A stretch of DNA of 64,000 bases, taken from contig JBBKWQ010000396.1 of assembly GCA_037969115.1 (NCBI GenBank), forward strand, positions 5,422 through 69,421, given 5' to 3'. Shown piece after piece: positions 1 to 64,000 of the stretch (positions are counted from its first letter, which is position 1; each line of letters starts with the position of its first letter). Both the position numbers and the translations under genes were made by a program. Below the pieces are notes generated by a model, which searched no databases, was not told the origin of the DNA, and saw only the letters and a list, made by a program, of their open reading frames with translations. This DNA is from Ilumatobacteraceae bacterium (lineage in GTDB: Bacteria; Actinomycetota; Acidimicrobiia; Acidimicrobiales; Ilumatobacteraceae).

Positions 1-830
1 TTCATCCGGAAGTCGAGTGGCGTGCCGGCCAGGATCACGAGGTCGGCCTGACCGAGGGCGTCCTTCCTGCTGCGGTTGAAGAACTGCGGATGGTTCATCG
101 GGAGTTGCCCGCGAGCCATGCCGTTGGTGAACACGGGAATCTTCGTGGCTTCGGCGAACCGGCGAAGCGCCGGGCCGCCTTCCGACCATTTCAGGGCCGT
201 GCCCGCCATCACCATCGGCCGCACGGCCGAGCGGATCGCGCCCGCTGCCTCCTCGACCTGAGCGCGTGAGGCGGTCGCTCCGACGCGGTAGTCGCGGAAT
301 CTCGGCAGCTCGATCGAGTCGACATCGATCGGCGCATGCAAGACGTCCATCGGAATCTCGAGGAACGCCGGGCCGGGAACACCCGACATCGCATGTCGTA
401 CCGCCAGCTCGATGTACTCACCGATCCGAGCGGTCTCGTAGCACGAGTCGGCGAACTTGGTGATCGGCCTCATCACCGACACGTGGTCCATCTCCTGCAA
501 CGATCCGCGTCGAAGATTGTTGAACGGTCCCTGCCCGCCGATCACGAGGATCGGCGAGTTGGCACGCCACGCATTGGCGACACCGGTGACACCGTCGGTC
601 ACGCCCGGTCCGGCCGTGAGAATCGCCACACCGACGCGCCCCGGGTTCAGCCGGGCCCACGCATCGGCAGCGTGGGTTGCGGCCTGCTCGTGTCGGACGT
701 CGACGACCGCGATGCCTTCGTCGATGCAACCGTCGTAGATCGCCATCACGTGCCCGCCGGAGAGCGTGAACACACACTCGACCCCGGCTGCCTTCAGGGC
801 CTTCGCCGCAAGCCGTCCGCCATGACTCAT
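1..830 (-). CDS. Thiamine-diphosphate-dependent enzyme, acetolactate-synthase large-subunit family (C-terminal part lies outside the window)
   Basis: Absent from the ORF track because it is open at the window edge. Minus-strand translation from the ATG at 830 reads MSHGGRLAAKALKAAGVECVFTLSGGHVMAIYDGCIDEGIAVVDVRHEQAATHAADAWARLNPGRVGVAILTAGPGVTDGVTGVANAW... This is the classic N-terminal domain pattern of ThDP enzymes, and it continues in frame to position 1. Confidence 0.85.
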   Translation of the reverse strand, partial: MSHGGRLAAKALKAAGVECVFTLSGGHVMAIYDGCIDEGIAVVDVRHEQAATHAADAWARLNPGRVGVAILTAGPGVTDGVTGVANAWRANSPILVIGGQGPFNNLRRGSLQEMDHVSVMRPITKFADSCYETARIGEYIELAVRHAMSGVPGPAFLEIPMDVLHAPIDVDSIELPRFRDYRVGATASRAQVEEAAGAIRSAVRPMVMAGTALKWSEGGPALRRFAEATKIPVFTNGMARGQLPMNHPQFFNRSRKDALGQADLVILAGTPLDFRM

Positions 831-882
831 GCCCGACCCCCTTCATCGCGACCGACTGCCGATCACGCGTTCACCGGACAAC

Positions 883-2208
883 CTATGTTCGGGCGGCGTC
901 GGGCCTCAACTCGGCAGCGCCGAACACATGTCTCGTGCGACGGTCGTTGACAACGGCACGGATGATCATCCAAACGAGCAGTCCGCCCCAGATTCCGGCG
1001 AGGCCGAGATCGGGAACGAGGAGCGTGACAACTGCGATCGGGATCACTGCAAGCAGGTACCCGAGCGATGCTCGCCCGAGGAACTGATAGTCGCCGGCAC
1101 CGATGAGGATGCCGTCGTGCGCGAATGCGATTGCACCCGGCAGCATCATGGCGGCCAACATGAGCAGCCCGATGGTTGCGCGCTCGGCGACCGCGGGGTC
1201 ACTGGTGAACGCGCTCGGAATGACCGGGGACAGGATCGCGAGGAGCCCGCCGATGACGAAGGCCGCGATGATCGACAGCCGGACGGCGCGACCGGCGATG
1301 TGCGCCGCACTCGGCACATCGCTCCTCCCGAGTTCCTCGGCCACCAACGTCTGCGCCGGCACGGCCAGCGCGTCGAGCGTCAGCGCGAGGAGCAGGAACA
1401 AACTCATCACTACCTGATGTGCGGCGAGCGTGACGGCGTCGATGCGAGCGGCAACGGCGGTCGCTCCTCCGAACACCACGAGCATCGAACCGACACGGAG
1501 CAGAAGGTGGCGACCGGCCGTGACCAGTGGACCGAGACCGACGCGATCGGGTCGTTTGACCGTGGCAGGAACGAGTCGCCTACGAATCAGGAACACGAAC
1601 GCGATCGCAGCGCCGATCTGGCTGACGACCGTCGACCAGGCCGACCCGGCGACGCCCATGTCGAGCCCGAACACCATCACGAGCTCGATCACGAGGTTCG
1701 CGACGTTGGCAACGACCAGAACGATCAACGGCGTCGTGTAGTCGGACATGCCCCGGAGCACGCCCTGTGCAGCGAGGGTGAGGAGAACGAACGGGACGCC
1801 GACCGCGCTGATGCCGAGGTAGAGAGCGGCATGGTCGAGTACCTCTCCGCCGCCTCCGAGCGCACCTGCGAGGTATCGGGCGCTGAATATCAGGAGCGGA
1901 GTTGCGGGAATGCCGATGATCAGCGACAGCCACAGTGCCTGCACGCCGACGTTCGCCGCACCTGCCGGGTCGCCGGAGCCGATCAACTTTGCCACGCGTT
2001 GCGTCGTGCCGTACGTGAGGAAGTTCGACCCGGCGATCACGAACGACAAGACGGTGGCAGCCAGCGCCAGCCCGGCGAGTTGGTCGGTGCCGAGCCGTCC
2101 GACGATGGCCGTGTCGACCAGGACGTAGAGAGGCTCGACGGCGAGCGAACCGAGCGCCGGCAACGCCAGGGCGATGATCCGGCGATCGACCGAGCCGAAT
2201 CCGTTCAA
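883..2208 (-). CDS. MATE-family efflux transporter (DinF-like)
   Basis: 441-aa polytopic ORF. The N-terminus DRRIIALALPALGSLAVEPLYVLVDTAIVGRLGT is typical of MATE proteins. The TTG start overlaps the trpS stop by 4 nt. Confidence 0.85.
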   Translation of the reverse strand: MNGFGSVDRRIIALALPALGSLAVEPLYVLVDTAIVGRLGTDQLAGLALAATVLSFVIAGSNFLTYGTTQRVAKLIGSGDPAGAANVGVQALWLSLIIGIPATPLLIFSARYLAGALGGGGEVLDHAALYLGISAVGVPFVLLTLAAQGVLRGMSDYTTPLIVLVVANVANLVIELVMVFGLDMGVAGSAWSTVVSQIGAAIAFVFLIRRRLVPATVKRPDRVGLGPLVTAGRHLLLRVGSMLVVFGGATAVAARIDAVTLAAHQVVMSLFLLLALTLDALAVPAQTLVAEELGRSDVPSAAHIAGRAVRLSIIAAFVIGGLLAILSPVIPSAFTSDPAVAERATIGLLMLAAMMLPGAIAFAHDGILIGAGDYQFLGRASLGYLLAVIPIAVVTLLVPDLGLAGIWGGLLVWMIIRAVVNDRRTRHVFGAAELRPDAART

Positions 2209-3191
2209 GCGGGGAGCATCCCGACGGCGTTCTGCGCCCGGTCGAGGGTGACCGACGAAACAGCGCGGGCGCGACCTGCACCGTGTCGGAGCAGGCGTGC
2301 GAGTTCACCTTGATCGGCCATGAGTTCGTGGTAGCGAGCCTGTACCGGCTCGAGGAGTGCGACGACTGCTTCGCCCGCGTCGGCCTTGAGTGGGCCGTAC
2401 TGGGTGTAGTCGGCAGCAACGTCGACCGGATGACGACCGGTGGCGGCAGCGAGGACGTCGAGCAGACCGCTCACGCCCGGTTTTGCCGCGATGTCGTAGC
2501 GGACCTCCGAATCGGAGTCGGTGACCGCCCGTTTGAACTTTCGCATGATGGTCTTCGGTTCGTCGGTGAGGTAGATGCACCCGGCGTCGCCAGTGCTCGA
2601 CTTCGACATTTTCGACGTCGGGTCTTGGAGATCCATCACCCGAGCGCCGGCCGGAGGAGTGACGGCCTCGGGAATCACGAACGTGTCGCCGAATCGATGG
2701 TTGAACCGGATCGCGATGTCGCGCGTGATCTCGATGTGTTGCCGCTGATCGTCGCCGACCGGCACCTCGTTTGCGTCGTACAACAAGATGTCGGCAGCCT
2801 GCAACGCCGGATACGTGAACAGCCCGGCAGAGATGAACTGACCTTCCCGTTTGGCGGACTTGTCCTTGTACTGCACCATCCGGCTCAGCTCGCCGAACGA
2901 CACGGTGCACTCCATCATCCACGCCAGCTGGCTGTGTTCGGGTACGTGACTCTGCACGAACACGGTGGCGACGTCGGGATCGAGCCCGACGGCGAAGAAC
3001 ATCGCCGCCAGCCGCAGGGTCTCGTCTCCCAACACACCCGGCTCCTCGGTGACGGTGAGCGCGTGCAGGTCGACGATGCCGTGGAAGACGTCCTTTTCGT
3101 GCTGGCCCAGCGCCCAGTGCCGCAGCGCGCCCAGGTAGTTGCCCAGGTGAACAGCACCGGTCGGTTGCATGCAGGACAGAACGCGAGTCAC
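2205..3191 (-). CDS. trpS: Tryptophan--tRNA ligase
   Basis: 328 aa. Class I signature QPTGAVHLGNYLG (HIGH-type) and an exact KMSKS motif. The overall length fits TrpRS. Confidence 0.95.
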   Translation of the reverse strand: MTRVLSCMQPTGAVHLGNYLGALRHWALGQHEKDVFHGIVDLHALTVTEEPGVLGDETLRLAAMFFAVGLDPDVATVFVQSHVPEHSQLAWMMECTVSFGELSRMVQYKDKSAKREGQFISAGLFTYPALQAADILLYDANEVPVGDDQRQHIEITRDIAIRFNHRFGDTFVIPEAVTPPAGARVMDLQDPTSKMSKSSTGDAGCIYLTDEPKTIMRKFKRAVTDSDSEVRYDIAAKPGVSGLLDVLAAATGRHPVDVAADYTQYGPLKADAGEAVVALLEPVQARYHELMADQGELARLLRHGAGRARAVSSVTLDRAQNAVGMLPA

Positions 3192-3238
3192 GGTGCGTGA
3201 GGATATCCGTGTCGACGTGTGAGGGCGCGGTGGATTGC

Positions 3239-4012
3239 TCAGCGGATGAAGACGGGCTGGTCCGGCTCGGATCGCCCGGCGTCGTACACATAACCCATCT
3301 CGGTGAATCGGGCGAGCGGGCGGACCGACGTGATCCGCTCACGGATGAGCCACCGGGCCATGGCTCCGCGTGCTCGCTTCGCGAAGAAGCCGACCGTTCG
3401 GTACTGGCCGTCCCCGTCGTGGTCGACGAACGTCGGCGTGATGATCCTGCCGTCGAGGCCCTCGGGACGGACGGCTCCGAAGTACTCCTTCGACGCCAGG
3501 TTCACCACGACATCCGGCCCGGGGCTCGCTCGCAGGTCGTCGTTGAGTTGATCGGTGATGTCGTCTCCCCAGAACGAGTAGAGGTCTGGACCGGACGAGT
3601 TCGCCAATCGGGTGCCCATCTCGAGGCGGTACGGCTGGATCAGATCGAGCGGACGCAGGACGCCATGCAGTCCCGACAAGATTCTCAGGGTCTTCTGGGC
3701 GTGGGTGTAGTCGCGCTCGCCGAAACTGGCCGGCGCATCGAGTCCGACGTACGTGTCGCCGTTGAAGGCGAGAATGGCGGCGCGAGCGTTCGTCGGGGTG
3801 AACGGCGCGTCCCAACCGAGGTACCGCTCGAAGTTGAGTTCGGCGAGTGCAGGCGAGATCGACATGAGTTCAGCGACCTCATCGACCGACTTGGTGCGCA
3901 TCAGTTCGATCAGATCGGCGGATCGTTCGAGCATCCGGGGTTCCGAGAACTTCTTGGTGGCCGGCTTCGACTCGAAATCGAGCGCCTTGGCGGGCGATAC
4001 GACGATCAACAC
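3239..4012 (-). CDS. yaaA: YaaA/UPF0246 family peroxide-stress protein
   Basis: N-terminus (V)LIVVSPAKALDFESKP... and the 257-aa length match the YaaA family. The start is GTG 4012 or TTG 4009. Confidence 0.85.
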   Translation of the reverse strand: MLIVVSPAKALDFESKPATKKFSEPRMLERSADLIELMRTKSVDEVAELMSISPALAELNFERYLGWDAPFTPTNARAAILAFNGDTYVGLDAPASFGERDYTHAQKTLRILSGLHGVLRPLDLIQPYRLEMGTRLANSSGPDLYSFWGDDITDQLNDDLRASPGPDVVVNLASKEYFGAVRPEGLDGRIITPTFVDHDGDGQYRTVGFFAKRARGAMARWLIRERITSVRPLARFTEMGYVYDAGRSEPDQPVFIR

Positions 4013-4121
4013 CCTGCCCTGTCTAGCCCAGATCGGCCGCGATGGCTCCTTGTGAGCGGAAAGTCATCCGCGAGCGACCCGCCGGAAAGACCCGTCGGAG
4101 ACAGGCCGGGTCGGTAGCCTC

Positions 4122-4907
4122 GTGGTGGTCATGTCGGTCGAAGTCGCCACCCCCATCTACGAAGGCCCGTTCGATCTGCTCTTGCAGCTGATCCTCAAGG
4201 AACAGGTCGACATCTACGAGATCGATCTGTCGACCATCGTCGACGCATACCTCGTCGAGCTCGAGCGTCTGCAAACGCTCGACCTCGATGTTGCCACGGA
4301 GTTCCTGTTGATCGCGGCGACGTTGGTCGAGCTCAAGACGCGCCGTTTGTTGCCCGGCTCCGGCGACATGGATCTCGACGAGGAGTTCGCTCTGTGGGAA
4401 GAGCGCGACCTGTTGCTCGCACGGTTGCTCGAGTGCAAGACGTTCAAGGACGTGGCACTGGTTTTCAACAAGTTGGCCGACGACGCGGACCGTTCGTTCG
4501 CACGTCAGGTGGGACCAGACGACAGGTTCGTGTCACTGATGCCGGACCTGCTCGAGGGTACGAGCGTGCGCAGGTTGCAGAGTGCGGCGATTCGGGCGCT
4601 CACGCCGAAGCCCGAGCCGTTCGTCGATCTGTTCCACATGAACCCGATCCGGATCACGGTTGCGGACGCCGTCGCCGAGCTCGTCAACGAGCTCCCTGGG
4701 CTGGGCCGCGTGACGTTCCGTGAACTCGCCGACGGGCTCGACGACCGGATCGAGGTCATCGTCCGATTCCTGGCAGTGCTCGAACTCTTCAAGCAGGGAT
4801 ACGTCGAACTCGATCAAACCGAGCGATTCGGCGATATCGATGTGACCTGGACTCCCAGCGGCGACGTGTCGGTCGACGACATTCTCATCGACGCATACGA
4901 GGGCTGA
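4122..4907 (+). CDS. scpA: Segregation and condensation protein A (kleisin)
   Basis: YEGPFDLLLQLILKEQVDIYEIDLSTIVDAYL is the ScpA N-terminal signature. It is followed 2 nt later by scpB. Confidence 0.85.
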   Translation: MVVMSVEVATPIYEGPFDLLLQLILKEQVDIYEIDLSTIVDAYLVELERLQTLDLDVATEFLLIAATLVELKTRRLLPGSGDMDLDEEFALWEERDLLLARLLECKTFKDVALVFNKLADDADRSFARQVGPDDRFVSLMPDLLEGTSVRRLQSAAIRALTPKPEPFVDLFHMNPIRITVADAVAELVNELPGLGRVTFRELADGLDDRIEVIVRFLAVLELFKQGYVELDQTERFGDIDVTWTPSGDVSVDDILIDAYEG

Positions 4908-4909
4908 CG

Positions 4910-5662
4910 GTGTCTGGCGAGATCCCGCCGATCGGAGATCAGGCGGCCGACTTCAAGCGTGCCATCGAGGCCATCGTGCTGGTCACCCACGATCCGGTGA
5001 GTGCCGAGATCATGGCGCAACTGCTCGAACAGCCTGTTGCACTCATCGAGCAGTGGTGCGAGGACCTCAGCACCGAGTATGCCGAACAGCAGCGTGGTTT
5101 CGAACTGGTGCGCGTGGCCGGCGGGTACCGGTTCCAGACGCCCGCCGATCTCGGCCCGTACGTCGAGCGCTACCTGTTGCACGATCAACGAGCACGCCTG
5201 TCGGGTGCTGCGCTGGAAACACTCGCCATCATCGCCTACAAGCAACCGATCTCGCGGGCGCAGGTGGCCTCGATCCGCGGTGTCGACCCGGACACGGTGA
5301 TCCGCACGCTCGTGGCGCGCGGCTATATCGACGAGATCGGCCGCGACGACGGTCCTGGTCAAGCCGTGTTGTTCGGTACCACGTCGAGCTTCCTGGAGAA
5401 GCTCGGACTCGACTCGGTCGACGACCTGCCACCGATCGCCGAGTTCATTCCGAGCGCGGATGTGGTCGAACTGCTCGAGCACGGGCTGCGTCCTGCAACG
5501 GCCAGTTCTGACATGTCCGACATCGAGGCCGAGGCGCGGGCCGATGCGGAAGACTCGGCGTTTTCGGCGGTGCCTCCGGAACACGATCCATCCCGTCCGC
5601 CAGACGGCGCCGTCCATCCCGAGACGGGGCACGAAGCCGATGTCCGACCCGACGAGTCCTGA
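4910..5662 (+). CDS. scpB: Segregation and condensation protein B
   Basis: IEAIVLVTHDPVSAEIMAQLL...GFELVRVAGGYRFQT...LSGAALETLAIIAYKQPISRAQVASIRGV is the ScpB winged-helix pattern. It has an acidic C-terminal tail. Confidence 0.85.
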   Translation: MSGEIPPIGDQAADFKRAIEAIVLVTHDPVSAEIMAQLLEQPVALIEQWCEDLSTEYAEQQRGFELVRVAGGYRFQTPADLGPYVERYLLHDQRARLSGAALETLAIIAYKQPISRAQVASIRGVDPDTVIRTLVARGYIDEIGRDDGPGQAVLFGTTSSFLEKLGLDSVDDLPPIAEFIPSADVVELLEHGLRPATASSDMSDIEAEARADAEDSAFSAVPPEHDPSRPPDGAVHPETGHEADVRPDES

Positions 5663-6473
5663 TCGCCAGGCACCCGAGCCACCGCTCTGGGAGCAACGCC
5701 GTGCTGCATCGTCCGAGTTGCATCAGGGCATCCGCCTGCAGAAGGTGCTGGCGTCGGTGGGATGGGGGAGCCGTCGAGTGTCGGAGGACCTCATTGCGGC
5801 CGGCCGTGTCACGGTGAACGGCGAGGTGGCCGTGCTGGGTCGACGCGTCGATCCCGAGATCGACCTCATCGAAGTCGACGGCGCACCGGTCGGCGTGCGT
5901 CCGGGTCTCGTCTATTACCTGCTCAACAAGCCGGCCGGGGTGGTCACGACCGCCAAGGACACTCATGGTCGACGAACGGTGCTCGACCTCGTACCCGATG
6001 AACCACGAGTGTTTTCCGTCGGTCGTCTCGATGTGGAGACCGAGGGGCTCCTGCTGCTCACCAACGATGGCGACCTGGCCAACCGGATCGCCCACCCGAG
6101 TCATGGTGTCGACAAGGAGTACCTCGTGGAAGTCGACGGCGGCTCGCTGTCGCCCGGTGCTCTGCGGAACCTGCGCGACGGGGTCGAGTTGGACGACGGC
6201 ATCACCTCGCCGGCGGTGGTGTCGCAACCGTCGCCGGGCGTGCTCCGGATAGCGATCCACGAAGGTCGCAATCGCCAGGTGCGGCGAATGTGCGACGCGG
6301 TCGGTCATCCGGTGAAGCGCCTCGTGCGAACGCGCATCGGACCGTTGAGCGATCGCTCGTTGCGGCCGGGCACGTGGCGCCAGCTCAGCCTGCCCGAGCT
6401 GAAAGCCATCACCGAAGCCGTTGCAAACCCCGAACCGCGGGTTGCGGGCTCCGGTTACGATCCATCCACGTGA
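5640..6473 (+). CDS. rluB: 23S rRNA pseudouridine synthase, RluB/RsuA family
   Basis: S4 domain (IRLQKVLASVGWGSRRVSEDLIAAGRVTVNG) plus catalytic motif VGRLDVETEGLLLLTNDG. I prefer ATG 5640 to the ORF-track start at 5460, which would overlap scpB by 200 nt. Confidence 0.85.
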   Translation: MSDPTSPDRQAPEPPLWEQRRAASSELHQGIRLQKVLASVGWGSRRVSEDLIAAGRVTVNGEVAVLGRRVDPEIDLIEVDGAPVGVRPGLVYYLLNKPAGVVTTAKDTHGRRTVLDLVPDEPRVFSVGRLDVETEGLLLLTNDGDLANRIAHPSHGVDKEYLVEVDGGSLSPGALRNLRDGVELDDGITSPAVVSQPSPGVLRIAIHEGRNRQVRRMCDAVGHPVKRLVRTRIGPLSDRSLRPGTWRQLSLPELKAITEAVANPEPRVAGSGYDPST

Positions 6474-7531
6474 AGCAGCCACGCGCCAACGTCATCGGCC
6501 TCGGCCTGATCGGTGGGTCGATCGCACTGGCGCTGCGGCAGCGCAACTGGTTCGTGAGTGGCGACGATGTGAACTCGAACGCCTCGGATCAGGCACTGAG
6601 CGGTGGGATCATCGATTCCATCGGGCTCGACACCGACGCCGCGATCACTTTCGTCGCCGTTCCCGTCATGGCAGTGGCCGATCAGGTCAAGCGAGCGTTG
6701 AACGAAACGAACGGAACAGTCACCGACGTCGGCTCCGTCAAGACACAGGTCTGCGTCGCCTGCGACGATCCACGCTTCGTCGGTGGCCATCCCATGGCGG
6801 GCAGCGAGCTCGACGGGCTCGACGGCGCAGATGGCGACATGTTCAACGGGGCGGTGTGGGTGTTGACGCCCGTCGCGCACAGCGACGACGCCACCTTCGC
6901 GAATGTGACGGCCGTGGTGCGCTCACTCGGTGCCGAGGTGGTTGCGCTCGCTCCGGAACGTCATGACGAAGTCGTCGCGGTGGTCAGCCACGTTCCTCAC
7001 CTCGCGGCTGCGACGCTGATGCACCTCGCCGTCGAGCGCTCGTCCGAACATGCGGCTCTGCTTCGTCTCGCTGCAGGCGGGTTTCGCGACATGACACGAA
7101 TCGCCAGTGGACACCCCGACATCTGGCTCGACATCTGCTCGGAGAACCGCACAGCCATCCTCTCGGCTCTCGACGGTCTGATCGGGAGCCTGACCGACGT
7201 GCGCGAGGTGATCGACGCCGATGACCGCTCGGCACTGCACGACCGTCTCCACGCTGCCCGCGACGCCCGTACCAACCTGCCGGGCCGCGTCGCCCATCCC
7301 GAACTGGTCGCAGAGGTCCGGATCCCGATTCCCGACCGTCCCGGTTCGGCCGCAGAGGTGTTCACACTCGCCGCCGAACTCGGGGTCAACATCGCCAACT
7401 TCGAAGTCGTCCACGTGGCCGAGAGCAATCGTGGTGTCGCGGTCGTGCTCATCGACGCGTCGAACTCCGACGTCTTCCGTGGCGGACTGATCGCCCGCGG
7501 CTTCAAACCAGCGGTCACACCGCTCGTGTGA
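6470..7531 (+). CDS. tyrA: Prephenate dehydrogenase with C-terminal ACT-like domain
   Basis: Rossmann motif VIGLGLIGGSIALAL and the catalytic region FVGGHPMAGSE. GTG 6470 forms a GTGA overlap with the rluB stop. The ORF-track N-extension (from 6290) is Arg-rich and overlaps rluB. Confidence 0.8.
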   Translation: MKQPRANVIGLGLIGGSIALALRQRNWFVSGDDVNSNASDQALSGGIIDSIGLDTDAAITFVAVPVMAVADQVKRALNETNGTVTDVGSVKTQVCVACDDPRFVGGHPMAGSELDGLDGADGDMFNGAVWVLTPVAHSDDATFANVTAVVRSLGAEVVALAPERHDEVVAVVSHVPHLAAATLMHLAVERSSEHAALLRLAAGGFRDMTRIASGHPDIWLDICSENRTAILSALDGLIGSLTDVREVIDADDRSALHDRLHAARDARTNLPGRVAHPELVAEVRIPIPDRPGSAAEVFTLAAELGVNIANFEVVHVAESNRGVAVVLIDASNSDVFRGGLIARGFKPAVTPLV

Positions 7532-7535
7532 GTGC

Positions 7536-8840
7536 GTGATGACCATGGCCACGTATCGGGTTCCGGTTGCTCGTCGGCCCGTGCACGCGACCGTGTCGGT
7601 TCCCGGGTCGAAGAGCCTGGCCAATCGGGCGTTCGTCTGTGCGGCGCTCGCCGACGGGGTCTCCTCCATCACGAGGGTGGCGCCCGGCGACGACACGCTC
7701 GCCATGGTCGACTGTCTACGCGTGCTGGGCGTCGGTCTGGAACTCGAGAATGATGCGCAGGCAAGCGTGACCGGTACCGGCGGAGCCTTCCACGCGGAGG
7801 GTGCTCGCCTACACGCCCGGTTGGCGGGCACGACATCTCGGTTCGCTACCGCGCTCGCTGCGCTCGGCGACGGCCCGATCACGATCGACGGAGCACCCCC
7901 GTTGCGGAGTCGTCCGATCGGCCCGCTCCTCGAAGCACTCGAAACACTGGGCGTCGTGGCGGACGCCGTCGATGGCGCCGGGCACCTCCCCGTCGAAGTC
8001 ACCGGACCGCCGACATCCGGATCCGTGTCGATTCGCGGCGACGTATCGAGCCAATACGTCACCGCACTGATGTTGATCGGCCCGTATCTCCCGGGTGGAC
8101 TCGACCTCACGCTCACCACCCCGCTGGTTTCGCGACCCTACGTCGAGATCACCGCCGCCGTCATGGCTTCGTTCGGCGTGCACGAGGTCGACGTCGGCGA
8201 GGGTCGGATCGTGGTGGCGCCGGGCCGTTATACCTCGTGTCAGTACGCGATCGAGCCCGACGCGTCGTCGGCGAGCTATGCGCTCGCGCTGGTTGCAGTC
8301 GTGGGTGGCGAGGTGACCGTCGAGGGCCTCGGCGATCGGTCGCTGCAAGGTGATGCTCGATTCGTCGACGTGATGGAGTCGATGGGTTGCCAAGCATCGT
8401 CGACGCACACATCGGTCATGGTGCGCCGCGACCCGCGAACACCGCTGACCGGAGTCGACATCGACATGGCCGACATCTCCGACCTCGTGCCGACCGTGGC
8501 GGCTGTGGCCGTTCTCGCCAACAGCCCCACGACGATTCGTGGCGTCAGCTTCATTCGTGGCAAGGAGAGCGATCGGCTCGGCGATCTGTCGCGTGAGTTG
8601 TGCCGCACGGGAGCCCGGGTCACCGAGACCGTCGACGGGCTGTACATCGAGCCCGCCGGACGCCGGCTGACCGGTGGTGTGCTCGAGACGCATCATGATC
8701 ATCGCCTCGCCATGGCGTTCGGTGTTCTGGGCACCGCCGTCGAAGGCATCGTCGTCGTCGACCCAGGAGTGGTGTCGAAGAGTTGGCCGAACTTCTGGGA
8801 GGCCCTCGACGAGATCGTTCGAGAGGAGCTGGCGACATGA
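7536..8840 (+). CDS. aroA: 3-phosphoshikimate 1-carboxyvinyltransferase (EPSP synthase)
   Basis: 434 aa. VPGSKSLANRAFVCAAL..., GDVSSQYVTALML and FIRGKESDRL are EPSP synthase motifs. Confidence 0.95.
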   Translation: MMTMATYRVPVARRPVHATVSVPGSKSLANRAFVCAALADGVSSITRVAPGDDTLAMVDCLRVLGVGLELENDAQASVTGTGGAFHAEGARLHARLAGTTSRFATALAALGDGPITIDGAPPLRSRPIGPLLEALETLGVVADAVDGAGHLPVEVTGPPTSGSVSIRGDVSSQYVTALMLIGPYLPGGLDLTLTTPLVSRPYVEITAAVMASFGVHEVDVGEGRIVVAPGRYTSCQYAIEPDASSASYALALVAVVGGEVTVEGLGDRSLQGDARFVDVMESMGCQASSTHTSVMVRRDPRTPLTGVDIDMADISDLVPTVAAVAVLANSPTTIRGVSFIRGKESDRLGDLSRELCRTGARVTETVDGLYIEPAGRRLTGGVLETHHDHRLAMAFGVLGTAVEGIVVVDPGVVSKSWPNFWEALDEIVREELAT

Positions 8841-9598
8841 AGGCGGTCTTCTCGCTCGAAGGTCGAGTCGCGTTGGTGACCGGGTCGGGCCGGGGCCTCG
8901 GACGCGAGATTGCTTTGGCGCTCGCCGGCGCCGGTGCCCACGTCGTCGTGAACGGACGGACGCTCGAGCCGCTCGGTCTGGTCGTGGATGCGATCGAGGC
9001 GTCAGGTGGACGAGCATCCGCAGCAGTCTTCGATGTCACCGACGCCGGCGGCTGCGAGCAGGCGATCGCCGATGTGTCGGTTCGACTCGGCGCGATCGAC
9101 ATCCTCGTGAACAACGTCGGGATCCGTGATCGCAGGGCCGTCGACGAACTCGACCGGGCGGCGATGGCGAACGTCCTCGACGCCAACCTGATCGCGCCGT
9201 TCGACCTTGCGCGCATCGCCAGCAATGCGATGCGTGAACGCGGATTCGGTCGGATCATCAACATCACCTCGATTGCCGGGCCGATCGCACGCGGCGATGT
9301 GGCGTACACCGCATCGAAGGGGGGCCTGGCGGCCCTGACCAGAGCGCTCGCCGCCGAACTCGGCCCGTACGGCATCACCGTGAACGGGGTCGCGCCCGGC
9401 TACTTCGCGACCGAGGCGAATGCGGACATGGTCGCCGACCCCGAGGTCCTGGCCTGGCTGGCCAAGCGCACGTCGCTGGGCCGTTGGGGAGAACCCGGCG
9501 AACTCGCCCCGGCCGTCGTGTTCCTGGCGTCGGATGCAGCGTCGTACGTCACCGGTCACGTGATCGCCGTCGACGGTGGCTACCTCGCCCACTTCTGA
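8837..9598 (+). CDS. SDR-family oxidoreductase (gluconate-5-dehydrogenase-like)
   Basis: [13 protein letters not shown] (TGxxxGxG), NNVG and YTASKGG (YxxxK). ATG 8837 forms an ATGA overlap with the aroA stop. Confidence 0.85.
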
Positions 9599-9753
9599 CC
9601 CCGAACTTTCGATGCCGGGTGTGGCAGTTGCATTCGCCTGACTGTTTGGTGTTGAATCTGCTGGCGCTGTTCGACGTCCGCCGGCCGAAATCAGCTCGCT
9701 GGAGCGTCGCCGCACCTCCAGGTCGTCATACAGGCACACCGATGGGGAGCGCG

Positions 9754-10857
9754 ATGAGCGAAACAATCGTCCGGGAACCCGGGCCCGGGCCCGCGACCGA
9801 CGTAGCGGTCGGCATCCGCGGCATGACCAAGCGGTTCGGCGACGTGGTCGCCGTCGACAGCATCGACCTCGACATCGGCGATGGTGAGTTCTTCTCGTTG
9901 CTCGGGCCTTCCGGCTGCGGCAAGACGACCACCCTCCGGATGATCGCCGGCCTGGAGTTCCCGACCGAAGGCAGTCTCCAGATCTTCGGCCACGAGGTCG
10001 GCACGCTGCCACCCAACAAACGTCCCGTGAACACCGTATTCCAGAACTAAGCGCTCTTCCCACATCTCGACATCACCGCCAACGTCGGCTTCGGGTTGCG
10101 GATGCAGGGTGTCGCCAAGAACGAGATCAAGACTCGCGTCGGTGAAGCGTTGGAGATGGTCAAGCTCGGCCAGATGGGCAATCGAAAGCCGAATCAGCTC
10201 TCGGGTGGCCAGCAACAACGCATCGCTCTTGCACGAGCACTCGTGAATCGCCCGAAGGTCCTGCTGCTCGACGAACCACTCGGCGCGCTCGATCTGAAAC
10301 TGCGACACGAGATGCAGACCGAGCTCAAGAGCCTCCAACGCGAGCTCGGCGTCACGTTCGTGTTCGTCACACACGATCAGGAAGAAGCGCTCACCATGAG
10401 CGACCGGATCGGAATCATGGACGGTGGCCAGCTCCTGCAGGTCGACCCACCGGAGGCGATCTACGAGCGTCCGGTCAACCGGTTCGTGGCCGACTTCATC
10501 GGTCAGACGAACCTCCTCGAGGGCACCGTCGAGGACGCCACCACCGTGTGTCTCGCGAACGGCGCCAGGATCCCGTTGACCACCGAGCATCCGGCCGGCA
10601 CGAAGGTCGGGGTCATCCTGCGCCCCGAGCGCGCGGTCGTGTCACCCCCGGGCGAGGTCGTGCCGGGACGCACTTCGGTCGACGGAGTGATCCGCCACAT
10701 CACCTATCTCGGTAACGCCGTTGTGTACCGAGTGGGACTCGATTGGATGGAGATCGACGTCCGCATGGAGAACTTGCCGAGCAGCGAGCGATTCGAGGCG
10801 GGCGCCCAGATCACCGTTTCGTGGTTCGAGAGCGCAGTCGCAGCGGTGGCCCAGTGA
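9754..10857 (+). pseudogene. potA: Spermidine/putrescine-type ABC transporter ATP-binding protein interrupted by an in-frame TAA (10048-10050)
   Basis: ORFs 9484-10050 and 10096-10857 are in the same frame. Together they read ...GPSGCGKTT (Walker A)...[22 protein letters not shown]...[15 protein letters not shown]...[11 protein letters not shown]. The stop replaces the conserved Tyr of the QNYALFPH block. Confidence 0.8.
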
Positions 10858-10881
10858 TGAGGCCGTGACGAGGATGCGATC

Positions 10882-11790
10882 ATGACGGTCATCGACGTCG
10901 CTTCATCCGACGAATCCGTCGCCGAGGCGACCCCCGAGTTCGAACGGGCAGCTGAGAAGGCCGAGTCACGTCGGGGCTTCCTGATGGCGCTACCCGCGTA
11001 CGCGTACATGGTGCTCTTCTTCGCGGTCCCGCTCGTGATCGTGCTGGTCTACTCGTTCTCGACCCGCAACTCCTTCGGTGAAGCCGAACTTCGCAACTGG
11101 AACCTCGAGTCGTATCGCAAGCTCGCCGATCCGATCATTCGCGACATCGTGCTCCGGTCGCTCTGGCTGGCATTACTCACCACCGTCATCTGCCTGCTGG
11201 TTGCCTACCCGTTCTCGTACTACCTCGCGACGCGGACACCGCTCGTGCGCAACCTGCTGCTCGTGTTCGTGATGATTCCGTTCTGGTCGAACTTTCTCGT
11301 GCGCAACTTCGCATGGCGAGTCCTGCTCGGAACCGACGGACCCGTTTCGCGACTCACGGAGGCGGTCGGGCTCGGCGAGACACGCATCCTGTTCACGTCG
11401 ACGGCGGTCGTGCTCGGCTTGGTGTACGGCTTCTTGCCGTTCATGATCCTCCCGCTCTACGCGTCGATCGAGCGGATCGATCTGGGGCTCGTCGAGGCGA
11501 GCCGCGACCTGTATGCGTCGGGTTGGCAGACGTTCCGCAGTGTCCTGCTCCCACTGTCGATGCCCGGCGTGATCGCAGGCTCGATCCTGGTGTTCGTACC
11601 GAGCCTGGGGGCCTACGTCACCCCGGAGATTCTCGGCGGAGCGAAGACGACCCTGCTCGGGTCGTACATCGTCACGCAGTTCCTCACGGCGAGGAACTTC
11701 CCGGTCGGCGCCTCGTTGTCGTTCGCGCTGATGGTCGTGATGTTGACGGCGACGTTGGTGTACTTCCGCAAGGGCGGTCGAACGCTGTGA
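10882..11790 (+). CDS. potB: Polyamine-type ABC transporter permease (PotB-like)
   Basis: 302 aa and polytopic, with an EAA-loop-like LVEASRDLYASGWQTFRSVLLPLSMPG. It sits directly downstream of potA. Confidence 0.8.
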   Translation: MTVIDVASSDESVAEATPEFERAAEKAESRRGFLMALPAYAYMVLFFAVPLVIVLVYSFSTRNSFGEAELRNWNLESYRKLADPIIRDIVLRSLWLALLTTVICLLVAYPFSYYLATRTPLVRNLLLVFVMIPFWSNFLVRNFAWRVLLGTDGPVSRLTEAVGLGETRILFTSTAVVLGLVYGFLPFMILPLYASIERIDLGLVEASRDLYASGWQTFRSVLLPLSMPGVIAGSILVFVPSLGAYVTPEILGGAKTTLLGSYIVTQFLTARNFPVGASLSFALMVVMLTATLVYFRKGGRTL

Positions 11791-11825
11791 GCTCGTCAGA
11801 ACGCTCCACCGCTGCGCCCCGAGGG

Positions 11826-12701
11826 ATGACAAAGTGGCTGCTCGGTACGAACGCCGTGCTCGTCTACGTGTTCTTCTACGCGCCGATCGTGTTGCTGTTC
11901 GTGTTCTCCTTCAGCGCGAATCGCAACGTCGGCACGTGGGGCGGCGTGACACTCGATTGGTATCGGGAGTTGGGCGACAACCAGCCGATCCAAGACGCGA
12001 TCTGGATCTCGGTGAAGGTGGCGTTGGTGTCGACGCTGATCTCGGTCGTGCTCGGTACCACGGCGGCTTTGGCGCTCGAGCGTTTCAGGTTCCGCGGACA
12101 GCGTGTGTTCGACGCGTTGCTCTATCTGCCGATCATCATCCCCGATGTGACGATGGCTGCGATGATGCTGCTGTTCTTCTCGCAGTTCCTCGATCTGATC
12201 GACACGGTCTTCGGTGTCCAGATGGGCAAGGGTTTCGCGACGATCACGCTGAGCCACATAGCGTTCAGCATCAGTTTCGTCTCGGTGGTCGTTCGCGCAC
12301 GCCTCGCAGGGATGGACGAACGCCTCGAGGAGGCAGCGCTCGATCTCTACGCCACGCGATGGAAGACGTTTCGTCACGTCACGTTGCCGCTCATCGCGCC
12401 CGGCGTCGCCGGCGGCGCCCTGCTCGCACTCACACTCTCGCTCGACGATGTGGTCATCACACAGTTCGTGGCGGGCCCGGGCGCGACCACGTTGCCGGTC
12501 TACGTCTTCGGTTTGATCCGCCGTGGGGTCACGCCGCTCATCAACGCCGTGTCGGTGGTGATGCTTGCCGTGTCGATCGCTCTCGTATTGTTGTCGTTGG
12601 TCTTCCAGCGCGGGGACAGAGCAGCGGAGCCATACAGCCCGCTTGCCGACGGTGATGGCGACGATGTCGCCAACCCTGCAACCATTCCCGTCAGCAACTG
12701 A
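11826..12701 (+). CDS. potC: Polyamine-type ABC transporter permease (PotC-like)
   Basis: Starts MTKWLLGTNAVLVYVFFYAPIVLLFVFSF and has the EAA loop LEEAALDLYATRWKTFRHVTLPLIAPG. The ORF-track extension from 11313 overlaps potB in another frame. Confidence 0.8.
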   Translation: MTKWLLGTNAVLVYVFFYAPIVLLFVFSFSANRNVGTWGGVTLDWYRELGDNQPIQDAIWISVKVALVSTLISVVLGTTAALALERFRFRGQRVFDALLYLPIIIPDVTMAAMMLLFFSQFLDLIDTVFGVQMGKGFATITLSHIAFSISFVSVVVRARLAGMDERLEEAALDLYATRWKTFRHVTLPLIAPGVAGGALLALTLSLDDVVITQFVAGPGATTLPVYVFGLIRRGVTPLINAVSVVMLAVSIALVLLSLVFQRGDRAAEPYSPLADGDGDDVANPATIPVSN

Positions 12702-12752
12702 TTCAGCAGTGAACAACCGAGTGAGCCCGAACGGCTCGATGAAGGAGACAAG

Positions 12753-13877
12753 ATGAAACCCAACCCGACCCCTGCACGGCGCCGGATGCGCCTCGTGGCA
12801 GCGCCGATCGTACTCGCACTGGTTGCGACCGCTTGCGGCGGCAGCGACGACGAGGGCGCGTCGCAGGCCGAGTGCACGGTCGGGCAGGTCGACGGCGATC
12901 TCGCGCTGTTCAACTGGTCGGAGTACATCGATCCGGAACAACTCGACGCGTTCGCCGCCGAGTTCGACATCAGTGCAACCATGGACGTGTACGACTCGAA
13001 CGAAGCCATGCAGCAAACGATCGCGGCGGGCAACTCCGGCTACGACGTCATCGTGCCGTCCGACTACATGGTCGGCATCCTGATCGCGGGTGAGCGTATC
13101 CAGCCGCTCAACAAGGATGCGATTCCCAACATTGCGAACTTGTCGAGCGACTTCACGGGCCTCGACTACGACCCGGAAGGCACCCATTCGGTCCCGTATC
13201 AGTGGGGTACGACGGGCCTCGGCGTCGACACCGAGGTGGTGGGCACCGACTTCGAGCGTTCGTGGAGCCTGGTGTTCGACCCGGCCATCGGCGACCAGTT
13301 CTCTGGTCAGATCTCGCTGTTGAACGACCCGCGCGAGACGTTGGGCGCGGCGCTCAAGTACCTGGGTTACTCGTTGAACACCACCGACGACGCAGAACTG
13401 AACGAGGCTCGCGATCTGATTCGGGACACCAAGAACCGTTTGGCCGCATTCAACACCGACTCGGCCGACGAACTCCTCACCGAAGGTGAGACGGCGATCG
13501 GCCACGGGTACTCGGGCGACATGTTCACCCAGTTCACCGGCACCGACGATCCAGCCAGGTACGTGTACTTCGTGCCCGAAGAAGGCGGGACGCGCTGGAT
13601 CGACAACATGGCGATTCCGTTCGACGCGCCACACCCGTGCACCGCGCACACGTTCATCAACTGGCTGCTCGACGGCACGAACGGTGCCGACCTGTCGAAC
13701 TGGAACTACTACGGCACGCCGAACGAGGCCGCGAAAGCCGGCCTGGAGGACGAGTTGCTGGTCTTCCTCGACGATCCGAACGTGGTGGTCGGCGGTATCG
13801 ACAGCTTGGAACTCATCCGCGACACGGGCGACTTCGAGATCAAGTATTCCGACGCGTTCACCGAAGCCAAGGGCTGA
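12753..13877 (+). CDS. potD: Polyamine-binding lipoprotein (PotD/PotF family)
   Basis: Lipobox LVATAC, then FNWSEYIDPEQLDAFAAEFDI, typical of PotD/PotF. GAAGGAG RBS at 12741-12747. Confidence 0.85.
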   Translation: MKPNPTPARRRMRLVAAPIVLALVATACGGSDDEGASQAECTVGQVDGDLALFNWSEYIDPEQLDAFAAEFDISATMDVYDSNEAMQQTIAAGNSGYDVIVPSDYMVGILIAGERIQPLNKDAIPNIANLSSDFTGLDYDPEGTHSVPYQWGTTGLGVDTEVVGTDFERSWSLVFDPAIGDQFSGQISLLNDPRETLGAALKYLGYSLNTTDDAELNEARDLIRDTKNRLAAFNTDSADELLTEGETAIGHGYSGDMFTQFTGTDDPARYVYFVPEEGGTRWIDNMAIPFDAPHPCTAHTFINWLLDGTNGADLSNWNYYGTPNEAAKAGLEDELLVFLDDPNVVVGGIDSLELIRDTGDFEIKYSDAFTEAKG

Positions 13878-13904
13878 CTTCGGTTCGGCGCGGCGAACGA
13901 CGAC

Positions 13905-13944
13905 CGGCACCGGCCCGTAGCCACTCGGCTACGGGGCGGTGCCG
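13905..13944. terminator. GC-rich hairpin at the convergent potD / methyltransferase junction
   Basis: 13914-13922 (cccgtagcc) pairs perfectly with 13927-13935 (ggctacggg) around loop ACTC. After one G-G mismatch the stem extends with 13905-13912 pairing 13937-13944. There is no U-tract. It overlaps the last codons of the minus-strand gene. Confidence 0.45.
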
Positions 13945-14846
13945 TCCAGGCGGTACACGATCGATTTCAAGAACTCGGCATCTCCGGTCCGGTGAGCGGG
14001 CGCGACCACGTCGTCGAAACGGATGTGATCGGAACGACGTTTCGCCCTGAGTGGCAAGGTCATGCACGTCGTGAGCAATCGAGCCGCGATCGATTGTGCG
14101 ACTCGCTGATGACCGCCGGTGGTCATGGCGTGCTCGACGAGTGCTGCCGGGGGGGAGCCCTCGATCCGGTAGTCGATGCCCTCCTCCCATCGAAACTGCA
14201 CGATGCGGTGCTCGAAGCGTGAGTCGAGCAGGTCTGCCATCTCACCTTCGATGCCGGCTCTCTGGAGGTAGTCGTGGATGTCGCGATCGAAGTACGGGGC
14301 TGTCTTCGCCGTGAAGACCAGGGTCGAACCATCGAGGCGGACGAACCACAGGTGGCTCGGGAAGTCGAGGATCTTGGCGCTCGCAGCCTCGGGCACCTCG
14401 ATGTATCCGGCCCGAGAGACGCGGACCAGCTCGTCGATCACCGCGCCCGGATCGACGACGTGCTCGAGAACGTGGGAACAGATCGAGTAGTCGAATGCGC
14501 CGGTTGCGAAGGGCATCGACGCAGCATCGGCATCGAAGAGCGGTCGTGAGATCCGTGCCGCTCGGCGGCCGGAGCGCTGCCCGGCATGTTCGGCATCGAT
14601 GAAGCGATCGAGTAGCACGTCGGCTCGCCAATGGGGTTTGTCACCGCTGCCCACGTCGAGTACCAGGGAGTCGGGTCCGGCAGGGATGTCGATCCGACGC
14701 CGATGGAACAGCCGGAGCGACTCGATGACCTGCACCCAGGCAGTATCGCAGCTGTCCCTGTCTCTCGGGTGTGGAGGTGGCAGGATGGCCGCCGTGAGCG
14801 AGCGGACGGTGGTTGCGGCGTTCGATGTCGACGGCACGCTGACCAC
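13929..14846 (-). CDS. Class I SAM-dependent methyltransferase (Methyltransf_11-like)
   Basis: Motif I VLDVGSGDKP and post-I/II region FDYSICSHVLEHVVDP. The start is uncertain: GTG 14846 overlaps the divergent HAD gene, and GTG 14732 (VQVIESL...) is an alternative. Confidence 0.75.
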   Translation of the reverse strand: MVSVPSTSNAATTVRSLTAAILPPPHPRDRDSCDTAWVQVIESLRLFHRRRIDIPAGPDSLVLDVGSGDKPHWRADVLLDRFIDAEHAGQRSGRRAARISRPLFDADAASMPFATGAFDYSICSHVLEHVVDPGAVIDELVRVSRAGYIEVPEAASAKILDFPSHLWFVRLDGSTLVFTAKTAPYFDRDIHDYLQRAGIEGEMADLLDSRFEHRIVQFRWEEGIDYRIEGSPPAALVEHAMTTGGHQRVAQSIAARLLTTCMTLPLRAKRRSDHIRFDDVVAPAHRTGDAEFLKSIVYRLDGTAP

Positions 14847-15432
14847 CCGAGACTGTGTGGTTCCGTTCCTCGTGACGGTCTCATCGCTCCGTTCGCTGTG
14901 TCTCGGGATGTTGCGTCACCCGATAGCGGTTGCTCAAGCGATCGTGCGGCGTGACCGCGACCGGCTCAAGGCACTCGCCACGTCGGCGGCCTTGCGGGGC
15001 CGGCCCTCGGCCGATGTGCAGCGGTTCGCCGACGACTTCGGCCGCAACGCTGCAACCGATTGGCTTCGCACCGATACGGCAGCTCGGCTCGAGTGGCATC
15101 TGGCGCAGGGCCACACCGTGGTACTCGTGTCGGCGTCGTACGCCGTCTACCTCGACGCCTTCGGACGTGAACTCGGCGTTCACGGCGTGATCGCGACACG
15201 GATCGACGTCGATCCCGACGGTCGCTGCACGGGAAACCTCGACGGTCCGAACTGTCGAGGCGCTGAGAAGTGGATCCGGTTGTCGACGTGGCTCCGCGAC
15301 CAGGGGATCGACCGGGAGCAGGCCGAGATCTGGGCGTACGGCGATTCGAACGGTGACCGGGAAATGCTCGGCAAGGCCGATCATCCGGTGTGGGTCGGAC
15401 ATCGGCGCTCGGTGGTCAGTGCGACGCCGTGA
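14785..15432 (+). CDS. HAD-IB family phosphatase
   Basis: Motif I AAFDVDGTLT, motif II VLVSAS and motif IV YGDSNGDREML. ATG 14785 was chosen because the ORF-track N-extension is low-complexity. Confidence 0.8.
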   Translation: MAAVSERTVVAAFDVDGTLTTRDCVVPFLVTVSSLRSLCLGMLRHPIAVAQAIVRRDRDRLKALATSAALRGRPSADVQRFADDFGRNAATDWLRTDTAARLEWHLAQGHTVVLVSASYAVYLDAFGRELGVHGVIATRIDVDPDGRCTGNLDGPNCRGAEKWIRLSTWLRDQGIDREQAEIWAYGDSNGDREMLGKADHPVWVGHRRSVVSATP

Positions 15433-15526
15433 CCGGTGCAGGTCCCGATTCCATCGGGCCCTCCGCCGGTTCGAGGCGTCGACTGAGTAGCGTTGTCCAG
15501 TCCTCGGACTGAGGCAGCACCGTCCC

Positions 15527-16399
15527 ATGATTTCCTCGTTCCTCCGCGCAGCTCGGCCCAAACAGTGGCTCAAGAACATTCTCGTCTTCGCCGCGCCTGG
15601 CGCCGCCGCCGTGCTCGACGACCCGACGGAGTTGTCACGAGCACTGCTTGCTTTCGTCGCGTTCTGTCTCGCAGCGAGTGGCACCTACTATTGGAACGAC
15701 CTCTTCGACATCGACGCCGATCGTGCCCACCCGAAGAAGTCGAAGCGACCCATCGCGGCCGGTGAGATCGGGATCGGCGCTGCTCGCGTCGTGGGCACCG
15801 CGCTCTTGTTCGCCTCGATCGGCGTCATGGCACTGACCGAGCGGTGGCAGGCCGTGCTCGTGATCTCCACGTACATCGCCGTCACGCTGTCGTACACGAT
15901 CGTCCTCAAGCACATTGCGGTCGTCGACCTGATTGCCGTCGCCTCGGGCTTCGTGCTGCGCGCCGCCGGGGGTGCGACGGCGGCGGCGGTCGAGATGTCG
16001 AGTTGGTTCGTGTTGTGCACCACGTTCGGGTCGCTGTTCATCGTCGCCGGCAAACGGTACGCGGAGATCCGAGAACTCGGCGACGGGGCGCGTCACACTC
16101 GCTCCACGATGCACGAGTACAGCACCGACTATCTGCGGGTGGTGCTCACCATCGCCTGTGGCGGCGCAGTCGTGAGTTACTGCGTCTGGGCGTTCGAGCG
16201 CCGTGACATGTCGGGGAGCGAGTGGCCGTTCTACGAGCTGTCGATCGTGCCGATGCTCACCGCCCTCCTTCGATACGCACTCGTGCTCGACTCGGGCGAC
16301 GGCGCTGCCCCTGAGGATGTCTTCGCCAGCGACCGCGTGCTTCAGGTGCTCGGTCTGATCTGGATCGTGGTGTTCGGAATGGCAGTGTACACAGCATGA
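15527..16399 (+). CDS. ubiA: Decaprenyl-phosphate 5-phosphoribosyltransferase-like UbiA-family enzyme (Rv3806c type)
   Basis: RPKQWLKNILVFAAP..., Asp-rich motif NDLFDIDADRAHPKKSKRPIAAGEI (about 15695-15721) and a 290-aa polytopic profile. It is colinear with what I recall of M. tuberculosis Rv3806c. Confidence 0.85.
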   Translation: MISSFLRAARPKQWLKNILVFAAPGAAAVLDDPTELSRALLAFVAFCLAASGTYYWNDLFDIDADRAHPKKSKRPIAAGEIGIGAARVVGTALLFASIGVMALTERWQAVLVISTYIAVTLSYTIVLKHIAVVDLIAVASGFVLRAAGGATAAAVEMSSWFVLCTTFGSLFIVAGKRYAEIRELGDGARHTRSTMHEYSTDYLRVVLTIACGGAVVSYCVWAFERRDMSGSEWPFYELSIVPMLTALLRYALVLDSGDGAAPEDVFASDRVLQVLGLIWIVVFGMAVYTA

Positions 16400-17142
16400 A
16401 CGGACAGCCTGAGTACGCGGCGCTCTCGGAGCGCGTGGCGGCGATCGACGGGTGGATGTCGTCGGACCAAGGCGAACGTCTCTTCGACGCGGCGCGACGG
16501 TGTCGAACCGATGGGCAGATCGTCGAGATCGGAAGTTTCCGCGGGAAGTCGACCGTCGTTCTGGCGTCGGCCGCTCCCGAGCGCGTCACCGTCGTCGCGA
16601 TCGATCCTCATGCCGGCAATGACCGAGGTCCGCAAGAGATCGACGGATTCGAGCAGGCTGCCGCCACCGACTACGAGGCCTTCGTCTCCAATCTCGCCAG
16701 TTTCGCGGTCGCCGATCGAGTCCGTCACTTGCGGTGCTTCTCCGACGTGGCACATGACGAGGTCGCCGGTGACATCGATGTGCTCTACATCGACGGCGCC
16801 CACCGCTACGGACCCGCTCGCCAGGACATCGACGAATGGGGTGCACGGGTGGCCGATGGCGGCACGATGCTCATCCACGATTCGTTCTCGTCGATCGGCG
16901 TCACGATGGCGATCGGACGTTCGCTGATGCTCGGTCGGCGGTTCCGATACGTCGGCCGCTCCCGGTCGCTCGCCGAGTACCGGGCCGAACTCGGTGGCCG
17001 CGGGCGGGTTGCGAACGCCGCCCGACAACTCGCGCAGCTGCCGTGGTTCGTGCGCAACGTCGCGTTGAAGGTGCTGCTGTCGATCGGGCTCGGCAAGGCG
17101 ATGCACCGCCTCGGACGGAACGCCCCCGAATGGCCCTACTGA
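16396..17142 (+). CDS. Class I SAM-dependent methyltransferase (Methyltransf_24 / CmcI-like sugar O-methyltransferase type)
   Basis: IVEIGSFRGKSTVVLA (SAM motif I) and IDVLYIDGAHRYG...GGTMLIHD. ATGA overlap with ubiA at 16396-16399. The end overlaps the dprE1 start. Confidence 0.8.
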   Translation: MNGQPEYAALSERVAAIDGWMSSDQGERLFDAARRCRTDGQIVEIGSFRGKSTVVLASAAPERVTVVAIDPHAGNDRGPQEIDGFEQAAATDYEAFVSNLASFAVADRVRHLRCFSDVAHDEVAGDIDVLYIDGAHRYGPARQDIDEWGARVADGGTMLIHDSFSSIGVTMAIGRSLMLGRRFRYVGRSRSLAEYRAELGGRGRVANAARQLAQLPWFVRNVALKVLLSIGLGKAMHRLGRNAPEWPY

Positions 17143-18521
17143 GTTCCGTCGGCCAGGTAGCGTCCGCATCGATGGAGATCGGCCGATCGCAACAACTCAC
17201 GGGTTGGGGACAGACCTCGCCGACCCGGGCCCAGGTGTATGACCTCCACGTCGCCGATCTCCCCAAGCTGATCAGCCGTGCCGGGCATCGTGGCGTGATC
17301 TCGCGTGGTCTGGGTCGTTCGTACGGCGATCCGGCACAGAATGCCGGTGGTTCGGTGGTACGGCTCGTTCCCGGGCTCGAACCGGCCGAACTCGACGAAT
17401 CCACGGGCATCGTCAGTTGTCACGCCGGTGTGAGCATCGACGATCTGCTCGCGTTCCTCGTGCCGCGTGGTCGGTTCGTCCCGGTCACGCCCGGGACCCG
17501 CTTCGTCACCGTCGGCGGGGCGATCGCGAGCGACGTGCACGGCAAGAACCATCACGTCGACGGCTCGTGGGGACACGCGCTGCTATCGATGCGCCTGCTC
17601 ATGGCCGGCGGCGACATACGCGACGTCACCGCGGAGTCCGATCCGGGGCTGTGGTGGGCCACCATCGGGGGTATGGGTCTCACCGGCATCATCGTCGAGG
17701 CGACATTCGGGTCGATCGCGATCACGTCGAGTCGCTGCGTGGTCGACACCGACCGCGCGACCAACCTCGACGAGATGATGAGTCTGATGGAGTCGGGCGA
17801 TGCGCGCTACCGGTACTCGGTCGCCTGGATCGACCTGCTCGCGACGGGTGGGTCGCTCGGTCGCGGCGTGCTGACCAGCGGCGATCACGCCACGGCTGAT
17901 GTCGCCGGCGCCTCCGGTTCGCTCGAGCGGTATGCCAACCGGCGTCTCGCTGTCGTGCCGCCTGGTATGCCGAACGTACTCGTCCCAGCCACGGTGCGGG
18001 CGTTCAACGAGATGTGGTTCCGGAAGTCGCCGACCCATCGCGAGGGCGAGATCCAGTCGATCGGGCGGTTCTTCCACCCGCTCGACGGCGTTCGCGGTTG
18101 GAACCGGCTCTACGGACGGCCCGGCTTCCTCCAGCTCCAGTTCGTCCTGCCGTTCGGTGAGGAAGAGGCGTTGCGTTCGATCGTCGAGCGCGTCGCCGCG
18201 TCCGGCCATGCCAGCTTCTTGGCCGTCCTGAAACGATTCGGCGCCGGCAACGAAGCCATGCTGAGCTTTCCGAAGCCGGGCTGGACGCTCACGCTCGACC
18301 TGCCGGCCGGCCGCGACGTGCTGGGCCGTCTGCTCCACGAACTCGACGACACGATCCTGACCGCCGGCGGGCGTCACTACTTGGCCAAGGACGCGCACAT
18401 GTCGTCCGATGCGATGCGACAGGGATATCCACGACTCGAGGAGTGGCAGGAGCAGCGGCACAAGGCAGATCCGGACGGCGTCTGGGTGAGCGACCTGGCC
18501 CGGCGGCTCGACCTCGTCTGA
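17130..18521 (+). CDS. dprE1: Decaprenylphosphoryl-beta-D-ribose 2'-oxidase (FAD)
   Basis: QLTGWGQTSP, RGLGRSYGDPAQN, VTVGGAIASDVHGKNHH, GFLQLQFVLP and SFPKPGWTLTLDLP are colinear with M. tuberculosis DprE1 as I recall it. The start is ATG 17130 (463 aa) or ATG 17172 (449 aa). Confidence 0.9.
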   Translation: MALLSSVGQVASASMEIGRSQQLTGWGQTSPTRAQVYDLHVADLPKLISRAGHRGVISRGLGRSYGDPAQNAGGSVVRLVPGLEPAELDESTGIVSCHAGVSIDDLLAFLVPRGRFVPVTPGTRFVTVGGAIASDVHGKNHHVDGSWGHALLSMRLLMAGGDIRDVTAESDPGLWWATIGGMGLTGIIVEATFGSIAITSSRCVVDTDRATNLDEMMSLMESGDARYRYSVAWIDLLATGGSLGRGVLTSGDHATADVAGASGSLERYANRRLAVVPPGMPNVLVPATVRAFNEMWFRKSPTHREGEIQSIGRFFHPLDGVRGWNRLYGRPGFLQLQFVLPFGEEEALRSIVERVAASGHASFLAVLKRFGAGNEAMLSFPKPGWTLTLDLPAGRDVLGRLLHELDDTILTAGGRHYLAKDAHMSSDAMRQGYPRLEEWQEQRHKADPDGVWVSDLARRLDLV

Positions 18522-18572
18522 GGGAGCGTCGTCTTCGGGTTCGAGATGCACGAATGAAACGAGATGTGAGAG

Positions 18573-19343
18573 GTGTGCACAGTGCGCAATGCGGTGAATG
18601 AGAATCAGACGATCGTGGTGCTCGGGGGAACCTCCGACATCGGTGTCGCCATTGCGCGACGACTGGTGAACCCGACCACGCGCCACGTCGTGTTGGCTGC
18701 TCGCAACACCAACGCAGCGACGGCGCGGCTCGCCGACATCGGAGTCGACGGTGACGTGGCGAGCGTCGAACCGTTCGACGCGGATGACTCGAAGAGCCAC
18801 TCGGCGTTCATCGAGCGGTTGGCAGAACGGTATGGCGATCTCGATGTCGTGGTGATCGCGTTCGGCGTGCTGGGCAGTCAGGACGAGTTCGACGCCGACC
18901 CGGCGGCTGCAGCTGCGGCCGTAACCACGAACTACACCGGCGCCGTGAGTGCTGGACTTGCCGTCGCGGGCCAACTCCGCCGGCAGGGACACGGTTCGCT
19001 CGTGGTGCTGTCGAGTGTCGCAGGCGAGCGCGTCCGCGCTGCCAATTTCGTCTACGGCTCGTCGAAAGCCGGACTCGATGGCTTCGCCCAGGGCCTGGGA
19101 GACTCGCTGGCCGGGTCTGGCGCGAACGTCCTGGTCGTGAGGCCCGGGTTCGTGAAGTCCGCGATGACAGAAGGATTGCCGGCTGCCCCGTTCTCGACGA
19201 CGCCCGAAGCGGTCGCCGACGCGGTGGCAGGTGCACTCGGTTCACGACGGCGCACCATATGGGTGCCGGGCATCCTCCGGTTCGTGTTCTCGGCGCTGCG
19301 CCATGTACCCGGTCCGATCTGGCGGCGGTTGCCGCTCGGATGA
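18573..19343 (+). CDS. dprE2: Decaprenylphospho-2'-keto-ribose reductase (SDR)
   Basis: VVLGGTSDIGVAIA, LSSVAGERVRAANFVYGSSKAGLDGF, VLVVRPGFV and the C-terminal ALRHVPGPIWRRLP match the DprE2 (Rv3791) pattern end to end. 256 aa. Confidence 0.9.
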   Translation: MCTVRNAVNENQTIVVLGGTSDIGVAIARRLVNPTTRHVVLAARNTNAATARLADIGVDGDVASVEPFDADDSKSHSAFIERLAERYGDLDVVVIAFGVLGSQDEFDADPAAAAAAVTTNYTGAVSAGLAVAGQLRRQGHGSLVVLSSVAGERVRAANFVYGSSKAGLDGFAQGLGDSLAGSGANVLVVRPGFVKSAMTEGLPAAPFSTTPEAVADAVAGALGSRRRTIWVPGILRFVFSALRHVPGPIWRRLPLG

Positions 19344-19359
19344 TCGCGGTGCCCGCGCG

Positions 19360-22300
19360 TCAGGCAGTGCATCGCCGGTACAGGACGATCAGTCCGTTTT
19401 CGAAGCTGTCGACCTCGCAGAACTGATCTCGAATGACCTGATTCGGTTCGTCGGGTCCGAATTCCATCGACGAGTTGGGCTCGATCCATCCGTTCCAGAA
19501 ACCGGTCAGGATCACCCAATCTGCCGTTTCGATCTCGCGCGCCAGCATCGAACCCGGTGCGTTCGCGAGGCCGGGGTCCATCTCGATGTAATAGGTAGCC
19601 GGGTCGAGTTCGGGGAACAGGTAATAGAAGAAGACGTCGCTGTACCAGGTGCGGCGCAAGTCTTGCGGACCGACGAACAGTCGCTCGCCGGGTTGCGCCT
19701 CGGCATCGAGCGCCTCGATGACTCCGGCACTGGCACGCCAGGGCCGGACATCTCCCAGGTAGAACTTGCGTCCATCGCGCTCGACGGGGAAGGCAGCCGG
19801 TATGTCGCCGACCGAGATACGCGCGTAGTTCAGGTAGTAGCGGTACGTGAACAGCGGTGCGACGATCAGCATCAGCGCCGCCAGGACGGCGGCGGCCGTG
19901 ACGGTGCGACGGCGCGGGTGTGACCTGGGTTCGTGCAACCGCATCACCTCCCAGATCGCCAGCACCAGGAGCGGCCACGAGATGCACGTGACCCACGCCA
20001 GATGCGTCGAGTCGGGTCGTTGGAGCGCCTGCGGGACGATGCCGACTCCGATGATCGATCCCACGAGCAACACGTTCGCCGTCGCAGATCCGTCGGTCTT
20101 GTGGCGGAGCCAGATTGCGAACGCGACGAGCCCGGCAGCGATGACCAACATGAGCCAGAACCAGATGAACAACGACTGACTCGCCGGAAGCGAGGGAATC
20201 GGCCAGTAGGGCGGCACGGTTTCGGCAATTGCCTGGAGCGAACCGTCGAGTGAGTTCCAACTCGGCGGTGACGGCAGCTCGCGCCCTGCTCGTAGGTGGA
20301 ACACGGGGTCGCTGAACATGCCCTCGAACGAGGCCGACGGCCCGGCGATCGCCAGGTGGATCCACATCGGAATTGCGCCGATGACACCACCGACGAGGAG
20401 TGGTTTCACGGCGGCCCGGTGTTGCCAGGCGAGCCAGCCGGCGACGAGCGCCACCGCCAGGATCAGATCTGGCCGAAACGTGAGTGCGAGGCCGCCGAGC
20501 AGTCCTGCGCCGATCCAGTGATGTGTGGCGCTTTGCGCAACGGTGCGGTTGGTGGCGCGCAGAGCGACGATCGCGCTCCACAGCACCAGGGCGAGGCCGC
20601 CGTTCCACGCCATCGCCGTCAGGCCGATCGGCGTGAGGATGAGCAACGTCGAGAGCACGCCGACAGCGGTGGCCGCAGTGCGGCCCCAGGCTCGCGCCAG
20701 CGTGTAGAGCGCGAAGATGATGGCGAGATGCTGCAAGGTCCCGAATGCCCGCTCGGCGCCCAGGGTGAATCCGACCACCTTGAACCAGCCCATGAGGGCA
20801 TACAGAGATCCGGGGCCGTAGAGGTGGAGAAAGTCGACGTTGGGAACGTCGCCTTTCCACATCCGCTCGGGGAAGTAGAGCATGAAACCCTCCTCCATGG
20901 TGCCGCCGGTGGTGGAGAACAGGCCACGCAGCGGCAGAGCAACGGTGAGCAGGATCAGCCCGATCGACAACCAGCTGCGTCGCGCTCCCTGCGCCACGCG
21001 GCGCAGGCCACCCGAACCGCCGAGGACGTAGGCGACGTCGTCGTCGACCGGTCCAGACGCCTCGCTGCCGGTCTCCGTGCCTGGCTCTACGTCGGCGGGC
21101 AGGAGCCACTTCCACGCGCGTGACAACACGGGCACTGCGGCAACTGCGGCGAGAATGCACAGCACCGGTTCCATCGGCGCACGGAACCGTACGGTTCCGT
21201 AGGCGTAAGCAGCAGTGATGGTGACCGACAACGCCTGAGCGCCGAGCGGCAACAAACGGACGCGGCGACGCCTCAGCATGATCGCCCCGGCGACCGACGA
21301 TGCTGCCAACGCGAAGTACATGACGAGTCCGACCTTGGCCGACCGGATCTCGCGTCCCTCGATGGAGGACAGCTCGACGTTCTGCATCGGTCGGAAGAGC
21401 TCCCACTGCCTGGCAACGCGGATGGCGACCACCCGTGGTACGTCGTCGAGGTGGTCGCCCGCGTAATCGAGACCGATGGTTCTCCAGTACCGCGCCTTCT
21501 CCGAGCGGTCTCCCGGAGGTTCACCGAACTCGGCGCGGTGCTGCTCCTGACAGTCGAACGCCCAATAGCCCACCAGTCGCCCGGAATAGGTGAGATCGCA
21601 GTTGGCGTAGACGAGGAGTTCGTTCCCGTTCTCCGACAACGGAACGAACTCCTCGAACGTGGTCAGGTTTCGTGCCGTCCACGGCGCGAGCACCATCAGA
21701 CATGTCGCGCCGGCGAGTACGAGGTGTCGCCAACGGTCGCCGAGGTCGAGGTCGTAGTTCCGCAACATCCACGGCATGACCAGGAGTGGTGCGAGCAAGA
21801 GTCCCTCACCGCGCGTGAGCGCAGCGAGACCGATCAGCGCACCGATCGCCGCCGAGCACCACCACGTCGGGCGATCACGCCACCGATAGGCCAACAGCAC
21901 GCACGACGTGGTGAGCAACGCGAAAAGGCCCTCGGGGAAGAGCAGTGGATCGATCATCCACAGGTTGGGGTAGAGGGCCGCGAACACACCGGCGACGAGT
22001 GCAACGGCGCGCCCGCCGAGGCGGCGCGCGACCGACATCGTGACCGCCACAGTTGCCGTGCCGATGAGGATCGACACGAACTTGTGGTCGACATAACTGG
22101 TTCCGCCCAGCCTTGACGACAACGACAGGATCACCGGGTACAGCGGGCCGTGGAGAGCGCTGGGCAGGGGAGTGGCGGAGTCGAGCCAGTTCAGCGGCTC
22201 GGGGAAGCCACGACCCTCGGCGAGTGCGTTCGCGGTGACGTGGTAGAAGAGCGGGTCGCCGTCGTCGGTCTTGGTGGCGAGGATCCGCAGCCACGCCGTG

Positions 22301-23292
22301 ACACGCATCAACAGACCACCGCCGACGACACCGGCGAAGACGGCGGGATACCACCAGGCCGGCCAGCGACCCGTTCGCCAGCGAATGACCGGAAGTGCGC
22401 CTGCTGCGGTGATCACGACGCCGATCGCCACGGCCAGTGCGGCAGACCAGAGGAACAATGGAATCGCTGCAGCAGCGACGATCGATCCGTTCGGTGTGTC
22501 GACGTAGCTCTCGATGTGTTGCCGGGCAAGACCGCCGACCACGACCGATCCGGCGAGGGCCGACCCGGGCGCAGCGAACCCGACCCTCGAGAACCATCGC
22601 GACGGCGAACCGGCGGCGAGATGGATGCTCAGGACGATCAAACCGGCGACGGCGAGGTACGCGACCCGGCGGACGAGCAGATCGACGACACCGGTGACGG
22701 GTTCGCCGCGCGGAAGCCCACCGAGCCATGCCGTTGCCAACATGATCGCCGCCGCCACGGGCAGAATCCGTTTTCCGCTGCGAAGTGCTGCCGGTGGACC
22801 GACCCGAGCGATGGAGACGACGATGAGCGCCAGACCGATGGTGTCGATCGAACCTGCAACGAAGCCGAGCGCTTCGCGGGCACCGGCGGAAACTCGTGAC
22901 TCCATGGCCACGTGCACCGGCACACCCAGTGCGGCTATCGCCGCGCCGGCTGTCATCCAGAAGCGTGAGCCTCGTAGGCCCAGTTCGAGGCGGTCCGCAG
23001 TGACCAGGGCTGCGATCGCGACGATGATCACGACGACACCGACATCGAAACGAGCAATCAGCCGACCGAGCACAGATTCGGTCGAGCCGGTGAAGTGGCC
23101 GACCTCGGCTGCGATGTTCGCGAGACCTGCCAATGAAACCAGAGCAAACGTCCGCGCAGCCAAGGCAGGACTGCGATCGTGTCTCGGGGCCGTCCCTTCG
23201 GGAGCACGGGTCGTTTCGAGCGAGGTCACAACGGCTGCGAGTGTAGGTGGCCCACCCCTGTCACAATGTGTATCGATCTGCGAGCAGATCAC
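19360..23292 (-). CDS. 1310-aa polytopic membrane protein: unknown N-terminal TM module + PMT_2/ArnT-like GT-C module + second GT-C-like module with C-terminal globular domain
   Basis: Uninterrupted 3.9-kb ORF. aa ~311-730 are colinear with the divergent neighbour 23313-24614 (YPNLWM, GLAALTRGEGLLLAPLL, APWTARNL, ANC...Y...GYWAFDC, RFRAPMEPV). aa ~771-1310 form another multi-TM block plus a ~150-aa soluble tail. The true start is uncertain (GTG 23292 or a downstream GTG/TTG). Confidence 0.8.
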   Translation of the reverse strand: MICSQIDTHCDRGGPPTLAAVVTSLETTRAPEGTAPRHDRSPALAARTFALVSLAGLANIAAEVGHFTGSTESVLGRLIARFDVGVVVIIVAIAALVTADRLELGLRGSRFWMTAGAAIAALGVPVHVAMESRVSAGAREALGFVAGSIDTIGLALIVVSIARVGPPAALRSGKRILPVAAAIMLATAWLGGLPRGEPVTGVVDLLVRRVAYLAVAGLIVLSIHLAAGSPSRWFSRVGFAAPGSALAGSVVVGGLARQHIESYVDTPNGSIVAAAAIPLFLWSAALAVAIGVVITAAGALPVIRWRTGRWPAWWYPAVFAGVVGGGLLMRVTAWLRILATKTDDGDPLFYHVTANALAEGRGFPEPLNWLDSATPLPSALHGPLYPVILSLSSRLGGTSYVDHKFVSILIGTATVAVTMSVARRLGGRAVALVAGVFAALYPNLWMIDPLLFPEGLFALLTTSCVLLAYRWRDRPTWWCSAAIGALIGLAALTRGEGLLLAPLLVMPWMLRNYDLDLGDRWRHLVLAGATCLMVLAPWTARNLTTFEEFVPLSENGNELLVYANCDLTYSGRLVGYWAFDCQEQHRAEFGEPPGDRSEKARYWRTIGLDYAGDHLDDVPRVVAIRVARQWELFRPMQNVELSSIEGREIRSAKVGLVMYFALAASSVAGAIMLRRRRVRLLPLGAQALSVTITAAYAYGTVRFRAPMEPVLCILAAVAAVPVLSRAWKWLLPADVEPGTETGSEASGPVDDDVAYVLGGSGGLRRVAQGARRSWLSIGLILLTVALPLRGLFSTTGGTMEEGFMLYFPERMWKGDVPNVDFLHLYGPGSLYALMGWFKVVGFTLGAERAFGTLQHLAIIFALYTLARAWGRTAATAVGVLSTLLILTPIGLTAMAWNGGLALVLWSAIVALRATNRTVAQSATHHWIGAGLLGGLALTFRPDLILAVALVAGWLAWQHRAAVKPLLVGGVIGAIPMWIHLAIAGPSASFEGMFSDPVFHLRAGRELPSPPSWNSLDGSLQAIAETVPPYWPIPSLPASQSLFIWFWLMLVIAAGLVAFAIWLRHKTDGSATANVLLVGSIIGVGIVPQALQRPDSTHLAWVTCISWPLLVLAIWEVMRLHEPRSHPRRRTVTAAAVLAALMLIVAPLFTYRYYLNYARISVGDIPAAFPVERDGRKFYLGDVRPWRASAGVIEALDAEAQPGERLFVGPQDLRRTWYSDVFFYYLFPELDPATYYIEMDPGLANAPGSMLAREIETADWVILTGFWNGWIEPNSSMEFGPDEPNQVIRDQFCEVDSFENGLIVLYRRCTA

Positions 23293-23312
23293 AGATCCGA
23301 ACGCACTGGCCG

Positions 23313-24614
23313 ATGACCCTTCTCAACACCCCGCACGTCTCCAACCACGTTTCGGCCACGCACCGCCGGTGGTTCCTCGCCGCAGTGACGCTCGCAGCGG
23401 CGGTTCGATTCGTCATGCTCGCGTCGAAGTGGCGAGACGGCCTGCTGCTGAACGACTCCCTCTGGTACAGCGGGCAGGCCTCGCAACTCGCTCGTGGTCG
23501 CGGATTCGCCGGTCCGTTCGTGAGCGGACCGTCGGCAGAGCATGGTCCACTCACCCCACTGCTGCTCGCTCCTGTGAGCGGGCTTGACAATCCCGTCCCG
23601 TGGCAACGGCTGGTCATGACGTTGATCGGCATCATCACCGTGGCACTGATCGGGCTGCTCGCCGCGCGTGTGGCCGGCTGGACGGCAGCGGTGTTTGCGA
23701 CGTTGTTGGCGGCGGTGTACCCCAATCTGTGGATGAACGACAGTTTGGTCATGTCGGAATCGGTGGCGGCCCTCATGGTGACCGGCGCGCTCCTGGTCGC
23801 GGTGTCGATCCCGGGCGGTCGGCATCAATCCGTACGCGGATTGTGGTGCGGTGCGCTCGTCGGGCTCGCGGCGTTGACCCGTAGTGAACTCTTGCTCCTG
23901 GCACCGCTCATCGCAGTGGTGATCTGGGTTCCCGATGAACGACGCACCGATGGGTCCGATCCGTCACGCCAGGTTCTTCGCACCCCGCTGCTGGTCGTGG
24001 TCGCCGCGCTCGTGGTGGTGTCGCCTTGGGTGGTGCGAAACCTGCTCAGCTTCGAGCGCCCCGTCGTGATGACCACCAACGATGGCGCGACCCTGTTGGG
24101 AGCGAACTGCGCCGACTCGTACGCCGGGGCCGACATCGGGGGATGGTCTCTGTTCTGCGTACTCGACGCCGGGGGCCGACCCGACGAAGAACCCTCGGTC
24201 CGGTCCGAGCGGTATCGCTCGCTCGCAGTCGATCACGCCACCGACCATCCCGGCCGAGTTCCACTCGTCGTTGCCGCCCGAATCGGTCGGGGTCTCGACC
24301 TGGTCGGGGTCGAGAACCTGGTCGTGGCCGACGTCGGCGAAGAGCGATACCGATGGGCCTCGTGGTCGGGTGTCGTCGCGTGGTGGCTGCTCGTGATCCC
24401 CATGATCGTCGGCGCACGAATGCTGACCCGTCGGCCGCGATTGATCCTGCTCACGCCTGTCGTTTCCGTGTTCATCACGACCGTTTGCTTCTACGGCGGC
24501 CATCGCATTCGCTCGCCGCTCGAGCCCGTGGTGGTCGTTCTGTCGGGCGTGGCAATGGCGGCCTGGTTCCAGCGACTCACTCGACCTCGACCGGGCAGCG
24601 GCGCGACAGCATGA
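23313..24614 (+). CDS. GT-C membrane glycosyltransferase, PMT_2/ArnT (GT39/GT83-like) family
   Basis: 433 aa and polytopic. LNDSLWYSGQASQLARGRGF, AAVYPNLWMNDS, GLAALTRSELLLLAPL, SPWVVRNLLSF and HRIRSPLEPV fit the pattern of bacterial PMT_2 proteins. ATG 23313 is preferred to GTG 23247, which overlaps the divergent gene. Confidence 0.8.
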   Translation: MTLLNTPHVSNHVSATHRRWFLAAVTLAAAVRFVMLASKWRDGLLLNDSLWYSGQASQLARGRGFAGPFVSGPSAEHGPLTPLLLAPVSGLDNPVPWQRLVMTLIGIITVALIGLLAARVAGWTAAVFATLLAAVYPNLWMNDSLVMSESVAALMVTGALLVAVSIPGGRHQSVRGLWCGALVGLAALTRSELLLLAPLIAVVIWVPDERRTDGSDPSRQVLRTPLLVVVAALVVVSPWVVRNLLSFERPVVMTTNDGATLLGANCADSYAGADIGGWSLFCVLDAGGRPDEEPSVRSERYRSLAVDHATDHPGRVPLVVAARIGRGLDLVGVENLVVADVGEERYRWASWSGVVAWWLLVIPMIVGARMLTRRPRLILLTPVVSVFITTVCFYGGHRIRSPLEPVVVVLSGVAMAAWFQRLTRPRPGSGATA

Positions 24615-26671
24615 CCGATCAGCCTCGCTACCAACCGGCGCTCGACGGCATCCGCGGCGTCGCTGTGGTCCTCGTCGTCTTGTTCCACGGCGGAGTGACG
24701 TGGCTCGACGGCGGCTACCTCGGCGTCTCGGTTTTCTTCACGCTGTCGGGTTTCCTGATCACCCGATTGCTCCTCACGGAGTTCGACCGCACCGGCGGCA
24801 TCGACATTCCGGCGTTCCTGGCTCGGCGGGCACGTCGTCTGCTCCCGGCAAGCGCCGTCTGTCTCGTTGGTGTGGCGGTGTGCTCGCGCCTCGGGCTGCT
24901 CGACGGTGTGGCAAACCTGCAGCGCGATCTCCTCGGCTCGGCTTTCCAGGTACAGAACTGGGTGATGCTCGCCTCGGGCGACTCGTATGCCGATTTGCTG
25001 GTCGACACGGCCGGCCGGCCGTCGCCGCTCGACCACTACTGGTCATTGGCGATCGAGGAACAGTTCTACTGGTTCTGGCCGGCGGCGGTTTCGATCTTGG
25101 CAGTCGTTCCACATGCGCGGATTCGCCGGTTCGGTGTGCTCGCGTTCGCGGCAGCGCTGGTCGCCCCATTGACGGCTGTGCTGTGGGGTGCAGAAGCCGC
25201 CTATCTGGCGACTCCGGCGCGTCTCGCCGAGATTCTGGTGGGAGCATCGTTGGCGACGATGTTCCATGACGCCGCCGCACTCGCCCGGCGCCCGCCGGCG
25301 TGGCTCGGTATCGCCGGATGGATCGGCGTCGCTTCCGTGATGTTCGGCGTGCTGGTACTTCCCGTCGCCGGCGGATTCGCCTATTCCGGCGGTCTGCCTT
25401 TGGTGGCAGTGGCAAGCGCGTTCTGGATCGCCTCGGTGCAGGCTGCGGGCTCCCTCACCCGCGTGATGGCGCATCCGGTCTTGGCAACCGTCGGCAGGGC
25501 GAGTTATGGCGTGTACCTGTATCACTGGCCGATCTTCGTGATGCTCGACGAGTCGAGAATCGGCCTGTCCGGATTCGGACTGCTTGGTCTTCGACTGGCC
25601 GTGACAGCGGTCGTCGCTGCCGCGTCGTTCGTCTGGATCGAGCAGCCGATCCGAACGGCCACATGGCGCCCACGTCCGACCTTGGCGATGGCGGGTGGTG
25701 CCACCGTCGTGTTGCTCGTGGTTGCGGTCGCCGTGCCGGCATCGTTGGACGAGTACTGGAATCGCGGAACCGCGGAGGCCGCGAGCGAGTTCCGGAGTGC
25801 TGCACCGGATGAACCGCTCACGTCAGCGACGTCTCCTCCGACGAGTGCACCACACCCTCCTGACGTCACCAGCGGCGTCGACGGGAGCGACGGCATTCCG
25901 CCGCGCCCACTTTCCACGGCGCCATCGACCGTCGAGTCCGACGCCGTCGCACAGACCGCAACCATCGATCTCGACCTCGACTTCGTCCCGGCCCGACCCG
26001 TGCGAATCGTGATGGTCGGTGACTCGACGGCCGAGGCGACCGGCAACGGTCTGGTCGATTGGGCGGTACAACACCCCGAGTTCGCCGAGGTGGCGCTGGC
26101 GGTGTCGCCCGGTTGTGGCTTCCTCCGAGGTGGCGTGGTCTCCACCGACGACGGTGTGCCTTTCGGCGAGAGCTGCGACGGCGTGCTGGACGACGTGCTT
26201 CCCGACCTGCTCGAAGCCGAACCGGACGTGGTCGTACTGCTCGCCACGTCGCGCGACATGCTCGACCGGGAGTGGTCGGATGACGAGGGTCCGCTCGGTC
26301 CACACGATCCGCTGTTCCGGGCCCGCCTCGAAGCTGACTACGCGACGATGACTCGGTTGATCCGACAGGCCGGAGCCGTCGTGGTGTGGACTCGTGCACC
26401 GGACGTCGACCCGTTCTGGCTCGGGTTGGACGACCGTTTCAGCAATGCCGAACGCCGCGCGGTCGTCGAAGGAGTCATGGAACGTCTTGCCGCCGACCCG
26501 GGTGACGGCGTCGAACTGCTCGATCTCCGATCGTGGGCCGCTGACGACGGCGTCGACGCAGACCACGAAGCACGGCCCGATGGCATGCATTGGACACCGG
26601 TCGCAGCGCTCGACATCGCTGATCGGTATCTTGCACCAGCACTCATCAACATTGCACTGGACCACACTTGA
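24611..26671 (+). CDS. Acyltransferase-3 (OafA/YrhL) membrane domain fused to a C-terminal SGNH hydrolase domain
   Basis: ALDGIRGVAVVLVVLFHGG...GYLGVSVFFTLSGFLIT (AT3 signature), a Ser/Thr/Pro linker, then IVMVGDSTAE (GDS block I) and PDGMHW (DxxH block V). ATGA overlap with the upstream gene at 24611-24614. Confidence 0.85.
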   Translation: MTDQPRYQPALDGIRGVAVVLVVLFHGGVTWLDGGYLGVSVFFTLSGFLITRLLLTEFDRTGGIDIPAFLARRARRLLPASAVCLVGVAVCSRLGLLDGVANLQRDLLGSAFQVQNWVMLASGDSYADLLVDTAGRPSPLDHYWSLAIEEQFYWFWPAAVSILAVVPHARIRRFGVLAFAAALVAPLTAVLWGAEAAYLATPARLAEILVGASLATMFHDAAALARRPPAWLGIAGWIGVASVMFGVLVLPVAGGFAYSGGLPLVAVASAFWIASVQAAGSLTRVMAHPVLATVGRASYGVYLYHWPIFVMLDESRIGLSGFGLLGLRLAVTAVVAAASFVWIEQPIRTATWRPRPTLAMAGGATVVLLVVAVAVPASLDEYWNRGTAEAASEFRSAAPDEPLTSATSPPTSAPHPPDVTSGVDGSDGIPPRPLSTAPSTVESDAVAQTATIDLDLDFVPARPVRIVMVGDSTAEATGNGLVDWAVQHPEFAEVALAVSPGCGFLRGGVVSTDDGVPFGESCDGVLDDVLPDLLEAEPDVVVLLATSRDMLDREWSDDEGPLGPHDPLFRARLEADYATMTRLIRQAGAVVVWTRAPDVDPFWLGLDDRFSNAERRAVVEGVMERLAADPGDGVELLDLRSWAADDGVDADHEARPDGMHWTPVAALDIADRYLAPALINIALDHT

Positions 26672-27822
26672 CCGACGCCGAACAGATCGCCCATCTCGTC
26701 GACGAGATCATCGACGCCGGCGTTCGTCGGGTCCACGTGCTTGCATGGCGTGATCTCGACGATCCCGACGCCGGCGGTTCCGAGGTACACGCGGATCACT
26801 TCATGACGCGTTGGGCGGACGCCGGACTCGACGTGCTGCATCGAACGTCTGCGGGCGTGGGCATCCCGGCCGAGGCTGACCGGGGCGGCTATCGCATCGT
26901 TCGTCGAGGCAGTCGCTACAGCGTCTTTCCGCGGACGGTGGTGTCGGAGGTAACCAGGTCGATGGGGCCCTATGACGGACTCGTCGAGATCTGGAACGGG
27001 GTGCCCTGGCTCTCGCCCGTCTGGTGTCGAAAACCATCGATCACCGTGGTTCATCACGTGCACGGTCCCATGTGGGACCAGATCATGCCCAGACCGCTCG
27101 CCGGTGTGGGGCGGGTGATGGAGACACGATTGGCTCCACCGTTCTACCGGCGGGGTCAGGTCGTCACTCCGTCGGAATCCACTCGTGGCGAACTGATCGA
27201 ACTGGGCTTTCGTCCAGACCGTGTCACGGCCTTCCCGAACGGCGTCGACGAGTTCTTCACGGAAGGACTCGACCGATACGTGGAACCGACGATCGTGGCC
27301 GCCGCCCGTCTGGCGCCCGTCAAACGGTTCATCAGCCTGCTCGACGCTGCGGAGCAGGCACGCCAACGTGTTCCGAACATGCAGGTCCGCATCGTCGGCG
27401 AGGGCCCTGAGCGAGCGAACATCGAGGCATGGGTTCGTGAACACGCCGCCCAATCGTGGGTGACCTTGGTCGGCCACATCACGCGCATCGAACTCCGCGA
27501 CGAGTACCGGCGAGCCTGGTTGGTGGTCAGCGCATCGCTCGCCGAGGGTTGGGGACTCGCACTCACCGAGGCTGCCGCGTGCGGCACCGCTGCGGTCGCC
27601 ACGGACATCAACGGGCATCGGTCATCGGTGGTCGATGGCGTCACCGGACTCCTGGCGCCGCTCGATCGGTTGGGGGAACGAATCGCCGACGTGCTGACCG
27701 ACGATTCGCTCAGGACCCGCCTCGCCGTCGCCGCACTCGACCGGGCGCGGACGCTCACCTGGGACGCGTCTGCGTTGGGATTGACGTCGATCTTTCATCG
27801 AGTCGTGCAAGAGTCGCGATGA
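26668..27822 (+). CDS. Glycosyltransferase family 4 (GT-B, retaining)
   Basis: GGSEVHADH... N-domain and C-terminal EGWGLALTEAAACGTAAVATDINGHRSSVVDGVTGLL (E-x7-E region). TTGA overlap with the upstream stop. Confidence 0.85.
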   Translation: MTDAEQIAHLVDEIIDAGVRRVHVLAWRDLDDPDAGGSEVHADHFMTRWADAGLDVLHRTSAGVGIPAEADRGGYRIVRRGSRYSVFPRTVVSEVTRSMGPYDGLVEIWNGVPWLSPVWCRKPSITVVHHVHGPMWDQIMPRPLAGVGRVMETRLAPPFYRRGQVVTPSESTRGELIELGFRPDRVTAFPNGVDEFFTEGLDRYVEPTIVAAARLAPVKRFISLLDAAEQARQRVPNMQVRIVGEGPERANIEAWVREHAAQSWVTLVGHITRIELRDEYRRAWLVVSASLAEGWGLALTEAAACGTAAVATDINGHRSSVVDGVTGLLAPLDRLGERIADVLTDDSLRTRLAVAALDRARTLTWDASALGLTSIFHRVVQESR

Positions 27823-28397
27823 TGGATTCGGGAACCCGACCGATCGCGACCCACGCTGTCGCAGTTGCGGTGCTCGCGCTCACGGTCGGACTCGTGGTCG
27901 GATGGTGGGTCTGGCCCTCACTGAGTGGTGCGGACGACCAGGTCGACGTGATGGTGATCGACGACGGTTTCCTCAAGACGAGTCGTCGATCCGTCGAGTT
28001 GCGGGTCCGCGAGGAGGGTCAACGAATCGAATGGCTCGACCTGGCCTCGACCGACTGTACGCCCGACGAGTTCGCCGCGGCCGTCTCCCGGGTCGCCCCG
28101 GAACGCGTCGTGATCAGCCTCGGCGACCCGACGTGCGAGGCGACCGCGGTGGCCGATCTGGCCCACTCGACGCCGATCGTGCTGGTCCGACCGGGTGAAC
28201 CCGTCGACAGACCTGAGGCGACCGAGGTCATCGACCCGACGCATTTGATCGGTCACCCGGAGCCGTCGCTGCGCCTCGGATGCCTCTGGTGGGAGGTCTG
28301 CCCGCCCGAACGGTCGGTCGAGGTGCGAGACACACGGGGAAATCTCACGATCGAGGGCGGAGAACGTGTTGCCCGATTGATCGCCGCGAACGTCTGA
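27819..28397 (+). CDS. Hypothetical single-pass membrane protein, unknown function
   Basis: 192 aa. One N-terminal TM (AVAVAVLALTVGLVVGWWVW) and a ~150-aa predicted exported domain with 4 Cys. ATGA overlap with the GT4 gene. I recognise no family motif. Confidence 0.6.
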   Translation: MMDSGTRPIATHAVAVAVLALTVGLVVGWWVWPSLSGADDQVDVMVIDDGFLKTSRRSVELRVREEGQRIEWLDLASTDCTPDEFAAAVSRVAPERVVISLGDPTCEATAVADLAHSTPIVLVRPGEPVDRPEATEVIDPTHLIGHPEPSLRLGCLWWEVCPPERSVEVRDTRGNLTIEGGERVARLIAANV

Positions 28398-28417
28398 CGG
28401 CTGTACGATCCTGCGCC

Positions 28418-29146
28418 GTGCGTACCGTCATCGTGATTCCGACCTACAACGAGCGTGAGAACGTCGTGAAGCTCGTTGAGGCCGTGCGCTGCGCGGTTGC
28501 CGATGCCGATGTCCTGGTGGTCGATGACAGCAGCCCGGATGGCACTGGTGAACTCGTGACCGAGATGCGGACGAACGACGACCGGGTCAGGCTGCTCAAT
28601 CGCCCGAAGAAGGAGGGACTGGGCAGCGCGTACCGTGAGGGTTTCGCGAGTGTGCTCGACGCCGGCTACGACCGTGTGGTGTCGATGGATGTCGACTTCT
28701 CGCACGATCCCACGGTGATCCCCGAGATGCTGCGGCTGCTCGATGCCGGAGCCGATGCCGTGATCGGGTCGCGGTACGTGCCCGGAGGATCCACCGTGAA
28801 CTGGCCGGTGCATCGTCGGATCCTGTCACGATGGGGCAACCGGTACACCTCGTTCGTGTTGGGTCTCCAGGTCCGTGACTGCACCTCTGGATTTCGGGCC
28901 TACAGCGCCGGGGCACTGCGTGCGATCTCGCCGTCGACCACGAGCGCGGAAGGATATGCGTTTCTCACCGAACTGGTCCGGCGTCTCGCACGGGGCGGCT
29001 TCCGTATCCTCGAAACACCGATCGTGTTCACCGATCGGGAACACGGATCGTCGAAGATGTCGGGACGGATCGTCGTCGAATCGATGTTCCTGGTGACCCG
29101 ATGGGGTCTCCGAGACGCGATCCGGCGCCGCAAACCGGCGGTCTGA
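28418..29146 (+). CDS. ppm1: Polyprenol-monophosphate mannose synthase-like GT2 (Dpm1/Ppm1 type)
   Basis: VIVIPTYNERENV, VVDDSSPDGTG, KKEGLGSAYREGF, MDVDFSHDP, GSRYVPGGSTVNWP, DCTSGFRAY and EHGSSKM form the near-canonical Ppm1/Dpm1 pattern. GTG start at 28418. Confidence 0.85.
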   Translation: MRTVIVIPTYNERENVVKLVEAVRCAVADADVLVVDDSSPDGTGELVTEMRTNDDRVRLLNRPKKEGLGSAYREGFASVLDAGYDRVVSMDVDFSHDPTVIPEMLRLLDAGADAVIGSRYVPGGSTVNWPVHRRILSRWGNRYTSFVLGLQVRDCTSGFRAYSAGALRAISPSTTSAEGYAFLTELVRRLARGGFRILETPIVFTDREHGSSKMSGRIVVESMFLVTRWGLRDAIRRRKPAV

Positions 29147-29157
29147 CCACCGGGTAC

Positions 29158-31281
29158 TCAGTCCACGGGAGCGCAAGCGCCGACGGGCATGTCGTATCGC
29201 TCGTCGTTGGCCCAGTCGCCACTCGCCCAGGCGATGGGCGACGCCGGTTCAACGCCGTCGAGTCGCTGGTCGAGCTGGTCGGTGAGCCAGTGGGCAAAGC
29301 TCGCAGCGCCGGCGGGGCACACGTGAACTCGATCCCGTTTGCGCTCGGGGGTGCCGTCACCGTCGGCGTCGAGCGTGGGTTCGGTACCCCACAGGGACGA
29401 GGCGTCGACGAACCAGGTCATTGTCGAGTCGACATCGGCGATCTCTCGCGCGATCGCAGCGAGAGTTTCGGTACCGGAATCATCGAGCGCCGTCGGTGGC
29501 GAGCTGACATAGAACACGCGGATCCCGTTCTCACGAATCAGGAAGTGGAAGGCGTCCAGTGCCTCACGTTGTTCCGCACTCGAGTCGTCGGCATCCCAGA
29601 TCGAGAGCTGCAAGATGACGGTGTCGGGCCGGATTCGATCGATCGCGCTGCTCAGTCGACCGACGACGGAGTCGATGTCGTCGCCACCGACGAGCCGTAC
29701 GCCCGGAAACGCTTCGCTCACGGCGTCGACTCCGGCACTGTCGAGCGCTGCCAGCAGACCGGGAGCGAGGTCGTATGCAATCGAATCGCCGAGCCAGAGC
29801 ACCCTGCCGGCGTCGGGCTGCGGCACCACGATCGTCGTGCTCGGAAGAGCAGCGACCGTGGTCGTGGTCGTGGTGAGCGACGTGCTGGCCGCGGAGTTCG
29901 ATGCGTTGTTCGGCGCCATGGTGGAGGCGGTGGCCGAGACCGGCTGGTTGGCGAGCCGAGCCGGGCTTGCCGACCCGGCTGCGGTGTGCACAGGCGCGAG
30001 CGTCGTCGCAGGCGCAGCGATCGATGCGACAGCGATCGTCGTGCTCGGTTGATCCAACGGCGACGTCGTCGTCGTGCCGATCGATGCGGGGTCGAATGCG
30101 GCGATCTCGGTCGTGGGCGCCGGAATGACGAGCAGAACGGCGGCCACCGCCGCAACTGCCTGGACGAGCCTCGGAATCCGACGTGGCCCGAAGGGTGCTG
30201 GTACGGCGAAGCGAACCGGGTTCTCGACGAACCGGAGCGACAGCACCGCACACGCCACCGAAACAGCGATCCGCACGAGCGTGAGGGTCCACCCATCGAC
30301 GCCCATCCGATCGGGCGAAAGGACCACGTACACCGGCCAGTGCCACAGGTACAGGCCGTAGGAGTGCCGGCCGATCCACCGGAGTGACGGTGCGGCCAGC
30401 AGGCCCGCTGCCCGACCGTGAGAACCCGCCGCCAGCAGCGCCACGATCACCGCGCACAGGGCGCTGTGCGCCACCAGTCCACCCCGGTAGAGGACCTGCG
30501 ACGACGCACCGTCGATCGTGAACCACGCGAGGGCGAGAGCTGCCAGCGCGAGCAGGAGGAGTGCATCGACGCGCTCCGGCCGGGCGTCGACCATGCGGCG
30601 TCCCAGACGCACTGCCGGGGCCGTCGCCAGTGCGGCACCGAGCAGGATCGACGATGCACGCGTATCGGTACCCATGTAGACGCGTGTCGGATCGCCGCCG
30701 CCGTAGAGGAGGGCCATCACGGCGACCGACGCAATGGCGCCCGCGACCGCCACGCCCGACAACACGGCGTGCGGTCTGCGTGCGAATCGCCACACGATGA
30801 CCACAACGAGTGGCCACAGCACGTAGAACTGTTCCTCGATGGCCAGGCTCCACAAGTGGTCGAACATGCCGGGCTGCTGGAACGACGCCCAATAGCCGCC
30901 GGACTCGCTGATCTCGAACCAGTTCGAGCCATAGAGCAGTGCCCATGGTCCGCTACGGCGCACCCCGTCGATCTCGGCGGGCGATCCCCAGATCGCGACC
31001 CACACCGACGCGACGGCGATCATCACCAGAACAGCAGGAAGCAGGCGTCTCGCCCTCCGCGTCCAAAACGTCGTGAGCGAGATGCCTCCGCCGTCGGTGT
31101 CGCGCAGGAGCAACGACGTGATGAGGAAGCCCGAGAGCACGAAGAACAGGTCGACACCGAGGAATCCGCCCTGGAGGTGGCCCGCGTGGAACACGAGCAC
31201 GCCGACGACCGCCAGCGCTCGAAGCCCGTCGAGTGGAGCGATGTGCCCCCAGGGGACCGTAGGAGATGTCGAGGCAGCCAT
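29158..31281 (-). CDS. Acyltransferase-3 membrane domain fused to a C-terminal SGNH hydrolase domain (second copy)
   Basis: LDGLRALAVVGVLVFHAGHLQGGFLGVDLFFVLSGFLITSLLL (AT3), a ~100-aa Thr/Ser/Ala/Pro linker, then VLWLGDSIAYD (GDS) and DRVHV (DxxH). 707 aa. Confidence 0.85.
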   Translation of the reverse strand: MAASTSPTVPWGHIAPLDGLRALAVVGVLVFHAGHLQGGFLGVDLFFVLSGFLITSLLLRDTDGGGISLTTFWTRRARRLLPAVLVMIAVASVWVAIWGSPAEIDGVRRSGPWALLYGSNWFEISESGGYWASFQQPGMFDHLWSLAIEEQFYVLWPLVVVIVWRFARRPHAVLSGVAVAGAIASVAVMALLYGGGDPTRVYMGTDTRASSILLGAALATAPAVRLGRRMVDARPERVDALLLLALAALALAWFTIDGASSQVLYRGGLVAHSALCAVIVALLAAGSHGRAAGLLAAPSLRWIGRHSYGLYLWHWPVYVVLSPDRMGVDGWTLTLVRIAVSVACAVLSLRFVENPVRFAVPAPFGPRRIPRLVQAVAAVAAVLLVIPAPTTEIAAFDPASIGTTTTSPLDQPSTTIAVASIAAPATTLAPVHTAAGSASPARLANQPVSATASTMAPNNASNSAASTSLTTTTTTVAALPSTTIVVPQPDAGRVLWLGDSIAYDLAPGLLAALDSAGVDAVSEAFPGVRLVGGDDIDSVVGRLSSAIDRIRPDTVILQLSIWDADDSSAEQREALDAFHFLIRENGIRVFYVSSPPTALDDSGTETLAAIAREIADVDSTMTWFVDASSLWGTEPTLDADGDGTPERKRDRVHVCPAGAASFAHWLTDQLDQRLDGVEPASPIAWASGDWANDERYDMPVGACAPVD

Positions 31282-31296
31282 TGGGGTGAAGGTCGC

Positions 31297-32019
31297 TCAG
31301 TTGAGCGATCGGATGCGATCGCCGACCGACGAATACTTCACGATGCACACCAAAGCGCGAACCCCGTCGCGCCAACCGATCTTCTTGCCCTCTTCATAGG
31401 TCCGACCGTCGTAACTGATGCCGACCTCGAAGAAACGAATGCGGAGCTTGGCGAGCTTCGCGGTGACCTCGGGCTCGAAGCCGAATCGGTCTTCCTGGAG
31501 TTCGATCGACTGGATGATGTCGCGTCGGAACGCCTTGTAGCAGGTCTCCATGTCGGTGAGATTCAAGTCGGTGAACAGGTTCGACAGCAGGGTCAGGAAG
31601 CGGTTGCCCATCGAGTGACGGAAGTAGAGCACCCGATGCGGTCTGCCTGACAGGAACCTCGATCCGTACACGACGTCGGCCCGGTCGTCGATGAGCGGGC
31701 CGATGAGATCGCCGAACTCGGCCGGGTCGTATTCGAGGTCGGCATCCTGCACCACGACGAACTCGGCCGTCGCCAACGAAAAGCCGGTGCGGAGCGCAGC
31801 GCCCTTACCCCTGTTGTGTTCGTGCAGTTCGACTCTGACCCGCGGATCGGTGACCCCGGCGAGCAGATCACGCGTGCCGTCGGTGGATCCGTCGTCGACC
31901 ACGACGATCTCGGCGACCCATGGCGAGCTCAACACGCGTTCGAGGAGGTCGAGCACGGTGGCTCGCTCGTTGAAGCACGGAACGACGACCGTCAGACAAG
32001 GGTGTGGGAAGTCGCTCAC
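31297..32019 (-). CDS. Glycosyltransferase family 2, polyprenyl-phosphate sugar synthase-like
   Basis: [43 protein letters not shown] and VYGSRF are GT2/DPG-synthase-like motifs. The GTG start overlaps the AftD-like stop (GTGA). Confidence 0.85.
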
Positions 32020-35000
32020 GACTTCGCAATGTTATCGGCGCCGACGGCGCGCGATGCGGTGGTGTCGGCCGCTCCGAGCGTGCACGCGAGCAGCACGATG
32101 CTGGCGATGCCCCAGCGATGGAGGTCTTCGAACGTTGATGGCCACGCACCGCTCGGGAACGGGTCGTACCGAACGACGCGGTTGAACATGGTGAGGGTCA
32201 TGAAGGACCAGACGGCCAAGGCGAGCCATCCGGCGAGGCGCGGGCGAAACGCCGTCGCGAGCACGACGATCGTGAGAGCCGCGGCGAAGCGTCCCTGGCC
32301 GAAGACCTGGCCACCGGCGAGCAGCACCGCCGCGAGCGCAACTGCGCGTCGTCCGTTCGAGGTCGTCGGCGGGTCGTGCCATGGCACCCGTGCGAAGCGC
32401 GGCGTTCGGGCCCGTGTGACCTTCTGGGGCGAACGGTCGATCAGGGCGATGGCGATGCATCCGATGATCGACATCGCCGAGATCACCAGCGCGATCGTCA
32501 CCGGCGTCTGGGCGCCCCACCGGAACTCGATGGTGCGCTGATCGCCGCTCGGTGGCAGCCACCAGCCGTTGAACCCGCCATCGACCAGCGATCCCGCACC
32601 AACGTCGGTTCCGTCGACTGCTGCGGTCCAACCGCTGTTCAGACCCTCTCCGAGGACGATCCAGCAGCCGATCGGGCATGGGCCGACCGTGACTGTGCGT
32701 CCCGTTCTGGTCTGAGCGATGACGCCGGCCGAGATCGCCCGGGGGGCCGATTCGACCGACTCGCCGATCGTGCCGATCACGATCCGGTCGACGTCGAGCC
32801 CGGTGTCGAGCCCGTCGATCGACGACACGGTCACTTCACCGACGCCGAAAAGCCCCTCCAGAGCACCATCGGTCGTGCCGCGATCGCACGTGGCGACAAC
32901 GACCGGTTCGCCGGCCAGGAACGACTCGACGTCGAGGTCCGGAACCTCGACCCGAAGCTCGGCGTCGCCGATGTGACCCACGGCCACGCAGCCGCCCGAC
33001 CAGCCTGCCGGGAGTGGCTCGGCCGCGAGCGATGCGCCCGTGAGTTCGGCAACAGCGGCAGGCAGCGCGACGACCTCGGCGGAACGCCGATCTCTGGTGG
33101 TGCGCACATCGGCCTCGAGAATCGTCATCGTGAGGGAGTCGCCGACTTCGATGCCCTGCGTGTCGACGAGCTGGCTTCCATCGGCGGCGGGTTCGGGCAG
33201 CGTCACGTCGATCGTGTCGTCGAGGCCGTCGATACGAACCGAACGGATCACTGAGTAGTCGCCACTCGGCTGCACGAGCGTGAGTGGCGTGAGTGGTCCC
33301 GGCGTGGTGGGCACCTTGAGCGCAGGTCCGATCGGGCGGCCGAACGGTGTGGTCCATGCGGTCTTCTCGTCGTGGTCGACGGCCGCCCAGCCACCGGCAG
33401 CCGGCACACCGATGAGTCGCTCACTCGCCGTCGCGGTCGATGAGCCGAACAGGGCGGCGGTCACGGTGTCGTCCGCTCGGGCCGAGAGCCGAATCGTGAC
33501 TGCGTCCACGGTCGAGGGCGCCGGCACCGTGATCGTTCTGGCGAGCGTCGGCTCGGGATCACTGCGCCAACGGTTCATCGGGTTGGCTCGCCAGCGGGTG
33601 AGCACCGTGTCGACTCGCTCGACGCCGTCGGCGACCTCGAACCAGTCGATCGGCGGGCGGACGAGCTCGGTCGACGGCCCGAGTTCGGTACTGATCTCGG
33701 CGAAACCCACACCGTCGGGTCCGGTTGCTACGAGTCCGTCGCCACTTCCGAGCTGCTCGGCCACGGTGACGATCGAGACTCGAACGGAGCGGGCGGGCAC
33801 AGCGAGATCGATGTGTTGGCCGGCGCCTGTTCGCGACGTGTCGTCCAAGTCGACCCGTAGCGGTGCACCATCGTCGGCTTCGATGTCGACGCTGGTGATC
33901 CATCGATTCGGGGTCGATCCGGTCGCACCTGAGCCGGGCTGCAACAGGGTCACCGTGGCGAACGCGGTGTCCGACCTGAGTTCGATCGCCTCGCCGGTCG
34001 GATCGAACCGGTCGGCGACCTTCCAGGCGGTGCGGATGTCTCCGTCGATCGCCATCGCGGCCCGGTGTTCCGGCCGGTAGGCGAACGGCTCGCCGTAGTC
34101 GGTGGCGTAGGCCCGGACCTGTCCGACTTGGACGGCGACGGTTTGGTGATCGTCGTCGTCGTGGTCGAACACGTCGATGCGCTGATCGGCGCTGTCGAAG
34201 TCGAGCAACGCTGCGCCGCTCGCATCTTCGGTGAACCCACGGGTGTCCTGGCTGCCCCTCCACTGACGCGCCTGATCGCGGTTCGAGTCGGTCACGACGA
34301 GCCGCCCCGGTCGCGCTGCCTCGGGGAGCTCTGCGGTGTAGACGATGAGGTCGGTGCCGTCGATCAGCCCGGCGACGGAGGCATCGATGACGCCGTCTCC
34401 GCTCCCCGCGATGGCCGTCACCTGGTCCTTCGCCCTGATCACACCGATCGGTGAGGTGACCGGGACGAGCCAGACGGGTTCGACGGGTACACCCACGCCG
34501 ACCGCACCGAGTGAAGTTTCGTCGATCGACTCGAGCTGCACCGCCTCGACGACGGCGGCATCGCCGAACGCGACCGGATCACCGAGGCCTGCAACGTCGT
34601 CTCGGAGTTGCTGAGCCACCACATCCGGCCGAGGCGTGCGGAATCGATCGAACCACGCATCGTTGGTGAGCCAGACCGAATCGGCTCCGAGTAGACGCGC
34701 CGCCGGGGCGATCGCGGCTGGTTCGAGTACGCCGTCCTGGAAGCGGTCGTCGAGCGCGTACAAGAGGTCCATCGCTGCGGGGCTGCCGAGCGGTAGCAGA
34801 TCGCGAGTCACCAACGGGCGTTCGGTGAGGCCGGGAAGTGGTGGATCAACCGTGTAGCCCCACGTGAATGCACCGAACTCAGAACCCGGGAGCTGCAGGA
34901 CGCGGTAGCCGGTCGGTCGATCGTCGAGCGTGGCTGCGGCGTCAGACCAGGCCTGCGGTGGCTGCTCGTCTCTGGTCAGCACCGGGTCGACGAAGCCACC

Positions 35001-36260
35001 GGTGAACATCACGGGCAGGTTGGCGACTGCCAAGACGATGAGCCCGCCAGCCGGGTACCAACGGCGACCACTCGGGAGACGCCGGCTCGTCGCGGCCACC
35101 AGCGCACCGGCGCCGAGTGCCAGGCCGAGCACCGACATCGGCAGAGCACGTGCGCTGCTGCGAAGTGCGAGCGACCATGTCGAACGTGACGACTCGGCGA
35201 ACGGGCTCAGGAGTGGATGCGGGTCATCGATGGGATGGACACCGATCGCCAGGAAGGTGCCAACCACGACCAGCAAGATCGCGAACCCACGGTCTCGGAA
35301 TCGGACCGCGACGAGCCCGACGAAACCGGCCGCAGTGAGCGCAGCGCTGGTGACCACGAGGATGCCCGACGACATGTATGCCTCGGCAGCCGAGGTGGTG
35401 AAACCGATCGGGTCGCGGACGTAGAAGAGCCAGTAGCCCATGCCGCGGAGCGTCTCCATGCTGTTCGACGTGAGCGAGACCGCCTCGAGCGTTTCGCTGA
35501 AACCGAGCACGTTGGCGCCGTATCGGCCCTGCACCGACAGCATCACGATCCACCACAGCGAGACCGGGATACACAGAGCGGCGACGCGTGCGATCGTGGC
35601 GGCGACGCGTCTCCACGTCACTTGCCCACCGACGGCGGAATGCAAAAGCCACAGCAGGGGGGCCGGCACGATCATCGCTGTAGCGGTCGCGTTCGGGGCG
35701 CTGACCGTAGCCACGGCCAATGCCAAAATCGCAGCGTGCCGCCACTTCGAGACCGTTGCAGCCTTGATCGTGAGCCCGATGATCCATCCGAGACCGGCAA
35801 ACGGCAGCAACATCAACGACGTGCGCGACAGATACGGCAGCACGTAGGGCGAAAGCTGGTACACCGCCCCGACCGCCACGGCAGCGCCGCTCGCGTACCG
35901 CTCTCCGCCGATTCCGAGCATTCCGGCCAGCCATCGCGCACCGAGGCCGGCGACGAACAGCAGCGTCCCGATCCAGAGTCGGTGGGCGATCCAGTCGGGC
36001 ACCTGCAACACGTCGAACAGCCAGAACCACGGTCCGGACGGCCAGAGATAACTGATGGTCTGATGGGGAACCCATCCGGCGAACTGGCGCCCGTCGAACG
36101 TGTACGGGGCGTCGGAGATGAGTCGGCCCGGGTCGAGATACAGGTACAACTTGGTGTCGGCCGGCATTCGGCCCCATCCGGCGGTCAGCGCCGGCAGGTA
36201 GGCCAGACAGGCGAGCACCACGAGTCCCGTCGACGGTCGGCGCCAACGGGTCGCGATCAC
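32016..36260 (-). CDS. aftD: Alpha-(1->3)-arabinofuranosyltransferase AftD-like GT-C protein (DUF3367 family), 1414 aa
   Basis: N-terminus [37 protein letters not shown]...[16 protein letters not shown] (motif at ~36129-36161) is the family hallmark. A ~900-aa soluble region carries two discoidin-like segments ([30 protein letters not shown]). There is also a C-terminal TM cluster. The GTG 36260 start forms a GTGA overlap with the upstream gene. The 1977-aa ORF-track entry is an upstream read-through artefact. Confidence 0.85.
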
Positions 36261-37480
36261 GGAATGGCCCCGAAGACTCCGTACAGACCGGTGAGTACCG
36301 CCAGCCCGGCGCCGCACGTGACGAGGTACATGTCCCACCCGAATCGGTCGCGTCGAGGCCACCAAGCGGCAACCGGAATGAACAGCGGGAACGCCGTGAA
36401 CAGGAATCGCGGCCGAGCCGTCACCGTTGCCGGCAACAGCATCAGCACGATCACGACCAGAACGTACGCGAGGATCGGCAGCGGAAGGGGGCGTTTCCAT
36501 GCGCACCAGAGGCCACCGAACATTGCGAGCAATGACACCACGGTCAGTGCGTCGGTGGGCGAGGTGAGCGGCTCCGAGAGGAACGACAGTGTGGTGCGCA
36601 CCGCGGTGCCTCCGAAGCTGGTGCCTTCGGACCACGCCTCGCTCTGGATACGGAACCAGACTCCCTGTTCGCCAGTGCGCCGACCGAGCCAGTATTGGAA
36701 ACCGATGAAACCGATCGGGCTGAGCGCCGGGGCGATGAGAGCCTTCCAGTCCCGGCGATCGATGATCGCGATCGCCGCAGCGACGGCGCAGGCGGCAATG
36801 AGCGCGACCCCGTTCGGGCGAGTCGCCGTGCCGATGGCCGCCGCGATACCGGCGAGCAGCCAACGCTCGTCGTGCAACAGGAGCAGGCAGGCAGCGGCTG
36901 CCACGATGAGGGTGGCCTCGGAGTATGCGAACGACAAGACGTACGACCCCGGGAAGACAGCGAACAGGATCATCGCTCGTACTGCGGTATCCATGTCGGA
37001 CAGACGAAGCGCCAACTTGCCGACCAACACGATGGCGATCAGTGACAGCACCAGATTCGTGAGGAGTGCGGCGAATGTGTCGCCGCCGGGCAATACGAAG
37101 TTGACCGTCCGGACCAACATCGGGAAGACAGGGAAGAATGCGCCGCTCGCCTCGACCTGCTCGTAGGTGATGTTCGGCGGGATGAATCGCGGGTACCCGC
37201 TTCGCGCAACCTCCATGTACCATCGCCCGTCCCACGACATCAACACGTCGGTGATGAGTCCGACCGCATTGTCGGGTCGCGGTTCGCCTGCCTTGTTCGA
37301 GTCGACGACCTGCTGCGTCGCCTGTACACCGGCACCGGCGATGACACACAGTCGGGCGACGAAGAACGCGACGAACCCGTAGGCGACACCGCGTCGCCAG
37401 CTGATCTGTTCCGGGGTGTTGGCGGCGACTGCGAGGGAGACTTCGGTCGTCGGGGAAGAATCGGCGCTCACGTTCACCAT
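36257..37480 (-). CDS. GT-C-type membrane glycosyltransferase (PIG-V/mannosyltransferase-like)
   Basis: 407 aa and polytopic. WDGRWYMEVARSGYP...AFFPVFPMLVR resembles bacterial PIG-V-type mannosyltransferases. The family assignment is from memory and moderately certain. Confidence 0.7.
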   Translation of the reverse strand: MVNVSADSSPTTEVSLAVAANTPEQISWRRGVAYGFVAFFVARLCVIAGAGVQATQQVVDSNKAGEPRPDNAVGLITDVLMSWDGRWYMEVARSGYPRFIPPNITYEQVEASGAFFPVFPMLVRTVNFVLPGGDTFAALLTNLVLSLIAIVLVGKLALRLSDMDTAVRAMILFAVFPGSYVLSFAYSEATLIVAAAACLLLLHDERWLLAGIAAAIGTATRPNGVALIAACAVAAAIAIIDRRDWKALIAPALSPIGFIGFQYWLGRRTGEQGVWFRIQSEAWSEGTSFGGTAVRTTLSFLSEPLTSPTDALTVVSLLAMFGGLWCAWKRPLPLPILAYVLVVIVLMLLPATVTARPRFLFTAFPLFIPVAAWWPRRDRFGWDMYLVTCGAGLAVLTGLYGVFGAIP

Positions 37481-38418
37481 CGATGCATCGGAAGGACAGG
37501 CTTTCGCGGTCCGAACCTCGGCGCCCCGTGACCGCTTCGTCCGAGTGCGTTGATGACCCTCCCGCGTTGCCCACGATAGGGCTCGAGAAGCTCCAACATG
37601 CGGTCATCCGTGCCCCTGGGCTCTTTGGCGAGAGCCCAGGCGACGGTGTTCGGAAAGTGAAAGTCGCCGACCGGGACGCTGTCGGGATCACCGAGTGCGG
37701 TCGCGAGGGTCGATCCGATCGTCCAGGCACCGATACCGGGCAGGTGCGCGAGCCGTTGGGCGATCTGTTCGCTCGGTAGCTCGGACCACTGCCACAATCG
37801 ATCGGCGATGCGGGCGATCTGATTGAGGGCGCGCGCTCGTTTGGTCTCGATACCGAGGGGGTGGAACCACCAGGCCGGACGGTTGGCGAGTGTTTCCGGA
37901 GACGGGGGGAGGCGGAGCCCCTCGAACGGGCCCGGTGCCGACTCACCAAGTTCGGTGCAGAGTCGAGACCACTGCCGCATCGCCTCTCCGGCCGTGATCC
38001 GTTGGGCGATGATCACTGGGAGCATGTCGTGATAAATCGTGCCGCTGGCGCCGAACCGCGTGGTGCGGTACGCCTGCAGCGCAGCTGCGACGACCGGTTG
38101 CGCGTCTGGGAACACCGGAGGTGTGTCGTGATCGCCACACAACGAACCCACGCGGTCGAGCAACCAGTCACCACCGGGGCCCCAGGCCATCGCCGACCGA
38201 CCAGCCCTTGCAGTGGTGGCGGGGTCGGCCGACCACGTGATGTGGATCGTGCCGGGACCGTCGGGTGTGTACGAAGCGCGAATGAACTCACGGTCGTTCA
38301 CGCGGGTCGTGAGGTCGAACCGCCCGGTCTGGAACGCGGCGAGCGTGTGCCGGAGGGATGTGATCACGGCTTCGCAGCTGGGGGTGCCCGGGACGGTCGA
38401 CGCGGGCGTCTGCTTCAC
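37474..38418 (-). CDS. DNA-3-methyladenine glycosylase II family (AlkA-like, HhH-GPD)
   Basis: Helix-hairpin-helix LPGIGAWTIGSTLATALGDPDSVPVGDFHF with a catalytic Asp. 314 aa. The stop overlaps the next gene's ATG by 7 nt. Confidence 0.8.
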   Translation of the reverse strand: MKQTPASTVPGTPSCEAVITSLRHTLAAFQTGRFDLTTRVNDREFIRASYTPDGPGTIHITWSADPATTARAGRSAMAWGPGGDWLLDRVGSLCGDHDTPPVFPDAQPVVAAALQAYRTTRFGASGTIYHDMLPVIIAQRITAGEAMRQWSRLCTELGESAPGPFEGLRLPPSPETLANRPAWWFHPLGIETKRARALNQIARIADRLWQWSELPSEQIAQRLAHLPGIGAWTIGSTLATALGDPDSVPVGDFHFPNTVAWALAKEPRGTDDRMLELLEPYRGQRGRVINALGRSGHGAPRFGPRKPVLPMHRW

Positions 38419-38460
38419 GCGTCGAACGTAGCACCGTCGCCCGCGGGAAGAGGGGGTACC

Positions 38461-40245
38461 TCAGCCGAGCCAGATCGAGTGCGTCCAGTAGAACCCTGCG
38501 GGGTTCATGCTGCCGCTGACCGTTGTTCCGTCGGGAAGCACGGTGCCACCGGTGTTGACGAACGGGTCGCGGGGCACACCCCAAATGGTCCACGACCATG
38601 GGATCTGGTAGCACTGCTCGGCGAAGCGACGGTTGATCGTCTCCGCGGCGTTGCGCCGAACCTCGGGGTCTGGCGATGTGCGAGCCGTCTCCAGTCCGGT
38701 GTCGACGACCTCGTCGCGGATGCGCGAGAAGTTGAGACTCGGATCGCCGTCTGGTGCCGCGGCGGAGCTGTGCCAGGCGTAGTACTGGGCGTCGATGTCG
38801 AACCCGCCGTGCTGGCGCCACCCGTAGATCTCGAACTCCGGCGATCCCAGCAAGGCGTTGGTGATGATCTGATCTTGCGGCAACGTGACGATCTCGACCT
38901 CGAGTCCGATCGCTTCCCAATAGCCCTTGAGCAGCTGGGCGATCTGATCGTTCACCTGCGTCACCGACTTTCCGTAGGTGATCGCCGCGGCACCGAACTC
39001 TTGCTCGTATTCCTCGATCAGCTGCTTGGCACCGTCGATGTCCTGACTGATGTCGAACCCGTTGTCGTCGAGGTGGCCTTGCTGACCGGGGCTGAAGACG
39101 CCGTTGGCGGGAGTGAGGATGCCGCCGGCGATGGTGTCGATCATCTCTTGGCGGTCGAGTGCTTTGGACATCGCACATCGCACTCGCACATCCGCGAGGG
39201 GCGAGTCTTTGTCGAGGTCGATCATCAGATAGTTGGTGTCGCCAGCATCGGCCCGCTCGACCATTGCGAATCTGGCGTCGTTGCGGAACCGCTCGATCAC
39301 ACGTCCTTCGGACGTCGCGAAGATGTCGATGGTTCCGCCGGCCAGTGCTTCGGCGGCGATTTCCGAATCCTCGATCACCCGGTACTCGATCCCGTCGAGG
39401 TAGGGGAGTTGGTCGCCGTTCGGAGCAGTCTGCCAGTAGTCGGGGTTGCGCGTGAGTTCGAGGGCCTCTCTCGGCTCATAACTCTCGACGATGAACGGCC
39501 CGGAACCGACGGGCATGCCCGGGTCGGCGGTGCCGGCGTCGACCGCCTCGAGCCACGTCGGCGACGCGATGAGGCCCCACTGGCCCGTCAGGTAAGCGTC
39601 GAGTCCGGGCCACGAGACCGGCTGGTTCGGGTCGCCGTTGAAGCCGGTGGCGATGGTGAAGGTCAGATCGTCGACCCGCTCGATCACCAGCGAGCCGTCT
39701 TCGCTCCGCGCCACGTCTTTGATCGCCGCCGACAAGAGAGGACCAGAGCCCGTCGCCTGCAGGTTGAACATCACTGCGTCGGCGTCGACCGGTGTGCCGT
39801 CGTGGAACACGATGCCGTCGCGGATCTTGATGGTCCAGACCGTGAACTGCTCGTTCGGCGTGATCGATTCGGCCAGGAACGGGTGCACGACGTGATCGTC
39901 ACCGAAGGCGGCGATCGGGTCGTAGAACGATCGTGCGCGTTGGATGCAGTACGAATCGCACTGCATCGTGGCCGGAACCCACGCATTCGCGACTTCGGCT
40001 TCGCCGGCTGCGATGAGCGTGCCGCCGTATTCGGCGGGTTTGCTGCCGGCCCCGTTCTCGGACGCCGAACCGCTTGCTTCCGACTGGATTGCGTCGCTGC
40101 CATCACCCGACGACGCGGCGGATTCGATCGACTCGCCGTCGCCTGCTGAGCCTCCACAGGCCGTCGCAGCGATCGCGAAGCTCACGACGACGGCTGTCAG
40201 CAACGTGGTGGGGCGTCTGGAAGTCGTGCGAATGGTGCTGTGCAC
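38461..40245 (-). CDS. ABC transporter substrate-binding lipoprotein, family 5 (peptide/nickel type)
   Basis: Lipobox AIAATAC after GTG 40245, with GAGGAG about 6 nt upstream. The body has the typical family-5 pattern (...WVPATMQCDSY..., DGTPVDADAVMFN, NPDYWQ). The ORF-track N-extension is rejected. Confidence 0.85.
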   Translation of the reverse strand: MHSTIRTTSRRPTTLLTAVVVSFAIAATACGGSAGDGESIESAASSGDGSDAIQSEASGSASENGAGSKPAEYGGTLIAAGEAEVANAWVPATMQCDSYCIQRARSFYDPIAAFGDDHVVHPFLAESITPNEQFTVWTIKIRDGIVFHDGTPVDADAVMFNLQATGSGPLLSAAIKDVARSEDGSLVIERVDDLTFTIATGFNGDPNQPVSWPGLDAYLTGQWGLIASPTWLEAVDAGTADPGMPVGSGPFIVESYEPREALELTRNPDYWQTAPNGDQLPYLDGIEYRVIEDSEIAAEALAGGTIDIFATSEGRVIERFRNDARFAMVERADAGDTNYLMIDLDKDSPLADVRVRCAMSKALDRQEMIDTIAGGILTPANGVFSPGQQGHLDDNGFDISQDIDGAKQLIEEYEQEFGAAAITYGKSVTQVNDQIAQLLKGYWEAIGLEVEIVTLPQDQIITNALLGSPEFEIYGWRQHGGFDIDAQYYAWHSSAAAPDGDPSLNFSRIRDEVVDTGLETARTSPDPEVRRNAAETINRRFAEQCYQIPWSWTIWGVPRDPFVNTGGTVLPDGTTVSGSMNPAGFYWTHSIWLG

Positions 40246-40401
40246 CAGTGGTCTCCTCGTTCGTCGCTGCGCAACCGGGTCGGCACCGCGTGTGATGGAT
40301 CGATTACGTGGTAGAAAGCCCGCCAAGTGAGCAGTCTGCCACACACGGTGGTAATTCGGCAGCGACCACGCCGAACATGAGGAATCTGATGGCGCCGTAC
40401 G

Positions 40402-40644
40402 ATGAGCAGGATGGCGCCACCGGTTCGGCACGACCATCAGGATGCTCCGCATCGCACCCGGTTGTCGCCGGATCACCCGCTCCGCGATTCCGTACTCGGC
40501 GCGCACCGAGCGGCCGTCGAGGCTCGCCTACCCACTTATCGCGACCCGTCCACTGGACTCGGCGTGTTCACGTCGACGTTCCTGGCAGCCCGTGGTTACT
40601 GCTGCGAGAGCGGGTGTCGACATTGCCCCTTCGTCGGCGCCTGA
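40402..40644 (+). CDS. Small Cys-rich protein, DUF5522-like
   Basis: The C-terminus YRDPSTGLGVFTSTFLAARGYCCESGCRHCPF matches my recollection of the DUF5522 signature (...VFT...L..RG.CCG.GCRHCPY). The start is uncertain. Confidence 0.45.
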   Translation: MSRMAPPVRHDHQDAPHRTRLSPDHPLRDSVLGAHRAAVEARLPTYRDPSTGLGVFTSTFLAARGYCCESGCRHCPFVGA

Positions 40645-40678
40645 TCGATGCGGGCCGACTTTGGCTACGTTGGCCACC

Positions 40679-41494
40679 ATGACCGACGATCTCGACCGAG
40701 CCGTGAAGCAATGTCGAGCCGATGAACGGCTCGAACTCGGAGAGCATGACCCTCGTGAGACGTTCGGCTGGGAGAAGGAACAATCGAAGGCCGCGCTCGC
40801 CGAGGAACTCGCCGCGATTCGGGTGTTGCAGACCAAACTCTACGCCGAAGAGCAGTCGGCCCTTCTGCTGGTCTTGCAGGCCATGGACGCTGGAGGCAAG
40901 GACGGAGCGATCAGATCGGTGATGACCGGGCTCAACCCGGCCGGCGTCAGGGTCAACGGTTTCGGCGTGCCGTCGGACGAAGAGCGCGGCCACGACTACC
41001 TGTGGCGCATTCACGCCCACGCACCTGCGAAGGGCATGATCGGTGTCTTCAACCGCAGCCACTACGAAGACGTCCTGGTGGTGCGCGTCAAAGGGCTCGC
41101 TCCCACCAGTCGGTGGAAGCGGCGCTACGACCACATCCGACAGTTCGAGCAGATGCTGTTCGACGAGGGCACACACATCGCGAAAATCTTCCTCAACGTC
41201 TCGAAGGAGGAACAGCGTGAACGCCTCCAGGATCGCGTCGACGACCCCGACGAGCGCTGGAAGTTTCGGCTCGGCGATCTCGACGACCGAGCGCTGTGGG
41301 GCGAGTACCGGGACGCCTACGTCGAAGCGATCGAGCGGACGTCCACCGACGACGCGCCGTGGTATGTGGTTCCGGCAGATCGAAAGTGGGTTCGCAATCT
41401 GGTCATCGCGCGCATCCTCCGACAACATCTCGAGCGGATCGATCCGCACTATCCCGATCCTGAAGAAGGCATCACGGGAGTGATCGTCGAGTAG
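40679..41494 (+). CDS. ppk2: Polyphosphate kinase 2 family protein
   Basis: LLLVLQAMDAGGKDGAIRSV (Walker A-like), YLWRIHAHAPAKGMIGVFNRSHYEDVLVVRV and WYVVPADRKWVRN are PPK2 motifs. 271 aa, single domain. Confidence 0.85.
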   Translation: MTDDLDRAVKQCRADERLELGEHDPRETFGWEKEQSKAALAEELAAIRVLQTKLYAEEQSALLLVLQAMDAGGKDGAIRSVMTGLNPAGVRVNGFGVPSDEERGHDYLWRIHAHAPAKGMIGVFNRSHYEDVLVVRVKGLAPTSRWKRRYDHIRQFEQMLFDEGTHIAKIFLNVSKEEQRERLQDRVDDPDERWKFRLGDLDDRALWGEYRDAYVEAIERTSTDDAPWYVVPADRKWVRNLVIARILRQHLERIDPHYPDPEEGITGVIVE

Positions 41495-41534
41495 TTCACC
41501 TCCCGGCCCGAACATTTTGTACAGTCAGGTTCCC

Positions 41535-42425
41535 ATGCCAGTCCATGTCTCGTACTCGCTCGCCGATGCGGTCGAACAACTCGAGCGGCGCCCGGACGCG
41601 ATCGTCCTCGCCGGCGGAACCGACTTCATGGTCGAGGTGAACGAGGGCCATCGAACCCTGCCCACGGCCGATGTGATGGTCATCGCCGTCGACCGGGTCG
41701 CGGAGTTGCGGTCGTTCACGATCGACGACACCGGAAAGACCCTGACGCTGGGCGCCGGGGTCACGTATGCCGAGATCATGGGTGCCCCGATCGCGAGTCG
41801 TGTTCCGGCGCTCGCGGAGGCAGCTCGCACGGTCGGCTCACCACAAATCCGCCACGCAGCGACCGTCGGCGGCAATCTCGCTACGTGTTCGCCGGCCGGC
41901 GACGGGCTTCCCGTGTTGTCAGCCCTCGATGCCGTGGTCAATCTCGTGTCCGCATCGGGCGAGCGCTCCATGTCGGTTCACGACTTCATGGTCGGGGTGA
42001 AGCGAACGGCATTGTTGCCGGGCGAGCTGATTGCGTCGATCGGCCTGCCGATCCTCGACGGATACCAGGGATACTCGAAGGTCGGGGTCCGAAACGCGAT
42101 GGTCATCGCCACGGCGAGCGTCTGCGTGGCGATCGACAATTCGGACCAGTCGGTCCGGTGCGCTCTCGGATCGGTCGCCCCCACGATCATCCGCTGCCCG
42201 GAAGCAGAGGCGTACGCGAGCGCCAACGTCGACTGGCGCGAACAGACCGTCGAGTCGTCCGTCTGCACGGCGTTCGGCACTCTTGCCGCCGATGCGAGTC
42301 GGCCGATCGACGATCACCGATCGAGCGCCGCGTACCGGAAGCACTCGATCGCCGTGATGGCGTCTCGTCAGCTCGGGCGTGCGTTTGCGTCGGCCGGCCC
42401 GGCTCACATGGAGCAACGATCATGA
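41535..42425 (+). CDS. Molybdo-hydroxylase FAD-binding (medium) subunit, xanthine dehydrogenase/CoxM family
   Basis: VLAGGTDFMVEVN, PQIRHAATVGGNLATCSPAGD and SAAYRKH are FAD_binding_5/CO_deh_flav_C patterns. ATG 41535 is preferred to TTG 41517. Confidence 0.85.
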   Translation: MPVHVSYSLADAVEQLERRPDAIVLAGGTDFMVEVNEGHRTLPTADVMVIAVDRVAELRSFTIDDTGKTLTLGAGVTYAEIMGAPIASRVPALAEAARTVGSPQIRHAATVGGNLATCSPAGDGLPVLSALDAVVNLVSASGERSMSVHDFMVGVKRTALLPGELIASIGLPILDGYQGYSKVGVRNAMVIATASVCVAIDNSDQSVRCALGSVAPTIIRCPEAEAYASANVDWREQTVESSVCTAFGTLAADASRPIDDHRSSAAYRKHSIAVMASRQLGRAFASAGPAHMEQRS

Positions 42426-42904
42426 GCGAGCACTACATCTTGCACGTGAACGGCGTCGAACATGGCGTCAGCGACGCGTGGCTGGGCGAGAATCTGTTGT
42501 TCGTGTTGCGCGAGCGGCTCGGGCTCCTGGCTGCGAAAGGAGCCTGTGAACAGGGCGAGTGCGGGTCGTGCACCGTCATGGTCGACGGGCGGCTCTTGTG
42601 TTCGTGCCTCGTGCTGGCAGCGTCGGCGACCGATCAGCCGATCGTCACGGTCGAAGGTCTCGCCGAGCCGGGCACGCCCAGCGACGTCCAACAGGCGTTC
42701 ATCGATGCAGGCGCGGTGCAGTGCGGATTCTGCACGCCCGGACTCGTCATGGCGGCACACGACCTGCTCGATCGGTCGCCCGCTCCGAGCGACATGGAGA
42801 TCAGGGAAGAACTGTCGGGCAACGTGTGCCGGTGCACGGGTTATGGCCGCATCATCGAGGCAGTACAGCGCGTCGCGGTGAGTCGTCGAGAGGTGGCGCC
42901 ATGA
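42422..42904 (+). CDS. Molybdo-hydroxylase (2Fe-2S)-binding small subunit
   Basis: GACEQGECGSCTVMVDG...CSC and QCGFCTPG...CRCTGY are the two [2Fe-2S] Cys clusters. ATGA overlaps on both sides. Confidence 0.9.
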   Translation: MSEHYILHVNGVEHGVSDAWLGENLLFVLRERLGLLAAKGACEQGECGSCTVMVDGRLLCSCLVLAASATDQPIVTVEGLAEPGTPSDVQQAFIDAGAVQCGFCTPGLVMAAHDLLDRSPAPSDMEIREELSGNVCRCTGYGRIIEAVQRVAVSRREVAP

Positions 42905-45204
42905 CCATCATCGAACGTGACCTCGCGGTGCGCTCGGGCACGATCGGTGATTCGCCGGCGAGGCCTGATGGAGTCGCAAAGGTGCAGGGATCGTTCGAGT
43001 TCTCGTCCGATCGCGGTGCCGAGGGATGTCTGTGGGGCGCAACACTCCGGTCGCCGCACCCGTACGCGCGAATCGTGACGATCGACGTTTCGCCGGCGTG
43101 GCAGATCGACGGGGTCGCAGCGGTGATCACGGCCGACGACGTGCCGGGTCGGTTGCACTACGGGCTCATCGATCAAGATCAACCCGTGTTCGCGACCGAC
43201 GTGGTGCGCTATGTCGGTGAACCCGTCGCTGCGGTCGCTGCCGATCACCCGGAAACGTGCAAGCGGGCGCTCGAGGCGATCGTCGTGACCTATGAGGTGC
43301 TCGAGCCGCTCATCGATCCCGAGGTCGCAATCGCTGGAGAGCACGAACCGATTCATCCCCACGGCAACGTGGTTCGGCACCAACGAATCGTGTGCGGCGA
43401 CGTCGATGCCACGGGGCCCGTGGTCGTCGAGGGCACCTACCAGATCGGGATGCAGGATCAGGCGTTCCTCGGGCTGGAGGCGGCACTCGCCGTGCCCGAC
43501 CACGACGGTGGCGGCGTCGAACTCCTGATCGCGACGCAATGGCTGCACGAAGATCGTAAGCAGATCGCAGCGTGTCTGGGTCTGCCCGACGAGAAGGTCC
43601 GGCTGGTGCTCGGTGGCGTCGGTGGTGCGTTCGGCGCACGCGAAGACATCTCGCTCCAGGTCCATTCGTGTCTGCTCGCATTGCGCCTCGGTCAGCCAGT
43701 CCGCATGCAGTACACGCGTGCCGAGAGCTTTCTCGGTCACGTCCATCGGCACCCGGCCACCGTGTGGATGCGGCATCACGCGACCGAGGAGGGTGAGGTC
43801 GTCAAGATCGAGGCCCGCTACGTGTTCGACGGCGGAGCCTACGCCTCGACGTCCTCGGCGGTGTTGCTCAATGCCATCACGCACACGCAGGGCCCGTATC
43901 GATGCCCGAACGCCGTCGTTGACGGCTACGCGGTGCGTACGAATCACCTGCCGTGTGGTGCGATGCGTGGATTCGGTGTGGTTCAGGCGTGTTTCGCCCA
44001 CGAGAGCCAGTACGACCTGCTGGCCGATGCGTGCGGCCTCGGCCCCATCGAGATTCGAATGCGCAACGCTATCCGCACCGGCGACATGTTGATCCACGGT
44101 CAGGTGATGGAGAGCGTGGCGCCGGTCGAGCGTTGTATCCGCGAGACTGCGGCGTTGCCGCTTCCCGACGAGCCCGTCGGCGGTCACGACGGCGACGTCA
44201 TGCGGCTGCCGGGTGGAGCCGGGCGAACCGCCGACGTCGGTCATGTGCGTCGAGGCATCGGGTACGGAGTGGCCATGAAGAACCTCATGTACTCCGAGGG
44301 ATTCGACGACTACTCGACGGCGCGGTGCCGGCTACGCGACGGTGTCGTCAGGCTCAAGTTCGCGACTTCCGAGGTGGGTCAGGGGTTCGTCACGATCGCC
44401 GGTCAGATCGCCAGAACAATCCTCGGAGTCGATCGAGTCGAGCTCGACAGGATCGACACACAGATCGGTTCGGCCGGCTCGACGTCCGCGTCGCGGCAGA
44501 CGTGGATGAGCGGCGGTGCGGTCGACGGTGCGTGTCGGGCAGTCCGGGAACGATTGTTCGAACACGTCGGTGCGCTGAACGGAATCGATCCGATTCGTCT
44601 CGCGATCGACGGCACCGATGTCATCGACACGGCAGGCGATCTGCGGGTACCGGTGGTGGAGGCATCGGCGGGAACGGAGTTCGACCAGACCTTCGAATAT
44701 CACCACCGTCCAACGGAAGATCTCGACGAGAACGGCCAGGGCAATTGCCACACAGCGTTCGCGTTCGTGGCGCACCGTGCCGTGGTCGATGTCGACCCCG
44801 ATCTCGGGCTCGTGAAGGTCGTACAGGTCGCCACTGCGCAGGATGTCGGGGTGGCGTTGAACCCGCTGTCGGTGCTCGGCCAGATCGAAGGCGGCATCGC
44901 GCAGGGTCTCGGGCTCGCCGTGATGGAGGAGATCATCCAGATCGACGGCCACATCCGAAATGCGAGCTTCACCGACTACCTGCTCCCCACGTTCCTCGAC
45001 ATGCCTCCGGTTGTGGCGTCGCTCGTGGAAGAACCAGATCCGCAGGCGCCGCTCGGAGCGAAGGGTGTGGGGGAGGCTCCGTGCATCTCGGTGACCCCGG
45101 CGATCGTCGCTGCGATCCGAGATGCGCTGAAGCAGGTCGACGGTGTCGGCAAATCCATCACACGCGTGCCAGTGCGACCGGCCGACATCGCGCTGCCACG
45201 GTGA
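42901..45204 (+). CDS. Molybdo-hydroxylase molybdopterin-binding large subunit
   Basis: 767 aa. RPDGVAKVQGSFEFSSD, GGVGGAFGARED, GAMRGFG and VGEAPCISV fit the aldehyde oxidase/xanthine dehydrogenase a/b-hammerhead and Moco-binding patterns. Confidence 0.85.
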   Translation: MTIIERDLAVRSGTIGDSPARPDGVAKVQGSFEFSSDRGAEGCLWGATLRSPHPYARIVTIDVSPAWQIDGVAAVITADDVPGRLHYGLIDQDQPVFATDVVRYVGEPVAAVAADHPETCKRALEAIVVTYEVLEPLIDPEVAIAGEHEPIHPHGNVVRHQRIVCGDVDATGPVVVEGTYQIGMQDQAFLGLEAALAVPDHDGGGVELLIATQWLHEDRKQIAACLGLPDEKVRLVLGGVGGAFGAREDISLQVHSCLLALRLGQPVRMQYTRAESFLGHVHRHPATVWMRHHATEEGEVVKIEARYVFDGGAYASTSSAVLLNAITHTQGPYRCPNAVVDGYAVRTNHLPCGAMRGFGVVQACFAHESQYDLLADACGLGPIEIRMRNAIRTGDMLIHGQVMESVAPVERCIRETAALPLPDEPVGGHDGDVMRLPGGAGRTADVGHVRRGIGYGVAMKNLMYSEGFDDYSTARCRLRDGVVRLKFATSEVGQGFVTIAGQIARTILGVDRVELDRIDTQIGSAGSTSASRQTWMSGGAVDGACRAVRERLFEHVGALNGIDPIRLAIDGTDVIDTAGDLRVPVVEASAGTEFDQTFEYHHRPTEDLDENGQGNCHTAFAFVAHRAVVDVDPDLGLVKVVQVATAQDVGVALNPLSVLGQIEGGIAQGLGLAVMEEIIQIDGHIRNASFTDYLLPTFLDMPPVVASLVEEPDPQAPLGAKGVGEAPCISVTPAIVAAIRDALKQVDGVGKSITRVPVRPADIALPR

Positions 45205-45255
45205 GGTCGATCGCTTTTCGGGTGGCTGCTACCACTCGCGGTAGCGTGGGGCGCC

Positions 45256-45753
45256 ATGTCGCAAGAGCGTGAAATCCTGACCTGGGAGCTGTTCGGGCGA
45301 GCGTCTCGCGAACTGGCCCAACTCGTTGCCGACGACGGGTACGAGCCCGACATGATTCTGTCGATCGCACGCGGTGGCCTCCTCATCGGCGGGGCCATGG
45401 GGTACGCCATGTCGGTGAAGAACACGTACACGATGAACGTCGAGTTCTACACCGGCGTCGACGAACGGCTCGAAGTGCCGCGCATCCTTCCTCCGGCGCC
45501 CGACTTCGTCGATCTGCACGACGCAAAGATCCTGATCGTCGACGACGTCGCCGATACGGGGCACACGCTCAAGAGTGTCGAAGACTTCTGTGACGGCAAG
45601 GTCGGCGAGGTACGCACCGCTGTCATCTACGAGAAGTCACATTCGGTCGTGAAGTGCGACTATGTCTGGCGTCGCACCGATCAGTGGATCAACTTCCCGT
45701 GGAGCGACCAGCCACCGGTGGCGAAGCGCGACTGGGCGGTGCGCGACGCCTGA
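45256..45753 (+). CDS. Purine-type phosphoribosyltransferase (Gpt/Hpt-like)
   Basis: PRPP-binding motif ILIVDDVADTGHTL. 165 aa. WELFGRASRELAQLV N-terminus as in xanthine-guanine PRTs. Confidence 0.8.
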   Translation: MSQEREILTWELFGRASRELAQLVADDGYEPDMILSIARGGLLIGGAMGYAMSVKNTYTMNVEFYTGVDERLEVPRILPPAPDFVDLHDAKILIVDDVADTGHTLKSVEDFCDGKVGEVRTAVIYEKSHSVVKCDYVWRRTDQWINFPWSDQPPVAKRDWAVRDA

Positions 45754-45763
45754 CGGGTCGGGC

Positions 45764-46834
45764 TCAGGCCCGCGCCGCGGCGAGGCGTTCGGCAAGTCGC
45801 TTCGGCGGCACGACGCCGAGGAGCCGGTCTTGGTCCCAAACGGTCACCACCGGTTGCGACGGGTTCAGCCTCGGTAGCACCGACGCGAGTTCTTCGTCGA
45901 GATCGGCGCGTGCCAGACGATCGAACGGCACCATCAGTTGGGTGAGCATCACCCAGGGGCGCTGATCACCCGGAATCGCCCACAGCGCATCCTCGAGGAC
46001 GAGACCGTCGAGCTCGCCGTCTTCGCCGCGGACCGCCACGGCTCCGGCTTCACCGAGACGTTGGCGCTGCCACAGCATCGAGTCGGCGTCCATGTCGCTG
46101 CCGACCGATGCCACACCGAACCAGATGAGGTCTCGGACCGTGACGCCTTGGAGGCGTTCGGCCAGCGTGGCGGCGATGATCTCTGCTTTGGCGTTGAGCC
46201 CGATGAATGCGCCGGTGATCAGCAGCCAGATTCCGGATTGCGCACGCACGATCAACGCGAATCCGATCGCGGCGATGATCCATCCGAGGTAGACGCCGGC
46301 CGTTCCGGCTTCGCGCATCGCTCGATGACGGTTCCCGTGCCGCTTCCACCGCAGTGCCTTCACGACGCGTCCGCCATCGAGAGGCGCTCCCGGCAACATG
46401 TTGAACACGGCCAGCATCACGTTGATGATGCCGACCCATCCGGCGACGCCGGCGACGGTGGGGCTACCGGGATCGAGCGTGAAGTACGCAGCAAGGCCGA
46501 TGACGCCGATCAGGAGGCTGGCGAGTGGGCCGGCGACGGCGATCGAACCTTCGGCCTTCGGTGACGGCGCCTCGCGATTGAGGCGTGCAATCCCGCCGAG
46601 TGCCCAGAGCTCGATCGAGTCGGTGTCGACGTCGAACCGTCGCGCCACCAAGGCGTGTGCCAGCTCGTGGGCGAGGATCGAGATCATGAACAGCACGACA
46701 CCGATGACCGCTGCAGTCCAGCCGAGGACCGAACTCAGGCTGCCGGCGAGCAGAACCGCGACGAGTGCGACGCTCCAGTGCAGGTTCACGGCGATGCCGG
46801 CGAGCCGGCCCAGCTTCAGCGATCCAGACGACAT
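45764..46834 (-). CDS. Site-2 protease family (M50) metalloprotease with CBS pair
   Basis: HELAHALVARRF (HExxH) in a TM segment, a second metal ligand region NMLPGAPLDGG and a C-terminal CBS-like region. Confidence 0.85.
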   Translation of the reverse strand: MSSGSLKLGRLAGIAVNLHWSVALVAVLLAGSLSSVLGWTAAVIGVVLFMISILAHELAHALVARRFDVDTDSIELWALGGIARLNREAPSPKAEGSIAVAGPLASLLIGVIGLAAYFTLDPGSPTVAGVAGWVGIINVMLAVFNMLPGAPLDGGRVVKALRWKRHGNRHRAMREAGTAGVYLGWIIAAIGFALIVRAQSGIWLLITGAFIGLNAKAEIIAATLAERLQGVTVRDLIWFGVASVGSDMDADSMLWQRQRLGEAGAVAVRGEDGELDGLVLEDALWAIPGDQRPWVMLTQLMVPFDRLARADLDEELASVLPRLNPSQPVVTVWDQDRLLGVVPPKRLAERLAAARA

Positions 46835-46933
46835 CAGGTTCCTCGTCGAATCGCTGGGTGGGATGGTGGCTTCAACATGCAGATCAGCGAGTCGACAACT
46901 GGATCAACCCTACGTGCGCAGCGCGCATTCCCG

Positions 46934-48526
46934 TCATCTCGACGCTCTGGTCGGGCGGTCGAGTCGTGCGAGCACGACAGTTGCGCAGTTTCGACCGCTC
47001 GCCCCCCAGACGCCGGCTCCCGGAAAGGTCGCCGCTCCGGTCAGGAAGAGTCCGTCGACGTCGGTCTCGTAGTTGGTGAGCTCCGGATTCGGATTGCGAA
47101 ACGCAGCGAGCGGACCGCCGCCGAAGCTGGTGGCGTGGCCCTTGGGCAGGTGAAAGTCCCGCTCGTAGACGTCCGGCGTCATCGCACGGTACTCGACGAT
47201 CGAGTCGAGGAATCCGGGTTCGCACAGCGTGGCGAACTGCTCCAACCAGCGTTGCGGTTCTGATGAGTCCGGCCAGCCACCCAAGAGTGAATAGGGAGTG
47301 AAGAGCGCTTCGAGGCTGAAGACATGATGACCCGGACGAGTCGCAGGTGCCACGGACCGATCGATCAGGCTCGGAACGTTGACGAGGAGTCCGGGCTGGT
47401 CGAGTATTCGACCCTGTCGCATCAGGCGGTACCCGCGATCGATCGATGCCAGGTCGGGCGCTACCACGGCGGTGGCTGCCGGGCTCCCGCCGAGCGCGAG
47501 CAACGTCGGTGGTTCGGTGACGATGGCGTCGATCTTCGATTCGTAGCCCTCGTCGTGCGGTATTCGCCGCCACCGATCGACGAGTGCGGACGCCGCGGGC
47601 GGTGGCCGGGTGAGCCAAGTGAGGAACGTGTCGTGGGGGTTGCAAGCCGACACCACGATGGGAGCGAGGAACTCGCTGCCGTCATCGAGTCGGACGCCGC
47701 GCACTCTCGATCCCTCGCACAGGATCTCTTGCACCCTCGCGGACGTTCGAAGCCGGCCGCCGGCGAGTGAGAAGGCCGCCAGGATCGCACGGGGAAGGGC
47801 GCCGCTTCCACCGACAGGCCGGCCGACGTTGCCGACATGACGCATTGCGTGGGTGAGCGCGCCCAGGCCGCTGCGGGCGGACTCGGGGCTGATGCCCCAC
47901 ACCATCGGGCCGGTCACCACCGCCGGGCCGAGCAAGGCGTCTTCGCTGAAGAACGAGCGCAGTACATCGGCGGCGCTGCGGCGACTCCACTTCATGATGG
48001 TCGGCGCCCCGGCGAATCGGCGCCGGATCGCCAATCTGGTGAGACCGGCTGCGGTCGGTGGTTCGTTTGCGGCGTCGAGGATCATCTCGACCGCCGGGAT
48101 CGCAGCTCGCGCATAGCGACGATAACCATCGACCTCGTGTGGGTACGCCCGCCCGATCGAGTCGAGCGTGGTGTCCAGATCGTGTGAATGCGACCATGCC
48201 GGTCCGCCCGACCAGGCCAGGCTGTGTTGGGCGGGTTCGATGTCGACATAGGTGAGTCCGTGCTCGCCGAGGCTGAGTTCATCGAGCACCGGCGTCGTCC
48301 TGAACGTGATGTGATCGCAGTTGCAGATGTTGACCGTGGCTCCACCGAAGGTCTCGCTCGACGCGGTGCCGCCCACATCCGAGCGGGCTTCGAGCAAGAG
48401 GGTGCGCACACCCGCCCGGGCCAGATACGCAGCAGTGACGAGTCCGTTGTGGCCGGCACCGATCACGATCACGTCGACATCGGCGCCGTCTGACGAGTCA
48501 GTCGGTTGCGGATCGGTTTCGGTCAC
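46934..48526 (-). CDS. NAD(P)/FAD-dependent oxidoreductase, phytoene-desaturase (CrtI) family
   Basis: Dinucleotide-binding VDVIVIGAGHNGLVTAAYLARAG...LEARSDVGG and C-terminal GLFLTGAATFPGAGVWG. Confidence 0.8.
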   Translation of the reverse strand: MTETDPQPTDSSDGADVDVIVIGAGHNGLVTAAYLARAGVRTLLLEARSDVGGTASSETFGGATVNICNCDHITFRTTPVLDELSLGEHGLTYVDIEPAQHSLAWSGGPAWSHSHDLDTTLDSIGRAYPHEVDGYRRYARAAIPAVEMILDAANEPPTAAGLTRLAIRRRFAGAPTIMKWSRRSAADVLRSFFSEDALLGPAVVTGPMVWGISPESARSGLGALTHAMRHVGNVGRPVGGSGALPRAILAAFSLAGGRLRTSARVQEILCEGSRVRGVRLDDGSEFLAPIVVSACNPHDTFLTWLTRPPPAASALVDRWRRIPHDEGYESKIDAIVTEPPTLLALGGSPAATAVVAPDLASIDRGYRLMRQGRILDQPGLLVNVPSLIDRSVAPATRPGHHVFSLEALFTPYSLLGGWPDSSEPQRWLEQFATLCEPGFLDSIVEYRAMTPDVYERDFHLPKGHATSFGGGPLAAFRNPNPELTNYETDVDGLFLTGAATFPGAGVWGASGRNCATVVLARLDRPTRASR

Positions 48527-48558
48527 GCCTCATTGTTGCCCACCGGTAACGTCGCGTC

Positions 48559-49344
48559 GTGAATGTGAACAGCCGACATCTTGCAAACCTCCGCGCTCCA
48601 CAGATGGCGAACGCGTTGAGCGGGAGCAGCATCGTCGTCCAACCGCTCGGTGCGATCGAACAGCACGGACCTCACCTGCCATACAACACCGACCTGCTCA
48701 TCGCAACGTGTGTTGCGGATGCGGCGGTCGAGCGTGTGGGGGCCGATCTCGACGTGTGGCTGCTCCCAGCCCTCGCGTACACGAAGTCGAACGAACACGC
48801 CTGGTCCGCCGGCACGATCTGGCTCTCGGCCGACACCTTGCTCCGGGTGCTCGACGACATCGGGCGCTGCGTGGCGATGACGCCGGCGCGCAAACTCGTC
48901 TTCTTCAACGGTCACGGCGGCAACTCGGCGTTGGTGAGCGTCGCCAACCGGGAGATCCGGCTCCATCACGGCTTGTGTTCGTTCCTTGCGCACCCGGGTG
49001 TGCCACCCGATCAGGGCGGAGCATCAGCGGAGGGCGAGCACGGCATGGGTATCCACGGAGGTGCCGACGAGACGTCGATGATGCTGCATCTTGCGCCCGA
49101 GCTGGTCGACATGGCGAGTGCCACCCGCAACGTGCCGGAGCACCTGAAAAGCAATCGGTACGTGCGATTCGGCGGGGCAGTCGGCTTCGGCTGGCTCTCG
49201 AACGACTTCGGACCGGACGGTCACATCGGTGATCCCACGATGGCTTCGGCTGAGCGCGGAGCCGACCTGTTCGACGGCGCCGTCACAGCGTTTGCCGAAG
49301 CGCTCGGTGAGATCGCCGACTTCGAGTTCGGTTCTCACGCATGA
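48559..49344 (+). CDS. Creatininase-family amidohydrolase
   Basis: LGAIEQHGPHLPYNTD, FFNGHGGN and IHGGADETS are creatininase/MftE-type metal-ligand motifs. Confidence 0.8.
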   Translation: MNVNSRHLANLRAPQMANALSGSSIVVQPLGAIEQHGPHLPYNTDLLIATCVADAAVERVGADLDVWLLPALAYTKSNEHAWSAGTIWLSADTLLRVLDDIGRCVAMTPARKLVFFNGHGGNSALVSVANREIRLHHGLCSFLAHPGVPPDQGGASAEGEHGMGIHGGADETSMMLHLAPELVDMASATRNVPEHLKSNRYVRFGGAVGFGWLSNDFGPDGHIGDPTMASAERGADLFDGAVTAFAEALGEIADFEFGSHA

Positions 49345-49356
49345 GGCGTCGGTTCG

Positions 49357-50895
49357 ATGTCGGATGAGATCACGTTCTACGACGAGATCGAGGGGTACTG
49401 CGGTCGCCTGAGCTATCGATCCGGAGATGTGGTGGCGCTGCACGTCTCGACCCGGGCCGCACGATATGACGTTCGGGTCGAGCGATGGGGCCGCGAACGC
49501 GAGTTGGTGTGGAGCGCATCTGATCTCGCGGGAGAGTATGTGCCACCGCCTGCCGAAGCCGACGCGTCGGGCTGCGACTGGCCGACGTCGGTCGAGATCC
49601 CGGTCGCAGACGACTGGCGAGCCGGGTTCTACCTGATCACGCTCACGGCGAAAGACGGCGCACCAGGTCGCGACATCGCCCACGCCTGTTTTGCCGTCAG
49701 GCGCGCGGCGACGCCGCATCGCGCTGTGCTGGTGCTCGCCACCAACACTTGGAACGCCTACAACACGTGGGGAGGACGCAGTCTCTACACCGGCGGCGAC
49801 CAGGTGTCGTTTCGCCGCCCCTTCGGGCGGGGCATGTTGTGCCGCGACGAGGTCGAGCGTGACGATCGCAAGGCTCGACCGGTCCGGTGGGGAGAGGAAC
49901 CGGACGCCGACGGATCGATCTACCAGGCTTACCGGATGGCGCACGGCTATCCAGCCGGTATCGGTTCGAGCGGGTGGTTCTCGCACGAGCGCCGTTTCGT
50001 GGAGTGGGCCGAGTCGGCCGGTTTCGACTTCGACTACGCGGTCTCGTCGGACCTCGAGGTCTCGACATCGCTCGACGGGTATGAGCTCGTTTGTGTGGTG
50101 GGCCACGACGAATACTGGTCGGCCGCACAACGAGACACGGTGGAAGCGCACGTTCGCCGCGGAGGGAACCTGGCGAGCTTCTCCGGCAACACGATGTTCT
50201 GGCAGGTTCGGCTGGTCGACGATGGGGACCACATGGTGTGTCACAAGTACGCCGCTCATGAGGTCGATCCCGTCGTGCGTACGAATCCGGTGGAAATGAC
50301 GGGAATGTGGTGCGATCCCATGGTGGGGCGTCCGGAGTGGGAGCTCTTGGGCGCGGGGTCGGCCTTTGGCCTGTATCACCGTTTCGGCCAGGCCACACCG
50401 AGGGGTGTCGGCGGCTTCATCGTCTACCGTCCCGAGCATTGGATGCTCGCGGACACGGGTCTCGGCTACGGCGACGTGCTCGGGTCCGATGACGGCGTGG
50501 TGGGCTACGAGACGGTGGGGTGTCGGATCGGCTTCGACGAGTTCCAGCAACCGATCGCCGCAGCGGTCGCAGGCATGCCTCCAGACGTCGAGATCGTCGG
50601 GTTCGTGCCGTCCAGCAATCTCGCTGACGGTGAGTATCCGGCGTCGATTTCGGCTCTGAGCGATCAGGGCGACGCCGAGTTCGTCGCCGAACGCTTCTTC
50701 GGCGGCGTCACTCCCGAGAACCTCGCACGCGCTCGGCACGGCAATGCGGTGATGTTGACATGTCGACCCTTTGGGCGCGACGCCGGCGAGGTCGTCACTG
50801 TCGGCACCACCGACTGGGTGTTCGGCCTGGCCGGTGATCCCGCTGTCGCCAGGGTGACCGCCAACGTCGTGCAGCACCTGCTCGATCACAACTGA
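49357..50895 (+). CDS. N,N-dimethylformamidase beta-subunit-like (DUF6605-type) protein
   Basis: 512 aa. VLVLATNTWNAYNTWGGRSLY and the N-terminal beta-rich region resemble the DMFase large-subunit family. The assignment is from memory. Confidence 0.6.
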   Translation: MSDEITFYDEIEGYCGRLSYRSGDVVALHVSTRAARYDVRVERWGRERELVWSASDLAGEYVPPPAEADASGCDWPTSVEIPVADDWRAGFYLITLTAKDGAPGRDIAHACFAVRRAATPHRAVLVLATNTWNAYNTWGGRSLYTGGDQVSFRRPFGRGMLCRDEVERDDRKARPVRWGEEPDADGSIYQAYRMAHGYPAGIGSSGWFSHERRFVEWAESAGFDFDYAVSSDLEVSTSLDGYELVCVVGHDEYWSAAQRDTVEAHVRRGGNLASFSGNTMFWQVRLVDDGDHMVCHKYAAHEVDPVVRTNPVEMTGMWCDPMVGRPEWELLGAGSAFGLYHRFGQATPRGVGGFIVYRPEHWMLADTGLGYGDVLGSDDGVVGYETVGCRIGFDEFQQPIAAAVAGMPPDVEIVGFVPSSNLADGEYPASISALSDQGDAEFVAERFFGGVTPENLARARHGNAVMLTCRPFGRDAGEVVTVGTTDWVFGLAGDPAVARVTANVVQHLLDHN

Positions 50896-50939
50896 CCGGT
50901 GTCGGACGGGTTCGTAAAGATCCTGTTCAGGTTTCGACG

Positions 50940-53441
50940 TTGCCTGCCGATGAACTCTTGATGGAGGCGAGCGCTGATCAACAGCCGGTCGTGCGATGTG
51001 CGTTGTCCGGCCACCCGACGGTGGTCGAGGTGGTACGCATTGCGTCGGCGATGACACAGAGCAGCGCCGAGGTCGTCGTTTTCGAATCGGAGTGGGCGAT
51101 GGTCGTCGGGTCGCTGGGTGACCTCCTGCTGCAACCGCGTCCGCTTTCGCCACCCGAGTTGCTGTTGTTGCTCGACGGCGTCACCGGTCCGGTTTCCGAC
51201 GAGAACGGAACGAGTACCGCCATCCGGAGTCACGACGGCTCGATCGTCGGGGCCCTGTCGATCGGGCGAGTGGTCTCTGATGACGATGCCGAGACGCTCA
51301 GGGGCCTCAGCCGGATTTGTGGGTCGCTGTTGGCGACCGTCGGGCAGGAGGGGGATTGGCACGAGACCGTGCTCGAGAATCTTCGCGACGCCGTCATCGT
51401 GGTCGACTCGAATCTGCGCGTCACGTACGCCAACAATGCGATCGGCATCCAGTTGGGTCGAACGCCAGCCGAAGTGGTCGGTCTGAGTGTCGTCGAGATG
51501 GTTCACCCTGACGATGTGGCCGATGCGTTCGATGCGCTCGTCCGGCTCGGCAACGGTGCTGCGGTCTATCGTCTCGGCGTTCGTGTTCTGCACGGCGCGG
51601 GCGACTACATCCGCCTCGAAGTCACCGGTCGCGACCTCACCGGAGATCCTCGCGTCGCCGGCACGGTGCTCTCGTTGCGAAACGGGAATCATGCCCTCGA
51701 GCTGGAGGACACGCTGCAACGAACTCGGCAACTGTCGAACGCGGTCGTCGAGCAACTACACGACGGGATCATCGCGACCGACGCCGTCGGCTCGCTCTTG
51801 GTGCTGAATGACGCTGCCAAGGAAATTCTCGGCTTGGCGGACGGTACGGCCACGGCAGGGATGTCGATCGACGGGTTCGAGTTCCTCGACGCCGACGGTA
51901 CGCCGGTTGCCCGTCACCGCCACCCAATTCGGCGGGCGCTCGACGGCGAGAACATCGTTCGTGAACTCATGGCGGTCGATGTCGAGGGCCGAACACGCAA
52001 CGTCGTCGTGTCCGGCCGTCCGGTCAGTGACGTCGTCGGATTGACCATCGGTGCCGTGATCGGCTTCCACGACGTGACCGAATCGCGTCGAACCCAACGT
52101 GAACTCCAGCATCTTGCGGAACAGGACCAACTCACCGGATTGCCCAACCGTCGACGCCTCAAGGCGCGAGTTGCGGAGATTCTCGCAGCCGAATCCACTG
52201 GCGATCGACGTCCAGTCGCCGCCTGTCTGATCGACCTCGACCACTTCAAGGTCATCAACGACACGCACGGACACCGGATCGGCGATCAGGTCATCCGCAA
52301 GGCAGCCGAGCGGCTGGCCATGAATCGCCGCGACGGTGAGCTGCTCGTTCGTCTCGGCGGGGACGAGTTCGTGGTGCTGTCGAGAGATCACTTGATCGAG
52401 GACGTCCGCAGAGCTGCCGACGACATGCTTCGCCGGCTGTCGGTGCCGGTCGACGTCGACGGTCATCGGTTCGCCCTGACCTGCTCGATCGGAGTGGCCC
52501 ACCTGCAACTGGCAGACCTCGACGAGGACACGTTGCTCCGCTATGCCGATCTGGCGCTGTATGCCGCCAAGGCCGGCGGGCGCAACCGTGTCGTTGCATT
52601 CGACCACGAGCTGGCCGAGGTAGCGCGTACCGACGCGCTCCAGCGAGAGTTCCTCCAGCAGGCGCTCGAAGATCACAGCCTGGTGATGCACTTCCAGCCG
52701 CTCATCGACTCCTCGACCGACGAGATCGTCGGTTTCGAGTCGTTGGTTCGGTGTCGTACAGCGAGCGGCGGCCTCGTCGGTCCCGGGCAATTCCTGGAAG
52801 CCGCCGCGGGCTCAGGGCTGGTCTGGGAGCTCGACCGTCAAGCATTCGATCTGACCTGCTCGGCAGCGGCGCAACTCTTGTCGCACGACGGGAGCCTCAC
52901 GATCGCCTGCAACTTCTCGGCGTTGAGCATCGTCCAGCCGGACTTCATCGACCATGTCGATCGAGCATTGGCTCGTCACGATCTGCGGCCGTCGACGATC
53001 TGCATCGAGATCACCGAGAGCGCCGCACTCGAGGCCGGGCCAGCAGCGCTCGACGTCCTGAACGCCCTCCACGAACGAGGTGTCCGGCTGGCGCTCGACG
53101 ACTTCGGAACGGGGTACTCCTCGCTGTCGCATCTGCGCGACCTGCCGCTCGCGATCGTCAAGGTCGATCGAAGTTTCATCGCCCGGCTCGAGGCGGGTTC
53201 GTCCGAGTACTCGATCGCCAAGGCGATCGTGAATCTGGCGAACGATCTCGGACTCGGCGTGGTTGCCGAGGGCGTCGAAACAGCGGAACAGCTCGCGGCG
53301 GCGCAGGCCGTCGGGTTCAACGTGATTCAAGGGTGGCACTACTCGCCGGCGCGCAGCCTCGATGATCTGGTGGACATGTACTCGGCACGTTCCGGAGGGC
53401 GAGCTCGCATCCCGGCCGATTGGGCGCACGTCGCATCGTGA
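50940..53441 (+). CDS. Signalling protein: N-terminal sensory region + 2 PAS + GGDEF + EAL (c-di-GMP turnover)
   Basis: GGDEF at 52356-52370 (RLGGDEFVVL). EAL-domain motifs ESLVR (52737-52745), DDFGTGYSSLSHL, VKVDRSF, EGVET and QGWHYS. PAS-like blocks at aa ~140-400. The start is TTG 50940 or ATG 50961. Confidence 0.9.
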   Translation: MPADELLMEASADQQPVVRCALSGHPTVVEVVRIASAMTQSSAEVVVFESEWAMVVGSLGDLLLQPRPLSPPELLLLLDGVTGPVSDENGTSTAIRSHDGSIVGALSIGRVVSDDDAETLRGLSRICGSLLATVGQEGDWHETVLENLRDAVIVVDSNLRVTYANNAIGIQLGRTPAEVVGLSVVEMVHPDDVADAFDALVRLGNGAAVYRLGVRVLHGAGDYIRLEVTGRDLTGDPRVAGTVLSLRNGNHALELEDTLQRTRQLSNAVVEQLHDGIIATDAVGSLLVLNDAAKEILGLADGTATAGMSIDGFEFLDADGTPVARHRHPIRRALDGENIVRELMAVDVEGRTRNVVVSGRPVSDVVGLTIGAVIGFHDVTESRRTQRELQHLAEQDQLTGLPNRRRLKARVAEILAAESTGDRRPVAACLIDLDHFKVINDTHGHRIGDQVIRKAAERLAMNRRDGELLVRLGGDEFVVLSRDHLIEDVRRAADDMLRRLSVPVDVDGHRFALTCSIGVAHLQLADLDEDTLLRYADLALYAAKAGGRNRVVAFDHELAEVARTDALQREFLQQALEDHSLVMHFQPLIDSSTDEIVGFESLVRCRTASGGLVGPGQFLEAAAGSGLVWELDRQAFDLTCSAAAQLLSHDGSLTIACNFSALSIVQPDFIDHVDRALARHDLRPSTICIEITESAALEAGPAALDVLNALHERGVRLALDDFGTGYSSLSHLRDLPLAIVKVDRSFIARLEAGSSEYSIAKAIVNLANDLGLGVVAEGVETAEQLAAAQAVGFNVIQGWHYSPARSLDDLVDMYSARSGGRARIPADWAHVAS

Positions 53442-53444
53442 ACG

Positions 53445-53480
53445 CGAACGGGGCACCGGCATTGGCCGGTGCCCCGTTCG
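53445..53480. terminator. Perfect 16-bp GC-rich hairpin between convergent genes (bidirectional terminator candidate)
   Basis: 53445-53460 (cgaacggggcaccggc) pairs base-for-base with 53465-53480 (gccggtgccccgttcg) around loop ATTG. It begins 4 nt after the GGDEF-EAL stop. There is no U-tract on either strand. Confidence 0.6.
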
Positions 53481-53518
53481 GTTGCGGCGAGATCAGCGTG
53501 ATCTGCGCCGACGTTGCC

Positions 53519-54757
53519 TCAGAGCCCGATGCTCTCGTCGATGAACCGGTTGGTGACGACATCGTCGGCCGTCAGGCCCTCCTTGGGTGATTGACCGAGC
53601 GATTCGTAGACCGGGATGGCGATCTCGATCAGACCGTTGACCCGGTCGAGATCGAAGTTGCCGATCGTCCCGTCCGGCCCGTTCCCCATGAGCCCGTCGT
53701 TCACCATCGTCTCGACGGCGTAGTCAGCGACCCCGTCTGTGTAGACCCAACCGTTGTCGAAGACGCCAACGGCCTCGACGATGAGGGCGTTGGTCTCGGC
53801 CGGATCGGCCAGATAGTCGACCGCCGACTGCTGGATGATCGGCACGAGCTGCTCGAGGCAGGGTGCGTTCTCTTCGAGCTTGTCGGCCCGGATGGCCAGC
53901 GACTCGCCGTAGTTCTCCCAGCCTGCATCGTTGATGTAGGCGTAGGCGATCTCCTTGTTCCACGAGGGAACCTCGTTCGCGTACACGTACGGTTCGGCGG
54001 AACCGAAGCCCTGCTGTGCCGAGGCGCCCTGGTCGGCGACGAACAGTGCCGGAGTGCCGTCGTAGGAGCCGTCGACCTGATCAGCCGAGAGGATGCCGCT
54101 CTGGGTGAAGTAGTCCATGTAGGCAGCACCACCGAAGTAACGCACGAGGATGCCCTCAGTGCCGACATCGGCGATGGTCTTGACGTCGGGATAGGTGGCC
54201 GGATCCCACATGATCATCTGCGGGTTCTTCTCCATGCCCGACATCACGGCAACGGTCGGGAACTCTGCCGAGTTCTGGATGCCCTCGTCGGTGTAGACGA
54301 ACCCGAGCAGGATCTCGTCGTCGGTGTACAGCTGCGACGTGACGGTCACGAAGCCGATTGCCGGGCCTCCTGATCGGATGTCGATGTTCACACCGGTCTC
54401 AGCGCCACCGGCCACGAGTGGCCCGCTCACCGAGACGCTTCCCTTGTCGATCGTGGGGTCGTCGCCGACCATCTGGTACAGCCAACCGTGTTCGCCTTCG
54501 GGGTTCCAGTCGGTCTGCAACACAACGGTGGACGGGCAGACATCGGCCAGGCCGGCGGCGGTGTCGGGTTCCTCCTCGGCCATCACCTCGGTGGTGTCAG
54601 TGGGTTCTTCCTCCGCCATTGCCTCGGTGGTGTCGGTGGTCTCTTCCTCGGCCGTTGCCTCGGTGGTGTCGGTGGCGGCATCATCGCTGCCGCACGCTGC
54701 CAGTGTGATTGCGGCGACGACTGGAATTGCCAGCCAGCGCCCTCTACGGGTCTTCAT
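53519..54757 (-). CDS. ABC transporter substrate-binding lipoprotein, NitT/TauT (NMT1/SsuA-like) family
   Basis: Lipobox ITLAAC and an acidic Thr/Glu repeat linker. The mature domain sits in an operon with a NitT/TauT-type permease and ATPase. AGGAGA RBS upstream of the ATG. Confidence 0.7.
   Translation of the reverse strand: MKTRRGRWLAIPVVAAITLAACGSDDAATDTTEATAEEETTDTTEAMAEEEPTDTTEVMAEEEPDTAAGLADVCPSTVVLQTDWNPEGEHGWLYQMVGDDPTIDKGSVSVSGPLVAGGAETGVNIDIRSGGPAIGFVTVTSQLYTDDEILLGFVYTDEGIQNSAEFPTVAVMSGMEKNPQMIMWDPATYPDVKTIADVGTEGILVRYFGGAAYMDYFTQSGILSADQVDGSYDGTPALFVADQGASAQQGFGSAEPYVYANEVPSWNKEIAYAYINDAGWENYGESLAIRADKLEENAPCLEQLVPIIQQSAVDYLADPAETNALIVEAVGVFDNGWVYTDGVADYAVETMVNDGLMGNGPDGTIGNFDLDRVNGLIEIAIPVYESLGQSPKEGLTADDVVTNRFIDESIGL
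54567..54674. repeat. 3 x 36-bp in-frame tandem repeat inside the SBP gene
   Basis: Units 54567-54602, 54603-54638 and 54639-54674 differ at a few positions. They encode TDTTEATAEEET / TDTTEAMAEEEP / TDTTEVMAEEEP just after the lipobox. Confidence 0.9.
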
Positions 54758-54844
54758 GGTGTGTTTTCTCCTGGGTTTGGGTGTTCACGCTGGGTCGGGA
54801 GCCGAAGCTCGGTGGACGTAACGATCTCGATCGACGAACGTTGC

Positions 54845-55699
54845 TCAGGCCTGACGATTACTCTCGTGCCAGCGGCCGATGACGCGATTGCTGAGCCATC
54901 CGAAGAGCACGAACACGGCGATACCGAGCAACGATGACAACAACAACGCACCGTACGTGACCGGGTACAGGTTTCGCGAGCGGTACTGGTCCATGACGAT
55001 GCCAATACCTTTGCCGCCCTTGCGGAAGAACAGCTCCCCGACAACGGCACCGATCACCGACAAGCCCGCTGCGATGCGGAAACCGGTGAAGATGGCTGGC
55101 ATCGCGGCCGGGAACTGGAGCTTGATGAGCCGGGTCCAGCGGCTGGCGCCGTGCAGGGTGAACAGGTCGTGTTGACTTCGTTCGGCCGAGAGCAGTCCGA
55201 ACAACGTGTTCGACACGACGGGGAAGATCGAAATGATGACGCAGACGAAGATACGAGACGAGAACCCGAACCCGAAGATCGACCCGATGATGGGCACCAC
55301 CGCCAGGATCGGCACGGCCTGGGCCGCGATCAGGTATGGCCAGAATGCTCCCTCGAGGAACTTCGCCTGCGCCATGACCACGGCGATCGTCATCCCGATG
55401 GTGATCGAGATCGCCAGCCCCGCGAGCGACACGATCGTGGTCCACATCAGACCTCGGAACAACGCCTCCCGGGGGATGCTCTCGAAGAACGAGTCCTTGA
55501 TCACGCGATGCGGCTCGGTGATGAGGAAACTCGGTTTGTCGAAGAACGTCTCGAGCACCCAGTAGTGCATCGCGTACCACAGCCCGATGAAGACCACGAG
55601 GCCGATGATTGGGCCGACGACTGCGGTCAAACCCCGCTGCGTGCGACCGGGACGACCGACCGAGATCTGGTCGGCTGCGTCGGCCTGGACGGTGCTCAT
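54845..55699 (-). CDS. ABC transporter permease (NitT/TauT family)
   Basis: 284 aa from ATG 55699 (MSTVQADAADQ...), polytopic, with an ATGA overlap with the ATPase gene. The 487-aa ORF-track version is an Arg-rich upstream extension overlapping the ATPase gene. Confidence 0.85.
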   Translation of the reverse strand: MSTVQADAADQISVGRPGRTQRGLTAVVGPIIGLVVFIGLWYAMHYWVLETFFDKPSFLITEPHRVIKDSFFESIPREALFRGLMWTTIVSLAGLAISITIGMTIAVVMAQAKFLEGAFWPYLIAAQAVPILAVVPIIGSIFGFGFSSRIFVCVIISIFPVVSNTLFGLLSAERSQHDLFTLHGASRWTRLIKLQFPAAMPAIFTGFRIAAGLSVIGAVVGELFFRKGGKGIGIVMDQYRSRNLYPVTYGALLLSSLLGIAVFVLFGWLSNRVIGRWHESNRQA

Positions 55700-56454
55700 T
55701 CGTGGGCTCCTCGAAGCGCGTGACTGACTTGTCCGGCGAGTTCGGCGAACTGTGCGTCGAATCGTATATCGGGCAGGCGTGGATATTCGAAGGGCACCTG
55801 GAACTCGGCGACGATACGTCCTGGCCGAGCCGACATGACGAGCACTCGGGTTGACAGGAAGATCGCCTCGGCGAGGCTGTGCGTGATGAAGAGCGCTCCG
55901 AATCGTTTGCGTTGGAACAGGTCGAGCAGTTCGTCGTTCAGTCGTTCGCGGGTGATCTCGTCGAGCGCGCCGAATGGCTCGTCGAAGAGGAATACGTTCG
56001 GTTCGAGGACCAGCGAACGTGCCAGCGAGACGCGCATGCGCATGCCGCCCGACAGCTGCTTGGGATATTTCGTCTCGAATCCGGTGAGGCCGACGAGTTC
56101 GATGTTCTCGGCGGCTCGTGCGCGTCGCTCGGCGCCCGGAACTCCTTCGAGTTCGGCCAACAGCTCGACGTTTCGGCGAACGTTGCGCCACTGCAACAGC
56201 GTGGCGTCCTGGAACACGTAGCCGAGGCTGCGCTTGTCGACGTGCACGTCGCCGCCCGTGGGCGTGGTGAGGCCGGACGCCATCTTCAACAGCGTCGATT
56301 TGCCGCATCCCGACGGGCCGACGACGGAGACGAACTCGCCCGGTCGCACGTCGAACGACACGCGGTCGACCGCGTGGGTCCCGTCGGGGAACACCATCGA
56401 GATGGCATCGAAGACCAGCGCAGGTCGTTCGTTCGTACCTGTCGTCTGGTCCAT
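55696..56454 (-). CDS. ABC transporter ATP-binding protein (NitT/TauT family)
   Basis: Walker A GPSGCGKST, signature LSGGMRMR, Walker B VFLFDEPFGALD and H-loop ITHS. Confidence 0.9.
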   Translation of the reverse strand: MDQTTGTNERPALVFDAISMVFPDGTHAVDRVSFDVRPGEFVSVVGPSGCGKSTLLKMASGLTTPTGGDVHVDKRSLGYVFQDATLLQWRNVRRNVELLAELEGVPGAERRARAAENIELVGLTGFETKYPKQLSGGMRMRVSLARSLVLEPNVFLFDEPFGALDEITRERLNDELLDLFQRKRFGALFITHSLAEAIFLSTRVLVMSARPGRIVAEFQVPFEYPRLPDIRFDAQFAELAGQVSHALRGAHE

Positions 56455-57245
56455 CAGTGTTTGATCATCCCGCCGCTGACATTGATCGCCTGTCCGGTGA
56501 GGTAAGCGGCATCAGCCGAGATGAGAAATCGGACGACGCCGGCCACATCGGCCGGGTCGGCGAGCCGCCCGAGCGGCGACAACGACGACCAATCGGCAAT
56601 CATCGCATCGGTTCGGGTGGTCGCGCCCATCTCGGTGAGAACGTAGCCGGGACACACGGCATTCACTGTGATCTGGTGGGGCCCGAACTCGTCTGCCGCG
56701 ACCTGCGTCAGCGAGATCACAGCTGCCTTCGAGGCGGCGTAGTGCGCCTGCCCGGCTGCGCCGACCTTGCCGCCCATGCTCGCCATGTTCACGATTCGAC
56801 CGCCCGTGCCCTGCTGGATCATGGCGCGTGCAGCAGCTTGGATGGTGAGCAGCATCGAGCGAACGTTGATGTCGAACATGCGGTCCCACGACGCGACGTC
56901 GATGTCGAGCAACGGGCTGATCTCGAAGATGCCGGCATTGTTCACCAACGCGTCGATGCCACCGAGGAGACCGAGTGCCTCGGTCATCGCGCGTGCGACG
57001 TCGTTCGGGTCGGACAGGTCGCATGCAACGCTGCGAGCGCCGATTCTGGCCGCAAAGCCGGCGCACTGATCGGCGAGCCGGTCGACGAGCACGACGTCGG
57101 CGCCACTACGGACGAGCTCGCACGCGATTTCGGCGCCGATACCGCGTGCCGCTCCGGTCACGATCGCGCGGAGTCGCCCAACTTCACCGGAAGTCGCCGG
57201 AACGAGATCGTCGTGTGAGTCAGAGGCAACCATGACCGGCACCAC
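56454..57245 (-). CDS. SDR-family oxidoreductase
   Basis: VTGAARGIGAEIA, NNAG and YAASKAAV (YxxxK). The stop overlaps the ATPase ATG by 1 nt (TGATG). The start is GTG 57245 or ATG 57233. Confidence 0.85.
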   Translation of the reverse strand: MVPVMVASDSHDDLVPATSGEVGRLRAIVTGAARGIGAEIACELVRSGADVVLVDRLADQCAGFAARIGARSVACDLSDPNDVARAMTEALGLLGGIDALVNNAGIFEISPLLDIDVASWDRMFDINVRSMLLTIQAAARAMIQQGTGGRIVNMASMGGKVGAAGQAHYAASKAAVISLTQVAADEFGPHQITVNAVCPGYVLTEMGATTRTDAMIADWSSLSPLGRLADPADVAGVVRFLISADAAYLTGQAINVSGGMIKH

Positions 57246-57281
57246 ACTACGCGCCGTACTGCGCCGGCTGTGCTACTCGAT

Positions 57282-58502
57282 TCAGACCAAACCATGTGTC
57301 AGATGTCCGCGTCGCCACACCATGCGGTCGGGACTCGCAAAGGCGATCGCCTCGCGCAACGAAGTGGCCCGGATCGCGAGGAGATCCGCCTGCGATCCGG
57401 TGACCAGACCGACCGGAGCGATGCCGAGCGCTTTCCGCGCATCGTCAGAGACCGCACGCCACGCCGCACCGGGAAGATCATGGGCTGCCGTGATCATGAG
57501 TGCCGCCGTTTCGAATGGACATGCGCGGCCAACGGGGTTGAAGGGGTCTTGCAGGTTGTCCGCGCCGGCGGCGACGACCACGCCGGCGGTTCGGAGCGGC
57601 CCGATCGACGTGAGCGCGCGGGGCATCGGATTCAGACCGCGACCCTGGAGGAACAGGTTCGTCTGGGGTAGCACGATCACACTGATACCGGCGGTCGCGA
57701 CGAGTTCGGCAACGTCGCGTTGACGTGCGACCGACTGCTGACCGAGGCTGACACAGTGACTGGCCGTCACTCGATGGTCGAATCCCTCTGCGACGCGCCG
57801 TGCCAGGTGTTCGAGACCCAGCACATGTGGGTCCGTGGTCTCGTCGGTGTGCAGGTCGACGGGTTTGCCGTAGACAGTGGCGGTTTCGAGGAACCAGTCG
57901 GTCGCGGCATCGACCGTCCCCCGCTCGGGCCAGTGCTCGAGATGTGGACAGCCGCCCACCAGATCGGCACCGGCGTCGAGGGCGTCTCGGAGCAACGCCC
58001 GCTGGTTGGCGACATCCGGGCCGTCGATGATCGGCCAACCGCACAACGCGACGATCTCGACGTCGATCACGTCGGTGACACGACGTTTCACGTCGAGCAG
58101 CGCGAGCACGCTGTCGAGCCCGTTCTCGATCGTCGTGTCGGCGTGGGTTCGTATCGCCGAGTAGCCGTTGCGGGCCATCAATCGGGCTGCGCGTTCGGCG
58201 CGTTCGATCGTCTCAGCGATGCCGAGCAGATGACGATTCGATTCCATGGCCTTGATCGCACCCATCAGATCGCCGGTCGGGTTTTCGATCGTTTCAGCGA
58301 GGAACGCCTTGTCGAGATGGGCGTGCGGCTCGATGGCAGCAGGAAGCACGACGTAGCCGTTCTGGTCGATCACGTCGACGCCGGAACCATCGTGGCGCAC
58401 CGATTCGTGTGGTCGAACCGTCTGGATCTTCTCGCCTTCGATGGTCACGTCGACAGCGACGCCGTCGGCGTTGATCGCACCCATGAGCATGGCGGACGGC
58501 AT
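57282..58502 (-). CDS. Amidohydrolase-superfamily deaminase (cytosine deaminase-like)
   Basis: Metal ligands EPHAHLDK (HxH), HTDET and AAGADNLQDPFNP, arranged as in CodA-type deaminases. 406 aa. Confidence 0.8.
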   Translation of the reverse strand: MPSAMLMGAINADGVAVDVTIEGEKIQTVRPHESVRHDGSGVDVIDQNGYVVLPAAIEPHAHLDKAFLAETIENPTGDLMGAIKAMESNRHLLGIAETIERAERAARLMARNGYSAIRTHADTTIENGLDSVLALLDVKRRVTDVIDVEIVALCGWPIIDGPDVANQRALLRDALDAGADLVGGCPHLEHWPERGTVDAATDWFLETATVYGKPVDLHTDETTDPHVLGLEHLARRVAEGFDHRVTASHCVSLGQQSVARQRDVAELVATAGISVIVLPQTNLFLQGRGLNPMPRALTSIGPLRTAGVVVAAGADNLQDPFNPVGRACPFETAALMITAAHDLPGAAWRAVSDDARKALGIAPVGLVTGSQADLLAIRATSLREAIAFASPDRMVWRRGHLTHGLV

Positions 58503-58560
58503 GTGTGCGACGATAACGAACGGGTCGCCGAGACACGGCGCCGATGGAGGTTGGAGTCAC

Positions 58561-59721
58561 ATGAAAGTCGGGGCGTTCTTCTTCGGCGGGGTCGAGATGA
58601 GTGACGCCGGCGCCGGCGCACCGGCGCCGATGGATCGGCGCTACGGCACCGATGAGTGTTGGGCTGCGACGCTCGACTACGTGAACTCGGCGGTCGAGGC
58701 CGACCGACTCGGGTTCGATTCGTTCTGGACGACCGAGCACCACTTCCAGCACGAAGGCTACGAGGTCATCCCGAACGGGATCCAACTGTCGACCTGGATC
58801 GCCGCCCGAACCAATCGCGTCAGGTTGGGCACGATGTTCAACGTCGTCCCGCAGTGGAACCCGATGCGGCTCGCCGAGGACTTCGCCACACTGCACAACC
58901 TCTCGGGCGGCCGGGCGATTCTGGGTGTCGGCCGGGGCACCGTGCCACGCGAGGTGTTGCACCTGAACGACAAGGGAGTGTCGATCGGTTCACACGACAA
59001 CCCCGACCAACAGGCCGCCGATCTGTTCAACCGCGAGGTCTTCGAGGAATCGATGGAAATCGTGCGAACCGCGCTGGCCAACGAGACGTTCTCGTTCCAC
59101 GGCAAACACTTCCAGGTGCCGGTGCCCGGCATTCCCGACCGTGGCTCGACGGTGCAGGCGCTGACACTCATCCCGCGGCCGATCTACCCGTACGAGATCT
59201 GGCAGGCGGTGACGAGTCCACCGACGCTCGACTACGTCCCGGTGGTCGATCATGGTGCCGTGTTCTGGAATCAGCACTACAGCTTCATTCGCCGATTCTG
59301 GGACACCTACGCCGAGAACTACCATGCGGCGCACGGCATCCACCTCGAACCGCACGCCAAACGGATGCTGGTCGTGTCGATCCGCATCGAGGACACGTAC
59401 GAAAAGGCTCGCGCCTCAGCGTTGCCGGGTCACGACGAGTTCTGGAAGTTCCTGGCGCCGTACGGTTGGAGCCGTGGCTACATGGGCGAGAACGGCAAGC
59501 CCGCGGCGCCCGGACTCGTACCGACGCTCGACGACTCGATCGAGAACAAGACGATCCTGCTCGGCACACCGGAACAAGTCGCCGAGCAGGTGCAGTTCTA
59601 CAAGGACCTGCTCGGCCTCGAACACCTCACCATCTTCCCGCACCTGATCGGCGATCCCTACAAGAAGGCCGATGAACAGATGGCGCGGTTCATGACCGAA
59701 GTCATGCCGCTGGTGAGTTGA
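58561..59721 (+). CDS. LLM-class (luciferase-like) flavin-dependent oxidoreductase
   Basis: MKVGAFFFGG..., AEADRLGFDSFWTTEHHF and LSGGRAILGVGRG are the LLM pattern. ATG 58561 is preferred to the ORF-track start at 58441, which overlaps the divergent gene. Confidence 0.8.
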   Translation: MKVGAFFFGGVEMSDAGAGAPAPMDRRYGTDECWAATLDYVNSAVEADRLGFDSFWTTEHHFQHEGYEVIPNGIQLSTWIAARTNRVRLGTMFNVVPQWNPMRLAEDFATLHNLSGGRAILGVGRGTVPREVLHLNDKGVSIGSHDNPDQQAADLFNREVFEESMEIVRTALANETFSFHGKHFQVPVPGIPDRGSTVQALTLIPRPIYPYEIWQAVTSPPTLDYVPVVDHGAVFWNQHYSFIRRFWDTYAENYHAAHGIHLEPHAKRMLVVSIRIEDTYEKARASALPGHDEFWKFLAPYGWSRGYMGENGKPAAPGLVPTLDDSIENKTILLGTPEQVAEQVQFYKDLLGLEHLTIFPHLIGDPYKKADEQMARFMTEVMPLVS

Positions 59722-59754
59722 TCTTCGGGCTGACGAACTCAGCAGGCGGGCCGA

Positions 59755-61329
59755 TCAGAAGGCCGCACACGAACCGACGTGGGTTCGCGGATCGGCAGCT
59801 CCGGCCAGGACGCCGTTGGGCTCGACCACGATCGCGTGAGCGTGGCCGAAACCGCTGTCGTAGGCCTCGGCACGGCTGACCCGGTGCCCGCGGCCGGCCA
59901 GGTCGTCCCACGTTGCCGGAGCGTGCCCCTCGAGCACCACTGACGGCCCCTGCGGACTCGTCCACGTGTCGAAACCGGTCTCGGGACCCCGCAGCGCCCA
60001 CCGAGCGGCGTGGACGGCCTGGGCTGGGCTGTGCCCGTGCTGGAAGAGACGAGCGGCAATCTGCAACAGGATCTGTGGCTGGGCATCGCCGCCCATGGTG
60101 CCGAACACTGCAACGAGGTCCCCGTGTCGCGTGGCAAGCGCCGGAGACAGGGTGTGCGGCGGCCGTCGCCCGGGCCCGAACTCGGCGGGATGGCCCTTCG
60201 AGAGGTTGAACCCCAGCCCGCGATTGTGCAGGTTGATGTTGGTGTCGGGCTCGACCAGCAATGAGCCGAACCCGGATGCATTCGACTGGATCAGCGAGAC
60301 CGCCATGCCGCGATCGTCGGCCGTACACAGGTAGGTGGTGTCCCCGTCCATCGTGGGAACCGGCCGACGGCTCGCTCGGAGCGGATCTATCATCGGGCCG
60401 CGTTCGTCGATCGCCGCGAGCAGCGCAGCGCCGTCGGCGTGTTCGTGCAATTGAAGCGGGCGGTCGAAACCCGCAGCGGTCGCCGCCTCGATCAGCAGGT
60501 GTGGCCATCGGGAATCGTCGGGGTCGTGCGGTAGTTCGAGCTGGCTCGCCAGGCGTGCCGCGCCCAGCGTGAGGTAACCCTGCGTATTGGGCCCGATCGT
60601 GTGCAGATCGAGACCGAATGCGACCGCAGTCAGCGGGTCGACCCAGTCGGCATGGTTGCGGACGAGATCTTCGTGATCGAAGAAGCCATCACCCATCTGG
60701 AGCAGCCCGCGTCCGAACTCGCCGCCGTAGAACGACTCGCGACCGCCACTGACGATGCCGGCGAGGGCGCGCGCAACGCCGGTGCGACGAACTCGCGAAC
60801 CGGTGTGCGTTGCCTGATGGACGAGTTCGTGCAACTGGGCTCTGCCGGCATCGTCGGTGCGGGCGAGTGATCCGACGAGGAGGGGGCTCGCGGCGAAGCC
60901 CTCTTCGGCGAGGTGGATGGCGGGTGCCAACACGTCGGCGAGCGAAATCGAGCCGAATCGTTCGTGCAGGGTGGTCCATCCGTCGACACAACCGGGAACG
61001 GTGACGCTGCGGATGTCGTGGCGGAACGGCATGTCGGAGAAGCCCTCCGAGCGCAGATCGTCGCTGTTCGACCCGGAACCGGCGCGTCCGCTTGCATTGA
61101 GTCCGACGACCGAGCGTCCCGTGTGGACAAGGGCGAAGAGGTCGCCACCCATGCCGCACAGGTGCGGACCGACCACCGCCATCGCAGCGTTGGCGGCGAT
61201 GGCGGCATCGACTGCATTGCCGCCGAGGCGGAGCGCGACGATGCCTGCCTGGGTGGCTGCTTGGTCAGCAGTTGCGACGATGCCGTGGACGCCACGCACG
61301 CTCGAGACGGGGGGACGATCGCCTGACAT
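59755..61329 (-). CDS. ggt: Gamma-glutamyltransferase
   Basis: GGNAVDAAIAANAAMAVVGPHLCGMGGDLF, autoprocessing/nucleophile region GDTTYLC and GTMGGDAQPQ. Confidence 0.9.
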   Translation of the reverse strand: MSGDRPPVSSVRGVHGIVATADQAATQAGIVALRLGGNAVDAAIAANAAMAVVGPHLCGMGGDLFALVHTGRSVVGLNASGRAGSGSNSDDLRSEGFSDMPFRHDIRSVTVPGCVDGWTTLHERFGSISLADVLAPAIHLAEEGFAASPLLVGSLARTDDAGRAQLHELVHQATHTGSRVRRTGVARALAGIVSGGRESFYGGEFGRGLLQMGDGFFDHEDLVRNHADWVDPLTAVAFGLDLHTIGPNTQGYLTLGAARLASQLELPHDPDDSRWPHLLIEAATAAGFDRPLQLHEHADGAALLAAIDERGPMIDPLRASRRPVPTMDGDTTYLCTADDRGMAVSLIQSNASGFGSLLVEPDTNINLHNRGLGFNLSKGHPAEFGPGRRPPHTLSPALATRHGDLVAVFGTMGGDAQPQILLQIAARLFQHGHSPAQAVHAARWALRGPETGFDTWTSPQGPSVVLEGHAPATWDDLAGRGHRVSRAEAYDSGFGHAHAIVVEPNGVLAGAADPRTHVGSCAAF

Positions 61330-61370
61330 CCGGACAAGCTATGTGACGCGGGGCACTTCCGCCACAGAGA

Positions 61371-61898
61371 GTGGCAGCGATGGGTCGAATCCACGCCTAC
61401 GATCACCACGTGCACGCCCCGAACCGGCCATCGGCAGTGGTCATCACCGTTGGTGCTGCGCTTGCGATCATCGGTTCGTTTCTGCCTTGGATCGGTACGG
61501 GAGCGTCGGCGCGATCGAGCTACGACGTCGTCGATCTCGTCGAACGACTCGGGTTCACGCCGGGCGGTGCCATGAGTTGGGTACTTCGGGTGTGGCCGCT
61601 GGCACCGCTTCTGCTCGTGCTCGCGGCAGTCGCTCAGTGGGCCCCGGTCGGCCGGACGCGTCGTACGAAGCTGACGATCAGTAGCGTGCTCCCGCTCGTC
61701 GCGGCGGTCTACGTCGGCGGAGTAGCCACGGCTGTGCGTTTCGCTCCGGGTGCCGCCCTGCTGCGGGTCCGCGCCGGTCCGGCCGTCGCCGTCATCGGCA
61801 CGGCGATGATGGTCGCCGGTGTCGCGTGGGCAACCTGGGTCGCCAGGCGGCGTCGGTCATCGGCCGGGGAGTCGACCAGCGATGGACACGTGACATGA
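61371..61898 (+). CDS. Hypothetical membrane protein (about 4 TM)
   Basis: 175-aa ORF with hydrophobic segments (VVITVGAALAIIGSFLPWIG, WPLAPLLLVLAAVAQW, VLPLVAAVYVGGVA, VAVIGTAMMVAGVAWATW). No recognisable motif. The start is uncertain. Confidence 0.5.
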   Translation: MAAMGRIHAYDHHVHAPNRPSAVVITVGAALAIIGSFLPWIGTGASARSSYDVVDLVERLGFTPGGAMSWVLRVWPLAPLLLVLAAVAQWAPVGRTRRTKLTISSVLPLVAAVYVGGVATAVRFAPGAALLRVRAGPAVAVIGTAMMVAGVAWATWVARRRRSSAGESTSDGHVT

Positions 61899-61905
61899 TG
61901 GCCGG

Positions 61906-62700
61906 ATGGGGATCGCGCTCTACCCGGATGCCGTCGGCGTCGAGCTGATCCGCAAGTTCGCGTCCGGACTCGCCGATGTCGCCGGCGAGACGGCAGCGAG
62001 CACACCCGTGGCGACCTGCGGCGATTGGCTGCTCCACGATCTCGTCTGGCATCTGACCGAAGTCGAGGACTTCTGGCGATTCATCGTCGACCATCGACCC
62101 GACGGTCCGGATGACTACGTCGAGCCGGATCGGCCCGACGACGAGGCGCTGCCGGGTCGACTGCGGGCAGCGGCCGACTCCCTGGCCATGGTGCTGGCGG
62201 GTGGCGACCCGGAAGATGAAGCGTGGAGCTGGTCCGACGATCACACCCTCGGTTTCACGATCCGCCGACAGACGCACGAAGCGCTCATCCACTACGTCGA
62301 CGGCGTGCTGGCAGCCGGACGACCTCTCCCGACCGTCGATCCGTTGCTTGCGGCCGACGGTGTGGACGAACTCGTGAATGTCATGCTCTGCGGAGTGCCT
62401 GCGTGGGCCGAGTTCACGCGGACCAGCGGCGTCGTCCAGTTGCACGCCACCGACACCGACGACTCCTGGACCTTGGCGTTCGGACGCATGACCGGGACCT
62501 CTACACACACCGGCAAGACCTACGACCTCGACGCCATGGATGTCGTCGCCGGCGAGCACCCTGATGTCGTGATCGACGCAGCAGCACTCGAGCTGAACCT
62601 GTGGATGTGGGGCCGGCGAGACACGAGCGCGGTCAACGCCGCCGGTGACGGCGATCTGGCCACCAAGCTGCGTGGGGTTCTGAAGGAATCGACGGGCTGA
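61906..62700 (+). CDS. DinB/maleylpyruvate-isomerase N-terminal domain family (mycothiol-dependent enzyme-like)
   Basis: CGDWLLHDLVWHLTEV...RRQTHEALIHYVD is the metal-ligand His pattern of the DinB_2/TIGR03083-type fold. 264 aa. Confidence 0.7.
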   Translation: MGIALYPDAVGVELIRKFASGLADVAGETAASTPVATCGDWLLHDLVWHLTEVEDFWRFIVDHRPDGPDDYVEPDRPDDEALPGRLRAAADSLAMVLAGGDPEDEAWSWSDDHTLGFTIRRQTHEALIHYVDGVLAAGRPLPTVDPLLAADGVDELVNVMLCGVPAWAEFTRTSGVVQLHATDTDDSWTLAFGRMTGTSTHTGKTYDLDAMDVVAGEHPDVVIDAAALELNLWMWGRRDTSAVNAAGDGDLATKLRGVLKESTG

Positions 62701-62730
62701 TCCGAGTTCAGGCGGTGCTGTCGACCAGCG

Positions 62731-64000
62731 TCAGCCGGCGCCACTTCTGCTGCGTTGTTTCCGCACCCGCGATCTGACGGCGTCGATGTCGATGTAGCAA
62801 CCCTGGAGATGCCGCGGTTCCGTGATGGAGAAGCCCGTCCGGCCGTGCAGAACTCGACGGTTGTCGAACGCGATCAGGTCGCCCGGGCGCAGGGTGATCG
62901 CCACGACGGCGTCGGGGGCCGTCAGGTAGTCACGGAAGGTCTGATACGCCTCGTAGAACCGGTCGATTCCGGGTGATGGTGTCGGTGTCTGCATGCTGCG
63001 GTGGTTCACGCTGACCGCGATGACCCGCTGCTCGGTGTCGACCTCGATGAGCGGGCGCTCGGCTTGCAGGTCGACTGCTTCATCCTGGAACCGGAAGCGC
63101 ATGGTTGTTCGGCTGAGGAGGTCGAACGCGTCCGGGTGGTCGCGACGTAACCGCTCGGCGGCCGCGAACCCGTCGCTGAATTGTGATGCTCCTCCGTTGT
63201 GTGCCGACCGGAGACAGTGGAGGAGTTGAACGCTCGGGCAGGGCCTGCGATACGGATTGTCGGTGTGGAGCGGAAGTCCGAGAGATGTGTACGCGAGGTT
63301 GTTCGGGTCGGGCAGGGTGATCACGTCGAACAGTCGTCCGTAGTTCGTCTCGCGAACGAACCCGATCGATTCGGCAACCGCCAACACCGCGCCCGGCTCG
63401 CAGGGAACCCCCGAGGTCAGAGCAATTCCGAACCGGTCGAGGTCGTCCAAGAGCTGCACCAGTGCCGGCTCGTCGAGCCCCTCCGCCGACCGTTCCACGA
63501 GGTAGCCGAGATGTGCCGCATCCCAGGTTCTTGCCTGTCTGTGGGTTCCTTCGTCGGTTGACCGTGGGATTTCGCAGCGGTGGGTGCGACCGTCGGAGTG
63601 ACACACGGTGACGGTGCCAGGGCTCGAGTCGACGACGTGCCAGCCGGCGAGGTCGGCGACGTCGATGAGGTGCTGGTGGTTGTGTGGATCTCGACATTCG
63701 TCACACGTGCACGCGTCGCGACACCAGGATCCGCTCAGCGACGACGGTTCGAGCAGTGATGTCAGCAGTGGTTGGTAGTGGTCGAGAGGGTCGACCACCA
63801 ATCCGGCGACCTTGGCACTGTCGTCCCATCTCCTCAGTCGGATCGCGTCGTCGGCCTGGATCGCGGCAGCGAACCGCTCGGCCTCGTCCGCGTTGAACGG
63901 ACCACCTTGCTGTTCGAGCGTGATCGTCGACGCCTCGCTGAGCGTCGACGCGTAGTCGGAGTCGGTCGCCACGAGAAAGCGCTTTGCATCCACGTGCAGC
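62731..64000 (-). CDS. Fusion protein, 5' end outside the window: C-terminus of a PhnZ/TmpB-like HD-domain oxygenase + gamma-butyrobetaine-hydroxylase-like (TmpA-like) Fe(II)/2OG dioxygenase
   Basis: The ORF-track M at 63993 is an internal GTG. The frame stays open to position 64000 (...LHVDAKRFLVATDSDYASTLSEASTITLEQQGGPFNADEAERF...IRLRRWDDSAKV...PLDHY), which matches the PhnZ C-terminal pattern. Next come the Zn motif WCRDACTCDEC (63694-63723), the facial triad LPLHTDNPY...VQLLHC and VLHGRTGF. Confidence 0.8.
   Translation of the reverse strand, partial: LHVDAKRFLVATDSDYASTLSEASTITLEQQGGPFNADEAERFAAAIQADDAIRLRRWDDSAKVAGLVVDPLDHYQPLLTSLLEPSSLSGSWCRDACTCDECRDPHNHQHLIDVADLAGWHVVDSSPGTVTVCHSDGRTHRCEIPRSTDEGTHRQARTWDAAHLGYLVERSAEGLDEPALVQLLDDLDRFGIALTSGVPCEPGAVLAVAESIGFVRETNYGRLFDVITLPDPNNLAYTSLGLPLHTDNPYRRPCPSVQLLHCLRSAHNGGASQFSDGFAAAERLRRDHPDAFDLLSRTTMRFRFQDEAVDLQAERPLIEVDTEQRVIAVSVNHRSMQTPTPSPGIDRFYEAYQTFRDYLTAPDAVVAITLRPGDLIAFDNRRVLHGRTGFSITEPRHLQGCYIDIDAVRSRVRKQRSRSGAG

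Follow-up and report, generated by a model that had tools for sequence, protein, structure and literature searches.

A candidate envelope-glycan locus of Acidimicrobiia combining an arabinofuranose donor pathway with five GT-C modules

Gene content and setting

The locus is a gene cluster of approximately 24 kb (13929-38418) inside a 64-kb stretch of DNA, here called the window, and it comprises about five tight transcription units (Table 1). Pfam and NCBIfam scans recovered the gene content named in the original prediction, namely a UbiA-family enzyme, a FAD oxidase, an SDR, a 1414-aa AftD-type protein, two GT2s, one GT4, two AT3+SGNH proteins, two SAM methyltransferases and one HAD hydrolase, and the peptide motifs that it quoted were present exactly in six of six cases. 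The junction overlaps that it described are also found, with ATGA at the UbiA/MT24, GT-C/AT3 and GT4/next-gene junctions, TTGA between AT3 and GT4, and GTGA at the GT-C/AftD and AftD/GT2 junctions; MT24 and DprE1 overlap by 13 nt. Through such overlaps of start and stop codons the genes are tied together as operons, and the arrangement goes beyond chance since it recurs in dozens of independent genomes.

Table 1. Features of the locus, with positions in the window and the main evidence for each assignment
Feature	Position	Strand	Evidence
SAM-dependent methyltransferase, Methyltransf_11 type (MT11)	13929-14846	-	PF08241, 34 bits (cut-off 21.2)
HAD-IB family phosphatase	14785-15432	+	PF12710, 118 bits; TIGR01490 HAD-IB, 142 bits vs 98.3
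UbiA-family decaprenyl (polyprenyl)-phosphate 5-phosphoribosyltransferase, Rv3806c homologue	15527-16399	+	NF008978 equivalog, 344.6 bits vs 207
SAM methyltransferase, Methyltransf_24 (MT24)	16396-17142	+	PF13578, 70.6 bits; embedded in donor operon
DprE1-type FAD-dependent polyprenylphosphoryl-ribose 2'-oxidase	17130-18521	+	NF053785 equivalog, 538.6 bits vs 500
DprE2-type SDR 2'-keto reductase	18573-19343	+	NF053786 equivalog, 310.2 bits vs 250
GT-C module 2, residues 752-1310 of 1310-aa ORF	19360-21039	-	AF2 model and Foldseek
GT-C module 1, residues ~331-751 of 1310-aa ORF, PMT_2/ArnT-like	21040-22302	-	PF13231, 43.6 bits
N-terminal polytopic region of 1310-aa ORF	22303-23292	-	~9 TM helices predicted
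GT-C glycosyltransferase, PMT_2 type	23313-24614	+	PF13231, 35.2 bits vs 26.1; first of five-gene + strand operon
AT3 + SGNH membrane O-acyltransferase	24611-26671	+	PF01757, 82 bits; PF13472, PF19040
GT4 (GT-B) cytoplasmic nucleotide-sugar glycosyltransferase	26668-27822	+	PF00534, 101 bits
Single-TM protein, 192 aa	27819-28397	+	one TM helix predicted
GT2 polyprenyl-phosphate hexose synthase, Dol-P-Man-synthase-like	28418-29146	+	PF00535, 104 bits
AT3 + SGNH O-acyltransferase, second	29158-31281	-	PF01757, 106.5 bits
GT2 polyprenyl-phosphate sugar synthase-like	31297-32019	-	PF00535, 118 bits; GTGA overlap, coupled to AftD-type gene
AftD-type GT-C, 1414 aa	32016-36260	-	PF11847, 285.5 bits vs 26
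GT-C glycosyltransferase, PMT_2/GT87/PIG-V-like	36257-37480	-	PMT_2, 26.9 bits vs 26.1
HhH-GPD-like protein, 314 aa	37474-38418	-	PF00730, 20.4 bits vs 26.2; first gene of minus-strand operon

The original prediction had left the host lineage open and had allowed for a mycolata species. Judged by sequence, the host is an Ilumatobacteraceae-like member of the Acidimicrobiia, distant relatives of mycobacteria, and a mycolate actinobacterium is excluded. All related loci (47/47), which were selected only by the GT-C called module 2 below, belong to Acidimicrobiia (Ilumatobacteraceae MAGs and Desertimonas). The housekeeping frame of the locus, consisting of EPSPS, prephenate dehydrogenase, ScpA/B and a tRNA synthetase on one side and SBP5 and xanthine dehydrogenase on the other, is also found in distant relatives. 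Together with the uniform GC content, these shared neighbors argue for vertical inheritance, and the locus looks vertically inherited.

The predicted donor operon

Lipid-linked arabinofuranose (Araf) serves as a donor for the cell wall of the tuberculosis bacterium. The UbiA-DprE1-DprE2 donor pathway that had been proposed for this locus was upheld, as all three proteins score above the NCBI equivalog cut-offs and align colinearly with the Mtb Rv3806c and DprE1 structures, with 211 bits for UbiA against Rv3806c (8j8j) and 378 bits for DprE1. UbiA contains RPKQWLKNILVF and NDLFDIDADRAHPKK and the RPKQW and NDLFDIDAD motifs; DprE1, with its start corrected to 17130, contains RGLGRSYGD and GGAIASDVHGKNHH; and DprE2 contains FVYGSSKAGLDGF and ALRHVPGPIWRRLP with a YGSSK catalytic motif. 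In the DprE1 alignment, Mtb YTAKD corresponds to YLAKD, so that its Lys is conserved, whereas the Cys of the GWNICVD stretch, which we take to be Cys387, the benzothiazinone-target cysteine, is replaced by Thr. From these assignments the three genes are predicted to encode a full lipid-linked Araf donor pathway, and automatic annotation would name them.

The HAD gene was corrected to the + strand, at about 14785-15432, where the frame plot shows coding. Mycobacteria have the PAP2 enzyme Rv3807c, whereas the Acidimicrobiia locus has this HAD-IB phosphatase instead, and we propose that it acts as a functional analogue, a polyprenyl-P-5-phosphoribose 5-phosphatase. In support of this role, it lies next to UbiA, and fusions of PPPRS to HAD phosphoribose phosphatase domains have been described (PMC11127046). 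The donor operon, unlike that of mycobacteria, also holds a SAM methyltransferase, MT24, for which the NCBIfam scan gave no name. The MT11 gene is divergent from the operon and its start is uncertain (candidates 14846, 14837 and 14735); homologues with 52-71% identity adjoin the HAD gene or module 2 in at least 17 related loci.

As the original prediction stated, the locus lacks Emb, AftA-C and galactan genes: the scans found no domain of Emb, AftA-C, Glf or GlfT in the sizeable ORFs of the 64-kb window, which sets it apart from mycobacteria. The earlier suggestion of a product closer to LAM than to arabinogalactan is not supported, as no PI-mannoside or Mpt-type genes were recognizable at the locus and GT4 is generic (see below). 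Nor were flippase, LCP ligase, lipid-anchor or polymer-export genes recognizable there, which counts against the explanation that we favor.

Glycosyltransferases and acyltransferases

Four GT-C modules besides AftD had been predicted, and Pfam PMT_2 matches account for two of them and AlphaFold models, with structural matches dominated by GT-C enzymes, for the other two. Two modules lie in one 1310-aa ORF. Its N-terminal region has no Pfam or NCBIfam match and no known family, and is approximately 35% identical to counterparts in three related loci (L001, L003 and L004). The coding signal is weak in the first ~60 codons, fading beyond ~23100, and the true start is probably within 23073-23229. 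Module 1 also matches PF02366 (23.6 bits vs 22.7), has its PMT_2 GT-C match at residues 381-538 of the ORF, and is paralogous to the 23313-24614 product (37.5% over 397 aa). Homologues of the latter, with 45-65% identity, are found in L001-L005, L026, L029, L030, L034 and L045.

Module 2 is convergent with DprE2 and in most relatives stands as a gene of its own. Its only Pfam match is PMT_2 at 18 bits, below threshold, and it has no sequence relative in PDB, profile search included. Its AF2 model (pLDDT 80, pTM 0.84) matches ArnT (E 5e-7, TM 0.5), STT3, ALG3, AftA, AglB, PimE and EmbB in Foldseek, and on this model it represents an unclassified GT-C family. We propose that module 2 is an Araf transferase, with its linkage to the donor operon suggesting the donor.

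In the AftD-type protein, TM prediction gives an N-terminal GT-C domain, a large extracytoplasmic region and C-terminal TM helices, and residues 730-834 give a weak match to a discoidin-type domain. Residues 13-1315 are colinear with 18-1311 of M. abscessus AftD (6w98) at 94 bits, and E475, one of three proposed catalytic acids of that enzyme, aligns with Pro. This low similarity to the mycobacterial enzyme and the Pro both count against the explanation that we favor below. Since the gene is translationally coupled to GT2 31297-32019, its donor could be the product of that GT2 and not the Araf donor.

The 36257-37480 product scores 24.6 against a cut-off of 25 for GT87 and 17.9 for PIG-V. With its AF2 model (pLDDT 79.7, pTM 0.82), the top 37 Foldseek matches were all GT-C enzymes or GT-C-fold membrane proteins, including STT3, AglB, PglB, Pmt4, ArnT, ALG9, PimE, Emb and GPI-MT-I, and it is a candidate polyprenyl-P-mannose-dependent transferase. 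The gene before it overlaps it by 7 nt (ATGGTGA), and L048 and L049 have the identical overlap and a protein with 53% identity; in L050 a 263-aa unannotated gene occupies this position, 88 nt upstream of the GT-C. A glycan-enzyme role for this HhH-GPD-like protein was rejected, as homology shows weak HhH-GPD only, but its pairing with the GT-C is conserved and the two genes are coupled in translation.

Both GT2s are of the polyprenyl-phosphate-sugar-synthase type, in agreement with their earlier description as Dpm1/Ppm1-like. The first, whose start was corrected and is probably 28418, has no predicted TM helix, and its best solved relative is P. furiosus DPMS (Dol-P-Man synthase; 5mlz, 116 bits), followed by ArnC. 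The second matches AglJ (112 bits) and PpgS (65 bits), both under cut-offs, and its PDB relatives are the same DPMS (54 bits), ArnC and GtrB. The GT2 that is the convergent neighbor of the 36257-37480-type GT-C in L048/L050 is only 32% identical to the second GT2 and, by eye, closer to the first. The GT4 appears generic, with no NCBIfam equivalog match and with MshA, Gtf1 and PimA as best PDB relatives (46-50 bits; PimA, 46 bits), and is a candidate primer-building enzyme; it lies directly upstream of module 2 in 12 related loci (62-74% identity). The two acyltransferases are paralogous (39% over 359 aa) and distantly resemble mycobacterial SucT, the first at 71 bits against a cut-off of 1275 and the second at 78 bits, far under it. 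The 192-aa protein has no Pfam match and occurs at the same position, with 35-41% identity, in L001, L003 and L004.

Conservation and proposed function

The conserved core is HAD-UbiA-methyltransferase-DprE1-DprE2, convergent to module 2. Of 42 assessable loci, 40 have DprE2 downstream of module 2, and in 37 the distance is at most 1.2 kb. The donor operon could be assessed in 34 loci, whose downstream sequence spans 7 kb or more; 33 of them have DprE1, 28 UbiA, 26 HAD and 25 MT24, and HAD adjoins UbiA in 26 of the 34. In 23 of 35 loci, an AftD homologue is found no more than 10 kb away from module 2. The clustering may in part reflect separate pathways whose synteny has been conserved.

We favor, with a probability of approximately 0.68, a vertically inherited Acidimicrobiia envelope-glycan locus for extracytoplasmic assembly of an O-acylated glycan containing Araf and hexose. 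Family membership, folds, operon coupling and conservation are what was observed; the catalytic steps, the pairing of enzymes with donors and the product itself, as described next, are all inferred. At the cytoplasmic face, the UbiA-type enzyme would transfer 5-phosphoribose from PRPP to polyprenyl phosphate and the adjacent HAD-IB phosphatase would remove the 5-phosphate, after which oxidation at C2' by DprE1 (FAD) and reduction by DprE2 (SDR) would give polyprenyl-phospho-D-arabinofuranose. In parallel, the two soluble Dpm1-like GT2s would supply polyprenyl-phospho-hexose donors, one of them probably mannose since that GT2 is DPMS-like, while GT4 probably uses nucleotide sugars to build a primer. 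The donors would be flipped by a putative flippase, and five GT-C modules of four unrelated families (AftD-type, the new DPA-operon-linked GT-C, two PMT_2 paralogues and the GT87/PIG-V-like protein) would then add Araf and hexose to the acceptor glycan outside the membrane. The two AT3-SGNH enzymes would O-acylate the glycan, and for the two SAM methyltransferases the site of action must be the cytoplasm, presumably on lipid-linked sugars or the primer.

The full Araf donor pathway and the five membrane glycosyltransferase modules make it probable that common environmental Acidimicrobiia produce an undescribed arabinose-containing envelope sugar polymer. In the literature searched, no paper ties Acidimicrobiia to the DPA pathway, apart from the Ilumatobacter nonamiensis AftD homologue already listed in the AftD cryo-EM study (Tan et al.). 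Chemotaxonomy of one strain of the class, from Iamiaceae, lists rhamnose, ribose, mannose and galactose and no arabinose, which counts against our explanation.

The main competitor, which we consider unlikely but worth weighing, is a composite locus. The donor operon would then serve, with one or two GT-Cs, as a small system for side-chain arabinosylation that follows the three-component pentofuranose type. The PMT_2/GT87-like GT-Cs and GT2s would belong to a mannosylation pathway of their own, for protein O-mannosylation or for a lipomannan-like glycan, with only the conserved neighborhood in common. The GT87/PIG-V-like GT-C, its HhH-like partner and a DPMS-like GT2 can indeed sit ~9-20 kb from AftD in relatives, and on one metagenome contig (L048 and L051) that GT-C is ~370 kb from module 2; 12 of 35 loci have no AftD within 10 kb. 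Module 1 barely exceeds the PMT cut-off, and three-component systems that include DprE1/E2 attach Araf as single side chains (PMC11127046). However, modules 1 and 2 form one polypeptide in several species, the fusion being kept in L001-L005 (five species) and in several 816-946-aa proteins, and GT4, AT3, the PMT_2 GT-C and MT11 co-occur with module 2 and the donor operon in a distant clade (L028-L035). A PMT_4TMC domain is a further feature of bacterial Pmt enzymes, and Pfam does not find it in the PMT-type modules here. An enzyme as large as AftD, with carbohydrate-binding regions, suggests that the acceptor is a polymer.

Protein acceptors are improbable. Surface proteins (pilins, S-layer proteins or lipoproteins) would here be O-glycosylated with Araf and hexose, as by TfpW on Pseudomonas aeruginosa pilin, and both the PMT/PMT_2-type GT-Cs and the mention of Pseudomonas PPPRS and pilin O-glycosylation with Araf in PMC11127046 fit such a role. 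Yet Pfam scans found no pilin, S-layer or obvious target gene in the locus, there is no TfpW-like context, and the set of AT3-SGNH proteins, five GT-C modules and an AftD-type protein fits polysaccharide assembly better. Decoration of a secondary metabolite by a membrane glycosyltransferase using the Araf donor, as proposed for arabimalamides, where DPA-pathway homologues and such an enzyme would arabinosylate a cyclolipodepsipeptide (PMC13110770), is very improbable, since the 64 kb hold no NRPS, PKS or other scaffold genes and the locus, unlike typical biosynthetic gene clusters, is conserved class-wide in synteny with housekeeping genes.

The donor operon and gene organization

Genes were called from third-position GC and frame plots and then checked against Pfam and NCBIfam, which placed 17 genes in about five units at 13929-38418, within a window of uniform G+C content (approximately 65%). 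All six peptide motifs quoted in the original prediction of an envelope-glycan locus were found exactly in the window, and the ATGA, GTGA and TTGA gene overlaps that it described are real; the locus is therefore confirmed, with slightly corrected coordinates. Scanning the window for Rfam families and for tRNAs gave no hits.

Features of the locus and other window genes mentioned in the text
Coordinates	Strand	Unit	Feature	Remarks
883-2208	-		MatE-family transporter	12 kb upstream of locus; sole MatE gene in window
2205-8840			EPSP synthase, prephenate dehydrogenase, ScpA/ScpB, tRNA synthetase	flank shared with relatives
9484-10857	+		PotA-like ABC transporter ATPase	in-frame stop at 10048-10050
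13929-14846	-	1	Methyltransf_11 methyltransferase
~14785-15432	+	2	HAD-IB hydrolase
15527-16399	+	2	UbiA
16396-17142	+	2	Methyltransf_24 methyltransferase
17130-18521	+	2	DprE1
18573-19343	+	2	DprE2
19360-23292	-	3	1310-aa ORF	convergent with unit 2
19360-21039	-	3	GT-C module 2	residues 752-1310 of the ORF
21040-22302	-	3	GT-C module 1	residues ~331-751 of the ORF
22303-23292	-	3	N-terminal region of the ORF	~330 residues; ~9 predicted TM helices
23313-24614	+	4	PMT_2 GT-C
24611-26671	+	4	AT3-SGNH
26668-27822	+	4	GT4
27819-28397	+	4	unknown single-TM protein
28418-29146	+	4	GT2	DPMS-like
29158-31281	-	5	AT3-SGNH
31297-32019	-	5	GT2
32016-36260	-	5	AftD-type GT-C	1414 aa
36257-37480	-	5	GT87/PIG-V-like GT-C
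37474-38418	-	5	HhH-GPD-like protein	314 aa; overlaps start of GT87/PIG-V-like GT-C by 7 nt
53519-54757	-		predicted lipoprotein

The three named enzymes of the donor operon all scored above NCBIfam equivalog cut-offs: UbiA against the decaprenyl-phosphate phosphoribosyltransferase model NF008978 (344.6 bits, cut-off 207), DprE1 against NF053785 (538.6 bits, cut-off 500) and DprE2 against NF053786 (310.2 bits, cut-off 250). UbiA carries the NDxxDxxxD motif and is colinear with the Rv3806c structure 8j8j (211 bits), DprE1 aligns end to end with the M. tuberculosis DprE1 structures (378 bits), and DprE2 has the YxxxK motif. Together, they are predicted to form a polyprenyl-phospho-arabinofuranose donor (DPA). 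The enzyme names alone are not new, since NCBI models would assign all three automatically.

DprE1 retains the Lys of the M. tuberculosis YTAKD stretch (here YLAKD), the catalytic Lys418. The Cys of M. tuberculosis GWNICVD, the benzothiazinone-reactive Cys387, is replaced by Thr (GWTLTLDLP), at a position that is not a defining feature of the enzyme. This substitution predicts benzothiazinone resistance, and the window DprE1 is expected to escape covalent BTZ-type inhibitors naturally.

No PAP2-type (Rv3807c-like) phosphatase was matched by any ORF scanned in the 64 kb. Directly upstream of UbiA lies a HAD-IB hydrolase gene (TIGR01490, 142 bits, cut-off 98). Because it adjoins UbiA, and because HAD-family phosphoribose phosphatase domains carry out this dephosphorylation in fusions with polyprenyl-phosphoribose synthases (Kelly et al. 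2024, PMC11127046), this gene likely performs the 5-dephosphorylation as a non-homologous substitute for the PAP2 enzyme. The embedded Methyltransf_24 methyltransferase may give an O-methylated lipid-linked pentofuranose. We regard it and the HAD phosphatase as new accessories to the donor pathway.

GT-C modules and accessory enzymes

Pfam matches combined with AlphaFold/Foldseek comparisons indicate that the five predicted GT-C modules are real, and that they come from four unrelated sequence families. One is the AftD-type protein, which matched PF11847 (GT-C_AftD) at 285.5 bits (cut-off 26, residues 24-670) and is colinear with M. abscessus AftD (6w98) over residues 13-1315, at only 94 bits. 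Its TM helices, at 12-424 and 1256-1402, form the N- and C-terminal blocks expected for AftD on either side of a large extracytoplasmic region, and a weak discoidin-type match covers residues 730-834. In a phmmer alignment of low quality at these positions, with an assumed 3-residue numbering offset, the M. abscessus acidic residues E251 and D474 are kept and E475 aligns with Pro. Because translation of its gene is coupled to that of a GT2 gene, this protein may use either the arabinofuranose (Araf) donor or the GT2 product.

Module 1 of the 1310-aa ORF (PMT_2, 43.6 bits; PMT marginal) and the stand-alone PMT_2 GT-C are paralogues with 37.5% identity, both above the PMT_2 cut-off. Module 2 matched PMT_2 below threshold only, and had no relative among PDB sequences whether searched as a single sequence or as a 31-sequence profile. 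Its AlphaFold model (pLDDT 80, pTM 0.84) matched ArnT (E 5e-7, TM ~0.5), STT3, ALG3, AftA, AglB, PimE and EmbB in Foldseek. The GT87/PIG-V-like GT-C gave marginal PMT_2, GT87 (24.6 bits, sub-threshold against 25) and PIG-V matches; neither it nor module 1 matched any PDB sequence. The first 37 Foldseek matches of its model (pLDDT 79.7) were all GT-C enzymes or GT-C-fold membrane proteins, and PimE was a structural match at TM 0.45. The models thus place module 2 and the GT87/PIG-V-like protein in a predicted GT-C fold, and sequence matches suggest the same for module 1 and its paralogue. Acidic residues in the first extracytoplasmic loop are conserved, with D69 invariant and E49/E50 near-invariant in one alignment (A1) and D84 invariant in a second (A2).

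Of all the GT-Cs, module 2 shows the tightest linkage to the donor operon, and it appears to belong to no described family; it would represent a new candidate arabinofuranosyltransferase family. The N-terminal region of the same ORF matched no Pfam or NCBIfam family and is approximately 35% conserved in close relatives. The coding signal fades over its first ~60 codons, so the start of the ORF is uncertain. A flippase role for these 330 residues was set aside given the missing family match and weak conservation. In pentofuranose systems, flipping is proposed to be the work of MATE proteins (PMC11127046); the locus itself contains no MatE gene, and the only one in the window lies outside it.

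As originally proposed, canonical arabinan and galactan genes are absent, a statement that holds within 64 kb: Pfam and NCBIfam models for Emb (GT53), AftA (GT85), AftB (GT89), AftC (GT87), Glf and GlfT1/2 had no match among ~55 ORFs, and the sub-threshold GT87 hit is the sole trace of this set. Models for GtrA-like Rv3789 and LCP proteins likewise had no match in the 64-kb ORFs.

Both GT2s are without TM helices. Their nearest solved relative is the P. furiosus Dol-P-Man synthase (116 and 54 bits), followed by ArnC and GtrB; neither reaches an equivalog cut-off that would define its sugar. The GT2 and GT-C pairs in the window recall mycobacterial PpgS/Rv3779. The GT4 is of a generic type, PimA scoring 46 bits amid MshA and Gtf1, and the AT3-SGNH proteins bear a remote likeness to mycobacterial SucT. 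No specific model for PimA/PimB, PimE or MptA/MptB passed its cut-off in or near the locus. The earlier description of the product as LAM-like thus lacks specific support, and a glycan containing Araf and hexose is plausible.

Conservation across the Acidimicrobiia

When one genome per species was searched for the 1310-aa protein, 47 loci were returned, the best at 66% identity. All are from Acidimicrobiia: Ilumatobacteraceae MAGs, Desertimonas flava, and unclassified Acidimicrobiia or Actinomycetota MAGs. In the closest MAGs (loci L001, L003 and L004) the whole gene order is kept and most proteins are 51-78% identical by tblastn; identity drops to about 35-41% in the two least conserved regions, the single-TM protein and the N-terminal end of the 1310-aa ORF. 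Single-linkage ORF clustering of the 47 loci was blurred by over-long high-GC calls and was used only to choose neighbour families for Pfam.

Linkage to the donor operon was counted in loci chosen solely by the module-2 GT-C. DprE2 lies downstream of the GT-C in 40 of the 42 assessable loci, and within 1.2 kb of it in 37 of the 42. Where at least 7 kb of downstream sequence was available, 33 of 34 loci carried DprE1, and UbiA (28/34), HAD (26/34) and the embedded methyltransferase (25/34) followed. An AftD homologue was present at most 10 kb upstream in 23 of 35 loci. Fusion of both GT-C modules was seen in five species and in several database proteins of 816-946 aa.

The surroundings are shared as well. 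The donor operon of distant relatives is flanked by the EPSP synthase, prephenate dehydrogenase, ScpA/ScpB and tRNA synthetase genes also found beside the window locus, and SBP5 and xanthine-dehydrogenase genes occupy the opposite flank in relatives and window alike. Two of the relatives' loci, L050 and L006, adjoin each other on one contig and together carry the same super-locus over ~40 kb. These patterns point to an old locus passed on by vertical inheritance. A horizontally acquired island was rejected, as the window shows uniform composition and relatives share its syntenic flanks.

Further relatives were informative for unit 5. The HhH-GPD-like protein, whose match to this DNA glycosylase-like family is weak, is encoded beside a GT-C with the same 7-nt overlap in L048 (9084-10007) and L049, at 53% identity; in L050 an unannotated 263-aa gene (9121-9912) occupies this position, 88 nt upstream of the GT-C. 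The GT2 convergent to this type of GT-C in L048 and L050 has only 32% identity to the unit 5 GT2. By eye it is closer to the DPMS-like GT2 of unit 4, which suggests a synthase/GT-C pair.

Proposed role and comparison with known systems

From these families, folds, couplings and their conservation we infer the catalytic steps, donor-enzyme pairings and product that follow. In the best-supported model, the DPA-type donor pathway would feed extracytoplasmic GT-C transferases and the GT2s would supply parallel polyprenyl-P-hexose donors. The GT4 would build a primer in the cytoplasm, and the AT3-SGNH enzymes would O-acylate outside the membrane. Since SAM is found in the cytoplasm, the methyltransferases would have to act on intermediates that are cytoplasmic or lipid-linked. 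Extended to the class, our tentative reading, to which we give roughly two chances in five, is that making a D-arabinofuranose-containing envelope polymer is an ancestral trait of the Acidimicrobiia, which would use their own, as yet undescribed family of DPA-dependent GT-C arabinosyltransferases (560 aa, stand-alone or fused, convergent with dprE2), possibly with an O-methylated lipid-linked pentofuranose.

The most serious alternative, because the parts of the locus lie apart in some relatives, is that it combines two distinct systems, one for arabinosylation and one for mannosylation.

A second alternative is protein O-glycosylation. In P. aeruginosa PA7, TfpW acts with DprE1/DprE2/UbiA homologues to arabinosylate pilin. 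The same donor pathway operates there outside the mycolata and is used by a GT-C; unlike PA7, where the acceptor is a protein, a single GT-C is used and the host is Gram-negative, the window has no pilin context. Pseudomonas pilin arabinosylation is also mentioned in PMC11127046, and occurrence of the donor pathway outside mycolata is established from Pseudomonas pilin, O antigens (PMC11127046) and a Streptomyces-type metabolite. Secondary-metabolite glycosylation is a further alternative, and a natural-product cluster was rejected because scaffold genes are absent from the 64 kb.

Among the closest known systems are those of the Mycobacteriales. The window shares with their DPA pathway (Rv3806c, DprE1, DprE2) the three enzymes at equivalog level, and with their arabinan assembly an AftD-type GT-C of equal length and layout, the extracytoplasmic GT-C logic and the distantly SucT-like AT3 acyltransferases. 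Unlike the Mycobacteriales, the host belongs to Acidimicrobiia, all four donor genes are in one operon with a methyltransferase inside it, HAD-IB replaces the PAP2 Rv3807c, Thr occupies the Cys387 position of DprE1, and the window lacks Emb, AftA, AftB, AftC, Glf, GlfT and GtrA-like Rv3789.

The locus also resembles the three-component pentofuranose systems (Kelly et al. 2024, PMC11127046; GT136) in having a PRPP-dependent polyprenyl-P-ribose synthase, a HAD-family phosphatase and a GT-C transferase, together with DprE1/DprE2 epimerisation to Araf, which is optional in those systems. There, the HAD is fused to the synthase, the locus carries its own MATE flippase gene, and one GT-C puts single side-chain residues on O antigen (PMC11127046), whereas here the HAD is a separate gene, MatE is 12 kb away and there are five GT-C modules, including the AftD type.

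AftD homologues have been found in 11 orders beyond Corynebacteriales, with a mean of ~1400 aa, and the published alignment includes one from Ilumatobacter nonamiensis, of the Acidimicrobiales (Tan et al., bioRxiv 10.1101/2019.12.22.885152 / Mol Cell 2020). The genomic context, donor operon and accompanying GT-C set in Acidimicrobiia are not described there, and the arabinosyl function of non-mycolate AftD homologues is putative. This alignment legend was the only literature found tying Acidimicrobiia, Ilumatobacter or Desertimonas to arabinose, DprE1 or arabinosyltransferases. Gene-level calls are not new, since automatic annotation would name them and an Ilumatobacter AftD homologue was already listed. 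Our literature search found no description of this Acidimicrobiia locus as a whole or of its synteny across the class, nor of the dprE2-bound unclassified GT-C, the HAD replacement or the embedded methyltransferase.

Both D-arabinan and the lipid-linked donor for it are regarded as signatures of the mycobacterial envelope and, through DprE1 and Emb, as major targets for drugs. Acidimicrobiia are a deep-branching, environmentally abundant class of Actinomycetota that includes freshwater and marine plankton lineages. A donor operon kept in synteny across this class, and paired with an AftD-type enzyme and an unclassified GT-C in place of Emb/AftA-C, suggests that Araf envelope glycans are older and wider in Actinomycetota than the mycolate lineage; if our reading is true, arabinan chemistry would predate that lineage rather than be its hallmark. 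The locus would then be a natural experiment in building arabinan with a different enzyme set. Ilumatobacter spp. and Desertimonas flava are cultured relatives.

Several minor observations were made in relatives and elsewhere in the window. In L051 (8027-9907) and L052 (8103-9929), a divergent 608-626-aa gene with no counterpart in the window adjoins the operon-linked GT-C; it has a weak PTPS_related (PF10131) match in the L052 copy and no Pfam match in the L051 copy, and possibly encodes another GT-C-like membrane protein. The L052 contig (ENA ERZ27237492), which carries the protein cluster that includes the Desertimonas flava homologue, also encodes two wax-ester synthase/DGAT proteins, an MMPL transporter and a FadD-type AMP ligase at 1-7279, directly beside the GT-C/donor-operon cluster; this set for lipid export recalls mycobacterial envelope loci. 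In the window, the stop codon in the PotA-like ATPase gene falls within the Q-loop motif (VFQN*ALFPHL), and the gene is either a pseudogene or affected by a sequencing error. The predicted lipoprotein has a signal peptide with a LAAC lipobox, acidic TDTTEAMAEEE repeats, no significant Pfam match and an unusually high third-position GC of 0.84.

Follow-up and report, generated by a model that had tools for sequence, protein, structure and literature searches.

In the 64,000-nucleotide stretch of an Ilumatobacteraceae bacterium analysed here (GenBank assembly GCA_037969115.1, contig JBBKWQ010000396.1; hereafter the window), a single gene encodes a membrane protein of about 1,300 residues, which is real and widely conserved in the Ilumatobacteraceae. 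The protein has a three-part architecture, documented below together with its folds, homologies, conservation and gene order: an N-terminal module that by sequence homology is a degenerate AT3 acyltransferase domain, followed by two modules predicted to be GT-C glycosyltransferases. GT-C glycosyltransferases normally consist of a single module and are sometimes paired as dimers. We consider it rather probable that the protein is a two-site GT-C enzyme carrying a dead AT3 domain, which depends on polyprenyl-phospho-arabinose and builds a cell-wall glycan. No published description of such a 1,300-residue fusion protein was found in the literature searched; the homologues bear automatic database names ('GT39 family' or 'hypothetical'), and neither the module 2 nor the module 3 family has a characterised member.

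The reading frame contains no internal stop over 1310 aa, and its GC3 of 0.79, against a GC2 of 0.52, is typical of coding sequence in DNA of 65% GC. An NCBI protein of 1289 aa (P0001) is 100% identical to the product and begins at V22; therefore the start lies at either 23292 or 23229. Homologues of the same length (1250-1440 aa) make up at least 120 clusters at 90% identity, and modules 2 and 3 share one frame in about 65 of the 80 genome loci fetched. Long-read metagenome bins contributed a few loci whose modules lie in different frames (L051, L071 and L044), which speaks for the long ORF being an assembly or annotation artefact that merges separate genes. Against this, independent assemblies produced in many studies, on many sequencing platforms, show the fused architecture again and again, the window ORF is free of stops, and the linker is conserved, so we regard an artefact as extremely improbable. 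The preliminary description had recognised an uninterrupted 3.9-kb ORF for a single polypeptide, and this was borne out; the module boundaries given there were also nearly correct, with the first transmembrane helix (TM1) of module 2 starting at about aa 317 and module 3 at the motif at aa 754. The features are listed in Table 1.

Table 1. Positions of the fusion gene, its modules and motifs, and the neighbouring genes in the window
Feature	Position	Strand	Basis or remark
Whole ORF	19360..23292	-	1310 codons plus stop; likely start GTG at 23229 (V22)
Module 1 (aa ~22-310), vestigial AT3 membrane domain, ~8 helices	22363..23229	-	Alignment with P0104; motif decay
ARQHIE motif (aa 256-261), last two helices of module 1	22510..22527	-	Lies in the only stretch of module 1 with good conservation; A-R-Q-x-x-E nearly invariant
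Module 2 (aa ~311-745), predicted PMT_2-type GT-C	21058..22362	-	Pfam PMT_2; BLASTP to neighbour
First-loop motif of module 2, TDDGDPLFYH (aa 342-351)	22240..22269	-	Candidate catalytic acidic pair
Cys pair C565/C581, large acidic loop of module 2	21550..21606	-	Invariant
Module 3 (aa ~750-1310), predicted second GT-C: membrane domain plus C-terminal soluble domain	19363..21045	-	AF2; Foldseek
Basic cytoplasmic motif AYVLGGSGGLRR (aa 754-765), opens module 3	20998..21033	-	Same motif N-terminal in stand-alone module 3 proteins
First-loop motif of module 3, MEEGFMLYFPER (aa 799-810)	20863..20898	-	Candidate catalytic acidic pair
C-terminal alpha/beta soluble domain of module 3 (aa ~1168-1310), about 145 aa	19363..19791	-	Invariant Cys pair C1292/C1308
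Divergent 433-aa GT-C (PMT_2), paralogue of module 2	23313..24614	+	Pfam PMT_2 above gathering score; BLASTP
DprE2 (decaprenylphospho-erythro-pentofuranosid-2-ulose 2-reductase), tail-to-tail with fusion gene	18573..19343	+	NCBIfam NF053786, 310 bits (cut-off 250)
DprE1 (decaprenylphosphoryl-beta-D-ribose oxidase)	17190..18521	+	NCBIfam NF053785, 538.6 bits (cut-off 500)
Decaprenyl-phosphate phosphoribosyltransferase (UbiA family)	15527..16399	+	NCBIfam NF008978, 344.6 bits (cut-off 207)
HAD-IB phosphatase	14599..15432	+	Possible candidate for the dephosphorylation in donor synthesis

Module 2 matches the Pfam family PMT_2 (PF13231) with an E value of 1.8e-10 and a score of 41.7 bits, the gathering cut-off being 26.1, and is 38% identical over 397 aa (BLASTP, E 3e-53) to the product of the divergently transcribed neighbour. 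The colinearity of the two proteins reported earlier is thus confirmed. Of 34 long loci, just 2 (L001 and L005) have a true orthologue of this neighbour. From these sequence matches we take module 2 to be a GT-C glycosyltransferase. Across 51 homologues, residues D343, G345, D346, P347, Y350 and H351 do not vary, and the pattern DxGDPxxYH is invariant. The cysteines C565 and C581 may form an extracytoplasmic disulfide; the number of helices ahead of the large loop that holds them is ambiguous by hydropathy, and the membrane topology of the protein as a whole is one that we infer.

For module 3, an AF2 model with a pLDDT of 90.7 and a pTM of 0.92 was obtained. The best 12 Foldseek matches to this model in the PDB were all GT-C enzymes, namely ArnT, STT3, AftA, PglB, ALG9, GPI mannosyltransferase I and PimE, with ArnT the best (E 7e-8); AftB and Emb proteins were matched as well. 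Judged by its modelled fold, module 3 is a GT-C glycosyltransferase, as had been proposed. By sequence, a stand-alone orthologue of module 3 matches PMT_2 at E 2.8e-4, and module 3 of one homologue (P0032) barely matches GT87 (E 1.2e-5, 25.7 bits, cut-off 25). The window protein gave no match to the GT53, GT85, GT87, GT89 and AftD models of Pfam and NCBIfam, nor, by sequence profile, to any solved structure in the PDB, and because of the latter the catalytic residues were assigned by position alone. In the first-loop motif, M799, E800, E801, F803, M804, F807, P808 and E809 are invariant (the MEEGF motif); for E800 and E801 the invariance extends to 111 sequences, and in the model both lie where the first helix past TM1 begins. 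Both the acidic loop and the soluble C-terminal domain that had been noted for module 3 were recovered.

The module 3 family comprises about 1,700 representative clusters, most of them stand-alone, and a stand-alone gene for a protein of about 590 aa occurs in other Acidimicrobiia, e.g. Desertimonas flava. Since module 3 is an independent gene there, the 1310-aa protein is a fusion product. Modules 2 and 3 align colinearly over the GT-C core (hhalign, E 2.4e-4) and are only remote relatives; thus, of the duplication plus fusion put forward in the preliminary description, the fusion and the paralogy of module 2 with the neighbour hold, but modules 2 and 3 did not arise from one another by recent duplication and any duplication is limited to the module 2/neighbour pair. 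The proposed consecutive lipid-linked sugar transfers by the protein are plausible.

Modules 2 and 3 are both probably catalytic, because each keeps an invariant acidic pair opening its first extracytoplasmic loop. It might be argued that one of them alone is catalytic and that the other is a pseudo-enzyme, serving like module 1 as a scaffold or as a partner that binds the acceptor or the carrier lipid; the decay of module 1 demonstrates that domains of this protein can degenerate, and non-catalytic partners are common in GT-C complexes. We consider this unlikely, as modules 2 and 3 are each 50-70% identical across the family, with invariant acidic and aromatic residues in the first loop past TM1, whereas the decayed module 1 is just 22-34% identical and variable in length.

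Module 1 had been regarded as an orphan without recognisable motifs; Pfam gave no match to it in the window protein. Its origin was revealed by one orthologue with an intact AT3 domain (P0104), whose locus has the same gene order as the window. Pfam AT3 (PF01757) matches aa 32-398 of P0104 with an E value of 7.5e-26, and the module 1 profile can be aligned to the whole of this region (probability 99.8%, E 6.7e-30). The homology is therefore transitive, running from the module 1 profile to PF01757 through the same residues of P0104, while comparing the profile directly with two AT3 sequences gave no significant match. Stand-alone AT3s are matched as well by the module 1 regions of two further loci (L044 and L055). 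On these alignments module 1 is a degenerate AT3 domain, homologous also to stand-alone AT3 proteins of Acidimicrobiia, and not an orphan.

AT3 domains have ten helices. Module 1 of the window protein has lost about two of these, and deletions have removed its RXXR and WSLxxE regions; of R-X10-H it lacks the Arg, and Asn stands in place of the catalytic His. Of 51 homologues, 50 have degenerate R-X10-H and RXXR motifs, P0104 alone has kept them intact, and the decay tracks phylogeny. R-X10-H, in helix 1, and RXXR, at helix 3, are needed for AT3 activity (PMC9833829). Because these residues are lost, module 1 is most likely a mere structural or anchoring appendage; a residual role, e.g. in lipid binding, is possible.

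That module 1 is still a working domain, either flippase-like and donor-handling, as had been speculated, or an active acyltransferase, seems very improbable to us. In its favour, a transmembrane pore is a feature of AT3 domains (PMC9833829), the final two helices of module 1, which carry ARQxxE, are conserved, and the ORFs scanned include no gene for GtrA or an Rv3789-like protein. However, besides the loss of both motifs, the length of module 1 varies from 166 to 508 aa among homologues, the module is apparently absent from some orthologues, and at two loci (L064 and L044) the ORF for modules 2 and 3 leaves little room for it, AT3-like sequence lying just upstream at L044. Moreover, the AF2 model of module 1 (pLDDT 83) found no match in the PDB with Foldseek (best E 0.29, probability at most 0.41), and no sequence or fold similarity to GtrA/Rv3789-type or other flippases or transporters was detected with Pfam and Foldseek. 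The structure searches with modules 1 and 3 upheld the GT-C-like nature of module 3 and gave no transporter match for module 1.

The arabinose donor produced by the DprE1/DprE2 pathway is known from the tuberculosis cell wall. Among the 34 long loci, genes for DprE2 and DprE1 are adjacent in 32 and 31 loci, respectively, and the phosphoribosyltransferase gene is present in 23; the association with DprE2 and DprE1 also holds at loci with a stand-alone module 3. In the window, the DprE1 ORF extends back to 16836 and its family match begins at aa 119. The same cluster contains an AftD-like GT-C, other GT-C, GT4 and GT2 enzymes and two AT3-SGNH acyltransferases. Two GT2 enzymes of the cluster resemble polyprenyl-phosphate-sugar synthases (AglJ, PpgS and ArnC-type), all below the cut-off, and for this reason module 2 could use a donor other than the arabinose carrier.

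These GT2 genes, the PMT_2 match of module 2 and the automatic name 'glycosyltransferase family 39' would fit a protein O-glycosyltransferase (PMT/GT39-like) or a polyprenyl-phosphate-hexose transferase instead of an arabinofuranosyltransferase. We hold this to be rather improbable, since PMT_2 is broad as a family, the window protein is not matched by PF02366, the model for the PMT family, no solved PMT structure was matched by sequence, and the linkage to DprE2 and DprE1 is found in 31-32 of the 34 loci and extends to stand-alone module 3 genes. Module 3 at least would most likely use polyprenyl-phospho-D-arabinofuranose as its donor.

GT-C enzymes draw sugars from polyprenyl-phosphate carriers at the outer face of the membrane. 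In the arabinose-dependent mechanism that we favour, the donor would come from the enzymes encoded alongside, the phosphoribosyltransferase, DprE1 and DprE2; modules 2 and 3 would both act as GT-C catalysts, each with its own first-loop acidic pair, and would add two kinds of residue or linkage to an acceptor that we infer to be a cell-wall glycan. Module 1, the eight-helix remnant of an acyl-CoA-dependent O-acyltransferase, would be structural or anchoring only. The cluster's AftD-like, other GT-C, GT4 and GT2 enzymes, together with its two AT3-SGNH acyltransferases, would build the rest of the glycan. The fusion protein would then be the covalent counterpart of heterodimeric GT-Cs such as EmbA-EmbB or Pmt1-Pmt2.

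Among known systems, the arabinofuranosyltransferases EmbA/B/C, AftA, AftB and AftD of mycobacteria and corynebacteria share the GT-C fold, AftA, AftB, EmbB and EmbC being matched structurally by module 3, and EmbA-EmbB is likewise a pair of two GT-C subunits. As with Rv3806c/DprE1/DprE2, donor-synthesis genes identified at equivalog level adjoin the fusion gene, with an AftD-family gene in the cluster. The window protein, however, has no detectable sequence similarity to Emb/Aft proteins (the sole named arabinosyltransferase match is AftD, a separate neighbouring gene), its GT-C modules are covalently joined in one chain, and its host belongs to the Acidimicrobiia and is not a mycolate actinobacterium. 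ArnT, the undecaprenyl-phosphate-L-Ara4N:lipid A transferase (PDB 5F15 and 5EZM; TM 0.54-0.56), resembles module 3 in its domain order, a membrane GT-C domain with a soluble one C-terminal to it, and in using a polyprenyl-phosphate-linked donor, as module 3 presumably does, but it is only 11-12% identical, consists of a single module of about 550 aa and has another donor and acceptor. The protein O-mannosyltransferase heterodimer Pmt1-Pmt2 (PDB 6P25) also unites two distinct GT-C subunits, and module 2 matches the related PMT_2; these subunits, in contrast, are separate polypeptides using dolichyl-phosphate-mannose and a protein acceptor, and their MIR domains are absent from the window protein. 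Compared with the AT3 proteins OafA, OafB and OatA, which are stand-alone or fused to SGNH domains, module 1 differs in its lost motifs and helices and in the GT-C modules fused C-terminally. A review of AT3 proteins gives fusions to SGNH and alanine-racemase domains only (PMC9558356), so the AT3-GT-C type is missing from it. The decayed module 1 is a clear case of a membrane enzyme domain turned into a pseudo-domain.

Ilumatobacteraceae and related Acidimicrobiia are abundant freshwater, soil and marine actinobacteria. The fusion marks an uncharacterised GT-C family, that of module 3, which is tightly tied to arabinose-carrier synthesis outside the mycolate actinobacteria; this link suggests arabinan-like wall polymers in Acidimicrobiia and a possible sensitivity of these bacteria to DprE1-type inhibitors. 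More tentatively, we can imagine that they make a D-arabinofuranose wall polymer with an unrecognised set of GT-C enzymes, at whose core stands an ancestral AT3-GT-C-GT-C assembly line, a single polypeptide in which O-acylation was formerly linked to two glycosyl transfers; its two GT-C sites would still be an intramolecular pair of which neither works alone, and the AT3 domain, though dead, would have been retained as a structural or carrier-lipid-binding element. The conserved covalent fusion of two different GT-Cs offers a natural system for studying how two sites cooperate on one growing glycan.

The target gene (19360-23292, minus strand) encodes a protein of three modules, and its ORF runs unbroken from 23292 to 19360 over 1,310 codons, with a GC3 of 0.79 against a GC2 of 0.52, a coding signature in DNA of 65% GC. 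Promoter and terminator scans within the ORF gave no signal above chance. An NCBI protein of 1,289 aa (P0001) is 100% identical to it and starts at V22 (GTG at 23229); the first 21 codons are therefore uncertain. Homologues form at least 120 clusters at 90% identity in the protein database, mostly 1,250-1,440 aa in length and 47-67% identical, the source being mostly Ilumatobacteraceae or Acidimicrobiia metagenome bins. A locus scan taking one genome per species yielded 568 loci related to the target gene, of which 80 were fetched, and modules 2 and 3 share one reading frame in about 65 of these. Thus, the uninterrupted ORF reported in the preliminary description is a conserved gene, and neither chance nor an assembly artefact. 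The reading frames upstream in two of the fetched loci, L054 and L029, are very long; since they contain no further Pfam domain, we rejected them as extra fused modules, and they are probably stop-free GC-rich sequence.

Module 2 (aa ~311-745) matches Pfam PMT_2 over aa 381-538 (E 1.8e-10; 41.7 bits against a gathering score of 26.1). BLASTP aligned it colinearly with the product of the divergent neighbouring gene, from the first loop through the last helix (38% identity over 397 residues, E 3e-53), which bears out the earlier view that the two are paralogues. Directly after TM1 of module 2 lies the motif TDDGDPLFYH (aa 342-351), in which D343, G345, D346, P347, Y350 and H351 are invariant among 51 homologues; the catalytic acidic residues of GT-C enzymes (ArnT, PglB, PMT, Emb) sit just after TM1. 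Only the two closest loci, L001 and L005, have a true orthologue of the divergent gene (57-59% identity) among the 34 related loci that span 18 kb or more, so this duplicate is a local feature outside the conserved system. Another locus, from an Acidimicrobiales bin (L075:10001-15356), carries a 1,465-aa module 2-module 3 ORF and then a module 2-like stretch (14124-14945, 29% identity), which may be a further local GT-C duplication.

For module 3 (aa ~750-1310), the AlphaFold2 model of aa 741-1310, built with 111 sequences, had a mean pLDDT of 90.7 and a pTM of 0.92. Its best Foldseek match in the PDB was ArnT (5F15; E 7.2e-8, TM 0.54/0.56), and the other top matches were STT3 in OST complexes, AftA (8IF8), PglB, ALG9, GPI mannosyltransferase I and PimE, with AftB and, lower down, EmbB and EmbC also present. 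As these are GT-C structures, the model identifies module 3 as a GT-C enzyme, in line with the second GT-C-like module proposed before; its C-terminal part, model residues 428-570, forms a soluble alpha/beta domain. Searched against the PDB up to E 10, a sequence profile built from full-length family members had no match. In module 3, the first helix after TM1 starts with the motif MEEGFMLYFPER (aa 799-810), in which E800 and E801 are invariant across the 111 sequences. Modules 2 and 3 each have an invariant Cys pair, in the large acidic loop and the C-terminal domain, respectively, and both pairs are consistent with an extracytoplasmic location. Profile-profile comparison of modules 2 and 3 aligned 169 columns of the GT-C core with an E of 2.4e-4 and a probability of 43%; we rejected recent duplication of one from the other, and by this comparison they are distant relatives.

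In Desertimonas flava and several Acidimicrobiia bins (loci L066, L070, L073, L074 and L076-L080), module 3 is a stand-alone gene, encoding about 590 aa at 58-60% identity. The stand-alone protein begins with the cytoplasmic motif AFVLGGSGGLRRR, which follows the linker in the fused protein. The Desertimonas protein matches PMT_2 weakly (E 2.8e-4), and module 3 of the homologue P0032 scores 25.7 bits with the GT87 model, just above the cut-off of 25. An exhaustive search over 1.84 billion representatives found 1,738 clusters related to module 3 at E ≤ 1e-3, of which 503 reached E ≤ 1e-30. Fusion is frequent among the closer clusters, and the more remote clusters are stand-alone proteins of 500-590 aa; the only database names are "glycosyltransferase family 39 protein" and "hypothetical".

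Module 1 (aa ~22-310) is poorly conserved (22-34% identity, lengths of 166-508 aa), with the exception of its last two helices, which bear an ARQxxE motif, and tblastn found no match to it even in close loci. A MAFFT alignment of the fragment to full-length homologues scattered it across the whole alignment and was discarded; the alignment used was built from excised module 1 segments. The preliminary description had regarded module 1 as an orphan without known motif, possibly flippase-like. The orthologue P0104 (1,430 aa) points instead to an AT3 origin: at the position of module 1 (aa 32-398) it has a Pfam Acyl_transf_3 domain (E 7.5e-26; 91 bits, cut-off 31) spanning profile positions 2-324 of 326, and this stretch aligned with the profile of the module 1 family across 346 columns (probability 99.8%, E 6.7e-30). 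P0104 is a single gene on a 220-kb contig, with the gene order of the window (AT3-SGNH and GT2 upstream; GT4, DprE2, DprE1, UbiA and HAD downstream). Many stand-alone AT3 acyltransferases of Acidimicrobiia share 35-57% identity with the N-terminal domain of P0104; a protein search with aa 1-420 of P0104 returned 283 AT3 proteins and missed P0104 itself, a cluster representative in the homologue search, as a word-based prefilter can miss the source protein. When the stand-alone AT3s, P0104 with its closest relatives and the window protein were aligned jointly, they were colinear. In two fetched loci, the module 1 regions, which lie upstream of the module 2-3 gene or at its start (L044:9371-9907 and L055:1196-1555), match stand-alone AT3 proteins directly (E 6e-14 and 3e-11, respectively). 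The AT3-like part of L044 lies outside the module 2-3 ORF, as a separate gene or through a long-read frameshift.

Direct comparison of the module 1 profile with the two AT3 domains of the window by hhalign was not significant (E 0.14 and 0.32 across two profiles, the second covering the clade closest to P0104 but not P0104 itself); the AT3 assignment is therefore made through the intermediates P0104, L044 and L055. No relationship of module 1 to modules 2 and 3 was found by hhalign. The AlphaFold model of window module 1 is a bundle of about eight helices (pLDDT 83, pTM 0.80), and none of its Foldseek matches in the PDB was significant (best E 0.29, probability at most 0.41). No result supports a flippase-like role.

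Active AT3 enzymes are defined by R-X10-H in helix 1 and RXXR at helix 3 (PMC9833829). P0104 keeps both intact (LDGLRALAALAVLFSH and RRVWRIYP), together with the AT3-typical blocks WSLAVE and SYGIFLWHE. Of the 51 homologues sampled, the remaining 50 have degenerate versions of the motifs, with partial retention limited to the clade nearest P0104. The window protein has Asn at the His position of R-X10-H, and a block of about 100 residues, equal to two helices, holding RXXR and WSLxxE is deleted. We take module 1, on these alignments, to be a vestigial AT3 domain: an AT3 homologue whose catalytic motifs are lost. An even helix number (ten in AT3, eight in module 1) would leave both ends of module 1 cytoplasmic, a predicted topology that fits module 2 TM1 crossing outwards.

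The target gene lies tail-to-tail with three donor-pathway genes, all scoring above NCBIfam equivalog cut-offs, and the neighbourhood is summarized in the table below. DprE2 directly follows the end of module 3, stand-alone module 3 genes included.

Genes around the target gene, and their presence as neighbours in 34 related loci, each at least 18 kb
Feature	Position	Strand	Evidence or remark	Loci (of 34)
Decaprenyl-phosphate phosphoribosyltransferase	15527-16399		NF008978, 344.6 bits, cut-off 207	23
Class-24 methyltransferase	16396-17142	+	Among donor-pathway genes	
DprE1	~17190-18521	+	NF053785, 538.6 bits, cut-off 500	31
DprE2	18573-19343		NF053786, 310 bits, cut-off 250	32
HAD-IB phosphatase			Among donor-pathway genes	22
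GT-C paralogue of module 2	23313-24614	+	Other side of target gene; 433 aa	
GT4			Other side of target gene	
AT3-SGNH O-acyltransferase	24530-26671	+	Complete	
GT2	28280-29146	+	Resembles polyprenyl-phosphate-sugar synthases	
AT3-SGNH O-acyltransferase	29158-31296	-	Complete	
GT2	31297-32031	-	Resembles polyprenyl-phosphate-sugar synthases	
AftD-family GT-C	within 32016-38012	-	PF11847, E 2.4e-84	19
Further GT-C, 448 aa	36257-37603	-	PMT_2 E 7.7e-6, GT87 E 3.2e-5; just upstream of AftD-like gene	

In the best-supported reading, the target would be one membrane protein with two active GT-C sites, both taking sugars from polyprenyl-phosphate carriers at the outer face of the membrane. The donor proposed for at least module 3 is polyprenyl-phospho-D-arabinofuranose, and the protein would introduce linkages of two types into a wall glycan containing arabinose, which would also be O-acylated by the neighbouring AT3-SGNH enzymes; these two may provide the acylation, which module 1, in its decayed state, can no longer perform. 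Alternatively, module 2 might draw on a carrier of hexose or amino sugar produced by the two GT2 enzymes. The likenesses of this pair (AglJ, PpgS, ArnC and dolichyl-phosphate-hexose transferase) are all below cut-off, and a second lipid-linked donor, for use by one of the GT-C enzymes, could come from the pair; in mycobacteria, PpgS and the GT-C Rv3779 decorate arabinan via such a sugar carrier.

Modules 2 and 3 are members of the GT-C class by fold and, for module 2, by Pfam, and their fusion resembles a covalent form of the heterodimeric GT-C enzymes EmbA-EmbB and Pmt1-Pmt2. Because neither module belongs by sequence to any named arabinosyltransferase family in Pfam, NCBIfam or PDB profile searches, the suggestion that the protein may work like an Aft or Emb enzyme is drawn from genomic context only. 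The AT3 forms in a review are stand-alone, SGNH-fused and alanine-racemase-fused only (PMC9558356). No paper on GT-C proteins in tandem or fused form, on AT3-GT-C fusions or on arabinosyltransferases of Acidimicrobiia turned up in our literature search, an absence that is no proof of absence. The parts are familiar; what is new is the fusion architecture, the association of the module 3 family with synthesis of the arabinose carrier, and the decayed AT3 domain.

AftD homologues in Ilumatobacter have already been noted (bioRxiv 10.1101/2019.12.22.885152). The mechanical 1,998-aa ORF of the AftD-like gene is over-extended, overlapping the 448-aa GT-C gene in another frame; since its Pfam match starts only at aa 608, the protein is probably about 1,400 aa. 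Two adjacent small ORFs at 54855-55175 and 55176-55565, both on the plus strand, encode 106 and 129 aa with a GC3 of 0.83-0.89 and no Pfam match. The DprE1 ORF (16836-18521) overlaps the methyltransferase gene by about 300 nt; its family match begins at aa 119, which places the real start near 17190. A 609-aa ORF of Desertimonas (L078:13925-15754) has the methyltransferase domain as its C-terminal part.
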